DNA of 64,000 nt from a virus, in IMG/VR virus record IMGVR_UViG_3300031825_000007, positions 1,060 through 65,059 of that record; one strand, written 5' to 3'. Below the pieces are notes generated by a model. That model searched no databases and had not been told where the DNA came from. It saw nothing but the letters and a program-made list of their open reading frames with translations. Both the position numbers and the translations under genes were made by a program. Shown in pieces: positions 1-64,000 of this stretch (positions are counted from its first letter, which is position 1; the number at the start of each line of letters is the position of its first letter).

Positions 1-560
1 CCGATGCTGCTGGTCGCTACGAACCGCAGGTCAATCACAAACCGCGCAGGGATGACCTGCATCATGCAACTCATGATGAGGTACACCGATTCGGGATCAG
101 GGAAGGCATTGATCGCGATTCGGATGCGACTAGTCAGGTAGGTGTCCGGCCCCTCCGATTCGCGCAGGTCCGTCGGATACTCAATCCCCTTTCCGTGCCA
201 GAGCTGCACAGCGTCGCCGATGTTCGGGAATAGGACTTGCAGGTAGGTCCGCAGGAAATGCAGCCCGCGGCCCTGTACGTTGCCCGACTTCCAGGCCCTG
301 TACAGGTAGCGTGTGGCCGCTTCCTCTCGGTCGCCGGGCAGCAGCACCAGCCCATCCGTGTTCACCATCTTGCGCACCAGGTCAAAAGACCCAAGGTGCG
401 CGGCGCCGAGCACGTTCACATCGAAAATCGCGGGCGCCAGAGCGGAGCCGAAGAGGTCGAGGAACAATTGCTTCAGGTCGGCCTCGACATCGTTTTCGGT
501 ATAGCTGGCTTCCAGTGGTGCCAGCCGCGGCAACTCGGCGTTCGAGAAATCGAAACCCAT
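1..560 (-). CDS. Baseplate wedge protein (P2 gpI/P1-like), 3'-truncated by the window edge
   Basis: Hand translation MGFDFSNAELPRLAPLEASYTENDVEADLKQLFLDLF...; ATG at 560, 6 nt after the stop of the baseplate J-like gene; open to base 1. Function from position. Confidence 0.65.
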   Translation of the reverse strand, partial: MGFDFSNAELPRLAPLEASYTENDVEADLKQLFLDLFGSALAPAIFDVNVLGAAHLGSFDLVRKMVNTDGLVLLPGDREEAATRYLYRAWKSGNVQGRGLHFLRTYLQVLFPNIGDAVQLWHGKGIEYPTDLRESEGPDTYLTSRIRIAINAFPDPESVYLIMSCMMQVIPARFVIDLRFVATSSI

Positions 561-566
561 GCCCAC

Positions 567-2063
567 CTACCCGCCCCACGAGGGGGTAACGATGCTGGCC
601 GAGTCCACCGTGACGATCAGGCTGCTGGTGTCCACGAAGCGCCACATCTCCGGGCGCAAGGTCAGATCATCGGGCGCGCTGATGTTCACGATCAGGTCTG
701 CTGCGCCGGCCGAAAGCGCCTGGATCTGCTTGCGCAGCAGGTCGTAGACCTGCACGTAGAGCGGGCGGTTGCGGCCCCGCCGCGATGCGGCAGCCGCCTC
801 GCCGAATTCACCCAGCACGGTCTCGATGATCTGCTGGCGCACATCGCTCGCCACGTAAGATGTGGACACCCGGGCGTTGATCGACATGGCAATCTTCGAA
901 CGCACCGCAGTGAAAAAGTAGACTCGATAGCTGTTGTCTGCCGACAGGATGGCGGCCTTGATGGCGCGCTGGGTGTCGGTCAGGTCGGCATCGTTGAGTT
1001 TGGTCGGCGCCACCGGCTCGTTGGGGTCCGGCTCTTCGAGCACGGCTTCCCCGCCCTCGGCAGACATGCAGGCCACGAACAGCGCGTTGATGTTGTCCTG
1101 GCTGGCACCGCGGACAGCCTCTTCCTGCGCCTCGTTCCAGACGGACGAGAATTGCAGGCTCGGGAAAAGCTTGCGCACCAGGAAGTCGAATTCCCCCATG
1201 AACACGGCGTTGTCGTCGTAGACCGATGGATAGCGCGACAGGTCGCGCAGCACGGACATGGGAATGGGGTTCTGGCCGGCCAGGAGCAGCGCGTCCATCT
1301 TCATCTCAACGCTCGCTTCCGCAGGAGAGCCCAAATACTCGAAGGAGAACGGACTTCCGAAGGCCGGGTTCACCGCGCCGCCGGTGTAAAACACGGCCAG
1401 CGCAATGACGGTGCCGTCCGGCGGCTGCGTGCCCACCACGCCATCGAATCCGAATCGCACGTAGACCTGCTGGCGATCATCGGCTTCGACGTGGAACACG
1501 CGCTCGCCCACTCCAGTGTTCACGTAACGGTTGCGATAGGCGTAGTCGCCCTGGTCATCGCTGACCGAGATGGAGCACAGATAGGAGCCATCGTCGGCCA
1601 CTGGTATCGGGATAGCGTAGAAAGGCTCGCTGCCAGCCACGGTATGCGTGATCGTGGTGAGGCTCATCTGGCTGGCTTCGAACGTGGCCTCTCCGCCGGC
1701 GGGCACGCTGGTCGGCGTCTCGATACGGTACAGCAGCCCCGACGAATCGAGCATCGTCCGGCCGGACTCGACCGCGAACGCCGCCGTGCCACCGTTCGCC
1801 GCCCGCACGCGCACGCGCGCAGGCGTGCCCTTGCGCACGATGCCGCGCATAGCGGCGTCGGCGAGCACCGTGCTATCGCGGGCCTTCTCGAACGGCTCGG
1901 CCTGCGCGGCGTCAACCTGCGCCGACAGCATCCCCATCATCGTCGCCATCGCGTCCAGGTTCTGGATGATGCGCGGGTCGCCCGCCTGATACAGCGGCGC
2001 GATGGCCGGGTAGTTGACGATGGTGTCGCGGATGAGGTTCTGGAAATCTGCCTTGGTCAGCAC
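567..2063 (-). CDS. Baseplate J-like wedge protein (P1 BplA-like), 498 aa
   Basis: Part of ORF 567..2108; likely GTG start at 2063 (VLTKADFQ) right after the upstream TGA; size and position after the gp25-like gene. Confidence 0.75.
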   Translation of the reverse strand: MLTKADFQNLIRDTIVNYPAIAPLYQAGDPRIIQNLDAMATMMGMLSAQVDAAQAEPFEKARDSTVLADAAMRGIVRKGTPARVRVRAANGGTAAFAVESGRTMLDSSGLLYRIETPTSVPAGGEATFEASQMSLTTITHTVAGSEPFYAIPIPVADDGSYLCSISVSDDQGDYAYRNRYVNTGVGERVFHVEADDRQQVYVRFGFDGVVGTQPPDGTVIALAVFYTGGAVNPAFGSPFSFEYLGSPAEASVEMKMDALLLAGQNPIPMSVLRDLSRYPSVYDDNAVFMGEFDFLVRKLFPSLQFSSVWNEAQEEAVRGASQDNINALFVACMSAEGGEAVLEEPDPNEPVAPTKLNDADLTDTQRAIKAAILSADNSYRVYFFTAVRSKIAMSINARVSTSYVASDVRQQIIETVLGEFGEAAAASRRGRNRPLYVQVYDLLRKQIQALSAGAADLIVNISAPDDLTLRPEMWRFVDTSSLIVTVDSASIVTPSWGG

Positions 2064-2064
2064 G

Positions 2065-2355
2065 TCACGCCCCTGGAACCTGAATAGCTTGGCCGGCCAC
2101 CTCGACAATCAGGTCGAGGCGATCCGGTAGCGACGGCACGCCGTACAAGTTCAGGGAACCCGCCGGCAGGGCCTGAAGCACCGGCACATCCAGCCGCATC
2201 TTTTGCAGGAACGCCTCTGGCGCCCCATCAGCCTGTGGGAGTTGAAGCATGGACTTGGCATCCTGACCGTAGTCAGAGCCCAGATAGCCGCTCACCGGCG
2301 TGTTGAGCCAGTGCCGCACCATGTTTTGAATGTCGCTTCCAGTGATCGTCGCCAT
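2065..2355 (-). CDS. Baseplate wedge/sheath-initiator protein (gp25/gpW-like), 96 aa
   Basis: WLNTPVSGYLGSDYG motif, small size, directly upstream of the J-like gene. Confidence 0.65.
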   Translation of the reverse strand: MATITGSDIQNMVRHWLNTPVSGYLGSDYGQDAKSMLQLPQADGAPEAFLQKMRLDVPVLQALPAGSLNLYGVPSLPDRLDLIVEVAGQAIQVPGA

Positions 2356-2362
2356 GTCCCAA

Positions 2363-2403
2363 AGCCTAGTGGTCGGGCAACGACAGGAAATGCGAGGTTT
2401 TCC
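2363..2403 (-). promoter_or_regulatory. Putative late promoter (baseplate operon)
   Basis: GGAAAAC(2403-2397)-N28-TAGGCT(2368-2363), ATG 7 nt downstream, no SD. Confidence 0.7.
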
Positions 2404-2628
2404 GGGTTGAAGTGGACGACAGCGGCTCGCTTTGGTAAATTTCAGGTGTCAGCCGCGCCCACGGGCCGCCTCTCCAGTAGAGTCCCGTGCGTAGCCCCGT
2501 CAGCAATGGAGGGTGTCACCGGCGACCACAGAAGGGGCAACATCATGGGGACGACGCGGCGTAGACCCCATGAGCGTAGGCTGGAATGCGCCTGAAGCCG
2601 CATCCAGCGCACCCCCTTCCCCCCTCTA

Positions 2629-3084
2629 CTACCGGGCGAATACGGTCAGCGTCCAGGCATTCCCACCTGTCAGCTTCACCAGATGCACCTCGGTGCCATC
2701 CTGGCCCACGATCACCCGCGTGGCTCGGCCGATTTCATGACGATCAAGCTCCCTTCCTTCGGCGATGGCGTACACCATGCGCCGCAGTAGCGCCGCCGTT
2801 TGGTGATGGTCATAGCCATCCTTCCGCCGGCGCGACTCCAGCGCATGGGCCAGGCCCTTTGCCCCGCGGCGCACGCCTCTGCTGTTTGGCGGAGCCCCCT
2901 CATCACCCCACACGAAATCCACCCAGCCCAGGCCCTCCCGGTACATGGCGCGGTGCACTGTGGTCTTTCCCTTCATGGCTTTGTCGAGCGCAGCCAGGCC
3001 GCGCTGGACATTTGCCTTGCCGGTGGGTACTGCGTCCAGTATCACCGGGCACAGGATGGCCCGGTACTCATGCAACGCCAGCAT
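2629..3084 (-). CDS. Stand-alone PBECR-type (barnase/colicin E5-like) nuclease, 151 aa
   Basis: GLGWVDFVWGDEG...GAKGLAHALE matches the D(L/F)VWG...GLAH signature of phage polyvalent-protein BECR RNase domains; ATG at 3084 follows the tape measure stop. Confidence 0.6.
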   Translation of the reverse strand: MLALHEYRAILCPVILDAVPTGKANVQRGLAALDKAMKGKTTVHRAMYREGLGWVDFVWGDEGAPPNSRGVRRGAKGLAHALESRRRKDGYDHHQTAALLRRMVYAIAEGRELDRHEIGRATRVIVGQDGTEVHLVKLTGGNAWTLTVFAR

Positions 3085-3088
3085 CGCG

Positions 3089-5587
3089 CTACGCCCCCAG
3101 TCCGCCGGTGACGATATGCGCCATGCCACGCTCGCGCAGATCCTGGCCCACGTCCGATGGCGGCGAGGCGATCACTGTCGGCTTGCTGTTGTTCGAGGCC
3201 AGCGGCACATCGATCCTGGGCGCCTCGGCCACGGCCGGCACCGACGGGCCGGCCGGCATCGCCGGCATTCGCGCGGACGCCACGACGGGTATGGCCGGAC
3301 TAGCGATGCCGGCGGGAACAGGCGGCGGCTTGGGGTCGTCGGCCGCAGCAATGTCGGCAAACCTCTCCCGCGACTGCGACTGCCGAGCGTCCGCTGCAAA
3401 AACATCACCGCGCCGCATCATCTGCCCCATGCGCGAGTAGGCATCGGCAGTCGTGACATTGCCGTCGCCATACAGGCTCTTGTTGCCGGAAATGACAGCC
3501 TCGACACGGGCTCGCTGCTTGTCCGTCTTCGCCCCCTGCAACAGCGCCTCGCGCACCGTCATAGCGGGGTTCTGCTGCATTCCGGTCAGCAGGTTCTTGG
3601 CGTCCTTGTCGCCAAGATTGTGGAAGGCATAGACGTTTGCGTCATCGTCGGCACCGCCATACTTGCGGCCCTTTTCGATGTTCTCCTTCGTGAACTCGGC
3701 CAACATGCTGGCCTGGAGGGTCTTGTCCCCCCGATACTTCTCGGCTTGCTCTTTGGTCAGGGCTCCGGCGCCCTCAACCCCGTACTTCGCCCCGAATTTG
3801 TTGAGCATGTCCGTCCAAGTTCCATTGAGGAACTGGCCGTAGCCGTGGGCCGAAGAAATACGAGTGCCGTCCTTCCTGGTCGGCGTCGCATCAGCATTGA
3901 ATCCGCTCTCGAAGTTGGCGATTTTTGCGACCGTGCCGGCATCTACGCCCGCCTTGTCGGAAGCGCCCAGCAGATACTGCTTGGCGTCATTCCAGCGGTC
4001 CCCGATCTTTCCACCAATGGCCTTCGCCCCTTCCCAGGCCCTGGATGCCCCCCTTCCGACAGTCGATCCCTTGACAGCATCGACAGCCCGCGCGCCCAAC
4101 TCGACGGCACCGGCCTTGATGTCCACGCCGGCCTTGTCCTTGATGAACTGGTTCGCATCGTTCGCCTTGCCGGCTACCCACTGCCCTGCGTCACCGACTG
4201 CATCCTTGAGGCCCTTCCAGCCTTCTGCCAGCTTTCCTAGCGCGCTGTCCCAAGCCTTCTTTATGGTGTCGGTGGTCGCATTCCACGCCGCGGTAATCTT
4301 GCCGGGGATGTCGGCCTCGCGCAGATCGGACACCCAGCCACCGACGGTATCGCCGATGATCTTGCCTGCCTGGTCGCCGAAGAACATCCCGGCCGCGCCA
4401 CCCACAACACCGCCGATGGCAGCGCCAATCGGGCCAGCGAATGCTCCGGCCAGCGCCCCCAGCTTCGCGCCGGCCAGCATCCCCCCAACGCTTCCGGCGA
4501 GACCGCCGACGGCCGCCCCATCGCGCTTGTCCTTCTCGCGGCGCGTCAGCGAGCCGTCCGTTTCGGTATCGTAGATGTCGGACGCGGCACCGACGCCGCT
4601 CAAGAGCGCGCCGATCAGTGGCAGGCGGCCCAGCGCGCCCTTGCCCAGCCCAAGCAGGCCACGACCAGCCCCGGCAAGCAGGCCACCACCGCGCGCCAGC
4701 AGGCTACCGGCACCCGCCGTCAACATGCCGACACCGGGAATACGCTTCAGCAAAGCCCCCAACATGCCGAGCAGACCCGAGCCGCCGCCCTCGCCTTCCG
4801 CGGCGGGCTTTTCCTCGATGACCTTCAGGCTCTTGTTCGCGGCCTTGTTGAACGTGCTTTCCTCCCGACGGAAGCCCGTGAGGGAAGTCCAGATACGCCG
4901 CAACCAGCTCTCCTGTTGCTTCTGCTTGTCGCCGCCCGTCAGCAACTCGTAGCCGCGCGCCATCGGCTGGGCGACCTCGCGGAACGCCTTGATAGCTGGG
5001 TCGGCCTCTTCCATGCCGGCGCTGGATTCCCTGACGGCGCCGACGAGCCGTTCGGTCAGCGCGTGCATTGAGCTTTCACGCTCGCTGCGCTCATCGCTCC
5101 CACCACCCATGCCGGGCGGTGTACGCCCAGAATTCGCCGGGCGTCGGGCATCCAGGGTACGCACGAAACGACCACGAATGTCGCGGGTCTGCGGCCTAGC
5201 CGGCGCCTGTTGCATTGCCGTTCGTGTAGCGCGCAGTTCGGATACCACGCGCGCGGAGGGGGGATCACTGGCCTGGCCGCGCGTCGTGGAATTTCCGCCG
5301 GCACCGCCGGTCCGCGGAGTCGCGGCCGGCCGCAGCAAGGCGGGAACCTGGGCCTGCCGGCGCGCCGCTACGCCCGCGCCAGAATTGGCCGGGCGCCGGG
5401 CACTTGTGGCGTCTGGTGATGGTTTCGATGTCAACCGTTCCGTCCGCGTCAAGACAGCGGCAATACCCGCCACGCCGGTCCGAATCGCACGCACATCCTC
5501 GCGGATTGCTGCCAGGGTCTTGTCGCGGGCTATCTCTGCTGGGGCGCCAACCAGAAAGCCTTGTGCATCATGCTGGAGCACAGCCAT
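3089..5587 (-). CDS. Tape measure protein with lytic transglycosylase domain (P1 Sit-like), 832 aa
   Basis: Gly/Ala-rich hydrophobic repeats plus SLT motifs IANFESGFNADA and SSAHGYGQFLNGTW. Confidence 0.85.
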   Translation of the reverse strand: MAVLQHDAQGFLVGAPAEIARDKTLAAIREDVRAIRTGVAGIAAVLTRTERLTSKPSPDATSARRPANSGAGVAARRQAQVPALLRPAATPRTGGAGGNSTTRGQASDPPSARVVSELRATRTAMQQAPARPQTRDIRGRFVRTLDARRPANSGRTPPGMGGGSDERSERESSMHALTERLVGAVRESSAGMEEADPAIKAFREVAQPMARGYELLTGGDKQKQQESWLRRIWTSLTGFRREESTFNKAANKSLKVIEEKPAAEGEGGGSGLLGMLGALLKRIPGVGMLTAGAGSLLARGGGLLAGAGRGLLGLGKGALGRLPLIGALLSGVGAASDIYDTETDGSLTRREKDKRDGAAVGGLAGSVGGMLAGAKLGALAGAFAGPIGAAIGGVVGGAAGMFFGDQAGKIIGDTVGGWVSDLREADIPGKITAAWNATTDTIKKAWDSALGKLAEGWKGLKDAVGDAGQWVAGKANDANQFIKDKAGVDIKAGAVELGARAVDAVKGSTVGRGASRAWEGAKAIGGKIGDRWNDAKQYLLGASDKAGVDAGTVAKIANFESGFNADATPTRKDGTRISSAHGYGQFLNGTWTDMLNKFGAKYGVEGAGALTKEQAEKYRGDKTLQASMLAEFTKENIEKGRKYGGADDDANVYAFHNLGDKDAKNLLTGMQQNPAMTVREALLQGAKTDKQRARVEAVISGNKSLYGDGNVTTADAYSRMGQMMRRGDVFAADARQSQSRERFADIAAADDPKPPPVPAGIASPAIPVVASARMPAMPAGPSVPAVAEAPRIDVPLASNNSKPTVIASPPSDVGQDLRERGMAHIVTGGLGA

Positions 5588-6492
5588 CAGGGCCTCATGA
5601 AGGTATCGAGTTGGGAGAACGTCATTTGCACCTCTTCCAGCCCATCCTCGCGGCGGGATAGGCTCACGTCGAGGTTCCCTGTGCGGAACAACCCGATGTC
5701 CTCGTAGCCACCCTGGTTGCTGCCCCTGGTGATGAAGGCATGGACGATCTTGAAGGTGATGGCGTAGCTATCGGGCACGCCAACGGTGCCATCACGCGCA
5801 GCGGTGGCGCCGTGGTGAGCAGCAAACCAGCTCTTGATCGAGCCCTGCTTGTCGTCCATCGTCGTGACGCGCAGTTCGACCGGCTCGGCACCCTGCACCG
5901 CATCGAGCACCGCACCGCCCACCCGGCGCTTGTCGCCGGAAATGATGAACGGGGAATACTCGACCTCGGTAGCGAACAGGTTGAACCGCTGCGACGTATC
6001 GCCTGCCAGCCGGCTCGACACTTCGAGCAACCACAGGTTTTTCTTCGCCAGGCTCTCACCGCGCAACTGGTCGTAGATTTGCCGGGCTTCGGTCGGGCTG
6101 ATGCCGCCCCAGAGTGGGGTCGGCGATCCCCAGTACATCGTCTGCGCCGCGACGCCGCTCATGCCCGGAAACACGCTGTTCAACAGTCCCGAGTCAAGCA
6201 CGCGCAAACCGGCCGCGCTCCAGTCGCCATTGAGCACGTCGCCGATGGCACCCGCGCCGACGTTCACCGCGCGCTGTGCCTGAATCGGAATGTACTTGTT
6301 CACCAGATTCATGCCGGCGTTCACGCCCGCGCTCTTGCCCATACTCGTGACGGCCTGCGCGAGCAGGCCGCCGCCCAGCGCATCGCTGGCCGCGCTGGCG
6401 ACGCCGCCGAGTGCCGAGTCCAGGCCCGAGCGGATCGAGCCGAACAGGCCACTACTCGAAAGGCTGTCGGCGATGTTGTTGTAGAGGGACAC
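5587..6492 (-). CDS. Tail tube-fold baseplate/tube-initiator protein, 301 aa
   Basis: GTG at 6492 with GGAGG SD; Gly/Ala-rich N-half and beta-rich C-half; coupled to the tape measure gene. Function inferred. Confidence 0.5.
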   Translation of the reverse strand: MSLYNNIADSLSSSGLFGSIRSGLDSALGGVASAASDALGGGLLAQAVTSMGKSAGVNAGMNLVNKYIPIQAQRAVNVGAGAIGDVLNGDWSAAGLRVLDSGLLNSVFPGMSGVAAQTMYWGSPTPLWGGISPTEARQIYDQLRGESLAKKNLWLLEVSSRLAGDTSQRFNLFATEVEYSPFIISGDKRRVGGAVLDAVQGAEPVELRVTTMDDKQGSIKSWFAAHHGATAARDGTVGVPDSYAITFKIVHAFITRGSNQGGYEDIGLFRTGNLDVSLSRREDGLEEVQMTFSQLDTFMRP

Positions 6493-6493
6493 G

Positions 6494-8053
6494 CTACACC
6501 TCCCCGTCGCCGCCCATGCCATCGTTGCGCGGTTTCGCGTCCACGATGGTGGCGTAAAGCTTGGCCTGATCCTCGTCCAGCATCATCGTCTTCGACAGGA
6601 ACTCGACCATGATTTCCTTGGTAGCGCCCATTTCCTTGAGCGTCTGCATGGCCTGGGCCAGCATCATGCCGGCATTCATCCCGTCGGAACGGGTACGCTG
6701 CTTCTCGGCCTCCAGCGCCGAAATCGACCCGAACAGGCTGATGTCCCAGGGACGCTCGGACGCATTGAACACCATGCCGTAGCGGCGCATGGTGTGGATG
6801 TCGGCAATGTGGTTGAAGCATTCGCAAACCGCCACGCGGATGATCCGCGCGCGCTCGGCGGCCTGTGCCGAGGTGCGGAAGAAGCCGCCTTCGCCCAAGC
6901 CACCCGAGAGCTGATCGGCGAAGCCGATCATGGACAGGTCAACGCCAATGGAGCCGGACAGAAGCCGGGCGTGCAGCAACACGTCCTCGATGCTGATGCT
7001 GCCGGCGCGGCCAGACTGGCCGCCGTTCGCCGGCCCCACCGTGGTCAACTGCTTTTCATTGAACACGGGGATGATGTGTCGGATGCGCTCCATGATCGGG
7101 CGTCCGCTCTCCACGGCCCGCTCGGCATAGTTCTTCGACGCCTTGAGCATTTTCGTCACCGATTCCACAAACCGCTTCTGCTGCTCCAGCGTCATGGATT
7201 CAAGGTTGACGGCCACCATCTGCTCATCGATGGAATCCATCCACCGCTGGCCCACCAGGCCCAGCAGTGAGGCAGTCAGGTTGTCGTAGGCTTCCTCGGC
7301 GTTGTAGAGCAGCGAGCCGCCTGCCATGCTGGGCATGATCGGCAAGGCATCCACGTTGTCCTCGGTCAGCGCCAGCCGCAGCGCCTTCTCGACCACGCCG
7401 TACTGCGGAACCCATTGGGTGCGCGGCATCTTCAGGCGCGCCATTTGCGACACGTCCAGACGCTCGAAATTGCGCTCGCCGGTGTAGACGGCGAAGCCGA
7501 TCGTGCGGCTCCCGCGCTCGTAGGGCTGCACCAACGGAGGCCGCACCATTTCATCGACGTACAGGTCGATCACCCCGCGCGAATTCGAGTAGATCCGCGA
7601 GTAAGCGTCGCCGAAGCTCGCGCCGGTGTATGCGAGCTGGTGCGCCACCCGATTGAAGAGCGGCGTCAGGTTGTCCGCCACTTCGTCGGCGATGGCCGCC
7701 AGGCTCTTGTTCTTCTTCGCGGCTGCCGACTGCTCGACGAATACCAAGTCGCCGCTGGTTTCGTGGCCGCCCAGGGCCGAAGTCACCAGTAGGCCCAGCG
7801 CCGTGGACACGATGGGACTGCCCTCCATCAGCGACCACTTCTCGTAGATGACCTGTCGCGCGCGCGCGCCGCGGCTACCCGAGCCCAGCAGCGCCGCCAC
7901 CGTGGTGGTGCCGGCGCCGTACATGAACGTGTCAGACTGGTTGATCTGCTGCGCCGGCGCGGTAAACGAGGACGCCCAGCGGCGTGCAGTCACCCCCAGC
8001 CGCGCCAGCGCGCCCGGAGCCTTCACAACGGGAGTATTCGAGATAGAAGCCAT
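6494..8053 (-). CDS. Portal protein (P1 Prt/T4 gp20-like), 519 aa
   Basis: IYEKWSLMEGSPIVSTALGLLVTSALG, FGDAYSRIY, size and context. Confidence 0.75.
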   Translation of the reverse strand: MASISNTPVVKAPGALARLGVTARRWASSFTAPAQQINQSDTFMYGAGTTTVAALLGSGSRGARARQVIYEKWSLMEGSPIVSTALGLLVTSALGGHETSGDLVFVEQSAAAKKNKSLAAIADEVADNLTPLFNRVAHQLAYTGASFGDAYSRIYSNSRGVIDLYVDEMVRPPLVQPYERGSRTIGFAVYTGERNFERLDVSQMARLKMPRTQWVPQYGVVEKALRLALTEDNVDALPIMPSMAGGSLLYNAEEAYDNLTASLLGLVGQRWMDSIDEQMVAVNLESMTLEQQKRFVESVTKMLKASKNYAERAVESGRPIMERIRHIIPVFNEKQLTTVGPANGGQSGRAGSISIEDVLLHARLLSGSIGVDLSMIGFADQLSGGLGEGGFFRTSAQAAERARIIRVAVCECFNHIADIHTMRRYGMVFNASERPWDISLFGSISALEAEKQRTRSDGMNAGMMLAQAMQTLKEMGATKEIMVEFLSKTMMLDEDQAKLYATIVDAKPRNDGMGGDGEV

Positions 8054-8059
8054 GAAACG

Positions 8060-8100
8060 ATGGTATGTCGCCCTGAAATGCCCGATCTGGCCGGTTTTCC
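8060..8100 (-). promoter_or_regulatory. Putative late promoter (portal operon)
   Basis: GGAAAAC(8100-8094)-N28-TACCAT(8065-8060), ATG 6 nt downstream, no SD. Confidence 0.72.
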
Positions 8101-8114
8101 CGTGCCCCTAACTG

Positions 8115-10877
8115 CTACACCAGAGCAGGTTCGCCCTTTACCTCCCCGGCCTCGCCGAAAATCGCATCCAGAAGCACAGGATTGCGGGCCGCCTTCTCGA
8201 ACACTTGCCCCTCGCGGATCGCGTCGAACAGCCGGTCGAACGCTGCGTTGATGCGCGCGCGCTCATCGCCCTCCGGGTATGGCTTCCATTCGATCCCCAG
8301 CAGCGGATCGACGTGATGCTTGTTGTCGGCGTAGACGCTCAGGTAGTCGTTGCGGCGATCCGCGCCGGCGAGCTTGTCTTCCAGCCACGACTGAAAGCCA
8401 CGGGCAGCCATTTCATCGGGGCTCGACCAGTATTTGCCATAGCTCCCGTCATCGAGGAACGCCGCTTCCTTGGCAAAACGGGACACCGCCCGGCCGGTCT
8501 TCAGGAGCGCCGACGTATCGCCGGCCTGGGCGTAGAACGCGGCCGCGAGCTTGCGCCAGCCCTTGCGGTTCTTCAGGCTGCGCGGGTCGCTTCGACCGCC
8601 GAAGTAGGTATCGACGGCCAGCACCGCCGCTTCGGCGCCGCCGGCGTCCTTGATGGCACGCGCCAGGTCATTACGCGGGTAGTCGATGTTGGCGTGAGCC
8701 ACCCGGATGTCCTGATCGGTGAAGTCGATGCTCTCGGTCAGGCGGTTGTCGCCCGACAGCATGGCCACGCGCAGCCCGACCACCGCGTCGCGGATCGGGC
8801 CGGCCGGCAACAGGTCGGGGTTGAGCGTCACGAAGTCGCCCTTGCCGCCGGCAGCCTCCTGGTTGACCAGCTCGTGCAGGATGTTGTCGATGGCATGGAA
8901 CACCTCGTGCCCCAGGCACCCGCCGCCGCCCATTTTCGTCAGGTTGACGACACGGTGGACGGGCTCGTAGTGCGCCCGCGCCGCGTTCTTGCCGCCCGTG
9001 CCGCGCGCGCCGAAGGCCATGCCGAGCCGGCCGCCGAGGCCGAGCGCGGACACCTCGATACCGAGCATGTCGGCCAGGTCTGACATCGCGCCCGCGGTCT
9101 GCTCCACATGGAACTTGGCGCTGTTCGGGTCTTTCAGCACCCAGTTGCCGGACTGCACGTCGCGCAGGCCCAGCATGTCCTTCAGGGCTTGGGTCGAGTT
9201 CACCGCCACCGGCGCGCCACCGCGCCGCTCGAACTGGTCAGCCACACGAAGCTGGAAGTTGACCTCCTGCTTGGTAGCCTCCCGCGGCGCCACTGACCGC
9301 TCCTTGTCGGCCCACGACCAGTCCTTGATCTTCCCAACCTTGGCGTTGGTGACGTGCCCAGCGAAGGAATCCGAGCCCCGGAAATTCCAGTAATGGACGA
9401 GCCTAAAGAAGCGTTCGCCGAAGGTGAGCCAGGATCGCGTGGTCTGATTTTCGACCAGGTTGCGCGCCCGCGCCGCCTTCATGAGCGCATCTCGCTCGCG
9501 GCTCATGTCGGTGATCTGCTTGCGCAGCGACTCGATCTTCGGGTTCACGTCCGCACGCATCGCGCCGAATTGCGACCAGAGTTCGTCGGTCTGTGCCTTG
9601 GCCTCGTCCACCGCGCGCTGCTGGTCGTCGCTGACCGCCCAGCCGCGCCGCTTGCGCTGCTCCACGACCCGTTCGGCAGCATACATGGCGCTGCGCGCCT
9701 CCTGGGCCTCCTGGTAGATGTCGTTGCTGGAACCGTCCAGCGCTCGCACCTGGGTGGACATTTCCTGCATCTGCTCGGTCAGCAGCTCGTACTGCTCGGA
9801 CTCGTCGGGCCGCAGGGTCGTGCCGTTCAGCTCGTCGCGGATTTCCCCCACGACATCCAGCACCTCGGCCGCGGTCTTGACCAATTGCAGGCGGTCGCGG
9901 ATCGATTCCAGCCCGACGGCGTAGTCCCGGCGAGCGCCCGGGCTATCCTCAGCCGGCGCCGGCGCGATGCTGGCATAAATCTTGTCGATCAAGAAGCCGG
10001 CCGCCGGCTCCATGCCAGCGTCTTGCAGCGCCTGCCAATCGGTCTTGCCGAACAGGTTGGCCTTGACCACCATTTCCTTCGCCTGACGCGGGTTCTGCTC
10101 GATGGCGTCGAAGTCAATGTCGCTGGCGCGCAGGCGCTGGCCGGTCCTGCGCGCGCTGAAGATCAGGTTGGCCGCTTTCTCCTTGCGGCTGTCGGCGATG
10201 TACCCGGTGTCGCGGTAGCGGTAGTTCGAGCTGTTCGGGTCGTCCGACAGGCCGTCATCGGCCGCCGACTCGTCCTGCGCGCCGGGCGCGTTCTCGGCAT
10301 CCGCCTGCGCGGCGGCGGCCGCAGCGCCCAGCTCGACGCGGAGCTGGTTCGCGCGGGCCACGAGTTTCAGCCGCGCCAGCGCGGCGGCCGGGCCGTCGCC
10401 GGCACTCTTCAATCCCGCCTTGATCCGCGCCAACTCGCCCACCAGCTTCAAGCGAGCCAGCAAACCATCCTCGCCCACGGCCGCATCGAAGGCCACGCGC
10501 GCGGGCTCGAATTTCAGGCGCGGCGCGACTTCCTCGGTGACGGAATCCAGCGCCTGGCCTGCGGCGTCGTTCGGCGTCACCAGCTCGGACGGAATGTCGT
10601 CGATCACGGCGTAGAGGTTCACGCCCTCCCGCGGTTGCGGCGCAATCGCCACGGCCACCGAATAGAGCACCTTGGCGGCGGTGAACTTCACGCCCACCAC
10701 GATGCCCCCGACGTACAGCGCAGCGTCATCGACGCCGCCGAGCACGATCCACACACGGCCGGCCAGCGCGTTCACGCTGGGGAGCAGCGAGGCGGACTTG
10801 CTGTCCACTGTGGCCTGATCGACCACCTTGAAGCCCAGCCACGAGATGGGCAGGTCGGCCTGCTGAAGAGCATCCAT
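8115..10877 (-). CDS. Large polyvalent protein with zincin-like HExxH motif and LPD1 domain, 920 aa
   Basis: LGMAFGARG...AHYEP...NLTK...GCLGHEVFHAIDN and YWSSPDEMAARGFQSW...PYPEGDERARINAAFDRLF; AAGGAGG SD. Confidence 0.8.
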   Translation of the reverse strand: MDALQQADLPISWLGFKVVDQATVDSKSASLLPSVNALAGRVWIVLGGVDDAALYVGGIVVGVKFTAAKVLYSVAVAIAPQPREGVNLYAVIDDIPSELVTPNDAAGQALDSVTEEVAPRLKFEPARVAFDAAVGEDGLLARLKLVGELARIKAGLKSAGDGPAAALARLKLVARANQLRVELGAAAAAAQADAENAPGAQDESAADDGLSDDPNSSNYRYRDTGYIADSRKEKAANLIFSARRTGQRLRASDIDFDAIEQNPRQAKEMVVKANLFGKTDWQALQDAGMEPAAGFLIDKIYASIAPAPAEDSPGARRDYAVGLESIRDRLQLVKTAAEVLDVVGEIRDELNGTTLRPDESEQYELLTEQMQEMSTQVRALDGSSNDIYQEAQEARSAMYAAERVVEQRKRRGWAVSDDQQRAVDEAKAQTDELWSQFGAMRADVNPKIESLRKQITDMSRERDALMKAARARNLVENQTTRSWLTFGERFFRLVHYWNFRGSDSFAGHVTNAKVGKIKDWSWADKERSVAPREATKQEVNFQLRVADQFERRGGAPVAVNSTQALKDMLGLRDVQSGNWVLKDPNSAKFHVEQTAGAMSDLADMLGIEVSALGLGGRLGMAFGARGTGGKNAARAHYEPVHRVVNLTKMGGGGCLGHEVFHAIDNILHELVNQEAAGGKGDFVTLNPDLLPAGPIRDAVVGLRVAMLSGDNRLTESIDFTDQDIRVAHANIDYPRNDLARAIKDAGGAEAAVLAVDTYFGGRSDPRSLKNRKGWRKLAAAFYAQAGDTSALLKTGRAVSRFAKEAAFLDDGSYGKYWSSPDEMAARGFQSWLEDKLAGADRRNDYLSVYADNKHHVDPLLGIEWKPYPEGDERARINAAFDRLFDAIREGQVFEKAARNPVLLDAIFGEAGEVKGEPALV

Positions 10878-10887
10878 CGCGGCCTCC

Positions 10888-13800
10888 TTACGCCAGCGCC
10901 GACGTGGCGGCCAGCATCGCGCTCTGGTACGCGGCGACGGCCTGCTCGAACAGCGTCACCAGCTCCGCGTCGCCCTGGTTGCGGTCGTAGGCCGCCGCCA
11001 GCGAATCGGCCAGGTCGGGCGCCAGGATGTCCGGCACCGTGCCGTCGATCACGGAATGGAACAGGGCTCGGTCGGCATCCTTCTGCGGATCGGACGCAGG
11101 CGCTGCGGCCGGCGGCACCTGAACGTCGTCAGCTCCCCGACTGACGGCCTCCGTGTTCACCAGAGCGATGGCCGAGGCAGCATCGGGCATCGTCCCCAGC
11201 TCGGTCGCGGCGCCCGTGATGCCGCCGCTGAAGCCCACGGTCAGGCGCACGATGAAGCCCGAGTCCGTCACCCGGATGTTGAACTGGAGCTTCTTGTCCC
11301 CGGCTTGCACCGCGCGCACGTAGTCGTTGTTCAACACGCGGCGGAAGCCCGCCGCGATCAGCTCGGGCACGTCCGGCTCGGTGGTGGCCTCCGGGCCCGC
11401 ACCATCGGCCGGCACCTCCGGCTCCGTTGCGGGCGCAGCGACCAGGGCCAGCAGCACATCGACCAGGCGCGCAGCGCCATCGCCGGACGGCTGGCCTTCC
11501 TGCGGCTCGACGCTCGTGGCGCCGGCGGCCCCAACATAGACCGTGGCACTGCCCGCATCGTCGATATTGATGCGGCCGGCCGTGTCGCCGTCCTTGACCA
11601 CCTTGCCCACGTAGCCGCCGGCATCCACCGCGTCCAAGACCGCATCGTCCAGCGCCTTCCCGCCCGAATCGGTCAGGTAAAACGCAGACCCGTGCCCGCC
11701 ATTGGATTCGATCCTGTACCGGCCGGAACTGAGGCCCAGGCTCTCGATCTGCCGCAGCTTGTGCGCAATAGCCGGGTCGCTGGTATCGACGTTGAACCAC
11801 TTGTTGCTGCCGTGCTTGGTTGCGAGGCCGCTCAGGTCGATACCAATCTGGTGCTTGATGAAATCAATGACTGCGGACTGCTTCTTCGTCAACGCACTCC
11901 CCGCCGCATCCAGGGTGATGGAGTCGAGCGCCACCGTTTCCGCCTCGAACGTTCCGCCGATGTCCTCTTCGTCCGGCACGTAGTCGGCTTCCGTCAACGT
12001 GGTAATCGCCTCGCGGATACTGTCGGCAGTGTCGGCCTCCAGTTGCGCCTGGGCGTCGTTGCCGGCCGCGCGATTGATCGGCGCGCTCGTCTCGACCACC
12101 TCCAGGGACTGCTCCAAGGCAGCGACAGCCGGGCCGACATCATCCAGCGCCTGGCCGGCGAAGATGCCCCACTGCACGCCAGCGCCGCCGCGCTTGGCCG
12201 CCTCGTCCATCGCTCGGGCCGTCACGAACGGGGAGTTCTCGGTGCGGCCCACGCTGCCCGCCAGCCACGCCTTGAACTCGTCCGTGGCGCTGTCGAACTG
12301 GTAGGCGGCATCGACGAGCGCCGCCTTGCCGGACACCTCGGCGTCCTCGCCTTCGGCCGGGCTGGCCGCCGCCTCCACTGCGCCCACCGCTTCGAGCGCA
12401 GCGCGCAGTCCGCCAAAGGCCAGCGCCGCCTTCAGGAAACCCGTGAAGGTGCGATTGTTCACGAACACCAGGTCGCTGCCTTTCTTCAGGCCGTAGACCG
12501 TGGCCGCGCCGCGCTTGAAGGTGCCCACGTCCGAGTAGCCGTCGGCCACCTGACCAAGCAGATACTGCTGGCCGTCCGACACCGAACCCGTGCTGTCGTT
12601 GCGCACGTTCATGCGTTTGAGCATGTCCCAGGCATCCTTGACCTTGCGCGCGCGCTCGCTGGCCTGCCAGGCTGCGTCCTTGCCGGCCTCGATTTCGGCA
12701 CGCTGCTCGGGCGTGATGCCGGCCCAGTCATCGATCTGCTTGGTGCGCTCCCGCTGGGTCTTCGCCAGCTTCACGCCCGTGGCGCGCTCGAACACCTCCA
12801 TGCTGGCCTTGTTGCTGTCGCTGCCGACGCCGGCGAGCACGCTGCGCAGGGTTTCCGCGTCCTTGGCGTCGATGGCGCCGGCGATCCGCTCCAGCCAGTC
12901 GCTGCGCGCGGCCATGTCGATACCATGCTTGCGGTAGACGGCCAGCGCCACGTCGGACAGCGGCGCATCAGCAGGCAGCGCCGCCAGCGCGGCCGCGCCA
13001 GCCTCTTTCAGGCGCTCCTTGCCGGCGGCCTGGATGTCATTGATGGCCGCCTGATAGGCGTCAAGAGCACGGTTCCAGTCGGCAAAGCCTGCCGTCTCGC
13101 TCAAGCCGGCCAGGCGCTCGTCCCAGGTGTTGAGCCCAGCCGCCTCCAGGGCGGAAGATGCCTTGCCGATGATGTCGTGCTGCGCCGCGCGCGCCGCGTC
13201 GCGCAGCTTCGTGATTTCGGCGTTGGCGCTGGCCGTGTCCGTGACGGCATCCTTGCTCGCTGCCGTCACGGCCGCATTGAGCACGACCGCAGCGTCACCG
13301 AACGACCCCACATAAGCGTCGATCAGAGCCTGCTGGCCGGCTGCGCGCGCATCCGCCTCGACAGCCGCCTGCGCGCGGCGCGCGGCCTCGGCCACCGCCT
13401 GGCCGTCCACCTCGGCCGCGTACTGCTCCGGCGTCTTGGTGAGGTCGTCGGGGATTTCATTCATCGCCCAGCCCACGACGTTCTTGCCCGCGCCGGCGTA
13501 GGTAAAGGTCGGCTGCGCCTCCATGTCGCCCTTGTAGAGTCGGGCGTCGGCCGGGTCGCGGCCTTCCCAGCCGAGCGCGCGCAGTGCGTTGCGCACCGCG
13601 ACAATGCGCTCTTGGAAGAAGGCATCGAGGCGGTCTTGCCAAGCGTCTTGCACACCCGGATCAGCCACGACCTTGGCGTAGTTCTCGGGCGTCGTCGGGT
13701 CGAAGTCGTCGGCCGCCGGCGCCGGGTCGGCCGTGGTGCTGGGCAACTCGAACTTGCCCTCGAACGGCTTGAACTTGCCCGTGGCCTGGTGCAGCACCTT

Positions 13801-15771
13801 GATCGGCGCCGAGGAATCGACGCTACCGCCCCAGCGGCGGTACAGATCCACCTGCACTTGGCCGCCCCGGATCGCGTCGCGCAGCTCGTCCACCTGGTCG
13901 GCGGACGCATCGGTGGCGGTCATGCCGTCCGGCGAAACCGCCTCGATCTTGCCGGCCTCCACCATGAACGACTCGGGCGCACCGGCCACGATGCGGCCCG
14001 CCACGCGGTAGCCTGCCGTCACGTAGTCCGTGGTGAGGCTGCCCCAGTCCGACAGGAACTGGTCTACCTGCTCATCGGATACCGCCGACTTCTCGGCCGC
14101 CATCGCCGCGCGCTGCTGATCGGGCGTCATCTTGTGGAACGGCACCTGATCCTCCAGCACCGCCAGTTGCCATGCGATGGCATTGGCCGGCGTCACGCCG
14201 AAACCAGTGCCCGCCGGGCCGCGCACGACCATGCGGCCTGTGTCGGGGTTGATCGACTCGATGATGCCGTCGTTGCCCTCGTAAAGGCCGGCGCCAAAGC
14301 GCACGCGCTGCCCCACGGCGAACTGCGGCGGCGCCGGCTCGATTCCGGCCGCCACGCGGGCGGCCTTGATGTCCGGGTTGCTCTTGAGCCCCACTTGCCA
14401 CTGGTCGAGCGTGCCCACCTGGCTGGGATTCGGCATCGACACCACGTCGCCGGGCATCCCGTCATCGATCCAGTCGTTCAGCTCCTGATCCGACATGATC
14501 GCGGTCTGGCCGGCCAGCACCTGATCGCGCTTCGCCTGAGCCGGATTCACCGCCGGTGCGCGCGCCGCGTCCTCTGCTGCGACCTTCGCCACCTCCAACT
14601 CGTTCTGGGCAACCGCCAGCTCGGACTCCAGGCCGGTGATTTCGCTCTTCAGCGTCTGGATGCCCTCCATGCGCTCGGCGCGCTTGGCGTTGACGCGCTG
14701 GAAGGCCGGGCTGTTCTTCTCGGCCAGCCGCATGATCCGGCGCGCGACCTCGCGCAGGTTGAGGTCGGTGCCGCGCTCGGGCGCCACCACGATGGTGATG
14801 TCCTTCTTGTTGAGCAGCCATTTCCACGAAATCACCTCGTCGGTCGGCGCCATCTTGTTCGGCGTCGTGTCGGGGTTGTGGAAGTAGATGCTGACGGTCT
14901 GCCCGTCCGACAGCTCGAAGATCGCCACGACGTTGGCGACGCCGCGCAGCTTGAACGGCTCGGTGATCTGCACCGCCACCGGCTTCACCTTGTCGCCCGT
15001 GCGCTCCATGACCGTGCGCAGCAGCTCCATCTTGCGTCCCAGCCGCGCATACGGCGACACCAGCGCATCGAGCGTCAGCAAGCCCTCGGCGTCGTCGAGG
15101 ATTTCCTGTGCGCTCACCGAGTCCATCAGCAAGCCCTCGCCAGCGTCCGAGCAGCGAATCTCGTACAGCACATGATCGAGGGTGTTGGCGTAGGGCAGCG
15201 CGTCGCTGTTCCACTGCACTTTCCGGGTCATGGTTTCCAGTCCTTCGTAAGGTAGGTTGTCGGCGCGGAGCGGTCGGCTCATATCTCCGTTCTTGAGCCA
15301 CCACTTCAATTGCGAAATCGAGGCCGGCACGATGCTGGCGAGTCCCTTCCAGTCGCGCGCGTAGCTATGCAGGTAGGCGCGCCGGGCCGATTCCTCGTCG
15401 GGAAAAGCGAGCATCACCTTGTGCTCGTCGAACTGCCCGTCGATGTTCTGGTTGATGACGTAGACCTTCTCGCTCTGCGGGTAGAAGCCGACGAAGGCGT
15501 CCACGCAGTCGCCGTCGTTACCCGTCGTTCCGTTGATGTACCCGTAGTGGGCCGCCATGCGACAAGCCCACCGCTTGCCGGTCGCTTGGTCGATCCCGGT
15601 GCGGTAGGTGCCGCGCGGGTTCTCGACTGCGATGGGCAGGCCGTAGATGCTCGCCCGGCCCACCTTGTAGTTGCCGGCCAGGCGCTGGGCATCGGTCGGC
15701 TCGGGAATCGCGTTGTTCCCGAAGGCGCCGTCGTGCGCAGCAGTCTCGATGCGGAGGAAGGTTTCACTCAT
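10888..15771 (-). CDS. darA: DarA-related polyvalent protein (InPase domain, DarA domain, coiled coil, KOW/SH3-like and unknown domains), 1627 aa
   Basis: N-terminal NYKVGR...VENPRG...HYGYI...DGDCVD...FDEHKVML (polyvalent inorganic-pyrophosphatase-like); FELSDGQTVSIYFHNPD...SWKWLLNKKDITIVVAPERG (DarA-like); start ATG 15771 from promoter geometry. Confidence 0.75.
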   Translation of the reverse strand: MSETFLRIETAAHDGAFGNNAIPEPTDAQRLAGNYKVGRASIYGLPIAVENPRGTYRTGIDQATGKRWACRMAAHYGYINGTTGNDGDCVDAFVGFYPQSEKVYVINQNIDGQFDEHKVMLAFPDEESARRAYLHSYARDWKGLASIVPASISQLKWWLKNGDMSRPLRADNLPYEGLETMTRKVQWNSDALPYANTLDHVLYEIRCSDAGEGLLMDSVSAQEILDDAEGLLTLDALVSPYARLGRKMELLRTVMERTGDKVKPVAVQITEPFKLRGVANVVAIFELSDGQTVSIYFHNPDTTPNKMAPTDEVISWKWLLNKKDITIVVAPERGTDLNLREVARRIMRLAEKNSPAFQRVNAKRAERMEGIQTLKSEITGLESELAVAQNELEVAKVAAEDAARAPAVNPAQAKRDQVLAGQTAIMSDQELNDWIDDGMPGDVVSMPNPSQVGTLDQWQVGLKSNPDIKAARVAAGIEPAPPQFAVGQRVRFGAGLYEGNDGIIESINPDTGRMVVRGPAGTGFGVTPANAIAWQLAVLEDQVPFHKMTPDQQRAAMAAEKSAVSDEQVDQFLSDWGSLTTDYVTAGYRVAGRIVAGAPESFMVEAGKIEAVSPDGMTATDASADQVDELRDAIRGGQVQVDLYRRWGGSVDSSAPIKVLHQATGKFKPFEGKFELPSTTADPAPAADDFDPTTPENYAKVVADPGVQDAWQDRLDAFFQERIVAVRNALRALGWEGRDPADARLYKGDMEAQPTFTYAGAGKNVVGWAMNEIPDDLTKTPEQYAAEVDGQAVAEAARRAQAAVEADARAAGQQALIDAYVGSFGDAAVVLNAAVTAASKDAVTDTASANAEITKLRDAARAAQHDIIGKASSALEAAGLNTWDERLAGLSETAGFADWNRALDAYQAAINDIQAAGKERLKEAGAAALAALPADAPLSDVALAVYRKHGIDMAARSDWLERIAGAIDAKDAETLRSVLAGVGSDSNKASMEVFERATGVKLAKTQRERTKQIDDWAGITPEQRAEIEAGKDAAWQASERARKVKDAWDMLKRMNVRNDSTGSVSDGQQYLLGQVADGYSDVGTFKRGAATVYGLKKGSDLVFVNNRTFTGFLKAALAFGGLRAALEAVGAVEAAASPAEGEDAEVSGKAALVDAAYQFDSATDEFKAWLAGSVGRTENSPFVTARAMDEAAKRGGAGVQWGIFAGQALDDVGPAVAALEQSLEVVETSAPINRAAGNDAQAQLEADTADSIREAITTLTEADYVPDEEDIGGTFEAETVALDSITLDAAGSALTKKQSAVIDFIKHQIGIDLSGLATKHGSNKWFNVDTSDPAIAHKLRQIESLGLSSGRYRIESNGGHGSAFYLTDSGGKALDDAVLDAVDAGGYVGKVVKDGDTAGRINIDDAGSATVYVGAAGATSVEPQEGQPSGDGAARLVDVLLALVAAPATEPEVPADGAGPEATTEPDVPELIAAGFRRVLNNDYVRAVQAGDKKLQFNIRVTDSGFIVRLTVGFSGGITGAATELGTMPDAASAIALVNTEAVSRGADDVQVPPAAAPASDPQKDADRALFHSVIDGTVPDILAPDLADSLAAAYDRNQGDAELVTLFEQAVAAYQSAMLAATSALA

Positions 15772-15778
15772 GCAGGGC

Positions 15779-15819
15779 ATGGTATGCCCCGCATGTACGG
15801 GCAATCGCGGGGGTTTTCC
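15779..15819 (-). promoter_or_regulatory. Putative late promoter (darA-LPD1 operon)
   Basis: GGAAAAC(15819-15813)-N28-TACCAT(15784-15779), ATG 7 nt downstream, no SD. Confidence 0.72.
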
Positions 15820-15823
15820 GCGC

Positions 15824-16318
15824 TTAGGCGGCCGCCGGCGAACCCTTCAGTTTGCCGATCTGATCGCGCACATCGGCGATGGCAGCCTTCAGCGCATCAC
15901 GCTTCTCGACCAGAATCTGCTCCATCTTCGGGGCCGCCGTGCGAATGCCTGCGGGCGGGCGCACCTTCGCCGCGGCCAACAGCTTCTGGAAGCGCGTGCG
16001 GCCGGCGTCCATCGCCTGCACGATTTCGGCGATGGCTTTGACGTGATCGTCCTGGTTCTTGATCGGCAGGGCCTTGCCGTTCAGCAGTACCTGGAAGATG
16101 TCGCCAGTCTGCTTGATGCGCAGCGTCACCTGCTGGGAGTCGGCAAACGTCAAGTCCATTTCGCGGTAGGTGACACCCGACGACCGCTTCACTGCCGAGG
16201 GGATGTCCTGCTGCACGGCGTTGGCGCCGGCGCGCGCGAAGTAGCGGACGACCTGCTTTGCGGCCGCGGACTTGGCCGACAGGTCGGCGAAGGTGAAGAG
16301 CAGATTTTTCATGGTCAT
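15824..16318 (-). CDS. Hdf/DarA N-terminal-like protein, 164 aa
   Basis: KRSSGVTYREMDLTFADSQQVTLRIKQTGDIFQVLLNGK; partly resembles the DarA domain of the next gene; same order as P1 hdf-darA. Confidence 0.7.
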   Translation of the reverse strand: MTMKNLLFTFADLSAKSAAAKQVVRYFARAGANAVQQDIPSAVKRSSGVTYREMDLTFADSQQVTLRIKQTGDIFQVLLNGKALPIKNQDDHVKAIAEIVQAMDAGRTRFQKLLAAAKVRPPAGIRTAAPKMEQILVEKRDALKAAIADVRDQIGKLKGSPAAA

Positions 16319-16323
16319 CCTTT

Positions 16324-16944
16324 CTATGTGACTTGATCGGTATCGTCGCCACCGTGCAGGACGCCACCATGCCTGTGCGTTTCGTCGATCCGCTTACCGT
16401 TGGCGAAGACCTGGCCGATGAAGTTGAACGTCCCGGCGATAGAGGACACCAGGTTGCCCGCTGCACCGCCCACAACCGACAAAGCCTTCTGGATAACGGC
16501 GTTTCCGGTCATGGTGGTGGTTGCCGCATCGTTGATGATCTGCGGGGCCTTCAGCGTGATCTTCGTTTCCGATTCGATGGTGATGTCGCCGCCGGCCCGC
16601 AGATTCATTAGTGTGTCAGCCAGCAGCTCCATATTGGTGTGGTGCCAGCGGCGCCAGTCCACCGAGTTTCCGGCCTGCGGGTTTCGGTAGCCCGTGATGA
16701 TCGGGTAGCGCGGATCGCCGCCGATGAACGCCACCCAGACGGAATCGCCAGGCGTCATTTCGATTTCAGTGGCATTGGCACCGTCGCGCGCCTTGTCCCC
16801 GATGGGGTATTCGATTTCCGCCTCGGGCAGCACGTCGCCGCCGTCGGTCAGTCCAGGGATCTCGATACGGCAGGTGCGCCTAGCCTGGATGTAGGTGCGC
16901 ACGATGGCCGGGTAGCGGCCGGGCATGAGGCCGTACTCCATCAT
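16324..16944 (-). CDS. Baseplate central spike (gpV/gp5-like), 206 aa
   Basis: OB-fold GDSVWVAFIGGDPRYPIITG and C-terminal HxH tip (THRH); ATGA overlap with hub. Confidence 0.85.
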   Translation of the reverse strand: MMEYGLMPGRYPAIVRTYIQARRTCRIEIPGLTDGGDVLPEAEIEYPIGDKARDGANATEIEMTPGDSVWVAFIGGDPRYPIITGYRNPQAGNSVDWRRWHHTNMELLADTLMNLRAGGDITIESETKITLKAPQIINDAATTTMTGNAVIQKALSVVGGAAGNLVSSIAGTFNFIGQVFANGKRIDETHRHGGVLHGGDDTDQVT

Positions 16945-17840
16945 CCCTCCACGGCACCCAGCCAGAGCCGGGAATAGGTGTCGCTCGAACCGCCGCTGTC
17001 CGTGCCCGTACCGAAGGCGTGCGCCGCGGTGATGACGGCCAGCTTCAGCCCTCCAGTGAAGGCGAACAGATCGCCAGCGTTGACGCTGGTGTTGAAATTG
17101 ATGCGGACGATCTTGCGCTGTACCAGGCAGCGCGTCATGTTGCGCAGGCGCTGCGCATCCTTGAATGGGATGAAGCGCGCCGCGCGCGGCTTGTCGCGGT
17201 TGCCGTACACAACGGCGCCGGCGGCGTCCAGCGAGAGGAACCACGGGATTTCGTGGCGCTCCATGAAGCCGCTTTCCACGTCGTCCGATGCGTTGTCGGG
17301 CAGCGTCATGGTGGCCGCCTGCTTGAACAGGTCAGGCAGGCGCATGAATTGGAGCTTGCCCGCCTTCCAGCGCACTACGCCGCCTTCCTCTTGGAGCACG
17401 CGCGCAATGTGAAAGGTCGGCGTCTCGCCCACCGGGCAATAGAAGCGCGGCACGGGGAAATCGGCGTCCACGGCCTTGACCGTCGCGCCGGCGGCCCTGT
17501 AGATGACCGACAGCGCCTCGTTCTCCTTGATGATGGCGCGGCTGCGCACGTAGGCCGCGCCTTGGCACGCATCCAACAGCGCGGTGATGCGGAAGCCGCC
17601 CATTTCACGGGTACCTTGCGAGGCGCGGTCGGCCACGCGCACAGACTTGACGATGCGCAACGCATCGCCGCTGCTCAAGGACAGCAATTGGCCCTGGGCC
17701 AGCATCTTGTCGAGCCCATCGTCGCCAGACCGAATCTCGGCCTCCAGTGTCATGGGGATCGGCGCGAGGTCGGTACGCAGCGTCGCAGACTTGATGAGGT
17801 CGCCGCGGATCTGGTTCCCGTTGGCAAGAAGCAGGATCAC
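16941..17840 (-). CDS. Baseplate hub protein (gp27/gpD-like), 299 aa
   Basis: Position directly upstream of the spike; size; beta-rich sequence. Confidence 0.65.
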   Translation of the reverse strand: MILLLANGNQIRGDLIKSATLRTDLAPIPMTLEAEIRSGDDGLDKMLAQGQLLSLSSGDALRIVKSVRVADRASQGTREMGGFRITALLDACQGAAYVRSRAIIKENEALSVIYRAAGATVKAVDADFPVPRFYCPVGETPTFHIARVLQEEGGVVRWKAGKLQFMRLPDLFKQAATMTLPDNASDDVESGFMERHEIPWFLSLDAAGAVVYGNRDKPRAARFIPFKDAQRLRNMTRCLVQRKIVRINFNTSVNAGDLFAFTGGLKLAVITAAHAFGTGTDSGGSSDTYSRLWLGAVEG

Positions 17841-17847
17841 GGCGCAC

Positions 17848-18231
17848 CTACACGGTTACGATGGGCTGGAAGAATGCCTTGTGCGGCATGTCCGCCTCGG
17901 CCTGCGAGATTTCGGCAGCGATTTCGCTGGCCGAGCGGCCGAACGGATCGATACCCATCCCGCGCGATGCCTCCAGTTGCAGGGCCGTCTCGCGCTCGAC
18001 GTAGAGCATGAAAAGCGGGCGGATCAGCGCCCATTCGGAATCGTCGAGGTCGATGTCCTCGTCGATGTTTGGCACCGGGTCGGGAACCTCGCGCGAACGG
18101 ATCGAGGCGAAGCCGGCATAGAACCGGGTCGCCGCGACCAGTTGCGCCACGACAGTTTCTTCGTCGAGCAGGTTGCCGGCCGGCCGCTCTTTCGTGGCGA
18201 ACCGTTCCGCCAGGTCGGCCAGCGTCGTCAT
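17848..18231 (-). CDS. Virion morphogenesis protein (possible head-tail adaptor), 127 aa
   Basis: Coupled ORF in tail operon; function not assignable. Confidence 0.5.
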   Translation of the reverse strand: MTTLADLAERFATKERPAGNLLDEETVVAQLVAATRFYAGFASIRSREVPDPVPNIDEDIDLDDSEWALIRPLFMLYVERETALQLEASRGMGIDPFGRSASEIAAEISQAEADMPHKAFFQPIVTV

Positions 18232-18731
18232 TAGCGGTAGTCGCCCGAGTTGCCGGGGGTCACGTCGCCGAAGTAGTGGAAGAACAGCGTGCCCGAGAAG
18301 GTCAGCACCTGCGAGCGGTTTTCCCAGTCGCGGTCGGGGTTGTCCATCTGGATGAAGCAGTCCACGATGCGCTTGGCGCGCAGGTACTTCTGCGGCGTGC
18401 CCTCGTACACCTTGGCATTGAACGTGCCGCCTTGCGAGATGAGGTCGATCAGCATGTTGTCGATGGTGCCGGCGACCGTCTCAAGCAGGGAGATTTGCCC
18501 CTGCTGTGCGACCTTGATCTGCTGCGGCTGCCACATCGTGGCGCCGAGCGGCGTAGGAACTTCGACCTCGCCGGTCGGCGAGATTTCGGGCCACGGGCAT
18601 TGCTTCGCCAGCAGCCAGTTGGACTCGAAGCCCTCAATCTCGAAGGCGAAGTCCGAGGAAATGACCTTGGCGCCCAGCGCGCGGGTCGTGTCGTAGTGCC
18701 CCTTCAAAAGGGCGGCGGTGGAGACAGTCAT
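18231..18731 (-). CDS. Tail tube protein (P1 BplB-like), 166 aa
   Basis: ATG 18731 with AAGGA SD; FEIEG...LAKQCPWP...EVEVP...GQISLLET pattern typical of tube folds; own late promoter. Confidence 0.65.
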   Translation of the reverse strand: MTVSTAALLKGHYDTTRALGAKVISSDFAFEIEGFESNWLLAKQCPWPEISPTGEVEVPTPLGATMWQPQQIKVAQQGQISLLETVAGTIDNMLIDLISQGGTFNAKVYEGTPQKYLRAKRIVDCFIQMDNPDRDWENRSQVLTFSGTLFFHYFGDVTPGNSGDYR

Positions 18732-18767
18732 TGCATGTCCTTTCGATGGGTGGATGGACTGATAGCC

Positions 18768-18808
18768 ACTGTATGACACGACCCGCGCGCGGCGCGGCGC
18801 GGTTTTCC
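18768..18808 (-). promoter_or_regulatory. Putative late promoter (tube operon)
   Basis: GGAAAAC(18808-18802)-N28-TACAGT(18773-18768). Confidence 0.7.
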
Positions 18809-18813
18809 GGCGT

Positions 18814-19086
18814 CTATCCGCAGGCTTGGACAGCCGCTTCCAGCTCCGATTCGTAGCCCTGGCGCTGTTTGCGCTCGGCGCGCAAGGCCGCCGTTTGGTC
18901 CCAAATGCCCGCGCCCAGCGGCAGGGCATCGACGGCGAAGGCGGGCTTGGCCGGGGGCGTGATCTTGCACGGTACCGGCGTCGGCACCAGCACCTGCTGG
19001 ACGGACGGCGGCTGCGCTTGCGGCGCATCCGCGCATCCTGCGAGCGCGGCAACGGCGAGGCTGGCGATGATGATGCGGGAGCGCAT
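18814..19086 (-). CDS. o-spanin lipoprotein (Rz1-like), 90 aa
   Basis: Lipobox LAGC, Pro-rich, follows the i-spanin. Confidence 0.8.
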   Translation of the reverse strand: MRSRIIIASLAVAALAGCADAPQAQPPSVQQVLVPTPVPCKITPPAKPAFAVDALPLGAGIWDQTAALRAERKQRQGYESELEAAVQACG

Positions 19087-19088
19087 GG

Positions 19089-19502
19089 CTATTTCCCCCT
19101 CTCGGCTTTCAGTTCAAGGTCAAAGGCATCGCGCGCCGCTACACATTCGTCGGCGCCGGCGGGCGGTTTGGACAGCAAGATGGCGGCAGCTTTCGCCTGA
19201 TAACCCTTCGAGTCGGCCCGCGCCTTGGCGATAGCCACCTGGGCCTGCTGCTCGCGCTCCAGCGCAGCGGCCACGGTCTTCTGCACGGCGTCGTTCTGCT
19301 GCTTGGTCGTGGCGGCCAGGTCTTCGTAGGACTTCTTGAAGCCGTTGGCGCGGTCGTTGGCCTTGTCCGTCGCGTCCTGCGCGGTCTTCACCTGCTGCTT
19401 CAACGCGGCAATCTCCGGGCCGTAGATGACGGCGGTGGCCTTGTAGCCAACCAGCCCCGACAGGACAGCGACGGCCACCAGTTTCCAGAGCAGCGAGTCC
19501 AT
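19089..19502 (-). CDS. i-spanin (Rz-like), 137 aa
   Basis: N-terminal TM, coiled coil and C-terminal Cys; follows the endolysin. Confidence 0.75.
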   Translation of the reverse strand: MDSLLWKLVAVAVLSGLVGYKATAVIYGPEIAALKQQVKTAQDATDKANDRANGFKKSYEDLAATTKQQNDAVQKTVAAALEREQQAQVAIAKARADSKGYQAKAAAILLSKPPAGADECVAARDAFDLELKAERGK

Positions 19503-19503
19503 G

Positions 19504-20424
19504 TCAGTTCTCCCCGAACCAGGCGGCGTAGCGCCCGCGGCGAAGATCCATGACGTTGCGGACGTACTCGCGGTTGATGTCGAAGAACGACTTGCCGTAT
19601 CCGGCGGTCTTGGTCTTCGCCTTGAGGCTGGTCTTTTCGACGTTGCCGAACCAGAGTGCCGGATTGCAGCCCTTCACCTGAGCGCACAGGCGACGGTCGG
19701 ACAGTACGCCGCCCAAGCCGCCGTTGTAGGCGCTGAAGGCCATCGCCAGCCGTTCACGACTGTCGGGCACCATCGCGGCCAGGTAGCGGTACGACGCCCG
19801 ATCCATCAGCACCATCGTGCGCAGTTGGCGCGCGGCGTCGAAGCGATCCGCGTACTTCCAGTCGGCCAGGCTCGGATCGAGCTTGCGCGCCGCCGCGAAG
19901 TTGTCGAACGACGGCGTGACGGTGAGCTGCCCAAGGCCGAACCCGTACTCGCGCGAGGTCTTCAACTCGGTGCGAGGGTTCCAGCACTTCGTCGAAGTCA
20001 GGCTCGGGCACGTCTCCTGCTCGACCTGCGCGGCCATCGCGGAGCGTAGCGGCGCATCGGGCCAGTGGGCTTGCTGCTCGGCGGCCAACACCGGCAGGTA
20101 CTGTACGGCGCCCGCCGGCAGTTCGCCGGCGCCGGCGCGGCCGACGAAGGCCAAGAACAGCAGACCCGTCAGGATCGCCAGTCCGAGAAACGAGAGCCCC
20201 GCGCCGATGGGGTGCTCCAGCGAGCGGCGAAACGCATCGCGCGAGCGAGAGCCGTCGAGCAGCGCGCGCCGCAGCAGGTAGACCGGCCCAGCGATCACGA
20301 AAATCCACGCGGCCCACTGCACACGGGCCAACGTCTCGACGCCGCCGTCCGGGTCGGTGACGTAGTACCAGGCCAGCACTGCGATGGCGCCCACCCACAT
20401 GGTCCAGAGTCGATGTCCACGCAT
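19504..20424 (-). CDS. Endolysin: SLT transglycosylase with multi-TM N-terminal domain, 306 aa
   Basis: Three hydrophobic segments, then AAQVEQET...CWNP...GFGLGQ...SAYNGGLG; ATG 20424 overlaps the holin stop. Confidence 0.8.
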   Translation of the reverse strand: MRGHRLWTMWVGAIAVLAWYYVTDPDGGVETLARVQWAAWIFVIAGPVYLLRRALLDGSRSRDAFRRSLEHPIGAGLSFLGLAILTGLLFLAFVGRAGAGELPAGAVQYLPVLAAEQQAHWPDAPLRSAMAAQVEQETCPSLTSTKCWNPRTELKTSREYGFGLGQLTVTPSFDNFAAARKLDPSLADWKYADRFDAARQLRTMVLMDRASYRYLAAMVPDSRERLAMAFSAYNGGLGGVLSDRRLCAQVKGCNPALWFGNVEKTSLKAKTKTAGYGKSFFDINREYVRNVMDLRRGRYAAWFGEN

Positions 20425-20693
20425 CACGCACCCCCGCTCGTCTGTTCCAGCCCCAGGCGATCTTTCAGCGCCGCCATACGCGCATGGCTTTCGGTCGTCT
20501 CGCGCCGGTCGCGCCGGCGCAGGAAGTAGACATTCACCGCAAGGCTGGCTACCGCGATCAGGATGCCAGCCCAGCCGATCCAGTTTACGGAAAGAAGCCA
20601 CCCCAACACGCCGGTGGCGGCTCCCGCGGTGGTCGTCTTGCTGGAGACCGCAATCGCAGCGGCTTCCGTCGTTACTTTTCCCAGCTCGCTCAT
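20424..20693 (-). CDS. Holin, 89 aa
   Basis: Two hydrophobic segments and basic C-tail (FLRRRDRRE); GAGG SD; first lysis gene. Confidence 0.7.
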   Translation of the reverse strand: MSELGKVTTEAAAIAVSSKTTTAGAATGVLGWLLSVNWIGWAGILIAVASLAVNVYFLRRRDRRETTESHARMAALKDRLGLEQTSGGA

Positions 20694-20914
20694 CGAGTCC
20701 TCGCTGTCATCTTGGCGACGATCCCGCATGCGCGGATCACGTCATTGAGGCGGCTGACAATGGCCGCTTGCGTTTTCAGTTCCGACTCCCTGGCCTTCTT
20801 CCATTCTTCGAAGGCTTTGCCGTCGAAGAAGCGCCGAACGACGCTGGGCTGCATTTGCATGGCGTCGGCCAGGGATGTTGAGGAATATAGGGTGAGGCTA
20901 GATGCCATCCCCAT
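20690..20914 (-). CDS. Small tail/baseplate assembly protein (gp51/T-like), about 74 aa
   Basis: Overlaps the end of the upstream ORF; ATGA-coupled to holin; start uncertain (20914 or 20908). Confidence 0.45.
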   Translation of the reverse strand: MGMASSLTLYSSTSLADAMQMQPSVVRRFFDGKAFEEWKKARESELKTQAAIVSRLNDVIRACGIVAKMTARTR

Positions 20915-20924
20915 GAGGTTTTCC
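20884..20924 (-). promoter_or_regulatory. Putative late promoter inside coding sequence, upstream of the lysis cassette
   Basis: GGAAAAC(20924-20918)-N28-TATATT(20889-20884). Confidence 0.6.
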
Positions 20925-21668
20925 GACCAGTTCGCGCGCCACTCGGGAGAGACAGGTAGAAACCGGAAATCGCGCCGGCGGCAGATCGCCCGCCGCCCCT
21001 CCTTTCGGCAATGCCACGATGCCGTCGCTGGTGAAATCCGTTTTGAAGAGGTGGTGCAGCTTGTCCCGCCCCAAGAAGAACAGCTCCATGAGTGCCGCGA
21101 AGTCGCTCTCCGGGAACGCGGCCATGATCTGCATCCGCGCCACCAGGAATTCATCGAACGAGCCTTCGCCATCCGAAGCGTCGGGCACGCTCTCGCCGGC
21201 GCGCACCATCTGCGCCGCCATCGCACCCAGCAGCCAGTGCAGCCGGCCGGCGACGCCCGGCACCTCGCCGGCCATGCGTTCGATGGACTCGGCCATTGCG
21301 CCGGTCAGGTGCCGGACGTGCCAGATGTCGCCGCCCAACTCGCCTACCTCCAGCGTGGGCGCCGAAGTCTGGATGTCGGTGCTGCCGTCCAGATAGTCCG
21401 AATAGTGACCGTCGCCCAGAGAGAAGTCCGGGCCGTCGTTGGCCGTGGCCGCGAGGTAGTGACACACGGCCAGCATTCGCTCCTGCACCGTCCAGCGCGC
21501 CGGATTGTCGATTCCCTGGGCCGACGCGACAGCGCGACGCAGGAACTCAGTGCAGGCGGACTCTTCGAGGTGCGGCGGCATGGCCGCGAGGGCGATGGCA
21601 TCGCCGATGGTCAGCTCACGCAGTTGCGCCGTCAATCGGCGCGTGCGCAGCGGGGGGAAATGGATCAT
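20898..21668 (-). CDS. Baseplate hub/tail assembly chaperone-like protein, 256 aa
   Basis: Clean ORF in the tail operon; function by position. Confidence 0.5.
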   Translation of the reverse strand: MIHFPPLRTRRLTAQLRELTIGDAIALAAMPPHLEESACTEFLRRAVASAQGIDNPARWTVQERMLAVCHYLAATANDGPDFSLGDGHYSDYLDGSTDIQTSAPTLEVGELGGDIWHVRHLTGAMAESIERMAGEVPGVAGRLHWLLGAMAAQMVRAGESVPDASDGEGSFDEFLVARMQIMAAFPESDFAALMELFFLGRDKLHHLFKTDFTSDGIVALPKGGAAGDLPPARFPVSTCLSRVARELVGKPHGDGI

Positions 21669-21681
21669 GTTCTTCGTCCTC

Positions 21682-22503
21682 CTATAGGGATATGACGGTG
21701 GCGGCGCTCCAGTCCTTGCGGTCTATCGCGGTCAGCGTGCAGAGGGTCATGGGGACAACCAGCTCGACGAACTTGCCGTTGGCATCCACGGGAGAATTCA
21801 GGGGCATGCCGATGGACTCGATCACCAGCGGCGAGAAGATACGGCCCTTGTAGCGCATGGCAATGCGTGTTGGCGATTTCGACGGCATCAGGGCCTCGAT
21901 GTAGCCCATGCCGCCCTTGACTGTCTCCGCGGCGCGCGCGAGCACAGAGCCATCCTTCGACAACTCGATGGGCAACGACCATTCCGCGAGCTTGTTGAAT
22001 GGGGCCTCGACCTCGCTGACGGGATCGCGCCACGCTCGAAATAGCGCCGTCACGGTGATTTTCACAGGCGGCATGCCGTTGAACACCTGGGTGGAGTTCA
22101 GCTTCGTAATGCCGGTGCGCCCCTCGAACTGCTTCAAGAAATCGTTGGATTTCTGTTGGGCACCACCACCCGATGCGTCGCCCTTTTTTCCAATCACCGC
22201 GTCGATAATCGGTTGCAGCGCCCCCGATTGCAGCATCGCCATCAGCGCCGGCGCCTTCGACTCCGGGCCCGCCTGCTCGAACGGGCTCTGCCAGTTCAGG
22301 ACGATTTCCATGCTCGCGTCGCCAAGCGGAGCCATCACTGTCACCGGGTCGGTCTTGTTGGTCACGCGGCCCCAGGTGTCGTCGCCAATCTTCGCTACCT
22401 CGAAGAAGCTGGCAATCAGGTGCGGAGAGAGCCCGTCCCATATAGAGGACAAGGCCCCGCCGTTGAGGCTGGCGGGCATGCCCGCAATAGGAATAGTCGG
22501 CAT
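21682..22503 (-). CDS. Tail/baseplate morphogenesis protein (possible tube-fold), 273 aa
   Basis: Clean ORF between core protein and chaperone genes. Confidence 0.5.
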   Translation of the reverse strand: MPTIPIAGMPASLNGGALSSIWDGLSPHLIASFFEVAKIGDDTWGRVTNKTDPVTVMAPLGDASMEIVLNWQSPFEQAGPESKAPALMAMLQSGALQPIIDAVIGKKGDASGGGAQQKSNDFLKQFEGRTGITKLNSTQVFNGMPPVKITVTALFRAWRDPVSEVEAPFNKLAEWSLPIELSKDGSVLARAAETVKGGMGYIEALMPSKSPTRIAMRYKGRIFSPLVIESIGMPLNSPVDANGKFVELVVPMTLCTLTAIDRKDWSAATVISL

Positions 22504-22566
22504 GGCAAAAAAATGGCGCCGCTGGCAACAGCACAGCAGCGCCCGAGTCCCCCGGAAGCGGTTGGA

Positions 22567-23247
22567 TTACAAGCCCGACTTGCGGCGCAGGCGCATCGAC
22601 TTCAGGCGGCGCATCATGGCGCTGGCCGAATGACTCTTCATTCGCGCCTTGCGGATGGCGACCTTCTGGGCCGGCGACAGACGCACCTTGCCGGAAATGC
22701 GCTTGTTGATGCGGGTCTTCTTGCCGCCGCGCACCGCGAGCGTCTTGCGGTACACCGCATCGAAGGCCGGAGCCTGGTCGTCGTCGCTGAACACGAAGTC
22801 GTCGATGTCGGCGCTGGCCTGATCGTCGCCGTCCGGCAGGGCCGACGCCACGAGGTCGCGCACGCGGTCAGCGGTATCGCTGTCCCAATCATTCAGCAGC
22901 GAGCCGGTGTCATCCTCCGTGGCACCGAGCTGCACCAGGTAATCCCAGGCTGCATTGAGAGCGACTTCCAGCACGCCCTGCTCGTCGTCCGTGATGTCAC
23001 CATCCTTGTTTGCGTCGGCGATGCCGACGAACATCGCCATCAGGCGGTCAGCGTAGCCTTCGCCATCGTTGAGGTCGTCGGTTTCGGCCCATTGCTGGAC
23101 GACCGCCACCGCCGCCATGCTGATGTCGGCGATGGTGTAGTCGTCGGCGCCGGCCAGTGCCGGGTCGTCGGTGCTGGCGTCATCGAGCACCTTCTTGACG
23201 GGCGTGCGGCGCTGCATCGCGCTACGCAACAGTTCGGTCATGCTCAT
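22567..23247 (-). CDS. Prohead core-like protein (acidic body, T4 gp68-like basic C-terminus), 226 aa
   Basis: C-terminal VRGGKK...LSPAQKVAIRKARMKSHSASAMMRRLKSMRLRRK. Confidence 0.55.
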   Translation of the reverse strand: MSMTELLRSAMQRRTPVKKVLDDASTDDPALAGADDYTIADISMAAVAVVQQWAETDDLNDGEGYADRLMAMFVGIADANKDGDITDDEQGVLEVALNAAWDYLVQLGATEDDTGSLLNDWDSDTADRVRDLVASALPDGDDQASADIDDFVFSDDDQAPAFDAVYRKTLAVRGGKKTRINKRISGKVRLSPAQKVAIRKARMKSHSASAMMRRLKSMRLRRKSGL

Positions 23248-23276
23248 GTCAATTTCCTTGTAGTGAAGGGTTGCGG

Positions 23277-24941
23277 TTAGCGGGTCAGCGTCTGGGTGAC
23301 GAAGGTGGCGCGGTTCGTGCCGTCGTAGCGGAGCCTGTACATCACGTCCATCGCGTCATACGGGCGCTGCGCGTTCGGGCGAACATCGAAGGCCCAAGCC
23401 TTGCCGTTCATCGACGGATCGCTCGACGGCACCAGCCAGTCAGCGGCCTCCGCGTTCTCGAACAACGTGGTGAGGAAGTCCCGGGTCTTCTTCACCGAAG
23501 TCGCTATCGGAAATTGCAGGTTGTCCTTCGCCGTGCGCGTCACCGCGTCGTCGATGCTCGTGGACATATCCGCCACCGCGATCAGCTTCTTCAGGCTGGA
23601 ATCGACCAGCGCGCAGGTCAGCGAATCGAGGTACACATAGCGGCCGCCGCCGGTGTAGGTTTCGTACACCACCGGGTTGATCTTCGCCCGCGCGAGCGCG
23701 TTCTTGTTCTGGTCGCGCAGCGTGGTTTCCTGCGAGATACCCGTGCGCTGGATCGGCCATTCGCGGCCGGCGATGGGGTAGTTCTTCGGCGCGAAGCCCT
23801 TGGCGTTCTTCGCGGCGTTGCGCAGGCAGGCGTAGGCGATGTTCAGCGTGGCCGTGCCGAAGTACCCCTTCGGGTTCACGCCAGTGGGATCGTCGGACTT
23901 CAGCGGCGCCCAGAAGGCATGCAGCAGGTGCGCGGTCTGGCTGGCGCCCATGTTCAACTGCTCGACGAACGCCTGGGCGGCCTCGACCGACAGGTTGCCC
24001 GGCACGTCGAATTTCAGTTGCCGGTTCGTGTCGAACGAGAGCTGCGCGAGCTGGGCCAGCAGCGCCGGGGCCTGGGTGGCGCCGGACGAAATATAGGCAT
24101 AGTCGAACTGCGTGTATTGCAGCTTCTCGCGCGCGGCCATGTAGTCCTGCGTGGTGTAGGACGTACCGCCCTCGTCGAAGCACACCAGCACACCCGATTT
24201 GGCCCACTGCTGCTGCCCCGTCGCGCCGTAGCCGTAGGCCACCGAGTCCTCGGCGACCACGGCGGCGTCGCCGATGACGCCGACGGTGACTTCCACGGCG
24301 TTGGTCTGCGAAGCCACCACGTCAGGCAGATAGGCCGAGTTGCCGTAGTCGTCCTTGGCACCCTGCTTCAGCGAGCCGGCGAACTCGTACAGCAGATTGC
24401 TGTCCTTGTCGCGCAGGCGCAGCGTGATGCGGTCGTTTGCCACGTCCACGCCGCCATCCGTCGTTTGCTCGGCATGGAACTCCAGCACGATACCGTCGTT
24501 GAAGCATTCGAGGTGCTTCACCGCCAGCAGGAACGGCGTAGCCGGGATATTCGCGGCCACCGAGTAGACGAAATCGCCGGTCGGCGCCGGATTTTCGCCG
24601 GCGGTCATGCCCACCGTCACCACGGCGTACTTGATGACGGCCGTGGACGGCACCAGGCGCTGGACGATGGCTTGGTAGGCGCCCTTGTTCAGCGCCTCGA
24701 CGACACACACCCAGGCTTCGTTCAGCGCGTTCAGGCGAACCTGCTCACCGCTGCCGAGCTTGGCCTGGACGGTGCCCTTGTCCACGGCGAAGGGCTTGTC
24801 GATGCGGCCGCGGGTGGCTCGCATCATGATGCCGAAAATCTGGTCGGAGTTGTCGGTGCTCGGAATCTCGGAGTTGTCGCGCAGCGGGTTGAGCTGCACG
24901 CCCGATTCTGCACCGAGCTGCCGGGTGAAGGCGGTGGTCAT
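23277..24941 (-). CDS. Contractile tail sheath protein (P1 gp22-like), 554 aa
   Basis: Size, MRATRGRIDKPF, ARAKINPV, strong SD, position after the capsid. Confidence 0.75.
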   Translation of the reverse strand: MTTAFTRQLGAESGVQLNPLRDNSEIPSTDNSDQIFGIMMRATRGRIDKPFAVDKGTVQAKLGSGEQVRLNALNEAWVCVVEALNKGAYQAIVQRLVPSTAVIKYAVVTVGMTAGENPAPTGDFVYSVAANIPATPFLLAVKHLECFNDGIVLEFHAEQTTDGGVDVANDRITLRLRDKDSNLLYEFAGSLKQGAKDDYGNSAYLPDVVASQTNAVEVTVGVIGDAAVVAEDSVAYGYGATGQQQWAKSGVLVCFDEGGTSYTTQDYMAAREKLQYTQFDYAYISSGATQAPALLAQLAQLSFDTNRQLKFDVPGNLSVEAAQAFVEQLNMGASQTAHLLHAFWAPLKSDDPTGVNPKGYFGTATLNIAYACLRNAAKNAKGFAPKNYPIAGREWPIQRTGISQETTLRDQNKNALARAKINPVVYETYTGGGRYVYLDSLTCALVDSSLKKLIAVADMSTSIDDAVTRTAKDNLQFPIATSVKKTRDFLTTLFENAEAADWLVPSSDPSMNGKAWAFDVRPNAQRPYDAMDVMYRLRYDGTNRATFVTQTLTR

Positions 24942-24956
24942 GGCCTGATTCCTTCC

Positions 24957-25532
24957 TTACGCAGCGGCTCCCGACTTGTCGCCTTGGGCATCGCCCTGGG
25001 CCGACGTGTCGGTGGCCTTAGTGTCGTCGCCGGCCGGGGCGTCGCCCGCGCCGTTGGCGTTGTCGGTTCCGGCATCGGCGCCAGCGTTGGCGCTGCCGTC
25101 CGTGCCCGAGCCCGTATCCGCGCCGGCGCCGGTGTCGGTGTCGGTCGCAGCGGCGGCGGCCTTGGCCCTCTTGCCGCTGGCCTTGGCTTGGGTCGTGGCG
25201 GCGGCCGCGTCGGTCGCCGGCGTGCTGGCTTCCACTTCCGTGAAGGTCAGCGCGCTCTTGTAGCGGTTCAACTCGGCGATCTGCTCGACGCTCGACGCCA
25301 CGCGGTGGAACAGGTCGAGGCTGGCGATTTCCACCGCGGCCTGGCTGTCCTTCGCGTTGGAGACGTGGCGCAGGAACAGGCCCGGCACCTCGGGGAACAC
25401 GACGTTGCGCGGCATGAGGTTCTGCGCTACCACCTTCAAGGGGAAGGTCGCGTCGCCGAACACCTCGGCCACCAGGTCGTTGGCGTCCTTCCCGGTGAGG
25501 GAAGGAGCGCCGATTTCAATGCTTCGGGTCAT
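24957..25532 (-). CDS. Virion protein with low-complexity acidic Ala/Gly/Asp/Thr tail, 191 aa
   Basis: GGAG SD; between capsid and sheath. Confidence 0.6.
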   Translation of the reverse strand: MTRSIEIGAPSLTGKDANDLVAEVFGDATFPLKVVAQNLMPRNVVFPEVPGLFLRHVSNAKDSQAAVEIASLDLFHRVASSVEQIAELNRYKSALTFTEVEASTPATDAAAATTQAKASGKRAKAAAAATDTDTGAGADTGSGTDGSANAGADAGTDNANGAGDAPAGDDTKATDTSAQGDAQGDKSGAAA

Positions 25533-25556
25533 GCTGGGCTCCTTGCCTGCCTGCGA

Positions 25557-27239
25557 TTAGCGCAGATCGGTGACGTTGATGACGGCGCAACCCAGCGAGG
25601 ACGGGCCGTGCGGGTTGACCGCCGTGAAATTGCGAGCGTAGAAACCCGCACCTTCGCGCAGGTCATCGCCGGCCAGCAGGGGCTTGACGGTCGGGGGAAC
25701 GGCGTCGCCCAGCACGATGGGGTTGCGCGCCACGTCGGTCGCGCGGCCGACGGCCAGCACGTTGCCGCTGTTGGGGGTTTCGGCGACTTCCTTCGGGGTG
25801 TAGTAGACCTCGTACTGGCCGAACAGGCGGCCCAGGCGGAAGATGCCGGGGCGCGCGGTCAGGCCGGACGGCTCGAACAGCCCGTACTGGGTCAGGCCCA
25901 GCCACTGCGAGGCAATGTCCTTGCCCACGTACAGGTGCGTGATGCCGTGGTTCATCGTGTCCACCGCCATCTGCTGCGAGGCTGCGCCCAGCGTGGGCGC
26001 GAAGTCCTGCCAGATTTGCGCACGGTTCATCTGCTGCGAGCGGTTCGTCCAGTCGAACTCGTAGGTGGACTGGTTGTTCGCGCCCAGGCGACGGCACTTC
26101 GCCAGCACGTTGTAGTGGCGCTCGTTCGCAAACTGGTTCTGGATGGCGATGACGCTCTCGCTATACGGATCGAGGTTCAGTTCGTTCGCCATCTGGGTGC
26201 GTCCGTCGATGCTCTGACGGGTGATGACGCGCCACGGCGCTGCGTACAGCGGGAAGGTGTTGACCGACGTGATGACGGTCGGCGTCACGCTCGAATCGCG
26301 CTCGAAGTCGATGAAGCCCTCGACCGACACGGGAATGGCCGCGGGCATCTTCGGCGCGGTGGTCAGCGCAAACACGCCGGTGTCGGTGTTGATCGTGCCG
26401 CCGATCACGTAGGTAGTGCCAGCGATGGTGATGCCGCCGTTGATCGGCGAGTTGCCCGAGCCGGGGCTGTTGATCGGCTCCTGGGCTGCGACGACGCCAT
26501 TGACGTAGACCAGCGTGCGGCCGCGCAGCAGCTTCACGCCGTTGGCGTCCTGGTCGCAGGTGTCGCTGGTGACTTGGCCCACGGTCAGTTTGCCGCTCAC
26601 GGTACCGTCAGCGGCGAGCGGGTTGGCGGTGTGGACACGGCCCGAGGACACATAGGTGCCGCCCGAATGCGTGCCGTCCAGCAGGTCGTTCTGGGCGTAG
26701 GCGCCGAACGTGCTGCCCGCGTTGTGGCTCACGATGGCGAGCTTCGCTTCGTTCGAGCCGATGTCCGCCGGCAGGTAGTGTGCGAACGGGATAGCCTCGG
26801 CGAAGGTCGTGAGGATCGACACCACGGCGCGGTTCGGCTGGATGGAGCCCTGGTCGTGGTGGACGGACGAGGCCGAATCGAGGATGCCGCGGAACTTGTT
26901 GCGCGCGGCGTCGGTCGTGGCGTAGGCCAGATGCAGGGCCTGCTCGGCCACGTCGGCCGGCACGCTCATGCCGTGCTGCTCTTCGTAGATGCGCACGCCA
27001 TCCAGGATCGCCTTGGTGACGCTTTCGCGTTCGCCGTCGTCCTTGCACTCGTCCAGCACGGCCTGGAGCGTCACCGGGATCTTGGCAGCGCTCTGATTGA
27101 GCGCGCCGGACATGAATTCGTTGGCGGCGACCGAATCGAAGACGCCGCCCTTGGTGGCGCCCCCCTTCAGGTCGTCGATGAACTGGGCTACTTCGGCAGT
27201 CTCGCGCTTGAAGTAATCCTGTTGGATGCGCTTGGTCAT
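25557..27239 (-). CDS. Major capsid protein (P1 gp23-like), 560 aa
   Basis: Size, AAGGA SD, own late promoter, AIPFAHYLPAD and RQSIDGRTQMANELNLD; probable propeptide ending ILD121. Confidence 0.8.
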   Translation of the reverse strand: MTKRIQQDYFKRETAEVAQFIDDLKGGATKGGVFDSVAANEFMSGALNQSAAKIPVTLQAVLDECKDDGERESVTKAILDGVRIYEEQHGMSVPADVAEQALHLAYATTDAARNKFRGILDSASSVHHDQGSIQPNRAVVSILTTFAEAIPFAHYLPADIGSNEAKLAIVSHNAGSTFGAYAQNDLLDGTHSGGTYVSSGRVHTANPLAADGTVSGKLTVGQVTSDTCDQDANGVKLLRGRTLVYVNGVVAAQEPINSPGSGNSPINGGITIAGTTYVIGGTINTDTGVFALTTAPKMPAAIPVSVEGFIDFERDSSVTPTVITSVNTFPLYAAPWRVITRQSIDGRTQMANELNLDPYSESVIAIQNQFANERHYNVLAKCRRLGANNQSTYEFDWTNRSQQMNRAQIWQDFAPTLGAASQQMAVDTMNHGITHLYVGKDIASQWLGLTQYGLFEPSGLTARPGIFRLGRLFGQYEVYYTPKEVAETPNSGNVLAVGRATDVARNPIVLGDAVPPTVKPLLAGDDLREGAGFYARNFTAVNPHGPSSLGCAVINVTDLR

Positions 27240-27301
27240 GGTTTCGTGTCCTTTCGGAGAAGTTCAAACACTGGAACGCCGGCAGCAGCCGACTTCCGGC
27301 T

Positions 27302-27342
27302 ATTCTCGAAGGGGCACAACTAGACCACGGGGGCGTTTTTCC
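27302..27342 (-). promoter_or_regulatory. Putative late promoter (capsid operon)
   Basis: GGAAAAA(27342-27336)-N28-GAGAAT(27307-27302). Confidence 0.6.
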
Positions 27343-27350
27343 GCTTTTTG

Positions 27351-27854
27351 CTACCCGCCCGCGGGGACGTGCAGGTCGTCGCGGCGATTCGTGATGTAGC
27401 GCGTCGTGTACGGCGGGATGTTGGAGGTGGTTTCCGTGCCGACGACTTCGAACGCCAGCTTGGCCGGTGCCGGCCCGGTGTCGAGCAGCAGGTACACCAC
27501 GTCGTGCGTGCGCAGGTCGAACCACTCCGCGCTACCGGACTGGCCTTCTGGCTCAACCAGGAAGCGGAACTCGTCGCCCGCGCCGATGTTGGCGTCGCGG
27601 CGGTCCATCATCGGGGCCGGGCTGAAGCCATCGGCCGGCAGCGCGAATCCGTTGCCGATGAACTCGTACTCGAACTGCTCTTCGTCCATCGTGTCGAGCA
27701 CGCCCAGACCGCCCAGAGTCGGGTTGCCATCCACCGTCTCCTGCTCCGCGCGGGTGATCGTCTTGCGGAACACCTGGCAGTTGAAGGTATTGGGATGGTT
27801 CATGACCACGTTGCGAGTCATGCGGTTGATGGCGTTGGGCACATTGGTCAGCAT
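27351..27854 (-). CDS. Head closure/adaptor-like protein, 167 aa
   Basis: Clean ORF in the head operon; function inferred. Confidence 0.5.
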   Translation of the reverse strand: MLTNVPNAINRMTRNVVMNHPNTFNCQVFRKTITRAEQETVDGNPTLGGLGVLDTMDEEQFEYEFIGNGFALPADGFSPAPMMDRRDANIGAGDEFRFLVEPEGQSGSAEWFDLRTHDVVYLLLDTGPAPAKLAFEVVGTETTSNIPPYTTRYITNRRDDLHVPAGG

Positions 27855-27857
27855 CTG

Positions 27858-28925
27858 CTACCCCTTCGGCTGGTTCTGTTGGTGCTGGGCGAGGATCGCC
27901 ATGACCTGCTCGGGCGTCATGCCGAACTGGTCGCCGAGCATCTTGGCCGACGACTTCACGGCGCGGCGCGTGGCTGGCGCCGCCTTGGCCGGCGGGTTCG
28001 CCTCCATCTTCTTCGCCGCGCGCTGGAGAGCGGCGCGCTCCCGCGCGCGCTGGCGCTGGCGCATGGTGGCCTCCACGTCGCGGATGCGGTTGGCCGGCTT
28101 CCCGGCCATCTGCTCTGCATCCTTCTGCGACATCTGGACGTTCACCCGGTTGTTGTCCTGGGCCCGCGCCTTGTCGATCAAGCGCGCCAGGAAGGTCTGG
28201 ATCGCGCTCGACGACTCCACCTCGGCCATGACCCGCAGGATGTGCTTGCAGGCCACGCCATGCAGGTTCGGGTTCCTCACCTTCGGGTAGCCCGTCTCAT
28301 CCCGGCCGGCGTTGAACTTGCCGACGGTGGCGATGTATCGGAACCAGTAGCGCCAGCGCCCACAGTCGCACTCGATCTTCAGCGGCTCCTTGCGCAGCCA
28401 AGCCGCCGACTTCTTGGCGTCGCCGCGCGCGCCGGACGCCGCCGATGCGTAGGAAAGGAATTCGACGGTGACGTTGTGGTGCGTCACGTCCGAGTCCGGG
28501 CCGGCATTCGTCATGAACCGGACGCGGCCGCCATAAGCGGCCACCGGCACCGCGGTGCGAATCTGCTGGTTCGCCCGCGCGCGGTCGTCGGCCAAGGAAA
28601 GGTCGAGCACCTGGCGGGCACGGATGCCGCCTTTGAACCGGGATTGCGCCGTCCGCACGTTCTGGCGGAACTGCGCCAGGTCGTCGTGCGTGAGCGGCCG
28701 CACCTGGCCGCCCATCGTGGTGAACAGCATCCGGTGGGCATCGTAGTCGCCCTGGACATCCTTGGCGTTGAGGATGACGGACTTGGGATGCTGGCCGGCG
28801 GCCCGTCGCTCGGCGGCGTCCTGCGCGGCGCGCGCCTTGGCATCGGCAGCCGTGCCGCGGAGCTTCGGGAGCCAACTCAGCGCCCCGCCCGACGAGCCCT
28901 TGCCGCCGGTCTTCTTGGTTGCCAT
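27858..28925 (-). CDS. SWIM-like zinc-finger protein, 355 aa
   Basis: CDC...CKH (ECDCGRWRYWFRY...NPNLHGVACKH); basic termini. Confidence 0.65.
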   Translation of the reverse strand: MATKKTGGKGSSGGALSWLPKLRGTAADAKARAAQDAAERRAAGQHPKSVILNAKDVQGDYDAHRMLFTTMGGQVRPLTHDDLAQFRQNVRTAQSRFKGGIRARQVLDLSLADDRARANQQIRTAVPVAAYGGRVRFMTNAGPDSDVTHHNVTVEFLSYASAASGARGDAKKSAAWLRKEPLKIECDCGRWRYWFRYIATVGKFNAGRDETGYPKVRNPNLHGVACKHILRVMAEVESSSAIQTFLARLIDKARAQDNNRVNVQMSQKDAEQMAGKPANRIRDVEATMRQRQRARERAALQRAAKKMEANPPAKAAPATRRAVKSSAKMLGDQFGMTPEQVMAILAQHQQNQPKG

Positions 28926-28928
28926 GCT

Positions 28929-29267
28929 CTACGCCTCCGTCCAGGTGGGCGCGTAGTTCTCCCGGTTATCGGCGATGGACTCGAAATTGGTGCGGCGCTT
29001 GATGGCGAGCAGTTGCCCCTCGTTCGGCAGCGTCAGGCGCATCTGCGGCAGCGGCTGGTAGACCGTTGCGAGGCCCGCGGCAGCCATGACGGCCAGGAAC
29101 TCGTCGCGGCGACCGTAGACACGCTGCGACACCAGCGTCAGGTCAAGCATTTCGTCCGGCTTCGTCTCGTAGAAGATGGCCGAGGTGTCCCACGCCTTCG
29201 TCATTTCGGCGAACTTGCGCACCTCGCGGTAGAAGCTCTTGGCAGCGCGGGTGTCTTGGTCGAGCAT
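28929..29267 (-). CDS. LysM/tail-X-like baseplate protein, 112 aa
   Basis: YETKPDEMLDLTLVSQRVYG...VMAAAGL...MRLTLP resembles gpX; GAGGGGG SD. Confidence 0.6.
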   Translation of the reverse strand: MLDQDTRAAKSFYREVRKFAEMTKAWDTSAIFYETKPDEMLDLTLVSQRVYGRRDEFLAVMAAAGLATVYQPLPQMRLTLPNEGQLLAIKRRTNFESIADNRENYAPTWTEA

Positions 29268-29278
29268 GGCGCTCCCCC

Positions 29279-29767
29279 TCAAATGGTGACGATGCCGCCG
29301 GCCGACAGGCTGCGGAAGTAGTCGGCCAACTCGACGACGCGCTCCACAGTGTCCGAGCGCAGTGCGTGCCGGCACGTTGCCAGCGCCGCGACCTGCGCGC
29401 AGGTGATCGCGGGATTGATGCGGTAGCGCGGACCGGACGAGTCGATGCCGTCTTGCTCGATGGACTGGTCAGGATTAGCGCGCTGGGCGCGCTTCGAGAA
29501 CACCAGGCGCGGGCTCTTGCCGTCGGCAGCCACGCCAGCCTTCAGGGCGTAGTAGGCGGCGATGCAGGAGCGCAGCTCGTCCTCGGTGAATAGGCCGTCG
29601 CGCGGCAGGTCTGGCACGTTGGTCAGCACGATGCAGCCTTCACGCCGCGTGGCGCGATATTCCGCCTCGGCGCCGACCACCAGCACGCGGGCCGCGGGAT
29701 CGTAGACCGAAAACAGGCTGCACGCTTGGCCTCCGTACCCGGTGATCGTCGCCTGAATCTGGATCAT
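29279..29767 (-). CDS. Hypothetical virion/morphogenesis protein, 162 aa
   Basis: ATGA-coupled ORF in the late operon. Confidence 0.55.
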   Translation of the reverse strand: MIQIQATITGYGGQACSLFSVYDPAARVLVVGAEAEYRATRREGCIVLTNVPDLPRDGLFTEDELRSCIAAYYALKAGVAADGKSPRLVFSKRAQRANPDQSIEQDGIDSSGPRYRINPAITCAQVAALATCRHALRSDTVERVVELADYFRSLSAGGIVTI

Positions 29768-30552
29768 GCACCGCTCCCATCGCCGTCGGCCGACACCTCG
29801 CTGGTGCGGATTTCGGCGCTGCCGCCCGCATCGCCAGCCTCGGCGCTGGCGATATTGACGGTCTGCACCCGCGGGTAGCCGGCCGGGTCGTCTGTGCCCG
29901 GCGTGCCCTGGCCGTCGTTCGGCTCGCCAGCGGCCGGGGCGTCGAAGAGCGGGATCTCGGCGCGCAGTGTGAGGTCGATAGCGAGGATCGTCAGGTTCTT
30001 GGCATCGGTCTGGATCGACATGGCCGGGTTCTCAGGCGACTCGATCTGCACGGGCCAGCTCATGTCCTGGCCGGCGAAGTGATAGCTCGCGGTGAAACGC
30101 CGGTTCGGCGTGGCATCCAGAAACAGCAGGAACTGCGCCACCAGCGAGTGCGCGCTAGGCTCGTCAGTGGCGAAGACCGCCACCTGCGCCCGGATGTCGC
30201 CGGCCACGGCGCGCAGGCCGAATATGCGGTCCTTCTCATCGCCGGGGATCGTCACCATCATGCTGTCGGCTACCTGCCGCGTGTATTCACGCCCGGTCGG
30301 CGTGTAGTCCTTCGCCATCGCCACGATGATCGCGGGCAACTCGGGCGGCTTCGTGGCGGCCTGGTCGATGTCACTGCGCAGGTACAGCGACAGCATTTCC
30401 TCGGCGAGGTCGATCATGCGCGCCGGCGCCCACACGATGCTCTTCGCCGCGCCGCGCGCGACGTAGCCTTCCAGCGGCTTGGTAGTGGGCACGAGCCCCG
30501 CGTAGTAGCGGGTCATGAACTGGCCGAACGCGGCCTTGACGGGCTGGAGCAT
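29764..30552 (-). CDS. Tail terminator/completion-like protein, 262 aa
   Basis: Clean ORF; PPELPAIIVAM pattern; function inferred. Confidence 0.5.
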   Translation of the reverse strand: MLQPVKAAFGQFMTRYYAGLVPTTKPLEGYVARGAAKSIVWAPARMIDLAEEMLSLYLRSDIDQAATKPPELPAIIVAMAKDYTPTGREYTRQVADSMMVTIPGDEKDRIFGLRAVAGDIRAQVAVFATDEPSAHSLVAQFLLFLDATPNRRFTASYHFAGQDMSWPVQIESPENPAMSIQTDAKNLTILAIDLTLRAEIPLFDAPAAGEPNDGQGTPGTDDPAGYPRVQTVNIASAEAGDAGGSAEIRTSEVSADGDGSGA

Positions 30553-30561
30553 GGCGGCGGG

Positions 30562-31383
30562 CTACCGGGTGAACTTGTTGAGCAGGCGGCCATACAGCGG
30601 CGGCTCGCTGGCCTGATCGTCTGCCTTCGGCTTCACGAACCCCGGCAGCGAGCTGGCGCCGCGGAACGCCTGGGCATCGCGCTGGATGCGGTCGGCCATA
30701 TCCACCGACACCGCCATCGGCGCGATGGCGGCCGAGTCGAGCACGAGCGCGGCATCCACGCCCTTGGCTGCCAGCAGGCCCAGCAGATGCTCGTTCTCAG
30801 CGCGCAGGTGCTCGATCACATCGCTGGCGCGGTCGCGCTCGTCGTTCGCCGAATCCAGCAGGCGCAGCACGCCGCGCAACTGCTCGTCGTAGATAGCCGC
30901 CTCGATGTCGTCGAGGGTCATGCCGTTCACGTCGTCCAGGGTGTAGCCCCGGTTCGTCGAGTAGTTCGGCTCCAACACGTAGTCGAAGCCGAAGAACTCC
31001 GGGCGCATCGGGTCGATGGCCGAGCTGAAGCCGCCCACGCGACCGGCGTACAGCTTGGCGGCCACCTGGCCGGGGTCGTTGTTCACGAACTCGGCCTGAT
31101 GCTCGATGGTGCCGTCTGGGCTGGCGCGCAGCAGCGTCGTCACCAGGGCAGGCTCGACCAGCGCCGGGCGCCCGCCGTCTAGGCCACCCTCCACGGGCCT
31201 CATTCCGAATTTTAGGCGGGGCCAATGGCCGTAGTAGCCCACCATGTCGCGGTTTGCCACGCGCTCCTGGCAGGCCGGCCCGTTGATCGCATCGACGATG
31301 GCACGGATGTTGAAATTCCGCTCCTTGCCGCGATACCGGCGCCCGCGCTCCTTCAGGTTGTAGGTGATGACCTTGGTTTCCAT
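30562..31383 (-). CDS. Prohead protease/scaffold (P1 Pro-like), 273 aa
   Basis: ATG 31383 with AAGGAGG; GYYGHWPR, IEHQAEF, GGFSSAI (His/Ser protease-type motifs); acidic coiled-coil C-terminus. Confidence 0.65.
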   Translation of the reverse strand: METKVITYNLKERGRRYRGKERNFNIRAIVDAINGPACQERVANRDMVGYYGHWPRLKFGMRPVEGGLDGGRPALVEPALVTTLLRASPDGTIEHQAEFVNNDPGQVAAKLYAGRVGGFSSAIDPMRPEFFGFDYVLEPNYSTNRGYTLDDVNGMTLDDIEAAIYDEQLRGVLRLLDSANDERDRASDVIEHLRAENEHLLGLLAAKGVDAALVLDSAAIAPMAVSVDMADRIQRDAQAFRGASSLPGFVKPKADDQASEPPLYGRLLNKFTR

Positions 31384-31401
31384 AGGAACCTCCTTGCCGG
31401 G

Positions 31402-31442
31402 ATGGTAGGCAGGCGAAGGCGGGCATCTGCGCGCGATTTTCC
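31402..31442 (-). promoter_or_regulatory. Putative late promoter (protease operon)
   Basis: GGAAAAT(31442-31436)-N28-TACCAT(31407-31402). Confidence 0.68.
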
Positions 31443-31521
31443 GCATGGGCTGGCTGGCACCCTCCGATTCAGCCGCTATTGCCTTCCTGAAGCAGTACGG
31501 CCTGCCCCCTTTTGCTGCGCC

Positions 31522-33144
31522 CTAGGCGGATGCAACTTCCGCATCACTCTCTCCGACCTCGGCCAGCACGTCGGCGAACAGGTCTTCGGCCTTCTCCAGC
31601 ACCGAGCTGGTCAAGGACGACGACGCGGAGCCGGCGCTGTCGGACACCATGTACGTGGCGCCCTCCAAGAAAGCGAAGCTCATGGCGTCGATCAAGTCGG
31701 GGGACTTGATGCCGGCCTTGCGCATGTCCTCCTTGGACTGCATGACATAGCGCAAGCCGCCGGCCTCGCTGAAGTAGTACGGGAGCCGCGAGCCCTGGTC
31801 GATGATCTTCTCGCGCAGCCGCTTGCTGATTCCCTGCGGCAGCACCACGCGGCCCTGCCGGATCGCGTCACGGAAGCGCACCATCGCGCAAGCCCGCAGG
31901 TTGTAGAACCGGGTCTTGTACTCGTTCTTGAAGCACGGCGCGCCCCAGTTCACGCGCGTCACCGTGGCGCCCGACCGCTCGATCAGCTTGCACACCGTCG
32001 CACCGACGCCGCCGGCGTCCACATACAGGGTAGCGTTCGACAGCTTGCCCAACAGGTTCACCAGGTCGCCGGCCAGGTCGATCTCGTTCTTGTCGTTGGC
32101 CGCGATGGGGATTTCGATGAACTCGACGCGGCGCGCGTCTGGCCCATTGTCGGCATCCCCGATTATCTTGGCGACGATGGCGACAGAATCGTCGCGGTAC
32201 TCGCCCAGGGCCACGTCGGACAGCACGACCAGGCCGAACGGCTCGTCGTCGCCGATGATCTTCCGCGGCTCGAAGGCTGCTTCCATGTCGGCGCGCGTCA
32301 GCAGGACGTTGCTGCTGCTCTGGGCGAACAGGCCCAGCACGCGGATCTGGTATTCGACCGAGCTTCGGCCGCCGCTCTCGTTCGCGCGGTCGCGCAGCCA
32401 CTTCGTCGTGACGAACGGGGAGTGCTCCGAATTGAACCGCAGCGCCCGCCAGCTCCCGCCGTTCTCCAGCTTCAGGGTATGGTGCGAGTCGTAGAAGCGG
32501 CCGGCGTTGCGCGCGCCCTGGGACGCCATCAGCGTCCGGTTGCCCGGCTGGGTCTGGGTGCCGTCGATCACGTCGAAGTGCTCGTCAGGCACGCCGGCAG
32601 CTTCGTCGATGATGATGAGCTGCCAGTAGCGGTGCTTGCCCGCCACGCCGATGGCCTCGCCCTTCTTCATGGCGATCTGGGCGATGAACCATTGATCGGC
32701 GTAGCCGTGGACGTGAACGCGCGTCTTGGTGATCGAGAAGAAATCCAGTATCCAGGCGTGCGGGCTATTGCCGATGGCGATCCGCGCGTCCTGCATTTCC
32801 TTCCAGATACCGTCCGCCACCTGCTGGATGAACGGCGCGCCGATGTAGGTGTTGCTGCCTATCTCGACCTTGCCTTCGTAGAAGGCCACCGGAAAGCAAA
32901 GCAGGTGCCACAGCGCGATGCGCGCGAAGGTGGCGGTCTTGCCCGTGCCCGTGCCGGACACCACGGACACCTTGGCGTTCGGGTCGGTGATCCCAAGGAA
33001 CAGGGCCTCCTGGTCGGCGCTTGGCACAAAGCCTGTCACCTCGACCGCGAAGCGCAGCGGGTCGGCATGATACCGCTCCACGAATTCGGCGTAGCGCGGG
33101 TCTTCAAGAATGTTCCGGTTCCGTTTGCGGGCGGATTTTGCCAT
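31522..33144 (-). CDS. terL: Terminase large subunit (P1 PacB-like), 540 aa
   Basis: Walker A SGTGTGKT, Walker B IIIDEAAG, RNase H-like SDVALG...DDS, DLIDAMSF. Confidence 0.92.
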   Translation of the reverse strand: MAKSARKRNRNILEDPRYAEFVERYHADPLRFAVEVTGFVPSADQEALFLGITDPNAKVSVVSGTGTGKTATFARIALWHLLCFPVAFYEGKVEIGSNTYIGAPFIQQVADGIWKEMQDARIAIGNSPHAWILDFFSITKTRVHVHGYADQWFIAQIAMKKGEAIGVAGKHRYWQLIIIDEAAGVPDEHFDVIDGTQTQPGNRTLMASQGARNAGRFYDSHHTLKLENGGSWRALRFNSEHSPFVTTKWLRDRANESGGRSSVEYQIRVLGLFAQSSSNVLLTRADMEAAFEPRKIIGDDEPFGLVVLSDVALGEYRDDSVAIVAKIIGDADNGPDARRVEFIEIPIAANDKNEIDLAGDLVNLLGKLSNATLYVDAGGVGATVCKLIERSGATVTRVNWGAPCFKNEYKTRFYNLRACAMVRFRDAIRQGRVVLPQGISKRLREKIIDQGSRLPYYFSEAGGLRYVMQSKEDMRKAGIKSPDLIDAMSFAFLEGATYMVSDSAGSASSSLTSSVLEKAEDLFADVLAEVGESDAEVASA

Positions 33145-33155
33145 GTCTTGCCCGT

Positions 33156-34430
33156 CTAACCTTCTTCTTGCTCGTCGTCGCCAGCACCGAGCGCGGGCAC
33201 AGCATCGGTATCGGCGTCGTCAGCATCGACGGTCAGGCCGCGCTCGGCCAGCACGGCGGCCTGCCGCGCGCGGGCCTGCTGCATCTTCTCGTCGTAGACG
33301 CGGTACAGGTCGTCGCTGGACACCAAGTTGATGTTGACCTCGGCTTCCTTGTCCTTGAACAGGCCCAGGGCACGGCCAAAGTTGTCCATCGCCTTTTCCT
33401 TGGAGAGGGTCAAGACCTCGATGCCCTCCTTGCCGACCTTGACGCCGCAATACACCAGCCGGGCGGCCGGCGACAGGTTCCGGGTATCGTTGAAAAACAC
33501 CTCTTCGAGCCCCTGCCCGTGGCACTCCGGGCAGTCCTCGGCCGGCGGCCGGCGCTTGTCGTACCAGGCGCCCACATACTCGGGGAACACGCCGATGTCG
33601 TCGTTTGCGTCGCGCCGCCGCCGGCGCTCCCGTTCCCGCTCGTGCCCCTTCCTGGCTTCCTCCAGCCCGGACGGGGTGTATTGCCGCGCGTGCCCCTCGC
33701 CCCAGCAGAACGGGCAGCACACCCGCCGAAGCTGGGAAATCTCGTTCGCGTCCAGGTTGACGACGGCCGCCCACATCCGCATCAGCTCTTCGGCGTCGAT
33801 CCCCAGCCGGCGAGCACGGGCAGAGGCCAGCAGCTCAATGGCCTCGCGGACTTTGGGATTCTTCAGCAGCTCCCACGCGAGAATATGGGCGCTCTTGGCG
33901 CTGTAGCCCGCCCTGATAGCCGCCTGCGTCCCGTTCCAATCCGTCATGTACTCGCGGACGAAAACCTCTTGCATATCAGTCAGTTGAGCGAACACGCCGA
34001 ACTGGTCGGGGTCGCGCTCGACTGCCTCGGCGGTAGTCAGGGGCATGGTTTCTCGCCCCCTCATGGTTTCGCTCATGGTTTCCGAAACCTTGGCGTGATG
34101 GTTTTCGAAAACCTTGGAAACCTTGCTGGAAACCTTCCCCGTGTCCTTGCCTCTCTCCTTACGGGCGCTGGCCCGATCCTGGGCAGCGTCGTCGGCCTTC
34201 GGCGCGGTGGCGCCTCGCGCCTTCTCCTTCTTCTTGGCCGGCACCGGCGCCGTGCCGGCGGCATCGCCCTTGGCCCACCCATCGCGCAGCGCCATCTTGC
34301 GCACGGCAGGCGCTGACACCGGCAGAGTCAGTTCTTCGACCAGCCAAGCGTATCCATCCCTCGGGTCGCGCTCCCAGTGCGCCCTGACATCTGCCCATTG
34401 GTCGGGCGACAATTTCGGTTTAGCGGCCAT
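33156..34430 (-). CDS. terS: Terminase small subunit (P1 PacA-like, with Zn finger), 424 aa
   Basis: FVREYMTDWNGTQAAIRAGYS motif; CPFCWG and CPECHG; directly upstream of terL. Confidence 0.9.
   Translation of the reverse strand: MAAKPKLSPDQWADVRAHWERDPRDGYAWLVEELTLPVSAPAVRKMALRDGWAKGDAAGTAPVPAKKKEKARGATAPKADDAAQDRASARKERGKDTGKVSSKVSKVFENHHAKVSETMSETMRGRETMPLTTAEAVERDPDQFGVFAQLTDMQEVFVREYMTDWNGTQAAIRAGYSAKSAHILAWELLKNPKVREAIELLASARARRLGIDAEELMRMWAAVVNLDANEISQLRRVCCPFCWGEGHARQYTPSGLEEARKGHERERERRRRRDANDDIGVFPEYVGAWYDKRRPPAEDCPECHGQGLEEVFFNDTRNLSPAARLVYCGVKVGKEGIEVLTLSKEKAMDNFGRALGLFKDKEAEVNINLVSSDDLYRVYDEKMQQARARQAAVLAERGLTVDADDADTDAVPALGAGDDEQEEG
34044..34136. repeat. Bidirectional GAAACCWTG-like repeat cluster inside terS (candidate pac site)
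   Basis: CATGGTTTC at 34044, 34062, 34074; GATGGTTTTC at 34097; GAAA(A)CCTT at 34084, 34107, 34117, 34129. Confidence 0.7.
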
Positions 34431-34440
34431 GCCCCTTTTC

Positions 34441-35058
34441 TCACAGCATCAGGCTCAGTTGGTGGGAGTCGGCCGCGGCCAGGGCGCACTCCACCCGGAA
34501 CCTGTCCATCTTGGACTTGGCGTGCTTGGTGGTATCGCTGGCCCGCTCCACGGCGCCGACCAGACGGCTGCCCGCCCGCATTTCCTCGAAGCCGGGGTTC
34601 AACTCGGCGAAGCGCGTCAGCGCGGCGCCAACGTCCACGTTGGCCGCCAGCATCGCGGCGATGCCTTCCTCCATCGCCGTCACCTTGTCATGCAATCGTC
34701 GCAGGGTTTCCATGTCACGAAGACGGGACTTTTCCATTGCGTCGAACAGCCAAGCGGAAACCGACCGCTCCTGGGTCATGCGCGCGCCGGCTTCCCAGTC
34801 GTCGCTGGCCCCAAACAGGTAGTCAATACTGACCTCATAGACCTTGGCGGCCCGGACGATCAGCCACAGGGGCACGCTGTTGGTGTCGGTGGCGCCCTCG
34901 ACCTTCGAGAGCTTGGACGGGTTGCTGTAGCCAAGCCGGCGGGCCGCAGCGCTTTGGGAGAGGTTGCACAGCTCGCGCGCCTGCCGCATCCGGGCTCCGA
35001 TGGTCTTGACGGCGGCCGCCTGCTCCTGGCGCGTGGACGATAGCTTCTTCTCGGTCAT
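34441..35058 (-). CDS. XRE-family HTH regulator with C-terminal extension, 205 aa
   Basis: IGARMRQARELCNLSQSAAARRLG...LSKVE...VSIDYLFG. Confidence 0.85.
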   Translation of the reverse strand: MTEKKLSSTRQEQAAAVKTIGARMRQARELCNLSQSAAARRLGYSNPSKLSKVEGATDTNSVPLWLIVRAAKVYEVSIDYLFGASDDWEAGARMTQERSVSAWLFDAMEKSRLRDMETLRRLHDKVTAMEEGIAAMLAANVDVGAALTRFAELNPGFEEMRAGSRLVGAVERASDTTKHAKSKMDRFRVECALAAADSHQLSLML

Positions 35059-35062
35059 GGCG

Positions 35063-35536
35063 TCATACCCCCTTTACACTCCATCCGCCGCCTTCCTTCT
35101 TGGACTGCTTCTGGCACAGGAAAAACCGGAACGGGAACATCGAGGCGGCGACCTTGACCTTCAGCCAGCCGTCCTCGCGGATGAACCCACCCTTGGTTTC
35201 GTGAATCTCGAACGTCCCATCGGCCAACATCACGGCGAAATCCGGGGTGTACCGGGTGCCGTCAGCCAGCTTCAGCGTGATCGCCTCGTACTTCCACCAG
35301 ACGACCTCGCCGCGCAGCCGGCGCGCCTCCAGCATCCCGGCATACTCGGCCTCGGTGTTGTTCATGCCGGGCTCGCGCAGCGTGCCCACAGCTACCGGCA
35401 AAGGGGATTCCGGTGCTTGGGCGGGCGCGGGTGCCCTCAGGGCCGGCGCCACCGCGGCGGCCGCGGCAGTAGCCGCCGGCGCGCGCCGCAGATGAGCAGC
35501 CAGTTGATCCTCGCTCCAGCGCAGGGCGTTCGCCAC
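35063..35536 (-). CDS. DUF1064-like PD-(D/E)xK endonuclease, 157 aa
   Basis: YTPDF...IHETKG; GTG 35536 with GGAGG SD. Confidence 0.75.
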   Translation of the reverse strand: MANALRWSEDQLAAHLRRAPAATAAAAAVAPALRAPAPAQAPESPLPVAVGTLREPGMNNTEAEYAGMLEARRLRGEVVWWKYEAITLKLADGTRYTPDFAVMLADGTFEIHETKGGFIREDGWLKVKVAASMFPFRFFLCQKQSKKEGGGWSVKGV

Positions 35537-35538
35537 GG

Positions 35539-35763
35539 TCAGTCCTCCCTGCCCTGCCTGTCGAGCCAGGCCCGACGGGCAGCCACCACGTCGGCGGCGC
35601 CGGCGGAAAACTTGGCGCACTGCCGCGGACGGACCGACGACATGAACTGGGAGGTGGATCTGCGCGCCGCACATAGGCCAAAGCCCATCTGCCCCATCGG
35701 GCCCGCATCCTTCAGGCGCAGGTGAGCGCAGTCCATGCAGACGACGGGAGCGGCTACCGGCAT
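35539..35763 (-). CDS. Small Cys-containing hypothetical protein, 74 aa
   Basis: CMDC...C...C; lies in the coupled operon. Confidence 0.55.
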   Translation of the reverse strand: MPVAAPVVCMDCAHLRLKDAGPMGQMGFGLCAARRSTSQFMSSVRPRQCAKFSAGAADVVAARRAWLDRQGRED

Positions 35764-36047
35764 CGTGCCCCCAGTCGCTCGATGGTCAAGGCGAGCAGGT
35801 CAAGTTCGGACAGGCCATAGGTGCGCTCGAACGCCTTGGTGCCCAAGCCATGCAGGCCGGTCTTGCCCTGGTGGTGCTCGGGGCACAGCGGCACCGTCAG
35901 GAAGTCGCTGGCGCGCTGGGCGCCACCCTGGTCTTCACGGACGTGATGCACTTGCGCGGGCGTTTTACCCAGGCAAAGGTGGTCGCAGAGGATGCAGCCT
36001 AGTGCTGCGACGCGGCCCATGTGGCGCTCGCCGGCGGCGGTGCTCAT
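35754..36047 (-). CDS. Ref-family (recombination enhancement) HNH-like nuclease, 97 aa
   Basis: VAALGCILC...QVHH...VPLCPEHH...H. Confidence 0.75.
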   Translation of the reverse strand: MSTAAGERHMGRVAALGCILCDHLCLGKTPAQVHHVREDQGGAQRASDFLTVPLCPEHHQGKTGLHGLGTKAFERTYGLSELDLLALTIERLGARCR

Positions 36048-36517
36048 TGGTCGAACCTCATCAGCTCATTCACCACGTCTTCCACGTCCTCCGGGCTCGC
36101 GTAGCCGGCCGAGCGCAGCACGCGATTCCACACCACGGTCAGCACGGCGCGGTAGACGGCCTCGAACCGTTCCTCGCCCATCGCGGCAAACGACAGGCTT
36201 TCGGCCTCCAGGCGCACCTCGCCGCGCACGTTGTAGACCGACTTGTAGAAGCCGGCCAGGATCGTGATGTCCTTTCGGAACCGCTCGAAGTCCTTGGCGA
36301 CGGGCAGGCCCTTGTACTCCAGGGGCGTCATGGGCTCCCACACATCGAAGGCGAGTTTGAACAGCGCGAACGCCTTGTTGTGGAACTTGACGTTGCGGAC
36401 GCGGCGCAGCGTGGCGCGCACGCCCTGGCCGGCCTTCAGCTTCCCGACCACAGCGCGGGCGTCCTCGTCGGCCGGCGCCAGCGCGCCGGCTGGGGTCTTG
36501 ACCAACACCAAATCCAT
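36044..36517 (-). CDS. DUF1367-family protein, 157 aa
   Basis: RNVKFHNKAFAL...FERFRKDITILAGFY...SLSFAAM. Confidence 0.75.
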   Translation of the reverse strand: MDLVLVKTPAGALAPADEDARAVVGKLKAGQGVRATLRRVRNVKFHNKAFALFKLAFDVWEPMTPLEYKGLPVAKDFERFRKDITILAGFYKSVYNVRGEVRLEAESLSFAAMGEERFEAVYRAVLTVVWNRVLRSAGYASPEDVEDVVNELMRFDQ

Positions 36518-36642
36518 TACGCGCCCTCCCTCTCGTTGTGCTCGCAGCAGTGCGCGGCGGCAAGCACGCGCACGATGGCGCCGCAGATGGCAAAGACGAG
36601 CAATAGTCCGCCTACGGCGATGAAGTAGATCGCGCCGATCAT
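36517..36642 (-). CDS. Small membrane protein, 41 aa
   Basis: Single hydrophobic helix; start and stop overlap both neighbours. Confidence 0.5.
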   Translation of the reverse strand: MIGAIYFIAVGGLLLVFAICGAIVRVLAAAHCCEHNEREGA

Positions 36643-37457
36643 GCAGCACCTCCCGTGCGATAGCTCTCCCAGTCGAACACCACGGCCTCGCCGCCATCCT
36701 CGCGCAGGCGGTCGAAGATGCGCTCGCCCAGGAACGACTTGATGCCCGGCACCGCGCGGCCGGCGCCGTCGTCGCAGTCGTCGATGGTCAGGTTCGACAG
36801 CAGAATCGTCGGCCGGCGCTTCTCGTACCGCTCGTTGAGGATGTCGAACAGGATCAGGCGCTCCGTGTCGCTGCCGAACTGCACGCCCACTTCGTCGAGG
36901 ATCAGCAGGTCGGGAAATACCAGCGAGGCCACGGCCTCGCTTTCGCTCATGGCGCTGCTGCGCGACCAGGTGTCCTTCACGCGGCGCACCGCACGCATCA
37001 CGGTCGTGAACAACACGCTGCGGTTGCCATGCTCCATGACGTGCATCCCTACCCCGACGGCCAGGTGCGTCTTGCCCGTGCCCGGCCGGCCGAGGAACAA
37101 TGCGCACCGGCCTACCCGCAAGGCTTCGTCGAAGGCTCCCGCATAGCCTTCCGCGAAGGCCAGCGCGCGGCGCTGGGCGGCAGTGCGAGCGATGAACGTG
37201 CCCAGCCGACGGTCTCGGAACCGCTCGGGGATGCCAGCGTCGCCGATCTTGCGCTGCCAGGCCGCCAGGCGCGCGGCATGCTCCTTGGCCTCAACCTCGG
37301 CCCGCGCGGCGGCGGCGCATTCGGCGGCGCACTTCGGGCACCCCGTCCAGGCCAGGCCGATGTAGCAACGGCTCTCGTACTCCCCATGCGCATCGCACAC
37401 GGCCACGCGGGTCAGCGGCGGGTGGTGCATGTCCACGAGTTCACACACGCGCTTCAC
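36639..37457 (-). CDS. DnaC/IstB-like helicase-loader ATPase, 272 aa
   Basis: GRPGTGKTHL, LLILDEVG, TILLSNL, RIFDRL; GTGA overlap with the initiator. Confidence 0.88.
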   Translation of the reverse strand: MKRVCELVDMHHPPLTRVAVCDAHGEYESRCYIGLAWTGCPKCAAECAAAARAEVEAKEHAARLAAWQRKIGDAGIPERFRDRRLGTFIARTAAQRRALAFAEGYAGAFDEALRVGRCALFLGRPGTGKTHLAVGVGMHVMEHGNRSVLFTTVMRAVRRVKDTWSRSSAMSESEAVASLVFPDLLILDEVGVQFGSDTERLILFDILNERYEKRRPTILLSNLTIDDCDDGAGRAVPGIKSFLGERIFDRLREDGGEAVVFDWESYRTGGAA

Positions 37458-38557
37458 AGGCGCCCTCCGGTGCCGTAGTCGCGCTGGTCGTAGCCGGAGT
37501 GGGTCGAGGCGCGCGCGCCGGCCGCTGGGCCGGACTGCTGGCCCAGCCGGGCATACCAGGTCGCCCTGAAACCCTGCCACGAGTTCGTCGCGGACACCTT
37601 CACCGCCTCGGCGAGCGTGATGCCGGCCTTCTTCGCCTCAGCCTTCACGTCATCCCATGCGGATTGCGTCAGCGGCGCCTTCTTCGCCGTGCGCACCTTC
37701 AGCCAGTCCAGCGCGTGCTTGCGCTCGACGCCCTCGGCCACCAGCTCACGCACGCCCAGCGCGCGCGGCAGGCTGTCGTCCTGGCCGCCGGCGGGCGGGC
37801 TTTCCGGGGAGCCAGCAGGCGGATCAGCAGGTGCAGGCCCGGCGGGCGGATTTCCACCGTCATGGCCGTCAACGCCTTGAGCGCCATCCAGCCCATCTGC
37901 CTGTCCGTCAACCGGGTTCGAGGGCGCGCTGGCGTGCCCAGTCTTTTCTTCCTTCTCCTGCTCTTTCTTCTGCTCCTGCTCCTGCTCCTGATTATCGGTA
38001 GTCTTATTGGAAGCCTTCGAGGAAGTCTTCCCGGAAGCCTTTCGGGAAGACTTTCCACTATTCTTTCCGGGTACGCCAGAACCGTCAGAATCCAGCGGGC
38101 ACGCGGCTTCGAACGCCTCGGCAAAGCTCTCGCCCAGCTCTTGCAGAGCCGCATAGAGGGTTTCCCATGCCTCGCGCTTCAGGTCGCAATCGGGCACACG
38201 CGCCCACGTCGAGGCCCAGCTTTTCACCACATTCGGAGACTGCGGCAGGTTGTGCTGAATGGCCTTCGGCACAAACACGAGACGGGCTTTCCAGTCGGCT
38301 TTCACCAAGCCTTGCCCGAAGACTTCCGCGAAGGCTTTGTCGAAGGCTTCCGGCTCCCAGTCGAGCATTTCGGCAAAGCCCAGGCGGCCGACGGGTTGCA
38401 CGCCGGGCATATTGGTGGTCTGCGGCCCGATCATCAGCATGATGAACAGCCCCTGGCCAGACGGCACGAGCGGCGACAGATCGCGCACCCTCTTGTCGCC
38501 CCAGGTGCCCATCGAAACCTTGCGGAACGGGCTGGCTTTAGGTTGGTCGTGGCTCAA
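37454..38557 (-). CDS. Replication initiator (O-like), 367 aa
   Basis: N-terminal wHTH-like region, EQEQEQ linker, C-terminal WLKVRTAKKA...SWQGF; internal iterons; upstream of the loader. Confidence 0.8.
   Translation of the reverse strand: MSHDQPKASPFRKVSMGTWGDKRVRDLSPLVPSGQGLFIMLMIGPQTTNMPGVQPVGRLGFAEMLDWEPEAFDKAFAEVFGQGLVKADWKARLVFVPKAIQHNLPQSPNVVKSWASTWARVPDCDLKREAWETLYAALQELGESFAEAFEAACPLDSDGSGVPGKNSGKSSRKASGKTSSKASNKTTDNQEQEQEQKKEQEKEEKTGHASAPSNPVDGQADGLDGAQGVDGHDGGNPPAGPAPADPPAGSPESPPAGGQDDSLPRALGVRELVAEGVERKHALDWLKVRTAKKAPLTQSAWDDVKAEAKKAGITLAEAVKVSATNSWQGFRATWYARLGQQSGPAAGARASTHSGYDQRDYGTGGRL
38009..38056. repeat. Four tandem 12-bp near-palindromic iterons (candidate origin)
   Basis: GGAAGCCTTCGA, GGAAGTCTTCCC, GGAAGCCTTTCG, GGAAGACTTTCC. 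Confidence 0.65.
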
Positions 38558-39774
38558 ATCGCCCCCTCCATCTTCGTATGGAAGCCGGCAGCCCCGCGGA
38601 AGCGTTGCGCGGCAGAAATCAGGTATTCACGGCACCGCTCGGTGACGATCCAGCGCCGGTCGTTCAACTCGGCGCCGCGCCCCGTGGTGCCCCAGCCGCC
38701 GAACGGATCGACGATCAGGTCGCCCACCTCGGACAGGAAACGGACGAAGTGCTCGGCCAGCTTCACCGGCATCAGCGCCGGGTGCGTCGGCAGTCCATGC
38801 GCGGCCGAGAAGTCGCGCGCGGGCTGCTGGTCGGGGTCGCGGTGCGGGATTGACAGCACGTTGCGGGCGATGGCGCCCTCGGTCGGCGCGCCGAAGCTGC
38901 CCTCGCGCACCGTGTAGGCACCGTCGGCGTAGCGGGCATACCGCCGCACCCCGCCCGCGGCGATCAGGCGGCGGTGCGCATCGGTGTGCTCGCGCAGGCA
39001 GCGCCGGTTGTCCGCCACGACCACGGCCGGGTCGTTCGTGAACCACAGCACATGCTCGTAGGCGGTGTTGTGGTGGATGCGCTTGATCGAGGCCCAATGC
39101 ACCGGGCCGGGCGGCTTCGTCGGGTTGTGCCAGACGAACCGCTCCATCAGGTGCAGGCCCAGCTTGTCGTGCAGCGCCAGGGTCAGGCGCTCCAGATACA
39201 GCGAGCGCGCCGGCGAACCGGGCTCGAAGATGTCGTTGCCCAAGTTCAGCACCACGCTCCCGCCGGGCCGCAGGTGGGCCACGATGGGCTCCAAGATCGG
39301 CAGCAGCCAGTCGATGTAGGCGGTCTGGTTGACATTGCCGTAGGCGCGCTGCTTCGCCAGCGGGTACGGCGGCGAGGTGAAGGCCAGCGTGATCTGCTCG
39401 CCGAGCCCCTGAAACACATCTTCGGCGTTCGCCCATAGCGCACAGCCCAGATCGGTCGAAAACGCCAGCAGCACGGTCTTGCGCGGCGCCGGAGTGAGTT
39501 TCTTGCTGGCGTCGCCGCTCAAGCGCCAAGTGCCACGCTCGACGCGCTCCAGCACGCCAAGGTGCTTGAGCGTCTGCTGGTGCCAGCGCACCTTGCGCTC
39601 GAACAGGTTGCAGGGCTTGCCGGTCTTACCTACGGGCGCGCGGGTATCCAGCGCCGCCTCGGGGATGTCCAGCTCCAGCGCCAACTGCTGGAACAACTCG
39701 CGGTTCGTGAGGGTGTCGCGACCGACGAACGGCGCCATGACGGCCTCGGGCGACAGGTTCTTGATGTCTTCCAT
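38554..39774 (-). CDS. Orphan N4-cytosine-type (beta-class) DNA methyltransferase with N-terminal Mrr-N-like wHTH, 406 aa
   Basis: FTSPPY, THPALMP, VDPFGGWGTT; N-terminal VRWHQQTLKHLGVLERVERGTW. Confidence 0.85.
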   Translation of the reverse strand: MEDIKNLSPEAVMAPFVGRDTLTNRELFQQLALELDIPEAALDTRAPVGKTGKPCNLFERKVRWHQQTLKHLGVLERVERGTWRLSGDASKKLTPAPRKTVLLAFSTDLGCALWANAEDVFQGLGEQITLAFTSPPYPLAKQRAYGNVNQTAYIDWLLPILEPIVAHLRPGGSVVLNLGNDIFEPGSPARSLYLERLTLALHDKLGLHLMERFVWHNPTKPPGPVHWASIKRIHHNTAYEHVLWFTNDPAVVVADNRRCLREHTDAHRRLIAAGGVRRYARYADGAYTVREGSFGAPTEGAIARNVLSIPHRDPDQQPARDFSAAHGLPTHPALMPVKLAEHFVRFLSEVGDLIVDPFGGWGTTGRGAELNDRRWIVTERCREYLISAAQRFRGAAGFHTKMEGAI

Positions 39775-39782
39775 CGCCGCCC

Positions 39783-40733
39783 TTACTCGCAAAGCCCGTA
39801 GGCAGATGAGCATGCCGTCGGTTCGTCGAGGTCGGTCAGCAGCGAGAACTGCCGGCCGCCGCGTGACGTGCGCGCCCACTGCACTGCTTCGTGAACGCCT
39901 GCTGCACCGGCCTTCTCGATATGGAAAAACGTGACATCGGGGCGAGGCCGCGTCACGCCCTGAACCAAACGTTCCCATTGCGCGATGCGTTCGATGTGCA
40001 TGGGGAAACGACGCGCGATCTGCGCCAGTTCCGCCTTCTGGCAGTTGATGCAGGGCATGCAACCAACGCGCGTCATGCCTTGGCGATACAGCGGGTTCGG
40101 CTCAATGCCATAGGCCCGGTGGGCCTCGAACACAGACGCTACGTTCCAGCGGAGGATTGGCCTATAGATCGACATGCCCCCCCCCAGGAACTCGTATTGA
40201 GGCAGCCAGCGACGCGCCTCGGATTCGTCCGCGCGCACGCCTTGCCACGATTCGACATGGTGGCCCTGGTCGATCAGGTCGAGTTGGTATTCCGTCAACG
40301 GGTTGCGCTTCAGGTGTTCGGTGCAGAACTGGCGCCGGCGCGACGGGAAGCCTCCCCTCAACATGCACAGGTCGAGGAACGGATTGCCAGTCGGATGCAG
40401 CAACTCCAGCGCGCGGGCGGCGGCCTCCCTCGTCCAGGCCCACTTGAACTGCCGATTGCCGTACACCGCCGTCTCAGGCTCGCCAGCCGCGATGCGCGCC
40501 AGGTTCGCGCGCTTTGTGGCGAACTCGTCGTCGAAGGTTGCGCGCACCACCTCCACGTTGATGCCCAGCGCGCGCGGCAGGTACTCCAGCGCGTAGGTGT
40601 ATGTGGACTCGTGCTCATTGCCGGTGTCAGCGAATACGAATCGGCAGGCATCGTGGCCGTGCAGTTCGAGCGCGACCAGCGCGGTGGCAGTGCTGTCCTT
40701 GCCGCCAGACATGGAAACAACGTGCAGCTTCAT
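39783..40733 (-). CDS. PAPS-reductase-family (PP-loop) protein, 316 aa
   Basis: VSMSGGKDS, FADTG, RRQFCT, GVRADES, RVGCMPC. Confidence 0.85.
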   Translation of the reverse strand: MKLHVVSMSGGKDSTATALVALELHGHDACRFVFADTGNEHESTYTYALEYLPRALGINVEVVRATFDDEFATKRANLARIAAGEPETAVYGNRQFKWAWTREAAARALELLHPTGNPFLDLCMLRGGFPSRRRQFCTEHLKRNPLTEYQLDLIDQGHHVESWQGVRADESEARRWLPQYEFLGGGMSIYRPILRWNVASVFEAHRAYGIEPNPLYRQGMTRVGCMPCINCQKAELAQIARRFPMHIERIAQWERLVQGVTRPRPDVTFFHIEKAGAAGVHEAVQWARTSRGGRQFSLLTDLDEPTACSSAYGLCE

Positions 40734-41122
40734 GCGGCACCTCGCGTCGCGGCCTGCGACGCACGCCATTCGTCATCGAACGGCAAGCCCTGCGCGCGCA
40801 GTTCGGCAATGACCTCGCAGCCGATCTGGTCGGAATCGGCACGGCGCGGCCGGAAAACGCACGCGCTCGAAACTCGCCGCAGCTCGATAAGCAGGCCCGC
40901 GGCCGCCAGCTTGCGCAGGTGCACCAGTGCGACAGCCGACGACACGCCGGCCTGGCGCGCGTAATCCCACGAATGCACGGAGGTGTAGTGCCAGCTCCGG
41001 TCGTCCGGCTCCCGGCATGCAATCGTTCGGTCGCCCGTCATGTAGTGGTTGCTGTAGATCTGGCCGGATGCCACCTTGGCCGCCAGCAGCGCATCGGCCA
41101 GCATCGCCTGCATGTCCTTCAT
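40730..41122 (-). CDS. Hypothetical protein (possible wHTH), 130 aa
   Basis: ATGA overlaps at both ends. Confidence 0.55.
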   Translation of the reverse strand: MKDMQAMLADALLAAKVASGQIYSNHYMTGDRTIACREPDDRSWHYTSVHSWDYARQAGVSSAVALVHLRKLAAAGLLIELRRVSSACVFRPRRADSDQIGCEVIAELRAQGLPFDDEWRASQAATRGAA

Positions 41123-42027
41123 GCTGGGATTCCCTGAGACTTGATGGATATAGCCCAGCGCGCCGGCCCGACTCGACGGCCGATGCGCTGGAGCTGCTGG
41201 CGCACCTTCTCGCGCCAATACTGGTTCGTTGTCGGCCGCGCGCCTTCGATTTCGCGGTAGATTTCCGGCAACGTCGCCTCGCCGCCGAGCGCTTCGAGCG
41301 CCGCGCGCGTGACCGCGGCCCACGCCGAGCGCTCGCCCTGCGCGAGCAGCGCGCGATAGCGCGCCTGAAGCCGTGCAATCGCGGCGGCCTCGTGATACAG
41401 CGCGAACCCGATCAAGCCATGCCGGCCCTTTGTGAGGCGCGCGAAGCACAGAGGATGCGATAGCCCCGGGAACACGTTGCGCGGCAGCATCTGCTGCTCC
41501 ATGCCCCAGCGCGCCGCCAGCGCATCGACAGTGCTCGCGGTCTGGAACAGAAATGCGGGCAGCACGAATCCAACCTCGCCGTCGGCCGGCAGAAGATCCC
41601 AGGCGCGGTCGAGGAACTGCATCACCACCGCGCTCTTGAACGGCGGATTGCCGAGCAGAAGCGTCGGGCGAAACGGCAGATCGATCGTGCGGAAGTCGCC
41701 CACCAGCACCTCGCGCCCGCTACTCGCGCGAGCACGCGCAGCCAGGTCCGGGTCGATTTCGATGCCGATAGCGGGCACATGATCGGGAAGCGCGCGCAGA
41801 AACGCGCCCTCACCGCACGACGGCTCAGCCACACGGTCCCACATCCCGAGCCCAGGATAGAAGCGCTCGATGAGCGCCTGCGCCACCCACTCCGGCGTGA
41901 AAAACTGGCCCAACTCCATCCGGGCCGCCGTGCGATCACCTATGGTGTAACGGTTCTCACAGAGCCACGCGGAAGCCTTCTTGGCCGCCGCGCGCGCGTG
42001 AGCCGGCATCGCGCGCATATCACTCAT
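41119..42027 (-). CDS. Orphan N6-adenine-type (gamma-class) DNA methyltransferase with C-terminal wHTH, 302 aa
   Basis: GQFFTP, EPSCGEG, GNPPF; C-terminal ALEALGGEATLPEIYREI. Confidence 0.85.
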   Translation of the reverse strand: MSDMRAMPAHARAAAKKASAWLCENRYTIGDRTAARMELGQFFTPEWVAQALIERFYPGLGMWDRVAEPSCGEGAFLRALPDHVPAIGIEIDPDLAARARASSGREVLVGDFRTIDLPFRPTLLLGNPPFKSAVVMQFLDRAWDLLPADGEVGFVLPAFLFQTASTVDALAARWGMEQQMLPRNVFPGLSHPLCFARLTKGRHGLIGFALYHEAAAIARLQARYRALLAQGERSAWAAVTRAALEALGGEATLPEIYREIEGARPTTNQYWREKVRQQLQRIGRRVGPARWAISIKSQGIPA

Positions 42028-42392
42028 GCATCGACCTTCTCGCCGCTGCCCGGTGCGTACAGGCGGCCGCCGGCGGTACCGTGGCCCCGCACCCGCAGGC
42101 AAGTGCCGACGACGCGGATGTCGCCGTTGCGGATCGCTTTGGCATAGATCGGGCCGAACGCACGGTCGTCATGCGGCCGGATGCCGGCAGCGCGCGCGGC
42201 CAGCGTCACAGACTCACCCGGCACCGACTCCATCTTCTGCACGTAGTCCACGATGAACTCGTAGGCACGCTCGGCGAAGTCGGGCATGTCCTCCTTGGTG
42301 AGGTCAAGACACCGCTGCCCAGCTTCTTCGCCCAGCCGGCGTGCCGTCGCGGCGCGCTGGGCCAGCGGCGGAGCAACCGCGGCGGCGCTCAC
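42024..42392 (-). CDS. Hypothetical phage protein, 122 aa
   Basis: Coupled ORF. Confidence 0.6.
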   Translation of the reverse strand: MSAAAVAPPLAQRAATARRLGEEAGQRCLDLTKEDMPDFAERAYEFIVDYVQKMESVPGESVTLAARAAGIRPHDDRAFGPIYAKAIRNGDIRVVGTCLRVRGHGTAGGRLYAPGSGEKVDA

Positions 42393-42853
42393 AAGCCACC
42401 TCCGCGGACAGCCTGAAGCAGCTCGCCGGTCGCCTTCATCAAGCCCAACAACATGGGCTCCAGCGCGCGGCGCTCGGCGGCGTCGAATCGCCCATCCTTC
42501 GCGGCCTCGGAGCCGACACCGAACAGGTTGGATGCCGATGACACCAACGACAGGAACAGATGCACGGCCACCGCGGGGTCGCGCGGCTCTAGCTCGAAGT
42601 CCATCGGCACCTGGCCGACCATGTGCGCAAGCGCGAAGACGGTGCGCCGGGCCTGCGCCAGCATCACGATTTCGAGGATGACGCTGAACGACGGCGGCGG
42701 CGATTCGTGGTCGGGGTTGATGCCGTTCGACAGCGTATTGCCGTTCATCCCCAACGTCTCGGCAATGCCGCGCACGCCGCCGGGATATTCCTTGGCATCC
42801 GCCTGGAGAGCCAGGAACAACGCACGATGGACTTGCTTGATGGGCCTACGCAT
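42389..42853 (-). CDS. Phage regulatory CII-family protein, 154 aa
   Basis: YPGGVRGIAETLGMNGNTLSNGINP; GGAGG SD before ATG 42853. Confidence 0.7.
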   Translation of the reverse strand: MRRPIKQVHRALFLALQADAKEYPGGVRGIAETLGMNGNTLSNGINPDHESPPPSFSVILEIVMLAQARRTVFALAHMVGQVPMDFELEPRDPAVAVHLFLSLVSSASNLFGVGSEAAKDGRFDAAERRALEPMLLGLMKATGELLQAVRGGGL

Positions 42854-42941
42854 AACGAATACCTCCCTAGATTCGCCTACTGCCGTGCGGCAGCCAGCCA
42901 GATACTTGGCGCATGGAAAACTTGATGACACATCCCTGCTT

Positions 42942-43133
42942 TCAAACGTCGGTCGGGCCGATCTGGATCAGCTTCACCGGCTCGGCCTCGGGCTCGGGCT
43001 CGCCAGTTGCATCGGGATCGACGATGTACCGAGCCTCGTGCAGCCGCGTGGACTGGAACGTGGTGGCGGACATGCCCTCGCACTCGGCGCGGGCAACGAC
43101 AGTGCCGTCGGCGACGGCGGCGGTTTCATGCAT
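42942..43133 (-). CDS. Small hypothetical protein, 63 aa
   Basis: AAGGAG SD 7 nt before ATG 43133. Confidence 0.45.
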   Translation of the reverse strand: MHETAAVADGTVVARAECEGMSATTFQSTRLHEARYIVDPDATGEPEPEAEPVKLIQIGPTDV

Positions 43134-43371
43134 GGGCGGGCTCCTTGTTGAGGCTGGTGCCGCGCAAGTAGGCCCAATCAACGTCCGGGCGCATTTCCTC
43201 ACACGTCACCAAGCCGGACGTAGCTTTTTCGATTTCGGGGCAGCGTTCCGCTGGAACCTGTTTCCCCGCGTCATAGGCCCAGTTGTGGATGGTCACGGGC
43301 GAGACGCCGATGGCCTTCGCCAGGTGGGCCGCGCGGCCGCGACGGCCGGACAGGTAGGTTCTGAGGTTCAT
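43126..43371 (-). CDS. cro: Cro/YdaS-like repressor, 81 aa
   Basis: LAKAIGVSPVTIHNW...IEKATSGLVTCEEMRPD; divergent from cI. Confidence 0.88.
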   Translation of the reverse strand: MNLRTYLSGRRGRAAHLAKAIGVSPVTIHNWAYDAGKQVPAERCPEIEKATSGLVTCEEMRPDVDWAYLRGTSLNKEPAHA

Positions 43372-43379
43372 AGCGCAGC

Positions 43380-43408
43380 ATTTTAGCCAAAGGCTAAATT
43401 AACAGCAA
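43380..43408 (-). promoter_or_regulatory. PR-like sigma70 promoter
   Basis: TTGCTG-17 bp-TAAAAT; cro ATG 8 nt downstream. Confidence 0.7.
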
Positions 43409-43444
43409 GCCTAAAGCTAATTCACTTTGTTAGCCTATGGCTAT
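43383..43444. promoter_or_regulatory. OR operators: three 15-bp TTAGCC-N3-GGCTAA-type sites
   Basis: 43383-43397 TTAGCCAAAGGCTAA; 43406-43420 CAAGCCTAAAGCTAA; 43430-43444 TTAGCCTATGGCTAT. Confidence 0.85.
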
Positions 43445-43455
43445 CAAATGCCCCC

Positions 43456-44106
43456 ATGAAACTGATTGACGACATCCGCCGCGACAACCTCGCCCTGTTG
43501 GTACTGGAACACGGAACGCTGGTCGCACTCGCCAGGCAACTTGAACGCGACCCATCGCAGGTAAGCCAGTGGCTCAACGGCTCGGCTCATTCCGTGACCG
43601 GAAAGCAACGTGGGATGCGACCAGCGACGGCGCGCTATATCGAAGAGAAATGCGGGAAGCCGATGGGCTGGCTTGACATTGAACATCCACAGGCGGAGGG
43701 CCCCCGGCTAGAGCAAGCTCCCGAGATACGGGGCAAGGAGGTGCCCGTCATATCTTGGGTGCAAGCCGGCGAGTTCACTGAAGCCGTGGAATCGTGGAGC
43801 AGCGACGAGTGGGTTGATACGTCAGCCCCAGTGCATCGCCATACCTTCGCGCTCCGCGTGAAAGGCGACAGCATGGAACCCGACTTTCCTGCTGGAGTGA
43901 TAATCGTTGTGGAGCCGGATCTGGAGCCGAACCCTGGCGACTATGTGGTCGTGCGCAATGGCGGCGGAGAAGCCACATTCAAGCAACTTGTGCGAGATGG
44001 CGCAGACTGGTATCTGAAACCCATTAATCCTCGGTATCCGATAAAACCACTAGGCTCGTCGCACATCGTCGGAGTCGTGCGCGAGATGATTAAGAAATTC
44101 CGGTAG
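43456..44106 (+). CDS. cI: CI-like repressor with S24 autopeptidase, 216 aa
   Basis: HTH, VPVISWVQAGEF, VKGDSM (Ser), ATFKQL (Lys). Confidence 0.93.
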   Translation: MKLIDDIRRDNLALLVLEHGTLVALARQLERDPSQVSQWLNGSAHSVTGKQRGMRPATARYIEEKCGKPMGWLDIEHPQAEGPRLEQAPEIRGKEVPVISWVQAGEFTEAVESWSSDEWVDTSAPVHRHTFALRVKGDSMEPDFPAGVIIVVEPDLEPNPGDYVVVRNGGGEATFKQLVRDGADWYLKPINPRYPIKPLGSSHIVGVVREMIKKFR

Positions 44107-44115
44107 GAGAAACCT

Positions 44116-44568
44116 GTGAAAAGCATGGCGTCAGCCTTGACCATAGCCGCAGCCCTAGTTATCTCGGCGCCTGCACTGGCAGAAGATGCCGCACCATCAT
44201 TGCTGTCCTCCGATAAGATTTCCCGCATCGCCGGTTCCATGTTCCAGAGCTACCAAGCGGGGCGCGTGAATCAAATGCTGGCTGACGAAAACGACTGCTG
44301 GGAGGACGCCGCACGCGGCAACACCATCAACAGGAAGATCGTAGCTGCATGCGCGGTTGCCGCCACTGCTGGCGCATTCATCGAGGCGACTTACGCCAGG
44401 AGCCAGCGCCGCGGTGCGAACCCACAATATACGGGCGAGGCGATACGGGCTCGCATCCTCAAAAAGTCCAGGTTGAGTGAAGACGAAATCGACGGCATTC
44501 TCGCCAGCACAATCCAGCCGAACATCGGCGCCATCATGGTCGGGCTGAATGGCGCCGGCATGCGTTGA
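44116..44568 (+). CDS. Exported hypothetical protein, 150 aa
   Basis: Signal peptide ...SAPALA-ED; GGAG SD; directly after cI. Confidence 0.7.
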   Translation: MKSMASALTIAAALVISAPALAEDAAPSLLSSDKISRIAGSMFQSYQAGRVNQMLADENDCWEDAARGNTINRKIVAACAVAATAGAFIEATYARSQRRGANPQYTGEAIRARILKKSRLSEDEIDGILASTIQPNIGAIMVGLNGAGMR

Positions 44569-44593
44569 CCATGCCGCGCTCACCGCTCACCCG

Positions 44594-44797
44594 ATGATTC
44601 CCCTGTTCGAAAGCGACACCGCTGCGCTCGACGCATCCGGCCGAAAGACCAGGATCGACGACACCATCACCATACTGGCCGAGTGGATGGAGCCGGCTCG
44701 GGCCCGGCTCACCGAGGACGACATGACCGTGCTCCGTGAAATCGGAGCGATCCTTTACGGTGCCGGCCTCGACCGATGTATGAACAGAAATCCATAA
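44594..44797 (+). CDS. Hypothetical protein, 67 aa
   Basis: Part of ORF 44549..44797. Confidence 0.45.
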   Translation: MIPLFESDTAALDASGRKTRIDDTITILAEWMEPARARLTEDDMTVLREIGAILYGAGLDRCMNRNP

Positions 44798-45072
44798 TCG
44801 AGCACAGCACAATGCGTTCCAAATCTTCCTTGGACCAGCTTGTTTATTGCGGCAATCGCCCAGCCTGCCCGCGCACCAGCGGCTTGAAAATCGCGGACTA
44901 CCGATGCGACCGCCCTGACGACGACGCCTATAGCGAGCGGCGTGTCCATCGACGCGCCAGCCCAGACCTGGCTGGAATATTCGTGCAATGCCCTTCGTGC
45001 GCCCATTACACAGCCTTCTACCCTCCGTCCGAAGATTCCACACCATCGTCCGGCCAGAAGTCCCCAAAATAA
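44776..45072 (+). CDS. Hypothetical Cys-rich protein, 98 aa
   Basis: C-x5-C and CPSC; no clear SD. Confidence 0.4.
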   Translation: MYEQKSIIEHSTMRSKSSLDQLVYCGNRPACPRTSGLKIADYRCDRPDDDAYSERRVHRRASPDLAGIFVQCPSCAHYTAFYPPSEDSTPSSGQKSPK

Positions 45073-45710
45073 GGGGCGAGGTGCCAAAATGCCCGCACCA
45101 TTTCCCGGTATTCCTGCGAATCGCGTGAATACTTCGGCTCCGGCGACCTGAAAGCCGCCTCCAGCGCCATGAAGACGCCGCGATTGAAAAAGCATTCCTT
45201 ATAGGTCTTGGCCGGGTCGATCTGTATTGTTTCAGCCCGCTGCTTGGCGAGGAACTGCGCCCATTGCACATCGTCCAGGCCAGAATCCGGCGGATTGGGC
45301 CTAGGATTGGGCGGCGGCGGCAAACACGGCCCCGGCATCCGCACATCCTCAAGTTCTTTTGCCAACGGCAACGGCGCTTCACGAAGAACTGCGGCAGCAC
45401 TTTCTTTGCTGATGGCTTCGGCGCGGGAGCGAAGTTCGGCCAGCACCGCCTGATCCCGCGCCCTCGCCTCTTTCGTCACCCGCACCACCCATTCAGCGGC
45501 TTTCTGTCTCTTCGCCTCATCGTCGTCCCGCGCCGAGAACAGTGCCGCGCAGCCGGCTGCCGGCGGACACCTCCCATAGCCTTCCCGAGCTGAACGCGCA
45601 TTCCTGCGCGCCCTCATAGCGCCCCAACCTCGCGCCAGCATGCTCAGGGCCGAAGCAGTCCAGACGGACACGTTCCATCCCTTCATCTTCATCCCCAGAA
45701 GCCAGGCCAC
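45018..45710 (-). CDS. Hypothetical protein, up to 230 aa
   Basis: Only long ORF in the interval; divergent from PL; start uncertain. Confidence 0.5.
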   Translation of the reverse strand: MAWLLGMKMKGWNVSVWTASALSMLARGWGAMRARRNARSAREGYGRCPPAAGCAALFSARDDDEAKRQKAAEWVVRVTKEARARDQAVLAELRSRAEAISKESAAAVLREAPLPLAKELEDVRMPGPCLPPPPNPRPNPPDSGLDDVQWAQFLAKQRAETIQIDPAKTYKECFFNRGVFMALEAAFRSPEPKYSRDSQEYREMVRAFWHLAPYFGDFWPDDGVESSDGG

Positions 45711-45737
45711 ACGGCCAAGCTCATTCTGACAAAAATT

Positions 45738-45777
45738 TTAGCCTTTGGCTATTGACCATGATTTAGCCAATGGCTAA
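45738..45777. promoter_or_regulatory. OL operators: two 15-bp sites
   Basis: 45738-45752 TTAGCCTTTGGCTAT; 45763-45777 TTAGCCAATGGCTAA. Confidence 0.85.
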
Positions 45778-45780
45778 ACT
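45752..45780 (+). promoter_or_regulatory. PL-like sigma70 promoter
   Basis: TTGACC-17 bp-TAAACT overlapping OL. Confidence 0.85.
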
Positions 45781-45826
45781 TCGTCGCAACAGTACCAGCA
45801 ACGTCAGGCAATGCCCGGCGCCGCAC

Positions 45827-45874
45827 CGCTCCTTAACAACCTGCCGGATGAACAGAGGTGAGGGCCGCAAGGCC
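45827..45874 (+). promoter_or_regulatory. nut-like site (boxA plus GNRA hairpin)
   Basis: CGCTCCTTAACA (one mismatch to boxA CGCTCTTTAACA), then GGCC-GCAA-GGCC. Confidence 0.45.
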
Positions 45875-46260
45875 GCCAACCTCCTGCCCCTATAGCCGCG
45901 CGGCAGAAGCAAAAGCGCACCCCGACCCCCGATGGAACGGAACGGGACTCGCCACCACCACTTGAGGCGATGGGCTTTCAACGGTTGCCGATGTTGATCG
46001 GCAGCAGGGCTACCAGAAGCCAGCAGGGGCCGGCCCAGCCGGGAGATACCTGCCGCGCGTCACGCCTCCGGGCCCGCAAAGGACGGCGCGCAACGATTCG
46101 ACCACGCAAGGACCGATACCGCCGCCTCGGCGCCGCAGCTCGCGGTGCCGGGCGACGGTCGCTTTGCTGGGCGCCCTGGCGACAGGGTGCCGACCAAAGC
46201 GAAGGTGAAACCGACGCCTATCCCGCCGATTCCGGCACAACCCAACTGGAGGACCACCCT

Positions 46261-46542
46261 ATGGACACGCAAGACACGACGGCCACCACGACCACGGCCG
46301 AGCAGATCAACCTGCTGGACGACTTCCATGCCGCGCTGGAGGCATGCGGCCGCCTCGCCTCCGACACGCTGGAGGTGATCAGGGAAGAGCTGGGCATCCA
46401 CAAGGCGAAACTGGCCGCGGCGCCGGCGAACAGCGCGCCGGCGGACGAAGACGCCGAAGACGCCGGCGCGAACCTCGCACAGGAAGGCGAGGCCCAGACC
46501 GGCGAATCCGATCCCGCTCCGGCGGCCCCCGCCGCAGCCTGA
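46261..46542 (+). CDS. Acidic hypothetical protein, 93 aa
   Basis: GGAGG SD before ATG 46261. Confidence 0.65.
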   Translation: MDTQDTTATTTTAEQINLLDDFHAALEACGRLASDTLEVIREELGIHKAKLAAAPANSAPADEDAEDAGANLAQEGEAQTGESDPAPAAPAAA

Positions 46543-46806
46543 TCGGCCTGACCCCCAGGGTCACGCTTTCGTAGAAGCCGGACGAAACTCGGCATGGGAG
46601 CACAGTTGCCCGATGGTTGGGGGAGCGCCCACCCCCTGCACACCAGATGACGGCGCCACAGCCACGTACCTAGTACCTAACCTGCGCCGGGTAAGAGCGC
46701 AGGGCCATCACGTAGGCCGGTCGGCGGAAGTCGCCGGCCTCCATGATGGCGGCCGCATGACCGGAACCCCTCCCCGCGAGAGCGGGCAGGCGGCGGACGA
46801 GCCCCG

Positions 46807-47151
46807 ATGACGCCGGCGCACCCGGCCGAGGAAAGCGCGACGAAAAATGGCGAAGGTAGCCCGGCCGCCGTCACCCACATTCAGGAGAACGACGTGCCCC
46901 GTGCCGACGTGCCCGCGCTTCACAAGGGCTTCTTCGGCTGGAACGCCTGCCGACTGGCCGACGAATACGAGCCGCGCGAGCTGGCGCAGGCCATCGAGCA
47001 AATCTCCGCAGATCCTGCGAACGCGAACCTGGCGCACGCCGCCGGCCGCGACATCTACCTGCTGACGAAGAAGGCCCGCCAGCGCACCGACGCGCTGGCC
47101 TGGGCAATCTTCTACCAGAAGCAGGCGAAATCCCGCGAGCGGGCGCGATGA
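46807..47151 (+). CDS. Hypothetical protein, 114 aa
   Basis: ATGA-coupled to the next ORF. Confidence 0.6.
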   Translation: MTPAHPAEESATKNGEGSPAAVTHIQENDVPRADVPALHKGFFGWNACRLADEYEPRELAQAIEQISADPANANLAHAAGRDIYLLTKKARQRTDALAWAIFYQKQAKSRERAR

Positions 47152-47693
47152 ACGCAGCGCGCCACCGCGTCCCCGACCTCGAACCTTGGTGCGGGTCGTG
47201 GATTGTCAGCAGCCGCACCACCGGCCTGGCCGTGCTCGAAACCTTCGAGCGCACCACGGCCGAGCGCATCAATCAGAACGCCTACCGGGTCGAGACGACG
47301 GCCCAATACCTGGGCCGCATCAATCGCGCCATCCGATCCAACTATGGAGTCGCCATGACCACCACCCCGGACATCGCCATCTATTCCGTGCTCGTCTTCC
47401 GCCCGCAGGACGACGGCAAGTTCGAGTCGTGCCTGCACTACGTCGCGGGCACCGACAGCGCCGACGCCCAGCGCCGCATCCTGGCGGGCAGCGCCGAGCA
47501 CCTGACCGGCCGCCGCTTCATCACGACCGACGACGTGCGCGAACGCGACAACACGCCGGACTGCCGGCTCTACGTGAGCACGCTGCGCAGCGAGGCCATC
47601 GACGCCGACACGCTGGCGCGCTGGGTCGAGGTCAGCATCAAGGGGCACTGGGAAGGCGGCGACTTCTACCCGCCCACGCACCGCGAATTCTGA
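47148..47693 (+). CDS. Hypothetical protein, 181 aa (possibly two fused ORFs)
   Basis: Coupled ORF with internal GGAG-N-ATG near 47356. Confidence 0.6.
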   Translation: MNAARHRVPDLEPWCGSWIVSSRTTGLAVLETFERTTAERINQNAYRVETTAQYLGRINRAIRSNYGVAMTTTPDIAIYSVLVFRPQDDGKFESCLHYVAGTDSADAQRRILAGSAEHLTGRRFITTDDVRERDNTPDCRLYVSTLRSEAIDADTLARWVEVSIKGHWEGGDFYPPTHREF

Positions 47694-48064
47694 TGACCGG
47701 GGCCTACATGGAATCCGCCCTGCGCCACCAGGTCGAGCACGCCATCAAGGTGTCGAAGCAGAACGGCACCACGCTGGCCCTGATGCTCGAACTGCTCGAC
47801 AAAATCCAGCCCGGCGGCTGGACTCCGAAGATTTACGACCAGGCTGTGCGCGAGCTGTACCGCGTGCAGATGTGCGTCGTCCACCGCTCCCTCGTGCTCG
47901 ACCTGATCCGGGTGCTGGAGCTGGTCGAAGTGGATGCGCTGCCCGAGCGCGTGCCGCACGATAAGGACGACGACGATCCGCCGTTCACCAAGATCGACCT
48001 CACCCGCGTGCGCGACGGCCTCGCTGCCGCGCTGAAGGGCCTGTCGCCCAACGAACCCATGTAA
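47693..48064 (+). CDS. Hypothetical protein, 123 aa
   Basis: TGATG overlap. Confidence 0.55.
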   Translation: MTGAYMESALRHQVEHAIKVSKQNGTTLALMLELLDKIQPGGWTPKIYDQAVRELYRVQMCVVHRSLVLDLIRVLELVEVDALPERVPHDKDDDDPPFTKIDLTRVRDGLAAALKGLSPNEPM

Positions 48065-48075
48065 GGAGCAGAACG

Positions 48076-48318
48076 ATGCCGCAGGAGCATAAGCGCCCGA
48101 ACCCAGCCAAGGAAGTCGCTGACTGGAATGCCCGCGTGAAAGTGGGCGACACCGTGGAATACGCCGAAGTGAAAGGCGACCCGGCCGGCCGCTACGAGGT
48201 GAGGACGCCCGCAGAAGTCCTGATGGGCCATACCGCCGTCGTGTGGTTGAAGGGCAAGCGTGGCTGCGTGGCGATCAGCCATTGCAGGCCGGTGCCCGCG
48301 GAGTCCGTCGATGCGTAA
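48076..48318 (+). CDS. Hypothetical SH3-like small protein, 80 aa
   Basis: AAGGAG SD; WNARVKVGDTVEY...AVVWLKG. Confidence 0.7.
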   Translation: MPQEHKRPNPAKEVADWNARVKVGDTVEYAEVKGDPAGRYEVRTPAEVLMGHTAVVWLKGKRGCVAISHCRPVPAESVDA

Positions 48319-48481
48319 AGCCCTCTGGACCCTTCGTGCAGCGCTGCATTACATGCGCCGCGTGTTCGTTTCCTTCCCCATTGCCTGGGAGCTGGCCTGC
48401 GGCCTGGCCGAAACCTACGACTGGCGCGAGGAAGGCCCCATCGATGCGGTGGAAGAAGACCTGACCTGCTGGAGCGACTAG
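48311..48481 (+). CDS. Hypothetical protein, 56 aa
   Basis: Overlaps the upstream stop. Confidence 0.45.
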   Translation: MRKALWTLRAALHYMRRVFVSFPIAWELACGLAETYDWREEGPIDAVEEDLTCWSD

Positions 48482-48514
48482 CAACCCCGCAAGCGGGCCG
48501 CGCCCGCAGTGGAA

Positions 48515-48784
48515 ATGAACATGCCGACTACCTGCCACAACTGCCGCCACCCGCTGTCCCTGCGCGAGCTAGCCGCCATCGAATCCGAACCGCGCGTGGC
48601 AGAGGTTGTGCGCTACTTCGGCCAGGCCGCGTGCGATGCATGCTGCGACAAGGCCAAAGCGCAGGCCGGCTTGGACGTTGCGCGCTCCATCGCGCGGGGC
48701 GTCCTGGCGCGCCAGCCCGACGACGAAGCCGAGTCCTGGCCCGACAACCACGCCCCGCTGTCCAACCTGCCGCACGACGCCTGA
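48515..48784 (+). CDS. Cys-rich hypothetical protein, 89 aa
   Basis: CHNC...CDAC. Confidence 0.5.
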   Translation: MNMPTTCHNCRHPLSLRELAAIESEPRVAEVVRYFGQAACDACCDKAKAQAGLDVARSIARGVLARQPDDEAESWPDNHAPLSNLPHDA

Positions 48785-48851
48785 CAACCCCGGTTACTGC
48801 CTCGCGTGCAGGGCAGTGACAGGGGCTGTCCCCGATGAGAGAACCCCAAGC

Positions 48852-49307
48852 ATGCAATCGCCACCCCGCCCGCTCCTGATGCTCGCGTGCTCCGGCATGA
48901 AGTTGGCTGCGCCCGCGCCAGCACTTGAGCTGTATCGCGGCGTCATGTACCAGACCTACCGCGCCAATGTGCGCGCGGGTGCCGAGCCACACATCGTGAT
49001 CCTGTCCGCGCTGCACGGGTTCTTGAACCCGGAAACGATCATCGCGCCCTATGACCAGCGCATGACCGGCGCCCGCGCAGACGAAATGCTTGCGCATCTG
49101 GTGTCGCGCTACATGGTCGGCGCCAGCTGGCCGCGGGAGTTGGGCAACGTATTCCTCGCCGGCGGCGCGGAATACCGGCGCGTCATGCGCGCAGCGCTCG
49201 ATGCGTTGCGCGACTGCTACGGCATCGAAGCCATTGCCATCGCCGAGACACGCGGTGGCATCGGGGAGCAGCGGGCCCAGTTGGGCGCGTTCCTGCGAGC
49301 CGCCTGA
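48852..49307 (+). CDS. DUF6884-like protein, 151 aa
   Basis: LACSGMK...ALELYRG...ILSALHG...IAPYDQRM...LAGGAEY. Confidence 0.65.
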   Translation: MQSPPRPLLMLACSGMKLAAPAPALELYRGVMYQTYRANVRAGAEPHIVILSALHGFLNPETIIAPYDQRMTGARADEMLAHLVSRYMVGASWPRELGNVFLAGGAEYRRVMRAALDALRDCYGIEAIAIAETRGGIGEQRAQLGAFLRAA

Positions 49308-49451
49308 CAGGCAAAGAAAACGGGGAGGCGCACAACGCCGCCCAGCGCGCCGCACGCCGCGACAAGGACGTGCAACCTCGGTGCCGTAGCAACTTGGCAG
49401 CGGGGCCACCAGCAGCCGCGCCAGCACGCGGAACCTAGACCGGAATCCACC

Positions 49452-49811
49452 ATGTCCACCTCTCTCAACCGCATTCAGGAATGCCTGGGCAAGGCCATCG
49501 AAGCCGCCAAGATGGAACGCGCGAGCTTCGGCTTTCCCAAGGATCGCATCACTGTCACTAGCGCACACCTGGGCGACTTCGCGGGCACGAAGATCAAGCA
49601 AGGGGATGCCATCCACCCCACGGACTTCATCCTCGAAATGACGAAGCTGTACCGCGAAACGTGGCTCATTCCGCCGTTGGAAGAAGCATTGCGCTTGGTG
49701 TCGCAGCACCAGGAACTGCTGACCCAGCTCCAGCAAGCGCAGGACACCATCTTGCGCCTGCGGCTGGATCGCCTCCATGTTCTGGCATCAGCCGGTATGC
49801 GTGACAACTGA
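49452..49811 (+). CDS. Hypothetical protein, 119 aa
   Basis: Clean ORF. Confidence 0.55.
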   Translation: MSTSLNRIQECLGKAIEAAKMERASFGFPKDRITVTSAHLGDFAGTKIKQGDAIHPTDFILEMTKLYRETWLIPPLEEALRLVSQHQELLTQLQQAQDTILRLRLDRLHVLASAGMRDN

Positions 49812-49898
49812 CCGAGCGCGCCATGCCGGGCATGACCGACCGCCGCTGCCAGTGCTGCGACCAGCCCTCAAGGCCCGCGCCACCTACGTGAAGCGCGA

Positions 49899-50285
49899 AT
49901 GAGCACCTATGACCTTCCCGGCTTCGGAGACGAAGCCACTTGGCCGCCCTACACCGGCCATCCAAACGACCCCAGGGCGTCAGACGGCGCCGGCCACGAC
50001 GACGACATCAACGCGCGTACCGCCGAACTGCTGGCCGGCCCGGACTACAGCCCCGTCACCCCGGCGAACCTCTGCGAAGCCATCGTCGAATCCGACATCG
50101 GTCCACTGTGCCATCTGCTGAAAGCCGGCGACATGGCCGGTGCTGGCGAGGCGCTGAGGACGGTTGCGCATGGCTACTGGGAACCCATTGCCCGCAAGGA
50201 GGCGGAACGCCAGATCGACATTGAAGCGGCCAGCGCGTGCCGCCGGTGCTGCGGGCGTGGCTGTCGTATCTGCGATGAAGGTTGA
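49899..50285 (+). CDS. Hypothetical protein, 128 aa
   Basis: PGFGDEATW...HPNDPR; C-terminal CRRCCGRGCRIC. Confidence 0.65.
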   Translation: MSTYDLPGFGDEATWPPYTGHPNDPRASDGAGHDDDINARTAELLAGPDYSPVTPANLCEAIVESDIGPLCHLLKAGDMAGAGEALRTVAHGYWEPIARKEAERQIDIEAASACRRCCGRGCRICDEG

Positions 50286-50361
50286 TCGAGATCCACAGGA
50301 GAACCCTTCTCATGAACTCCCCAGCAAATCAGGCCCGGCACCGGGCAAAGGAGTAGCGATT

Positions 50362-50508
50362 GTGAGCCGCCGTGACGACTTCCTCTGCCGCTTCGAGCGC
50401 CGCCATCCGTGGATCTTCGGCGCCCTCTTGGTCCTCGCCATCGTGCTGCTGTACGCATGCGTGGCGGACAACGACACGATCTCGATTCTTCCTGGGTGGT
50501 CGACATGA
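50362..50508 (+). CDS. Small membrane protein, 48 aa
   Basis: AAGGAG SD, GTG start, one TM. Confidence 0.5.
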   Translation: MSRRDDFLCRFERRHPWIFGALLVLAIVLLYACVADNDTISILPGWST

Positions 50509-50618
50509 AGGACGACACCCCGATGGTCGCATGGGTGCGCTTCCTGCGCGCCGCCGGCCTCAAACACTCTGGTCGCTGCCGCGCAGACGGCAGCCTTGAA
50601 CTGATCCCGATCCGCTGA
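50505..50618 (+). CDS. Small hypothetical protein, 37 aa
   Basis: ATGA overlap. Confidence 0.4.
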   Translation: MKDDTPMVAWVRFLRAAGLKHSGRCRADGSLELIPIR

Positions 50619-50626
50619 GGACAATC

Positions 50627-51877
50627 ATGGAATCACCTGAAATGGAAGTGCTGGACGCAGATCCGGCAGAGTCGGCTACCACCCTCGCCTTGTACGACCC
50701 CGTCGAGGCCGGGCTCGCCAAGCTGCGGGAGGAAGGCGCCGAAGCCTTCGACGTGAAGACGACCGAAGGCAACAAGGCGGCGCGCGAGTTCGTGCAGCGT
50801 TGCGTCGGCACGCGCACCGCAACCGAGGAAGCGTACACGAACTGGAATCGCCCGCTGATGGCGCTCCAGAAACAGGCCCGCGAGAAACGCGACGAGATCG
50901 TGGCGTCGGTGAAGGCCATCGAGCAACCCGTCAAGGATCTGGTCGATGCCGAGCAGAAGCGCAAGGACGAGGAACGTATCGAGAAGGCGCGCATCGAGAG
51001 CGCGCGCATCTCAGCCCACCAAGCGTGCCTGAACGCGATCATCAACCTGCCGAAGGACTATCTCAGCGCGAGCGTGGCCGATGTCGCCGCCGCGATCCGT
51101 GACCTGGAATCGCCGAAGTATCTCGGCCAGCGCGACTGGCAGGAATACACCGACCAAGCCAAGGAAGCGGTCGAGGGCGCCCTGACAACGATCCGCGCCC
51201 ATCTGGAAAACGCCAAGGCACGCGAAGAACTGGCGGCAATGCGTGCCCAACAACAGGCGGAGGCTGCCGCGCAGCAAGCCCAGGCGGAGGCGGCCGAAGC
51301 CGAGCGGCAGCGTATTACCGGCATCAAGGACCGCATCCACGCCATCGAGACGGCGGTATCGACGTGCATCGGGCTGGGCGTGAAGCAAATCCAGCAACGC
51401 ATCGATTCGCTGGCCCGCGAGGCGGCAGACGATTTCGGCGAGTTTCAGGCCGATGCCGGTGCCGCCATCGAGGCAGCGCTGGGCAACCTGAATGCGATGC
51501 TCGATACCGCGCGCGATGCGGAAGAACTGCAACAACTGCGTGCGGACCGGGAGAAGCGGGAACGCGAGGCCAAGGAAGCCGCCGAGGCTGCTGCCCGGGC
51601 CGCCGAGCAGGCCGAAGCGAAGCGCATTGCCGACGAGAAGGCGGCCGAAGCGCGCCGACAAGCGGAAGCCCGCGCCGCCGAGGAACAGCGCCAGCGCGAG
51701 GAAGCCGCTGCTCGCCGCCGCGAGCAAGAAGCCGCAGAGAAAGCCGCCCGGCGCGTGCGGGAGCAGGCCGGCACGTTGCTGGCCCTGCTGGTCGAAGCCC
51801 GCCCTCACATCCCGGCCGGAGATCTGGCTGACCGCATCGACGCCACGATCAATGCAGCCACCGGGAGCACAGCATGA
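50627..51877 (+). CDS. Long coiled-coil protein upstream of the SSAP, 416 aa
   Basis: GAGG SD; Ala/Glu/Arg heptads. Confidence 0.75.
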   Translation: MESPEMEVLDADPAESATTLALYDPVEAGLAKLREEGAEAFDVKTTEGNKAAREFVQRCVGTRTATEEAYTNWNRPLMALQKQAREKRDEIVASVKAIEQPVKDLVDAEQKRKDEERIEKARIESARISAHQACLNAIINLPKDYLSASVADVAAAIRDLESPKYLGQRDWQEYTDQAKEAVEGALTTIRAHLENAKAREELAAMRAQQQAEAAAQQAQAEAAEAERQRITGIKDRIHAIETAVSTCIGLGVKQIQQRIDSLAREAADDFGEFQADAGAAIEAALGNLNAMLDTARDAEELQQLRADREKREREAKEAAEAAARAAEQAEAKRIADEKAAEARRQAEARAAEEQRQREEAAARRREQEAAEKAARRVREQAGTLLALLVEARPHIPAGDLADRIDATINAATGSTA

Positions 51878-52536
51878 GCAACCACGAGCAATTCGCCGCG
51901 CAGGCCGTGCAGCAAATGGATGTGAACCTCATCCCCGGGCCGGCGCCGGAAAGCCTCGGGCAACTGTTCGAGGCGCTGGCCACCGCACAGGGGGAATTTC
52001 CTCCCATCGCGAAGAACCGCACTGGACACATCCGTCCGAAAGACCCGGGCAAGGCTCCGTATAGCTTCGACTACTCCGATATGCAGGAGATTCGGGACAA
52101 GACGACCCCCGCCCTTTCGAAGCATGCGCTGGCGCTTATACAGATCGTCACCGATAGGCCGACAGGCGGAACGCACATCCGCACGATCATTGCCCACAAG
52201 TCTGCGGCGCGCGTGGAGTCCTCCCTGAGCATTGCGCGCGGCGATGCGGACATCAAAATCTTCGGCGCATCGATCACGATCCTGCGGCGCTACATCGTGA
52301 CGGCGTTGCTGAATGTGGCGGGAGACGCGGATCTGGATGAAAGCAGCGACCCGGATGTCGGCGCCGGTCTTTCACCCGTGGCTGCCGATGTGCACCCCGG
52401 CATGCGCGATGCCAAGACCATCGGTGAACTCAGCAAGATCATGAGCGCCTTGAGCAAGGAGGAAAAGGCCAAGTACGCCGACTACTTCAACCAGCGCATG
52501 CAGGAACTGCGCCCGGCTTCGCAGGAGGTAGCGTGA
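51874..52536 (+). CDS. erf: ERF-family single-strand annealing protein, 220 aa
   Basis: ALATAQGEF...YSFDYSD...GLALIQ-like segment, FGASITILRRY...ALLNVAGDADLD. Confidence 0.85.
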   Translation: MSNHEQFAAQAVQQMDVNLIPGPAPESLGQLFEALATAQGEFPPIAKNRTGHIRPKDPGKAPYSFDYSDMQEIRDKTTPALSKHALALIQIVTDRPTGGTHIRTIIAHKSAARVESSLSIARGDADIKIFGASITILRRYIVTALLNVAGDADLDESSDPDVGAGLSPVAADVHPGMRDAKTIGELSKIMSALSKEEKAKYADYFNQRMQELRPASQEVA

Positions 52537-52985
52537 ACGAAGATCAAAGGCAAGTGAGCGCGCCGCCCGCATCGCCTGCCGCGCTGACGGATGAGCAACG
52601 CGAGAAGGTATGCGAAGCCGTGGCTGATGCCTTGGGCGGTGCTTACGATTGCATGCGCGTGTGGTCAGCGTGGGGCGCAGGCACGATGGGCTCCGATGAT
52701 TTTGCGCTGGTCGCGGAAGATGACAGTCGCGTGGCGGAAATTGCTGACGCCGCAATTGCGGCCACCCTCGCCACATCGTCCGTCGCCGCGGTGCCTGCCG
52801 CCCCGCAACCGAGCGCCAAGGCGCTGACGGATGAGCAGATCATCGAAACCTACCTGCACGAAGCGGGCAAGGTAATCGTGCGCTGCGCTCATGAACGCGG
52901 GGACTTCGCCCCACTCATAGCCACGGTCCGCGCCCTCCTGGCCGCAGAGCAGCCCAGCGGGGACAAGCGCGAGGTGCAATCGTGA
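52533..52985 (+). CDS. Modular hypothetical protein, 150 aa
   Basis: GGAGG SD, GTG start; two ALTDEQ modules. Confidence 0.65.
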   Translation: MNEDQRQVSAPPASPAALTDEQREKVCEAVADALGGAYDCMRVWSAWGAGTMGSDDFALVAEDDSRVAEIADAAIAATLATSSVAAVPAAPQPSAKALTDEQIIETYLHEAGKVIVRCAHERGDFAPLIATVRALLAAEQPSGDKREVQS

Positions 52986-53614
52986 TCGTCGTTACCTGTC
53001 AGCAGGGCAGCGATCAATGGCTGCAAGCCCGTGCCGGTGTGACCACCGCCAGCAACTTCCGCATCGCCCGCTCCCGTAAGCGTGCTGGCGGCGACTGGTC
53101 CGACACCGCCCTCAAACTCGCCTTCGGCACCGCCATCGAGCGCATCAGCGGTGCCCCGCTCAATGAGGGTCACGAGACATGGCAGATGCGTCGCGGCCAC
53201 GAACTCGAACCCGATGCGCGCATCGCCCACCAAGCCGACATCGGCGTCTACGTGCAGCCGGTCGGCATGGTCTTGTCCGATGACCGAGCCTTCGGGGCAA
53301 GCGCGGACGGCTGGATCGGCAAGGACGGCGGTGCCGAGTACAAGTGCCTCATCTCCCCTGACGAGCTGCGCACGACGCTGATCGATCACGACCTGGAGAA
53401 GTACACGGACCAGGTGCAAGGGAATCTCTGGCTCTCCGGCCGTAAGTGGTGGGACTTCTGCATCTACTGCCCCGCCCTCAAGTCCGTGAAGGAATTCTTC
53501 CGCTGGCGCATCGAGCGTGACGACGACTACATCGAGGCGATGGTTGCTGACCTGTGGGAATTCGAAAAGCTGGTGCAGTCCAACGTTGCCGCATTGCGCA
53601 AGCTGGCGGCCTGA
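52982..53614 (+). CDS. YqaJ/lambda-exonuclease-family protein, 210 aa
   Basis: QGSDQWLQARAG, GHELEP, ASADG, EYKC, QVQGNLW. Confidence 0.92.
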   Translation: MIVVTCQQGSDQWLQARAGVTTASNFRIARSRKRAGGDWSDTALKLAFGTAIERISGAPLNEGHETWQMRRGHELEPDARIAHQADIGVYVQPVGMVLSDDRAFGASADGWIGKDGGAEYKCLISPDELRTTLIDHDLEKYTDQVQGNLWLSGRKWWDFCIYCPALKSVKEFFRWRIERDDDYIEAMVADLWEFEKLVQSNVAALRKLAA

Positions 53615-53671
53615 TCGGGGATCGATCATGAAAGGAATCCCAGCTATCCGGAATATCGTGTGGAGACATCC

Positions 53672-53902
53672 ATGAACACCCCTCAGAGTCCATGTATTGC
53701 GAGCGCCGAGGCGAAACGTTGCGCGACGTGCGGAGCAACCTCGGCCGTGGAAGCTTGGAACATGTGCAATGCCGCTGGTAAGGCGGTTTGCTACGGCATC
53801 ACACTCTTCCCGCTGGATGTCCAAATCGGCCGAATCGAGTGCGGTGCAGTCAGAGTCGATACCTCCGACGACGCGTTCGATTCCACACAGAAATCCGAAT
53901 AG
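53672..53902 (+). CDS. Hypothetical protein, 76 aa
   Basis: GGAG SD; CATC. Confidence 0.4.
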   Translation: MNTPQSPCIASAEAKRCATCGATSAVEAWNMCNAAGKAVCYGITLFPLDVQIGRIECGAVRVDTSDDAFDSTQKSE

Positions 53903-54082
53903 CCGGAATCCCACTCATTCTGTGGCCGGCCTAACAAGGCCGAGAAACGCTATCACGAGCGCGACTTCCCGCGTATCTGCGCCGCCCTGGTGCGGCATAT
54001 CAATGCCAACACGCAGGCCATCCGGTCTGCATCGGCACATCTGGCCGCCACGGCCACCACCACCAACGAAAGGACTGACAAC

Positions 54083-54370
54083 ATGGCAAAGAACGCCACA
54101 CCGGCCGCATTCAGCGACGAGCCCTACAACCCCATCCCGATGAAACTGGTGGAATCGCACAAGATCAAGGCCGTCGGCTACGACGAAGCCACGCGCACGC
54201 TGGCCGTGACGTTCCAGCGCGGCGCCGGCGCGATCTACCACTACCCGGACATCGAGCCGCAGGTGTACGCCGACTTCATCGGCGCCGAGTCGCTGGGCAC
54301 CTACTTCGGCAAGTACCTCCAGAACCTGCCGTTCAAGAAGTTCCGCGCTCCGGAAGAAGCGGCCGCATAG
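54083..54370 (+). CDS. KTSC-domain protein, 95 aa
   Basis: VESHKIKAVGYD...LAVTF...YHYPD...AESLGTYF. Confidence 0.88.
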   Translation: MAKNATPAAFSDEPYNPIPMKLVESHKIKAVGYDEATRTLAVTFQRGAGAIYHYPDIEPQVYADFIGAESLGTYFGKYLQNLPFKKFRAPEEAAA

Positions 54371-54449
54371 TCCTCCGTCTCGCTGTAGCCACCAGATCAA
54401 CCCGACCGCCGCCGGCGCCGGCGGCGCAACTCGCCCCAGGAATTTGACC

Positions 54450-55202
54450 ATGACCAATACCGTCACCGGCGCCGAGCAGCCGGCGCCGTGCAATCTCGAA
54501 AACCTGCGGGAGCTGCTGCTGGCCCCGCGTCCCATCGTCCGCGACGAAGACGGCCACCTCACACACCCGGCCCTGCCCATCTGCGACGAGCGCGTGCGCT
54601 ATGACGAATTGCTAGCCGTCTTCGGAATCGAAGCGCACTACGTCGGCATGGAAAGCGACGACAGCAAGGCATACGAGCGCTACTCGGGCGCCGACGGCCC
54701 CGATTGCAGCTACTGGACACCCGCTCCGCCGTCGGGCGACGGCTGGCTGCTGCTGGCGATTTACGACACTGAGGACGGTCCCTACGCGCTGTTTGGTCGC
54801 GCCATGCCCAAGGAGGCATGGCCGCGCTACTACGGCGCCAGCGTTGACCTCACCACGCACCTGGTCCGACAGATTGCCTTTTCCTTCTGCACCTTCGGGC
54901 CGGGACGGCGCACCAAGGGCGTGATCGACCACATCAGGAGGGAACTGCGCGAAATCGAGGATGAGCCGCACCGCCTCGAAGAGTGGATCGACGTGGTGCT
55001 GCTGGCCCTGGACGGTGCCTGGCGCACCGAACTCGGCCATTACAACGGCCACCGGACGACGATGCCGGTCGAAGCCGTGGCCCACACGGCCGGCCGGATC
55101 ACCGCTGCGCTGGTCGCCAAACAAGCCAAGAACGAGACGCGCGACTGGCCGGACTGGCGCACTGCCGACCTCAACAAGGCCATCGAGCACAAGCGAGGGT
55201 AA
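54450..55202 (+). CDS. Unknown domain fused to DUF550 (dATP/dGTP pyrophosphohydrolase, MazG-like), 250 aa
   Basis: TFGPG.RTKGVIDHIRRELREI...EEWIDVVLLALDGAWR...KNETRDWPDWR. Confidence 0.85.
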   Translation: MTNTVTGAEQPAPCNLENLRELLLAPRPIVRDEDGHLTHPALPICDERVRYDELLAVFGIEAHYVGMESDDSKAYERYSGADGPDCSYWTPAPPSGDGWLLLAIYDTEDGPYALFGRAMPKEAWPRYYGASVDLTTHLVRQIAFSFCTFGPGRRTKGVIDHIRRELREIEDEPHRLEEWIDVVLLALDGAWRTELGHYNGHRTTMPVEAVAHTAGRITAALVAKQAKNETRDWPDWRTADLNKAIEHKRG

Positions 55203-55206
55203 CGAC

Positions 55207-55563
55207 GTGAACAGCAAGGAATTTCGCGCCGAGTTGGTCAAGATCATGCCGGGATACCGCTGGACGGTTCACAAGCCCTACACCGACGGGCGGCTTGAGG
55301 CCACCGGCACGCAGTCCAGCGGCTCCAACCGGCTATCCACTCTGTCCATCGTTCGGGTCGAGAAAGAAGGCTGCGAGCCGCTCTACGAGGTCAAATCCTC
55401 CGGGTATGGGCTGCGCGCGCCGTGGCTCCACAGGAACAAGGACGGCACGCTCGCCAGGGCCTTGCGGGGCCTTCAGGACTTCTACGAAGTCACTGAAAGC
55501 ACATACCGCAGCCATGCCAAAGCACTCCAACAAGGGCGGCAAGCCAATGGGGCCCCAGCATGA
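55207..55563 (+). CDS. Hypothetical phage protein, 118 aa
   Basis: GAGG SD, GTG start. Confidence 0.6.
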   Translation: MNSKEFRAELVKIMPGYRWTVHKPYTDGRLEATGTQSSGSNRLSTLSIVRVEKEGCEPLYEVKSSGYGLRAPWLHRNKDGTLARALRGLQDFYEVTESTYRSHAKALQQGRQANGAPA

Positions 55564-56135
55564 AGCGCATCTACATCAGCGGGCCGATGTCGGGCATACC
55601 TGGACACAACTTCCCCACCTTCCACATCGAGGCGGCACGCCTGCGCACGCTGGGCTACGACGTGGTGAACCCAGCCGAACTCAACTCCGAGCCAGGCAGC
55701 AAGCCGTACAACGACTGCCTGCGCACCGACCTGGTGGAGCTGCTGGCCTGCGACACCATCGCCATGCTGCCCGGCTGGCAGCGGTCGAACGGTGCTCACC
55801 TTGAAATGCACGTCGCGCACCGCGTCGGCATCGAAATCGTAGAAGCCAAGGACATCCAGGCGCCGCCGGCCACGCCCGTCATGCAAGGCGACGATGCGCC
55901 TGCCCCGTCATGGGACGACTGCAAGGTGGCCTACGGAATCGACGACGAAGACGCCCTTTGGGGCGCATGGAAAATCGGAACTCTGGAACTCCCCGCCGGC
56001 TGGACGCTGAACGAAACCGATGGTACCGGCGCGCGCATGGTAGCGGTATTTCGGGTCAATGGCATCCCGACAGAGGCCGATAGCCGTTCCGCACTCGCCG
56101 CGCTCGCCGCCGCGGGCGCTCGGAGGGCCTCATGA
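55560..56135 (+). CDS. DUF4406 (nucleoside deoxyribosyltransferase-like) protein with extra C-terminal domain, 191 aa
   Basis: IYISGPMSG...NPAE...CDTIAMLPGWQRSNGAHLE. Confidence 0.85.
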   Translation: MKRIYISGPMSGIPGHNFPTFHIEAARLRTLGYDVVNPAELNSEPGSKPYNDCLRTDLVELLACDTIAMLPGWQRSNGAHLEMHVAHRVGIEIVEAKDIQAPPATPVMQGDDAPAPSWDDCKVAYGIDDEDALWGAWKIGTLELPAGWTLNETDGTGARMVAVFRVNGIPTEADSRSALAALAAAGARRAS

Positions 56136-56356
56136 CGCCCTGTCAGTCCTACATCCCCGGCCGGCTCTGCCGCGACGGCTTCCCGACGGGATACCCGGCC
56201 AGCAGCGCATGCACTGGCCGCACCTGCATGTCCTGCGGCCGCCCCAACGACATCGTGCCGGCATGCCAGCGCGAAGACCTTGACGCGCGCTGGCTTGATG
56301 ACGCCGGCCGGCCGCGCTACGCGAATATCAACGGAGGCAATCATGCCGAGCAATGA
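56132..56356 (+). CDS. Cys-rich hypothetical protein, 74 aa
   Basis: ATGA overlap. Confidence 0.5.
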   Translation: MTPCQSYIPGRLCRDGFPTGYPASSACTGRTCMSCGRPNDIVPACQREDLDARWLDDAGRPRYANINGGNHAEQ

Positions 56357-56912
56357 AAAGGTCGTTCCCTACGACTCGCCCGAGGCAGCCAGCATCAAGA
56401 CCGTCACGGGCTGGGTGGATCGTCACGGGCGCTTCTGGGGCAACGACGAGCATATGGCGCGCTGGAGCGGGTGTACGCATCAGAAGTGCCCGAAGTGCGG
56501 GAGCCTCAAGAAGGCTCGTGGCTATTGCAAGCCGTGTCACGAAGCCGGAGAAATCGAGAAATGGCAGGCGATGCCGCGCATGCCGTGGGACGGCATGGCG
56601 ATGTTGTATTCCCAGGCGGCCGACCGCTACTTCAGCGACATCGAAGCGGTGGACGACTACTGCAACGACAGCAAATCCGATGTCGAGTCGCTACGCCTGG
56701 TCATCTGCACGCCCAACATCGCGCTCCCCATCGATCCGGAAGAGCACTACAGCGATGACATGCCCGAGGACGGTGGCAACCTGCCCATCGCCCTGCAAGA
56801 GGCATTCGCCGCGCTGAACGACGCCATCCGGGCCTGCGCTGAGCCGCTGTCCTGGTCGCCCGGCAAGACCGTGCCGACGCCCGAATCCGTTTCCATCGAC
56901 TGCAAGGGGTAG
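56343..56912 (+). CDS. Hypothetical phage protein, 189 aa
   Basis: GGAGG SD; GWVDRHGRFWG...CPKC...CKPC. Confidence 0.7.
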   Translation: MPSNEKVVPYDSPEAASIKTVTGWVDRHGRFWGNDEHMARWSGCTHQKCPKCGSLKKARGYCKPCHEAGEIEKWQAMPRMPWDGMAMLYSQAADRYFSDIEAVDDYCNDSKSDVESLRLVICTPNIALPIDPEEHYSDDMPEDGGNLPIALQEAFAALNDAIRACAEPLSWSPGKTVPTPESVSIDCKG

Positions 56913-56915
56913 CCC

Positions 56916-58046
56916 ATGCTCGCCCGCAACGCCACCATCTTCACCTTCTCGGGCATTACGCCAGAATCCATCGACGCGGCCATGCAGCGCCGCCAGTTCC
57001 TGCCTTGCGGCGCGGCCGAGGCTTCGAGCAGGGGCTTCATTCCTCCCATCGATGGCGCGCCCGATCTGACGCGGCACGTCGGCGGCGTGACGGCCATCGC
57101 CATGCGCGAGGACGACAAAATCCTGCCGGCGTGCGTCGTCCAGGCCGAGGTCAAGCGCCGCGCCGACGAGTTGGAAGAGCAACAGGGATTCCGGCCCGGC
57201 CGCAAGCAAACGCGCGAGCTGAAGGAGGCCGTCACCGACGACCTGCTCACCAAGGCATTCGTGCGAACGACCGTCGTGCGCGCGTGGCTCGACTTCAACG
57301 CCGGCCTGCTGGTGATCGACGCTTCGAGCGAGTCGAAGGTGGACAACATGATCGGCGTGCTGCTGCGCAGCTTCTCCGAGGCGCCCACCCTGTCGCGCTG
57401 GCGCACCAAGGGCATTCCCACCCACCACTTCACGAACTGGATTCAGGCGGCCGAGGCGCCCGCCGGCTTCACTATCGACGACCGGGCACTACTCGCCAGC
57501 GCCGACGGCGGGAAGATTCGCCTGGTCAACCAGAGCATGGACGATGCCGAGGTGCGCAAGCTGGTTGAGAAGGGCCGCACCTGCGCCGAGCTGGCGATGA
57601 CCTACGACGACAAGCTCTCGTTCGTGCTGACCCACAACCTAGTGCTGCGCCGCATCGCACACACCGGCATCAACGAAGAGCGCAACCCGATCCAGCAGGA
57701 CATGCTGGAGGAAGAGCGCCGCGATGCTGAAATCGTGCTGAATGCCGGCGCGATCCGCGAAGCCTTCGCCGCCGTCAACGAAGTCATAGGCGGTCTGGCC
57801 GAGAACGAGGAACCGGCCGGCACGTCGATTTCCACGGTCGGCGCCGAGGACGACCCGCTGTACGAGCAGGCCCGCAAGATCGTCGTCGCCAACGGCCGCG
57901 CGTCGATTTCCCTGGTGCAGCGCCACCTGCGCATCGGCTACAACCGCGCCGCGCGACTGCTGGAGAACCTGGAGCACTCTCGCGTGGTGAGCCCGATGGA
58001 CAACACCGGCTCGCGTCGCGTGCTCGTTTCGGCCGCCGAGGCGTAA
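56916..58046 (+). CDS. rdgC: RdgC-family protein fused to an FtsK gamma domain, 376 aa
   Basis: F.PCG...[23 protein letters not shown]; C-terminal DPLYEQA...[20 protein letters not shown]. Confidence 0.9.
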
Positions 58047-58055
58047 GGCGGCGCG

Positions 58056-58193
58056 ATGAAGAGCATCTTCGCCTGCCTGGGTGGCGCCTTCGTCCTGCTG
58101 TTCATCCTAGGTGCCACCGGCCTCATCGACTTCCACGTCTGCATCGGCGCGCCGGGCACCTGCTCCGTCTCCATCACCAGGGGCACCAAGTGA
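58056..58193 (+). CDS. Small membrane protein, 45 aa
   Basis: Hydrophobic; GTGA overlap with the next ORF. Confidence 0.5.
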   Translation: MKSIFACLGGAFVLLFILGATGLIDFHVCIGAPGTCSVSITRGTK

Positions 58194-58378
58194 CCCGCAA
58201 GAGCGTGATTCCCTGCCGCGTCTTCGGCGGCCTCAGCCCCAAGACGGGCAAGCTCGTCTGGAGCCGTCACCGCTGGGACGGCGGCGCCTGGGGCGTCGGA
58301 CGCTGCGAGTTCTGCGGCCGCTCCCTCGACGAGGTGACGCGCCGCGACACCCCCACCACGAAGGAACCCCGATCATGA
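58190..58378 (+). CDS. Small hypothetical protein, 62 aa
   Basis: Coupled on both sides; CEFC. Confidence 0.55.
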   Translation: MTRKSVIPCRVFGGLSPKTGKLVWSRHRWDGGAWGVGRCEFCGRSLDEVTRRDTPTTKEPRS

Positions 58379-58896
58379 ATACCGATCCCCAAACTGCCGC
58401 CATAGCGCAGCCCGGTGACGAAACTGCCTGTTGCGCCGCCGTCAGCGCGCTGCTGCGCCTGCGGCACTGCCTCTCGTACAACGACAGCTACTGCGGCGAG
58501 CCCGCCGGCGAAGTGAAGCGCGCTGTGGTGCGCTGGTCGCACCTGGGCGCGACTCCCCTTCCGGTATCGGCGCAGGAATCAAAGGGGGAGCGCGAAGCAT
58601 TCACCGCGGACATGATAGCCGCCGGCGCACGCGACTATGGCGACAACACCTGGGAATGGGATGACGCCGATTTCCTGTTCAGGTTCTGGAAGCACGCTCG
58701 CGCTACTCCGGCAGGCTCCGCTTCGCCGGTGGACGTAGACCTTCACCATCTGCGCGCGCATGGCCATCAGCAAGTCGAGGGACTTTCCAAAACCGGGCCG
58801 GAGCTTACCAGTTCGGCCGCCACGGCTGGAACTGTGGCCGCGGACCCATGCGCCGCACATATCCCCACCGAAACCACACAGCACATCACCGACTGA
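58375..58896 (+). CDS. Hypothetical protein, 173 aa
   Basis: AAGGA SD, ATGA overlap. Confidence 0.55.
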   Translation: MNTDPQTAAIAQPGDETACCAAVSALLRLRHCLSYNDSYCGEPAGEVKRAVVRWSHLGATPLPVSAQESKGEREAFTADMIAAGARDYGDNTWEWDDADFLFRFWKHARATPAGSASPVDVDLHHLRAHGHQQVEGLSKTGPELTSSAATAGTVAADPCAAHIPTETTQHITD

Positions 58897-58904
58897 GGCG
58901 CACC

Positions 58905-59465
58905 ATGAGCGGAAAGAGCTGGACGGAGGAGGAGGATGCCGCGCTGTGCGACGTATGGGACTTGCCCACCTCGCTCAAGGTGCATCTGCACCTGTTCCCG
59001 GATCGCACCTACCGCGCGGTGATCTGCCACGGCTGGGAACTGGGCCTGAGCAAGCGGGACATGAAGACCTATCCGCACTACTCGCCGGTCTGGGACGCGC
59101 TCTCGCGTGTCATGCGCGAGCACGATGCCCCGGCGTCGGCCAAGGAGCTGTCCCACATCAGCGGCATCCCGCTGCGCTCAATCATGACGCAGCTCAAGAG
59201 TCATCGCGGCACCGATTGCTACGTGGCCCAGTACATGAAGGTCGGTAAGCGCGGCGTGGTGATGGCGCGCTGGCGCCTCGGCAACCAGCCGGACGCACCT
59301 TGGCCGGCGCGCACCCCCACATCGGTCCTCAACAAGCGCGCGTACAAAGCGTTGAAGGAGAACCGGCCCGACCTGCTCGCTGCGCGCCTGGCCCGGCAGC
59401 GCCTCCGCTACGCCGAGAAGACGGGCAAGCTGATCCGCCGCGATCCGGCTGCGGCCTGGTTCTGA
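58905..59465 (+). CDS. Putative DNA-binding protein (Myb-like/wHTH), 186 aa
   Basis: WTEEEDAAL; SAKELSHISG; basic C-terminus. Confidence 0.65.
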   Translation: MSGKSWTEEEDAALCDVWDLPTSLKVHLHLFPDRTYRAVICHGWELGLSKRDMKTYPHYSPVWDALSRVMREHDAPASAKELSHISGIPLRSIMTQLKSHRGTDCYVAQYMKVGKRGVVMARWRLGNQPDAPWPARTPTSVLNKRAYKALKENRPDLLAARLARQRLRYAEKTGKLIRRDPAAAWF

Positions 59466-59475
59466 GGGTGGCGAC

Positions 59476-59679
59476 ATGCCCATCGAGCGCCCGCGCCAAT
59501 TCGCCAGCAAGCCCCAGTACGGCATGCCGCTGGGCCCTGCGGATGTGGATGTCGTTCGAGCCGATCTGGCGGTGCTGCGCGACGAGACGATGAACCTGCG
59601 GGCCGACTGTGCCCGCGACCTGGTGCAGACCACCCAGGTCCGCATCGAACTGGACAACGCCGCCGACCGCGCGGCCTGA
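59476..59679 (+). CDS. Hypothetical protein, 67 aa
   Basis: GAGG SD. Confidence 0.55.
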   Translation: MPIERPRQFASKPQYGMPLGPADVDVVRADLAVLRDETMNLRADCARDLVQTTQVRIELDNAADRAA

Positions 59680-59698
59680 CATCCCACCACCACACATC

Positions 59699-61423
59699 AT
59701 GAACAACAAGACGACTTTCAGCCGTTTCACGATCATCGCGCGCGCCATCATCGACGCCTACAAGGAGCACTACGACTTCCCCACGCAGGGCGAGTCACAC
59801 ATGCAGGACTGCATTGTGAGCGAGTTGGAAAAGCTCTGGCCCGCGATGTGCAAGGGCCTGAACTGTGGCTGCACTGATGGCCGCAGCCATTCTCCCGAGT
59901 GCGATGCACAGCATGCCGCAGTCATTGCTGGAGGCACGTTCTTGAGCGATGCGCCAGCCGCGCCTCAGGTTGGTGAAAGCGTCTTGCGCGAGGCGTCGCG
60001 CTGGCTGCACGCCGCGTATGACCGTCCGCCACAGACGCCCGACTGCGCTGCGATGCTGGCCTTGGTTGATGCCGCGCTCGCAGCGCAATCGGCGCCGCGA
60101 GCCGGAGAGGATGTGCGGCCCACAGGTACGCTCGTTGGGCCGGGGGGCGGCTGGATCATCAACCCCGACGCCGCACAGGCAGCGCCGCAGGCCCAGCCGA
60201 GCGACACCGCTGGCCATGCACTGGCCTCCTTGGTCGCCTACTTGAGGGAAGAGGCGGATTTCAATCGCTCTTGGACCGACGGCCGGCGCGGCGATCTCGT
60301 GCCGGGTGAAGAATATGCCAAGCGGCGACTCGAACTTGCGCAGCGCGCCGACGACTGGGCGGATGCGGTCGAACGGCTGTCCCGCTACGGTGCCGCGCCG
60401 CAATATCACGACAGCACGCTGGGCCCGCACGTCGGCAATTCTTCGTTCGAGTCCTGGTTCAGCGACTACGACCCAGCCGGCAAGGGCGACAAGCAGCGTG
60501 CCCGGGATGCCTACGCTGCCGGCAGAAAGGATACCAAGCGTTTCGCCGTGCCCCAGGCCCAGCCGAGCGACGAGGAAATCGACGCCATCTGGAAAGAAGG
60601 CGCGCTGCGCACGGATTTGGAGCCATCCACCCGTGGCGTGTTCCGATGGGCTGCTCGCGCCCTGCTGTTGCGCTACGCTGCCGCGCCGCAGATCGGTGAC
60701 GACGAAACCAGCATCTGGCCCATCGTCAATGTGACCGTGGACGCCCAGGGAAATATCACCGAGGCGAAGTGCTATGCCCCCGGCCTGCCGCCTGGGAACC
60801 ATGATGTCTATCCCGTGCGCGTGCCCTACATGGACGAGCACACCGAGGCATGGCATGCGGTGTTCAACGCCCTGCTCGAAGTGGCGCCGGATGTCATGGG
60901 CGGCCACGGGAATGGCATCGAGTGCGCGGTGCGCGCCATCAAGCATCTGGCCGAACGGTCCGCGCCGCAGGCCGGAGAGGATCAACTTCCCCTGGTGCCG
61001 AGCGCCTATGTTGACGGCGCCTACATAGGCTACAGCAAGAGCGATCTTCAGGCGTATGCCCGAGCAGCACTTGCGATGCGGGCCGGAGAGGATGCGCAGC
61101 CGGTCCCGGCTTTCTATGTCTGCGATGCGGATGTCGCTCGTCTGGCAGACCGCCGTTTGGCTGGCAAAGTAGTCATGCTGAACAAGGAAGCTGGCCCGGG
61201 CATGACAGCCTACTACGCTATCCCGCAGCCAGTAGCCCAGGCTGTGCCGGCCGTGCCGGAAAGCGCGCGCTGCAAGGAACTGACCGATGCTGAAATCGAG
61301 CGCGGCTGGCACGCCACATTCAGCACCAGCAACCCGTACTGCCCGTGCAATCTCAAGTCGTTCACCAAGGCCGTGCGCTGGGCCGTGGCCGCGCTCACCA
61401 CCCAAGGAGCGAGCCATGATTGA
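59699..61423 (+). CDS. Mosaic multi-module hypothetical protein, 574 aa
   Basis: Unrelated segments separated by repeated AAPQ(A/V/I)G(E/D) and PQAQPSD linkers. Confidence 0.7.
   Translation: MNNKTTFSRFTIIARAIIDAYKEHYDFPTQGESHMQDCIVSELEKLWPAMCKGLNCGCTDGRSHSPECDAQHAAVIAGGTFLSDAPAAPQVGESVLREASRWLHAAYDRPPQTPDCAAMLALVDAALAAQSAPRAGEDVRPTGTLVGPGGGWIINPDAAQAAPQAQPSDTAGHALASLVAYLREEADFNRSWTDGRRGDLVPGEEYAKRRLELAQRADDWADAVERLSRYGAAPQYHDSTLGPHVGNSSFESWFSDYDPAGKGDKQRARDAYAAGRKDTKRFAVPQAQPSDEEIDAIWKEGALRTDLEPSTRGVFRWAARALLLRYAAAPQIGDDETSIWPIVNVTVDAQGNITEAKCYAPGLPPGNHDVYPVRVPYMDEHTEAWHAVFNALLEVAPDVMGGHGNGIECAVRAIKHLAERSAPQAGEDQLPLVPSAYVDGAYIGYSKSDLQAYARAALAMRAGEDAQPVPAFYVCDADVARLADRRLAGKVVMLNKEAGPGMTAYYAIPQPVAQAVPAVPESARCKELTDAEIERGWHATFSTSNPYCPCNLKSFTKAVRWAVAALTTQGASHD
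60092..61093 (+). repeat. Dispersed in-frame linker repeats
   Basis: GCCGGAGAGGAT exact at 60101, 60971, 61082; CAGGCCCAGCCGAGCGAC exact at 60188 and 60554. Confidence 0.85.
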
Positions 61424-61880
61424 GCTGCGCCCTGTGACGCGGGACGTGGCCGACGACTACATCCGCAGACACCACCGCCACCACGGGGTGCCGGTGGGCG
61501 CCCTGTGGCGCCAAGCGGTCCACGATGACACCGGGCGCCTGGTCGGTGTGGCCGTGTCCGGCCGGCCTGTGGCTCGTGCTCTCGATGACGGCCTGACCGT
61601 CGAAGTGACCCGCCTCTGCACGGATGGCACGCCGAACGCATGCAGCATGCTCTACGCCGCCGCGCGTCGAGTTGCGCAAGACAAAGGCTACCGGCGCGGC
61701 CTGACCTACATCCTGGAGACCGAGGACGGCGCCAGCCTGCGCGCCGCCGGCTGGCGGCTCCTGTGGCACGTCAAGGGTCGCAGTTGGGACTGTCCTAGCC
61801 GGCCGCGCACCGACAAACACCCGACAGACGACAAGCAGGCATGGGGATGGGGTTCCTGGCCTGCGGCGGAAGCAAGCTGA
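61416..61880 (+). CDS. XF1762-family protein (Mom-like GNAT fold), 154 aa
   Basis: RHHRHH...LVGVAVSGRPVARALDDG..EVTRLCTDGTPNACSMLY...TYILETEDGASLRAAGW. Confidence 0.8.
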   Translation: MIELRPVTRDVADDYIRRHHRHHGVPVGALWRQAVHDDTGRLVGVAVSGRPVARALDDGLTVEVTRLCTDGTPNACSMLYAAARRVAQDKGYRRGLTYILETEDGASLRAAGWRLLWHVKGRSWDCPSRPRTDKHPTDDKQAWGWGSWPAAEAS

Positions 61881-61912
61881 GGGGACTTTAACTTCCACGA
61901 TCCAATCACACC

Positions 61913-62191
61913 ATGACCGAAGAAACGACGATTACCGAAGACGACCGCACGCGCTCGCGTGCGGCGGGCGAGAAAGCAAAAGCCATCTGGCTCCAGGCGG
62001 TGGTGCCGATCCTCACCTTCCAGATGGAGGGCATGGACGGCATCGAGGCGGCCGGCTTCACCGGCGCGCTGTGCGGCTCCTTCTTCCGCACCCTGGCCGA
62101 AACCTTCGGCAAGGAGTTCGCGGAGCAAGCCTTCCGAACCGCCGCCGACAACTCGGCGGCGGCAGCACCGGCAGCCAGCGAGGTGCACTGA
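61913..62191 (+). CDS. Hypothetical protein, 92 aa
   Basis: TGATG-coupled to the next ORF. Confidence 0.55.
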   Translation: MTEETTITEDDRTRSRAAGEKAKAIWLQAVVPILTFQMEGMDGIEAAGFTGALCGSFFRTLAETFGKEFAEQAFRTAADNSAAAAPAASEVH

Positions 62192-62556
62192 TGCAGACCA
62201 TGACACTGGAAGAATTCAGGGCCGCGTGCATCGCGCAGTCCCCGAGCCACGACGTGCTCGTCGTCAAATGCCCGATGTGTGGCACGCTCCAGACGGCGCG
62301 CGAACTGATCGCGGCCGGTGCCGGCGCGGACTTCGACGCGGTGGAGCGCTACCTGGGCTGGTCCTGCATCGGCCGCTTCACCGGCGCGCCAAGCCCGCGC
62401 ACGAAGCCGGACGGCCAACCCTGCAACTGGACCCTCGGCGGCATGTTCCGCCTGCACAAGCTGGAAGTGGTGACGCCGGACGGCGAGAAGCATCCCCGTT
62501 TCGAGCTGGCGACCCGCGAGGAAGCGGACGCACACCGTGCGGAGATGCAGCCATGA
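62191..62556 (+). CDS. VVA0879-like Zn-binding protein, 121 aa
   Basis: KCPMCGTLQ...SCIGRF...CNWTLGG. Confidence 0.7.
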   Translation: MQTMTLEEFRAACIAQSPSHDVLVVKCPMCGTLQTARELIAAGAGADFDAVERYLGWSCIGRFTGAPSPRTKPDGQPCNWTLGGMFRLHKLEVVTPDGEKHPRFELATREEADAHRAEMQP

Positions 62557-62981
62557 TCCGCGACAGCGAGAAGCAACACTACCTGCGCTGGCTCGCCAGC
62601 CTCAAGCCGGGCGACAAGGCAGTGCTGACCGGCTACACGGGCTACGACCGTTCGCCGACGATCCTGACGGTGCAGCGCCTCACCCCCACGCAGATCGTCG
62701 GCAGAGCGGGCGTCGCAGGCCGGGAGATGCGCTTCCGTCGCTCCACTGGCGTCATCCTGGGCAAAGGCTACTCCCGCCTCAATCCCATAACGGATGAGGT
62801 GCTGGCGGAGGTCCACCACTATGAACTGCGCCGGTGGTTGAGCGATCTGACCCGTGGCCGCGACGATGAAATCAGCAAGATCCCGCCCGCCGCGCTGGAG
62901 GTGATGCGCGCCGCCTACATGGCCGCCATGATCGACCACCAGGCCGAAAAGGCGAAGAAAGCGGCGAAGGGGGCGGCATGA
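62553..62981 (+). CDS. Hypothetical SH3-like protein, 142 aa
   Basis: LKPGDKAV...TVQRLTPTQI...RFRRSTG; ATGA overlaps. Confidence 0.65.
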   Translation: MIRDSEKQHYLRWLASLKPGDKAVLTGYTGYDRSPTILTVQRLTPTQIVGRAGVAGREMRFRRSTGVILGKGYSRLNPITDEVLAEVHHYELRRWLSDLTRGRDDEISKIPPAALEVMRAAYMAAMIDHQAEKAKKAAKGAA

Positions 62982-63283
62982 AGAAGATGCCCCTCTCCAA
63001 GCTGATCGAAGCCGCCGCGGAGCACGGCCTGGTGCTGGTGCCAACCGAGCCCACGGCGCAGGCGATGGGCTTGGCATCGCTCGCGGTCTGGCCGCAAGCC
63101 TCGCGCGCTGACATCGCACTGGCACGCTGCGCTGCGCTGGTCGTGTTGCAGCACAGGGATGCCATGCCGGGCGTGACCCTGGATCAACTGACCGCGACCA
63201 TCGCCACGATGGCGCCGGCCTACCGCGCGATGGTGCAGGCGGCTGCCGTGAAAGCGGAAGGAGGTGCGGCATGCGCTTCCTGA
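62978..63283 (+). CDS. Hypothetical protein, 101 aa
   Basis: VLVPTEPT...MAPAYRAMVQAA. Confidence 0.6.
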   Translation: MKKMPLSKLIEAAAEHGLVLVPTEPTAQAMGLASLAVWPQASRADIALARCAALVVLQHRDAMPGVTLDQLTATIATMAPAYRAMVQAAAVKAEGGAACAS

Positions 63284-63363
63284 CCCAGTTCTGCAACTAC
63301 GGCCGGATGTTCCAGATGGTGACGCGGCGCGGCCCGTGGCGGCGCCGGGGAGAAACGCGATGA
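63271..63363 (+). CDS. Very small basic protein, 30 aa
   Basis: AAGGAGG SD; ATGA overlap with the next gene. Confidence 0.4.
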   Translation: MRFLTQFCNYGRMFQMVTRRGPWRRRGETR

Positions 63364-63644
63364 CGAAACCCTACCTCGATGCGCTGGGCCGGCCCGACCC
63401 CGCGCTGACCGAGCACGAGCTGATGCGCACTGCCCGGGATGCCGCTGATCGCCTGCATGCGCTGGTCCATCAGCTCCGCTACGTGCACGGCAATGCCGAG
63501 ATGGAGCGCGACGCTGCGCCGGTGCTGCGCGGGCTGGAAGCCCAGGTGAACGCGCTCCAGCAGGAACTCATCACCCACCGCGCCCGGGCTGCGCACCGCG
63601 CCCGCGTCGAATACGACCGCCTGATGCGAGGGCCGCTGCTATGA
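63360..63644 (+). CDS. Hypothetical coiled-coil protein, 94 aa
   Basis: ATGA overlaps at both ends. Confidence 0.6.
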   Translation: MTKPYLDALGRPDPALTEHELMRTARDAADRLHALVHQLRYVHGNAEMERDAAPVLRGLEAQVNALQQELITHRARAAHRARVEYDRLMRGPLL

Positions 63645-64000
63645 CCGAGCACAGCCAACCGATTGCATGGGTGCATGAGGAAGACCCATCGCGTGCAATC
63701 TCCGCATTGCAGAAGACCGGCATGCTGCGAGGTGGTGGTGCCGGCGCTTCGTCGGTCCGCCCTTACTCAATCGCTGCATTTGGGCATGCCGCCCCGCAAT
63801 CGGGTGCCAAGGTGCTCACGGAGGAAGAAATCCACACCTTGGCGCTGCGCGCAGCAAACGCTGCTGCCACCGCAGGCGGCGATAGGCTCGATGCCGCCCT
63901 TATAGCCATCCGCACCCTCCTGGCTATAGAGCAGCCCATCGCAGCATCGGCGCGACTCAATCCGGCGCTAGTGGCTGATGACCAGCTCCTTGTCATCGCA
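63641..64000 (+). CDS. Modular hypothetical protein, truncated by the window edge
   Basis: Hand translation MTEHSQPIAWVHEED...AAPQSGAKVLTEEEI...IRTLLAIEQP; open to base 64000. Confidence 0.65.
   Translation, partial: MTEHSQPIAWVHEEDPSRAISALQKTGMLRGGGAGASSVRPYSIAAFGHAAPQSGAKVLTEEEIHTLALRAANAAATAGGDRLDAALIAIRTLLAIEQPIAASARLNPALVADDQLLVIA

Follow-up and report, generated by a model that had tools for sequence, protein, structure and literature searches.

Seven two-part elements of a P1-like soil phage as likely activator-dependent late promoters

Introduction

In phage P1 the late operons are read from many dispersed promoters whose -10 is of the TANNNT type; they lack a -35 and have a single box upstream, annotated as a 9-bp '-22 region' located 4–9 nt before the -10. 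These promoters depend on the late activator Lpa (gp10) together with host SspA, and lpa lies directly upstream of the packaging genes. P2, 186 and P4 encode an activator (Ogr, B or Delta) that switches on several late operons from promoters without a good -35; an inverted repeat with its centre near -55 forms the P2 late element. At the PRM promoter of lambda, which has a weak -35, the XRE-type HTH dimer of cI sits next to or over the -35 and stimulates transcription, probably via sigma region 4 or alpha. The Mor and C sites of phage Mu are imperfect dyads. In Mu middle and late transcription, the small dimeric activator (Mor or C) occupies a site that immediately precedes the -35 position or overlaps it (PMC4461284).

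The DNA described here is a 64,000-nt stretch (the window) of contig IMGVR_UViG_3300031825_000007:1060-65059 (G000), from a soil phage with P1-type virion genes. It shares with P1 a set of homologous virion and packaging genes (PacB, Hdf/DarA, PmgB, PmgG, sheath and tube), and its minus strand carries dispersed elements which, like the P1 late promoters, combine a TANNNT-type -10 and one upstream box with the lack of a -35. However, the box differs in sequence from that of P1 and is placed 28 nt upstream of the -10. The candidate activator, an XRE HTH protein unrelated to Lpa, is encoded directly upstream of the packaging genes, as Lpa is in P1. The two-part signal is real and unusual, a variant of the activator-dependent phage late promoters which is probably switched on by an uncharacterised phage HTH protein and not by a known late activator. 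It is likely, in our judgement, that the seven elements are activator-dependent late promoters of the host sigma70 polymerase, with the box read by a phage protein, most likely the 205-aa HTH protein.

Results and Discussion

Architecture of the late elements

The elements and the genes discussed with them are as follows.

31402–31442, minus strand: putative late promoter 1, box GGAAAAT, N28, TACCAT; first late operon downstream, encoding a 273-aa protein; leader about 12 nt, Shine-Dalgarno (SD) sequence AAGGAGG
27302–27342, minus strand: putative late promoter 2, box GGAAAAA, N28, GAGAAT; ahead of the major capsid gene (25557–27239); leader about 55 nt with SD
20884–20924, minus strand: putative late promoter 3, box GGAAAAC, N28, TATATT; lysis cassette downstream (small ORF, endolysin 19504–20601, Rz-like 19089–19502)
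18768–18808, minus strand: putative late promoter 4, box GGAAAAC, N28, TACAGT; tail tube operon (18231–18731 and downstream); leader about 30 nt with SD
15779–15819, minus strand: putative late promoter 5, box GGAAAAC, N28, TACCAT; ahead of the 1627-aa DarA-like gene
8060–8100, minus strand: putative late promoter 6, box GGAAAAC, N28, TACCAT; ahead of the portal gene (6494–8053)
2363–2403, minus strand: putative late promoter 7, box GGAAAAC, N28, TAGGCT; 96-aa gene (2065–2355) and baseplate gene (567–2108) downstream
31522–34430, minus strand: terS (33156–34430) and terL (31522–33144), PacB-like
34441–35058, minus strand: candidate late activator, 205 aa, XRE-type HTH (residues about 4–82) and long two-helix hairpin (92–195)

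A pattern search of the window for GGAAAAH-N28-TANNNT returns six exact matches, exclusively on the minus strand, compared with none in 100 dinucleotide-preserving shuffles. A reading made from the sequence only had listed seven such minus-strand sites, and all seven are present: the remaining one, at 27302–27342, has the N28 spacing with GAGAAT as its hexamer. Six boxes are intergenic, before the baseplate, portal, DarA-like, tube, capsid and protease/first-late operons, and the seventh is inside coding DNA ahead of the lysis cassette, as that reading had also described. The box of promoter 3 (20924) falls within the final 26 nt of the PmgB-like gene 20898–21668, at its 3' end, while the box of promoter 5 (15819) starts 5 nt past the stop codon of the Hdf-like gene. 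The Rb1 orthologue of the 273-aa first-late protein is annotated as a prohead protease. The terS and terL genes have no box promoter upstream, and hence are presumably co-transcribed with the HTH gene. An eighth copy of the box lies just beyond the left end of the window. The sequence GGAAAAG-N28-GACGAT at 34735, inside the HTH gene, was set aside as a coding coincidence.

With the hexamer relaxed to NANNNT, seven of the nine late-strand heptamers in the window are at N28 and at most one is found at every other spacing tested (15 to 41); the other strand has no heptamer–NANNNT pair at N28. Xanthomonas phage Rb1 independently shows the same spike, again confined to the late strand, with 8 of 11 late-strand heptamers at N28. 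A blind dyad scan covered 147,456 hexamer/spacing combinations. Here GGAAAA at N28 ranks first both for the contig and for Rb1, with Bonferroni p values of 8e-6 and 4e-3 respectively, second in the related record G003 and fourth in G002.

Conservation in related phages

Five related viral records (G001–G005) contain 22 late-strand sites, against one in reversed-pattern controls. In 41 further loci there are 38 + 43 matches at N28; other spacings mostly give 5–15 (18 at most), and the opposite strand gives 0 + 5. Orthologous sites retain the box, the spacing and the hexamer, with the spacer sequence diverged. Promoter 1 has orthologous sites in G002, G003 and L031, and promoter 3 a near-identical site in Rb1, G003 and G005. 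Even the atypical GAGAAT is retained at the orthologous capsid promoter of G001, G002 and G003, and either GAGAAT or GAAAAT is found there in these three and in L062, L066, L068 and L079. The hosts of box-bearing phages span 45–66% GC. The two-part signal is conserved in register over a large, diverged phage clade.

The footprint of the signal was derived from 81 non-redundant sites, positions outside the selection pattern being used as evidence. In the hexamer, position 4 is A or C, and position 5 is A in 67% of sites (background 21%). Around the box, C is found at -1 in 63%, at +9 in 58% and at +11 in 69%. The code proposed in the sequence-only reading thereby keeps its GGAAAA box and its 28-nt spacing, but the hexamer is better given as NANNNT (consensus tAnaAT) and the box extends to approximately C-GGAAAA-M-nn-C-n-C. 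Spacer positions 13–29 carry no information in this set, nothing is conserved upstream of the box, and the box has no second half-site or dyad partner. The spacers are GC-rich (61–86%) and lack a TTGACA-like -35, as had been claimed (best match 2.1/6 on average, compared with 2.26 for random 28-mers); the extended -10 TG is also absent. Judged from its base preferences, the hexamer is behaving as a sigma70 -10.

If the hexamer is taken as -12 to -7, the box would by geometry occupy about -47 to -41, an assignment backed by the start-codon register described below. A conserved box at a fixed distance thus abuts the -35 region of a promoter with a sigma70-type -10 and no -35, which is a class II-type layout. 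The proximal UP subsite reportedly covers -46 to -38, and the A-tract of the box (about -45 to -42) presumably falls inside it, so that part of the box signal could be read by polymerase alpha; a universal alpha subunit would also fit conservation across many hosts. We nonetheless think it quite improbable that the box is mainly a proximal UP-like element for the alpha C-terminal domain, with late timing arising from read-through, copy number or repressor removal. The two G residues and the flanking C positions are invariant or strongly biased, whereas what this domain recognises is the shape of A/T tracts; a spacing fixed to one base is tighter than expected of its flexible tether; and most late operons of a relative are near-silent in a lysogen despite having box and -10 (see below).

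A strict one-base spacing of two short, asymmetric elements is in itself sigma-like, and GGAAAAC has a faint resemblance to ECF -35 motifs (G-AAC). A phage sigma-like or sigma-appropriating factor, diverged beyond recognition by Pfam and acting on a bipartite long-spacer promoter, is nevertheless very improbable. The 28-nt spacer is far beyond the 16–18 nt spanned by sigma70-family proteins and the downstream element fits a housekeeping -10. Sigma70_r2 (PF04542) is absent from four phage records (the contig, G002, G003 and Rb1), the control search having matched 10 of 14 genomes, and no extra conserved early protein is found beyond TerS and the HTH protein.

Start-codon register

An ATG is positioned exactly 6–7 nt past the hexamer in 16 of the 81 sites, and in none at +8 to +10. 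In the window, the ATG of the DarA-like gene (15771) is 7 nt past the hexamer of promoter 5, with the same offset in G003 and G005; that of the portal gene is 6 nt past the hexamer of promoter 6, as at the portal gene of G001, G002 and G003; and that of the 96-aa gene is 7 nt past the hexamer of promoter 7, an arrangement shared by G001, G002 and Rb1. The +6/+7 ATG thus recurs at orthologous genes across the contig, G001, G002, G003, G005 and Rb1. Genes with this register have no SD, in contrast to the clear SDs at promoters with leaders. Since an ATG at this distance predicts a leaderless mRNA, three of the seven late mRNAs here (DarA-like, portal and 96-aa/baseplate) are predicted to be leaderless, with transcripts that would begin on the A of the start codon or beside it. 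An RNA contig of X3 starts at position 517 of L090, where 518–520 was predicted; a repeat boundary at 515 confounds the comparison, and contigs cannot show starts.

The register also bears on whether the elements are promoters. Most boxes directly follow the stop codon of the preceding gene, which would suit some other oriented signal, in DNA or RNA, that marks the borders of operons and serves, for example, processing, termination or packaging. This we find hardly credible, given that the second element has the features of a -10, with its A and T invariant and positions 4–5 rich in A, that SD-less start codons fall exactly at the expected +1, and that the elements are found on the coding strand only, ahead of operons. 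The self-complementarity of the spacers is no greater than that of shuffles (p = 0.13), so that they are not hairpin terminators.

Transcription in a lysogen

A stranded RNA-seq run (X15) is available for a lysogen of the relative G002, its growth conditions not being on record. The library was calibrated as sense-stranded on an accessory island, whose ORFs agree with the 5' pile-ups seen at 11594/5 and 15365. Sense depth in the late bins of G002 is mostly 0–4x, compared with 36–180x in the accessory island; about 10–12x is reached in three late bins, namely 1–667, 10673–11339 and the one with the tube gene, which immediately follows a box promoter. Most late operons of G002 are near-silent in the lysogen, as activator dependence would predict. 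With box and -10 both present, this indicates that the box by itself does not make a strong constitutive promoter.

Comparison with known late regulators

A tblastn search with P1 Lpa gave only E > 2 in the contig, Rb1 and G001–G005, compared with E of about 1e-61 for PacB in the same search; the terL product is 32% identical to P1 PacB (E 7.5e-61). The Lpa HMM phrog_1704 matches P1 lpa at 3.8e-86 (about 4e-86) and finds no match in the contig, G002, G003 or Rb1. The P1 genome in turn lacks the GGAAAA-N28 architecture (7 matches against 6 in the control, with no strand bias). The P1-type, Lpa-dependent class was therefore rejected: the -10, the missing -35 and the dispersed late promoters are found, but the Lpa homologue and the -22 box are not.

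Among the Pfam families searched in the contig, G002, G003 and Rb1, Ogr_Delta (PF04606), Mor (PF08765) and Phage_antitermQ (PF06530, one of the Q families) are absent. The P2 class was rejected for want of an Ogr/Delta zinc-finger activator; these promoters also differ from those of P2 in having nothing conserved upstream of the box. The Mu Mor/C class is similar in its usable -10, its poor or absent -35, a small dimeric phage-encoded activator (here a predicted one) and several late operons that would be switched on together, and by geometry the box position is comparable with the Mor/C site, the 81-site footprint showing no dyad partner of the box. The class was rejected, as no Mor-family activator was found and the candidate protein matches HTH_31 and HTH_3 only. 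The virion module is P1-like, not Mu-like. Lambdoid Q antitermination was rejected on the absence of PF06530 and on the presence of seven or more dispersed promoters instead of one. Directly upstream of terS, the candidate HTH gene occupies the position of Q in lambda and of lpa in P1. The sequence-only reading had proposed that an activator controls the late regulon through a recognition code of its own, different from both the Lpa box of P1 and the Ogr repeat of P2; the parts of this proposal that can be tested in silico are supported.

Candidate activator

The gene of the 205-aa protein closes the early/delayed-early operon, with 10 nt between it and the downstream terS. Among 33 non-structural ORFs of the window that were profiled, only TerS and the HTH protein are present in 14 of 14 comparators. 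Rb1, G002 and G003, which were located via the tube protein and have their early regions replaced, retain the HTH protein at 58–74% identity, always directly upstream of terS. By position and co-inheritance the protein is the best candidate and the most likely activator; its gene is invariably linked to the late module, and co-occurrence therefore cannot separate the two.

The protein matches Pfam HTH_31 (PF13560) at 35.2 bits (cut-off 27), its only other Pfam match being HTH_3. The AF2 model (pLDDT 82) has a five-helix XRE HTH domain, for which Foldseek finds C.AhdI, SinR and P22 c2 (rmsd 1.8–3.0 over about 67 residues); no solved analogue of the C-terminal helical hairpin was found in this search. 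A homodimer model scores 0.53, compared with 0.01 for the best control. Among proteins with a structure solved as a pair, 20 of 30 attained that mark, compared with 1 of 23 whose structure is a single chain; these counts hold only roughly because our own alignment was used. At least 80% of contacts agree between runs, with a partner pLDDT of 76 or more, and from these models the protein probably acts as a dimer. Two XRE domains packed this closely would normally be expected to recognise an operator with two-fold symmetry; the box is asymmetric and its footprint has no second half-site.

The recognition helix, N-x-S-K-L-S/A-K-I/V-E, is nearly invariant, matching the invariant box. L088 has an altered helix (NASGLVKIE) and yet a GGAAAA box at its first late operon, which gives no support for covariation of helix and box. 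The elements might be late promoters whose box is read by another factor, an unrecognised small phage protein or a host protein, with the HTH protein engaged in another role such as delayed-early control or early-gene repression. Besides L088, this would accommodate a predicted dimer ill-suited to an asymmetric box, a link to the HTH protein that is positional and phylogenetic, and the additional zinc-finger and TraR-like proteins encoded by Rb1. We consider it unlikely, as those two proteins have no homologue in the contig, G002 or G003, no further non-structural protein is common to all box-bearing phages, and any host protein in this role would need to be conserved among bacteria whose GC content ranges from 45 to 66%.

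With the HTH protein as the preferred activator, a protein made from the early operon would bind the asymmetric box C-GGAAAA-M(nnCnC), exactly 28 nt upstream of a weak -10 hexamer without a -35, and would recruit or activate polymerase from a class II position. The protease/head, capsid, lysis, tube, DarA-like, portal and baseplate operons would in this way be switched on together. Within the dimer, one HTH may read the conserved box while its partner covers the -35 region, which is not conserved, placing the dimer centre near -40; this is similar to lambda cI at PRM and to class II activators such as CRP or FNR at -41.5. The operators of those proteins are two-fold symmetric, in contrast to the box; cI is mainly a repressor with a different C-terminal domain, whereas the candidate has a helical hairpin and its predicted regulon is the whole late gene set.

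We put forward, tentatively and with some doubt, a joint reading in which proteins combining an XRE HTH with helical-hairpin dimerisation are a family of late activators working by 'half-site' class II activation: one subunit would read the asymmetric box at -44 and the other, without sequence specificity, would cover the missing -35 and replace the sigma region 4 contact. If so, such activators would drive the whole late regulon, including many leaderless mRNAs, in P1-like temperate phages of many Proteobacteria, and the protein family of the candidate, with 656 clusters at 50% identity, would be a large and previously uncharacterised family of phage late activators.

Organization of the late region

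The window makes up the greater part of an IMG/VR viral contig (69 kb, 65.7% GC) of soil-metagenome origin. The late genes and the small terminase are placed as follows.

Window ~35,000 down to 1, minus strand: P1-type late module
Window 33156-34430, minus strand: small terminase (TerS), 424 aa

The module comprises a PacB-like large terminase, TerS, a protease-like first late gene, capsid, sheath, PmgG- and PmgB-like genes, a lysis cassette, tube, an Hdf-like gene, a 1627-aa DarA-like gene, portal and baseplate. A lambda-like early operon precedes the module on that strand, with Cro-like and CII-like genes, methyltransferases, a DnaC-like loader, NinB and a resolvase. The sole close sequenced phage is Xanthomonas phage Rb1, whose sheath protein shares 67% identity. 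The N-terminal ~150 aa of TerS are of low complexity and rich in Lys and Ala, with the Terminase_2 domain starting at residue 150; in Rb1 there is instead a separate 76-aa zinc-finger ORF between terS and the gene for an HTH protein upstream of it. No RNA run containing the window itself was listed; the single run was DNA, a soil metagenome and the probable source.

A probable late promoter with a box at a fixed distance

The minus strand carries a repeated element, a real feature of this DNA and very probably a promoter, which consists of a GGAAAAH heptamer (the box), a 28-nt spacer (N28) and a -10-like hexamer. The repeat GGAAAAH-N28-TANNNT, claimed by the sequence-only reading, has six matches, all on the minus strand, as against none in 100 shuffles; a seventh site has the hexamer GAGAAT, and the genes assigned to the sites in that reading are correct. 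It had also described the promoters as lacking a TTGACA-like -35, and the best match found, at 2.1 of 6, is no better than random. At the box promoters the -10 has no TG extension, and a simple sigma70 consensus scan recovers none of the sites, as would be expected if no -35 is present.

The spacing is specific. NANNNT stands at N28 from seven of the nine late-strand heptamers of the window and from 8 of the 11 of Rb1, with at most two at any other spacing and none at N28 on the opposite strand. In a blind dyad test, each of the 4,096 hexamers was paired with an A...T element at 36 spacings; GGAAAA at N28 came out on top for the contig (Bonferroni p 8e-6) and for Rb1 (4e-3), and fourth and second for two further relatives. 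An eighth copy runs off the left end of the window.

G000:C1 (the contig) ~1020-1060, from window position 1 off the left end, minus strand: box promoter GGAAAAT-N28-CAGAGT

It lies ~110 nt ahead of a 302-aa ORF and probably serves the next late operon, perhaps one for the tail fibre.

A further match, GGAAAAG-N28-GACGAT (window 34695-34735, minus strand), lies within the gene directly upstream of terS and was rejected as a coding coincidence. It is kept in four relatives (G003, L062, L078 and L079) because a W/M-E-K...R-D-M protein segment is encoded there.

Conservation across relatives

In five related viral records retrieved through the tube protein, 22 late-strand sites were found versus 1 in reversed-pattern controls. 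At the orthologous sites of the capsid, portal, lysis, DarA-like and 96-aa genes, box, spacing and hexamer are kept while the spacers diverge. A wider set of 41 loci, retrieved through homologues (44-79% identity) of the protein encoded upstream of terS, contains 81 late-strand matches at N28; other spacings on that strand mostly give 5-15 per class and at most 18, and the other strand gives 5 at N28. The code spans a clade of temperate myoviruses that have P1-type virions and are widespread, occurring in Xanthomonas, in Burkholderiales and in many uncultured hosts. In P1 itself the architecture is neither enriched nor strand-biased.

Some lower-GC relatives (G004, as locus L026, with L014, L059 and L076) have a 27-nt spacer, as does the capsid promoter of Burkholderiales prophages (L031 18620-18665); by lineage, the spacing is tuned by one base. 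In provirus G002, terL and the protease operon are separated by ~13 kb of additional DNA, and the first-late-operon promoter was therefore copied along with the insertion.

G002:C1 27350-27420 and 34271-34341, 7 kb apart: duplicated first-late-operon promoter with the first ~30 transcribed bases

Footprint of the sites and predicted leaderless starts

A footprint was derived from 81 non-redundant sites, and its informative positions lay outside the search pattern. Position 5 of the hexamer is A in 67% of sites (background 21%), and A or C occupies position 4, so that the consensus is tAnaAT. C is favoured at -1, +9 and +11 of the box. Neither a second half-site of the box nor further conservation in the rest of the spacer or upstream was found in this footprint. 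The spacers are also no richer in hairpins or terminators than shuffled sequence (mean MFE -5.86 versus -5.37, p = 0.13).

In 16 of the 81 sites an ATG follows the hexamer by 6-7 nt, a sharp peak with no case at +8 to +10, and the genes concerned are the same in six phages. These genes have no Shine-Dalgarno sequence, which is present at promoters with leaders of 12-55 nt. The pattern fits transcripts whose first base would be the A of the start codon, 7-8 nt downstream of the -10; with start sites so placed, this register puts the box at about -47 to -41. It would also make such Gram-negative phages a natural source of leaderless late mRNAs, and the code could be used to annotate operon starts and true leaderless start codons in hundreds of prophages.

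Comparison with known late switches

To our knowledge, the model phages whose late-gene switches are understood in mechanistic detail are few (lambda Q, P1 Lpa, P2 Ogr, Mu C and T4 gp55/33). Sigma32, sigma54, sigma28 and ECF promoters were rejected, as they fit neither the spacing nor the -10, and Q-type antitermination was rejected in view of the many promoters and the lack of a match to the one Q family searched (PF06530). The box promoters are very probably activator-dependent late promoters. Like the promoters controlled by P1 Lpa, Mu Mor/C or P2 Ogr they are many, dispersed and -35-less, and would be switched on by one phage protein, but they differ in box sequence, distance to the -10 and family of the candidate protein. 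In P1, the annotated late promoters have a 9-bp '-22 region' 4-9 nt from the -10, and lpa lies just upstream of pacA and pacB. No Lpa homologue was found by BLAST or HMM in the phages studied here, P1 serving as positive control for the HMM, and there was no match to Ogr/Delta, Mor, Q or sigma region 2 in the phages searched; none of the three families is represented by its defining protein. The proposal in the sequence-only reading of a recognition code of its own, distinct from the P1 and P2 types, is supported. Neither Rb1 nor the motif is mentioned in the literature searched. On this reading, a P1-type virion and packaging module would have had its regulator swapped for an unrelated one while retaining a dispersed, activator-dependent promoter logic.

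The candidate activator

The gene at the lpa/Q position (window 34441-35058, minus strand) encodes a 205-aa XRE-type HTH protein. Among the 33 non-structural ORFs of the window, only this protein and TerS are common to all 14 comparators. Rb1, G002 and G003, which were selected through a virion protein, keep it at 58-74% identity, always adjoining terS, with early regions otherwise replaced. Its recognition helix is nearly invariant. The family has 656 representatives at 50% clustering, under uninformative names (only generic HTH names in the Atlas). We regard this protein as the likely late activator, with the reservation that its gene never occurs apart from the late module, so that co-occurrence cannot separate the two.

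The predicted structure (pLDDT 82) comprises an HTH domain and a long helical hairpin; the HTH domain alone finds matches, and the whole protein has no structural analogue in the PDB or among Swiss-Prot models. Modelling supports a homodimer, with a score of 0.53 against 0.01 for the best control, at least 80% of contacts agreeing between runs and a partner pLDDT of at least 76. Of 30 solved pairs, 20 score at least that high, as does one of 23 single chains; these counts are only rough, since they depend on our own alignment. If such a dimer contacted DNA, as we infer, with one specific half-site at -47 to -41, the second HTH would be placed over the -35 region, a class II position.

Two points speak against the protein reading the box. 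The box is asymmetric whereas the protein is predicted to be dimeric, and in locus L088, with an altered recognition helix and a single late site, the GGAAAA box is still present. For helix-box covariation, dyad scans run de novo on one distant locus at a time (L076, L081-L084, L059, L014 and L026) were underpowered, and the homologues with divergent recognition helices (P0257, P0263, P0264, P0220 and P0266) are on contigs that are too short or have no late genes.

Box promoters also precede the HTH gene in some relatives; the window has none at this position.

Rb1 (L001) 690-730: box promoter GGAAAAA-N28-GATAAT, directly upstream of the HTH gene
L031/L032/L034 9528-9568: box promoter upstream of a resolvase-like gene and the HTH gene, Burkholderiales prophages

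They could provide positive autoregulation. Box, exact spacing and -10 make a compact, testable promoter code, and a single candidate gene makes the activator hypothesis directly testable; promoter and activator might also be used in high-GC Proteobacteria as a tight, orthogonal pair that is inducible by phage.

Transcription in a related lysogen

The capsid gene of G002 is present in eight RNA runs from two studies, and predicted starts were set before reads were mapped. Of the raw-read runs, X12 does not contain the prophage (8 reads), and X15 (growth conditions unstated) is informative through an accessory island, which shows the library to be sense-stranded, with 5' pile-ups marking starts.

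L090 (a locus of G002) 11254-15400 = G002:C1 ~45050-49200: accessory island, 51-59% GC

The PmgB-like gene and the tube promoter flank the island, a place taken in the window by the lysis cassette. No other part of the prophage comes close to it in expression, and its 5' ends are sharp, at 11594/5 for the plus-strand operon (four ORFs, including a QueC-like one; PADLOC PDLC00911, E 7e-18) and at 15365 for the single minus-strand gene. It may be a defence or DNA-modification moron.

Sense depth in X15 is 0-4x over most late bins versus 36-180x on the island. With most late operons at this level in the lysogen, box and -10 do not make a strong constitutive promoter, and the low depth also argues against the box acting purely as an UP-like element. 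Three late bins reach ~10-12x: 1-667, 10673-11339 and that of the tube gene, which immediately follows a box promoter; in bin 1-667 the reads begin at 105, upstream of the box. No box-promoter start was resolved among the 6/75 begin/end places listed. In run X3 a contig starts at 517 (predicted 518-520), confounded by a repeat boundary at 515.

At the 5' end of the G002 capsid gene (L090 ~4700-5210), X15 has antisense reads only, at 11.5x, with 22 molecules beginning at 5210. In this one run they extend over the capsid promoter and 350 nt into the gene, and may represent an antisense RNA made in the lysogen.

Follow-up and report, generated by a model that had tools for sequence, protein, structure and literature searches.

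A boundary ('linker') sequence model has been outlined for the mosaicism of lambdoid phages (Susskind and Botstein, 1978; Clark et al., 2001; summarised in PMC3233612), and the old question whether mosaics are made at short conserved homologies, or by joins at random that selection then filters, is still open (PMC3233612). Traces of homology are often found at mosaic borders, and the Rad52-like phage recombinases Erf, RecT and Red-beta drive temperate and defective phages to exchange small fragments of genes (PMC3945230). These three proteins behave alike on diverged repeats, which the Erf/Exo system of phage D3 recombines as well as lambda Red does; the repeats tested were far longer than the linkers described below, e.g. 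700 bp in one assay (PMC3945230). In T4-type phages, PeSL cassettes, which combine a promoter and a stem-loop and move whole genes, are repeated short elements that mediate the insertion, deletion and replacement of accessory modules (PMC2839356). Exchangeable portable domains also characterize the mosaic early-arm accessory proteins of the Ea22/DUF551 type in lambda and Stx phages (PMC10834534), and polyvalent proteins carry 2-15 disparate domains per polypeptide in variable architecture (Iyer et al., 2017, PMC5512222). The gene described here is likely to be one of a family of early accessory genes in phages of the Cupriavidus type, in which conserved modules of 20-100 aa are strung on a few coding DNA linkers.

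The modular gene and its surroundings

The window is a 64-kb stretch of DNA held in a virus record of 68,995 bp that is 79% complete. Its rightward arm of small genes encodes ERF, YqaJ, a dATP/dGTP pyrophosphohydrolase, DUF4406, RdgC and a Mom-like protein. The ERF and 416-aa proteins of this arm fall into 90% clusters with Cupriavidus basilensis proteins, and a Cupriavidus genome contains an integrated prophage with a closely related arm (87-96% nucleotide identity over the ERF-YqaJ region). These two observations point to Cupriavidus as the probable host of this soil phage (sequencing runs with small word shares were set aside in assigning the habitat). A search for an integrase (PF00589) in the 79%-complete record gave no match. 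In the same arm, the RdgC at 56916-58046 has an FtsK-gamma domain fused to its C-terminus, and a weak DUF551 gene lies just outside the window. The early arm of a close relative encodes a 226-aa protein with a six-residue tandem repeat (L100:7279-7959).

The ORF at 59699-61423 is translated without a stop into 574 aa, and all nine linker peptides named in the preliminary description are present in it. They are rich in Ala, Pro and Gln and lie at aa 85, 131, 161, 231, 283, 327, 421, 460 and 509. The same description had counted about nine segments between them; the linkers were found as described, and the segments they delimit are ten. The features are as follows.

51874-52536, + strand: ERF single-strand annealing protein (PF04404, E 2e-11), a candidate catalyst, not a specific one
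52533-52985, + strand: second modular gene, with linker set B (PQPSAKALTD ... ALLAAEQPS)
52982-53614, + strand: YqaJ-type exonuclease (PF09588, E 6e-12)
59699-61423, + strand: modular ORF P0001, with ten modules M1-M10, no Pfam or PHROG match and no full-length homologue
59699-59950, + strand: M1, probably two sub-modules; aa 16-44 common to L005 and L006
59951-59977, + strand: linker 1, APAAPQVGE; the homology with L007 begins at 59960
59978-60088, + strand: M2, common to the Cupriavidus prophage gene L007/P0002 (87% nt)
60089-60112, + strand: linker 2, SAPRAGED; 12-bp repeat, copy 1
60113-60178, + strand: M3, common to L019, L104 and L120 (89-91% nt)
60179-60205, + strand: linker 3, AAPQAQPSD; 18-bp repeat, copy 1
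60206-60388, + strand: M4, also found in 65-95 aa proteins made mostly of M4
60376-60403, + strand: linker 4, (LSRY)GAAPQ; 27-33 bp common to unrelated genes
60404-60544, + strand: M5, the final 21 bp from another module; crossover just 5' of the linker
60545-60571, + strand: linker 5, AVPQAQPSD; 18-bp repeat, copy 2
60572-60676, + strand: M6, shared with L002 (92% nt) and with L103 of the C. basilensis cluster (80% nt)
60677-60703, + strand: linker 6, AAAPQIGDD
60704-60958, + strand: M7, modelled as a beta-hairpin and two helices; no fold match
60959-60982, + strand: linker 7, SAPQAGED; 12-bp repeat, copy 2
60983-61075, + strand: M8, common to L010 (82% nt)
61076-61102, + strand: linker 8, MRAGEDAQP; 12-bp repeat, copy 3
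61103-61222, + strand: M9, common to L001 and L019 (91-93% nt)
61213-61258, + strand: linker 9, PQPVAQAVPAVP; 37-46 bp shared, opening the slot of the terminal module
61259-61386, + strand: M10, the terminal module, with homologues in L007 (96% nt) and L012 (88% nt)
61387-61423, + strand: terminal boundary, AALTTQGASHD, with the next gene's Shine-Dalgarno sequence GGAG (61406-61409) and start codon ATG (61416)
61416-61880, + strand: Mom-like gene downstream of the modular ORF (phrog_1384, E 2.5e-35), overlapping the ORF end by 8 nt
63641-64000, + strand: third modular gene, with linker set B, running off the window; its first module is common to L019b

The slot for a terminal module is bounded by the PQPAAQAAP linker on one side and the AALTTQGAS boundary on the other; where the window gene has M10, other terminal modules are present in L001, L019, L010, L120 and the isolate run X3. 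The boundary itself, with 26-33 bp common to genes that have different downstream genes, is by its sequence a swap point at the level of whole genes. Linker set B (APSASPA, PQPSAKALTD, ALLAAEQPS) builds more modular genes of the same phage outside the window (L011:13943-18252). In L104 a first half of set A is fused to a second half of set B, and single modules pass between the two sets. An internal translation start at GGAGAGG in the AGED linker was considered and dropped, the spacing to an in-frame start codon varying among copies (by eye).

Exchange of modules among relatives

Two observations on relatives agree with the exchange proposed in the preliminary description: a full-length collinear homologue was absent from 1.84 billion cluster representatives, among which 862 proteins matched, and linker-bounded variants are abundant in relatives, isolates included. 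Nearly all of the best matches (146 of 149) cover a single module. Related phages and prophages, Cupriavidus isolates among them, have one to three modules in common with the window gene at 79-98% DNA identity; for the M4-M5 block compared with L001 the value is 98%. For each of M7, M10, M5 and M4, homologues occur by the dozen in proteins that are otherwise unrelated. The carriers of M7 include, by name, Ralstonia, Comamonas and Pigmentiphaga proteins, and those from Ralstonia and Comamonas have recurring linker words of their own at the peptide level (by eye). Scans of GTDB by protein and by linker pattern gave no match, and INPHARED yielded a marginal match of M5 in Burkholderia phages and nothing else.

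The layouts of the relatives, in which B denotes a module absent from the window gene, are A-B-M2-x-y-M10 in the isolate L007, A'-B-M6-x-y in the isolate L103, A-B-M6-x-y-z in L002, A'-B-M4-M5-M9-x-W in L001, ..B..R-M3-Q-M9-W in L019 and ..R-M3-Q-U-T in L120; L010 has M8 and L012 has M10. The isolate run X3 contains B-M2 with a different terminal module between 61256 and 61387, and also B-M4, after which comes a second-set linker. At a single linker, one upstream module has three different partners: M2 in the isolate L007, M6 in the isolate L103 and in L002, and M4 in L001 and the isolate run X3. The modular gene of L007 is placed between exonuclease and integrase genes.

Among the internal ends of module-sized DNA matches, 15 of 28 fall inside linkers compared with 13.4% expected, and 17 of 28 lie within 6 nt of a linker compared with 19.8% expected, counts to be read with the tendency of local alignments to extend into a shared linker and then stop. 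For loci outside the presumed source sample series, 9 of 16 ends are within 6 nt of a linker (19.8% expected, P=0.0014; the ends and the sequence pairs are not fully independent statistically). All 60 segments shared among family genes are in frame. Junctions away from linkers occur in the M5 tail, in M1, and in M10 of L012 and L106; the M5 tail (window 60515-60545) was replaced from another module 21 nt ahead of the linker, through a microhomology of about 7 bp. Together these sequence comparisons make it probable that the linkers are standard joints at which protein parts are mixed between viruses.

Order is conserved along with this exchange. In 27 close family genes, 125 segments form 86 clusters, of which 24 are recurrent, and all but one of the recurrent modules (23/24) have more than one neighbour. 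Every module pair present in at least two of these genes (12/12) is always in the same order, and the graph of module order contains no cycle; a reversed order, M7 before M5, was found in one distant protein only. Two apparent inversions in a first clustering were an artefact of unsplit composite segments and disappeared under stricter clustering. The conserved order in the 12 shared pairs therefore indicates collinear gain, loss and replacement, not free permutation, and the expectation that the same modules would appear in different orders was not borne out.

Two further loci are of interest in their own right. In L012 (Logan SRR10754055, 6400-8500) an island of about 2 kb with 51-60% GC lies in a phage of about 30% GC that carries ribonucleotide reductase; the island contains a small DUF7167 gene flanked by two modular genes of the linker type, one of which ends in M10, and is an apparent cassette transfer into an unrelated phage. 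L001:3882-5592 contains a 245-aa ORF with an Avd-like N-terminus and the C-terminal half of a reverse transcriptase, after repeated candidate target genes. It lies immediately upstream of the modular gene and is probably the decayed remnant of a diversity-generating retroelement.

Possible origins of the joints

The reading that best fits these data, and which is held to be likely, is that crossovers between co-resident phages took place at coding linkers of 21-46 bp. Two phages, or a phage and a prophage, would share one cell; homologous recombination, the route suggested by the evolutionary traces, would pair linker copies of one kind (21-46 bp, 84-100% identical), and the stretch between paired linkers would be replaced, inserted or deleted. 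The reading frame would be kept because every linker copy has the same codon phase. Crossovers at linkers of the same type in collinear genes would also preserve the order of the modules, resulting in a loose grammar that runs from a start module through middle modules and one of the AGED type to a terminal module and a boundary with the ribosome-binding site of the next gene. Catalysis could be provided by any phage annealase (ERF, RecT) or by host RecA, in cis or in trans. The homology that matters would be mainly that of the 21-46 bp which different phages have in common, and less that of the exact 12-18 bp repeats within the gene.

The exact repeats reported earlier were confirmed in number and common phase: the 12-bp repeat GCCGGAGAGGAT is present at 60101, 60971 and 61082 and the 18-bp repeat CAGGCCCAGCCGAGCGAC at 60188 and 60554, and the codon phase is identical for all duplicated 12-mers of the ORF. 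There are 13 such 12-mers, compared with a mean of 0.35 under codon shuffling (P<0.0005) and 1.4 under synonymous resampling with the protein fixed (P=0.0005), and this count is the highest among the 1725-bp windows scanned in the 69-kb record. The excess over the protein-fixed value implies repetition at the DNA level, beyond that of the peptide. Linker-only matches between otherwise unrelated regions extend over 21-46 bp with 84-100% identity. Linker copies with unrelated flanks on both sides agree in their synonymous codons in 87% of pairs, whereas 38% is expected from the codon usage of the family, and the rare codon GGA is used in 9/9 AGED copies, none of them retrieved by the linker DNA pattern, against a background of 0.12. 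In shared module bodies the synonymous agreement has a median of 0.83, with 0.59-0.61 for M6 compared with L103 and M8 compared with L010 (0.61 for the latter). Judged by their silent sites, the linkers thus are homologous repeats with a uniformity at least that of the modules. Such uniformity is expected if recombinants inherit linkers at each crossover, and alone it is no proof of selection for evolvability; the identity of the linkers may reflect recent common descent instead of selection.

The silent sites also bear on the standard alternative model (PMC3233612), according to which illegitimate joins are random, protein-level selection retains those in flexible linkers, and linkers resemble each other by hitch-hiking with modules. 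An Ala/Pro/Gln-rich composition is as expected between domains, and the M5 tail provides one junction with microhomology inside modules. However, the same rare synonymous codons are kept in linker copies that have unrelated modules on both sides, and survival of random joints does not predict a silent-site likeness as high as, or higher than, that of homologous module bodies. Random joining is therefore regarded as rather unlikely.

ERF was found in the record of the window, which served as a positive control, and in the prophage L007, and its presence in this arm together with YqaJ was correctly noted before. In contrast, none of five other phages with linker genes, three of them complete, has an ERF match; two of the five have RecT, one YqaJ and one Exo VIII. 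Rad52, AAA_24 and the 270-aa protein of L010 had no matches in relatives, a result by which the absence of an annealase is not proven. In the complete 39-kb phage G003 (L122:2350-3800), Exo VIII is followed by an uncharacterised ORF at the position expected for an annealase; ERF, RecT, Rad52 and AAA_24 were all without a match there. As Erf, RecT and Red-beta show the same behaviour on diverged repeats, any annealase in the cell, or RecA, is a candidate. Phages with such genes differ in virion type as judged from their ORFs (by eye), and several phages with these modules were found together in one soil run. Separately, the window ERF and the unrelated 270-aa protein of L010 (2369-3181, phrog_10048), each encoded upstream of YqaJ, appear to share a C-terminal segment (by eye), possibly the outcome of a domain swap among annealing proteins.

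A library made by the phage's own ERF and YqaJ through deletion and reordering between intragenic repeats is improbable to a greater degree. It would fit the occurrence of both enzymes in the arm, as in L007, and the direct in-frame repeats within the gene; against it are the lack of any order inversion in close relatives, the five relatives without ERF, the shortness of the exact intragenic repeats (12-18 bp) and the joints seen in the sequencing runs, which match genes of other phages and not clean self-deletions. Deletions between repeats inside the gene, which had been anticipated, were not seen among the contigs, where rare ones could escape notice. What stands of the recombination-driven combinatorial library proposed in the preliminary description is exchange bounded by linkers and conservation of the linkers at the DNA level; reordering and a specific role of this ERF/YqaJ pair do not.

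A second assembly (an ENA contig, probably from the same reads) contains an identical gene. In the run that is the likely source, evenly deep unitigs (212-228x) span almost the whole gene, with 61109-61136 as the exception. The unitig over M1-M5 has three L001-type alleles, because of which the phasing across the 355-bp, 98%-identical M4-M5 block is uncertain. Stitching of co-occurring phages at repeats during assembly is the least probable of these origins, for although L001, L019 and L104 come from one metagenome sample, L001-type and L019-type junctions occur in the likely source run and the phasing of M4-M5 leaves some room for it, isolate genomes alone give alternative joins at one linker (L007 versus L103; run X3), even-depth unitigs cross the junctions of the window, and an AT-rich phage has M10 in a GC-rich island.

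Possible functions and relation to known systems

Purifying selection acts on the modules (dN/dS 0.18 over 443 codons, from pairs that are not independent), and an alignment of 42 M7 homologues has 18 invariant columns. Scans of P0001 against Pfam and PHROG, and of an M7 profile against PDB sequences, gave no match and no significant match, respectively. The single-sequence AlphaFold prediction of the whole protein (pLDDT 38) was unusable. The model of M7 (pLDDT 76, pTM 0.42) had a best Z of 4.6 and gave no BFVD match at E<0.001; a new fold is not thereby proven. Matches in the ESM Atlas were all below 0.9. Distant proteins with a shared module carry Lar, NADAR, DUF4406 or DUF551 domains, which suggests that modules may have host-modulating or counter-defence roles. 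The product would be a string of mini-domains interacting with host or phage components; a string of such host-modulating or counter-defence modules has about an even chance of being the right reading. More tentatively, and with doubt prevailing, the linker words might be selected as joints within an ordered grammar, by which dissimilar Cupriavidus phages draw at least 86 mini-modules from one pool into polyproteins, each module acting on a target of the host or of a rival phage, e.g. a defence system, and each betaproteobacterial host group having its own linker vocabulary. The finding explains a class of long 'hypothetical' prophage proteins without full-length homologues: their true units are small conserved modules under purifying selection, which are candidates for host-modulating and counter-defence screens.

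Two known sources of variation were considered and rejected. A diversity-generating retroelement is not indicated, PF00078 having no match in the 79%-complete record and the repeats being short linkers; neither is a shufflon or other site-specific inversion, the linkers being direct repeats on one strand and PF00589 having no match in the same record.

Like polyvalent proteins, P0001 combines many disparate domains in one polypeptide, in an architecture that varies among the family genes. Those proteins are mostly large, virion-injected or conjugative and enzyme-rich, whereas this is an early-arm gene with orphan modules of 20-100 aa; as far as gene context tells, its neighbours (ERF, YqaJ, RdgC, DUF4406, Mom-like) do not suggest a virion-packaged or conjugative setting. 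Enzymatic or LPD domains had no Pfam or PHROG match in P0001, the Lar, NADAR and DUF4406 domains belonging to the distant module-sharing proteins, and the word 'linker' is absent from the polyvalent-protein paper (PMC5512222). The likeness to Ea22-type proteins lies in the early-arm position and the portable domains. In contrast to these, the window gene has no constant core and every module is exchangeable; the Ead/Ea22 domain (PF13935) had no match in P0001 or the record, and linkers did not come up in a term search of the Ea22 paper (PMC10834534). PeSL cassettes likewise act through repeated short elements, but the window linkers are coding, and a sigma-70 promoter-like site was not found in 59400-61900, where one weak hairpin lies on the + strand at 61098 only. 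Relaxed recombination (PMC3945230) offers a plausible catalyst; recurring in-frame linker words are not described there, and no account of in-frame linker vocabularies in genes of this kind came up in a search of mostly open-access literature.

In the boundary-sequence model of lambdoid phages, as at this locus, exchanged modules are bordered by short conserved DNA, which in the model provides the points of homologous crossover. The terminal AALTTQGASHD segment corresponds to the model as a gene-border sequence, whereas the nine internal linkers are intragenic; most joints here are coding, in frame and inside one gene, and several linker types follow each other in a loose order with up to about ten modules per gene. 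As read from its evolutionary traces, the window gene is an intragenic version of that model, and since its joints are coding, synonymous recoding can separate the short-homology model from that of random joins.
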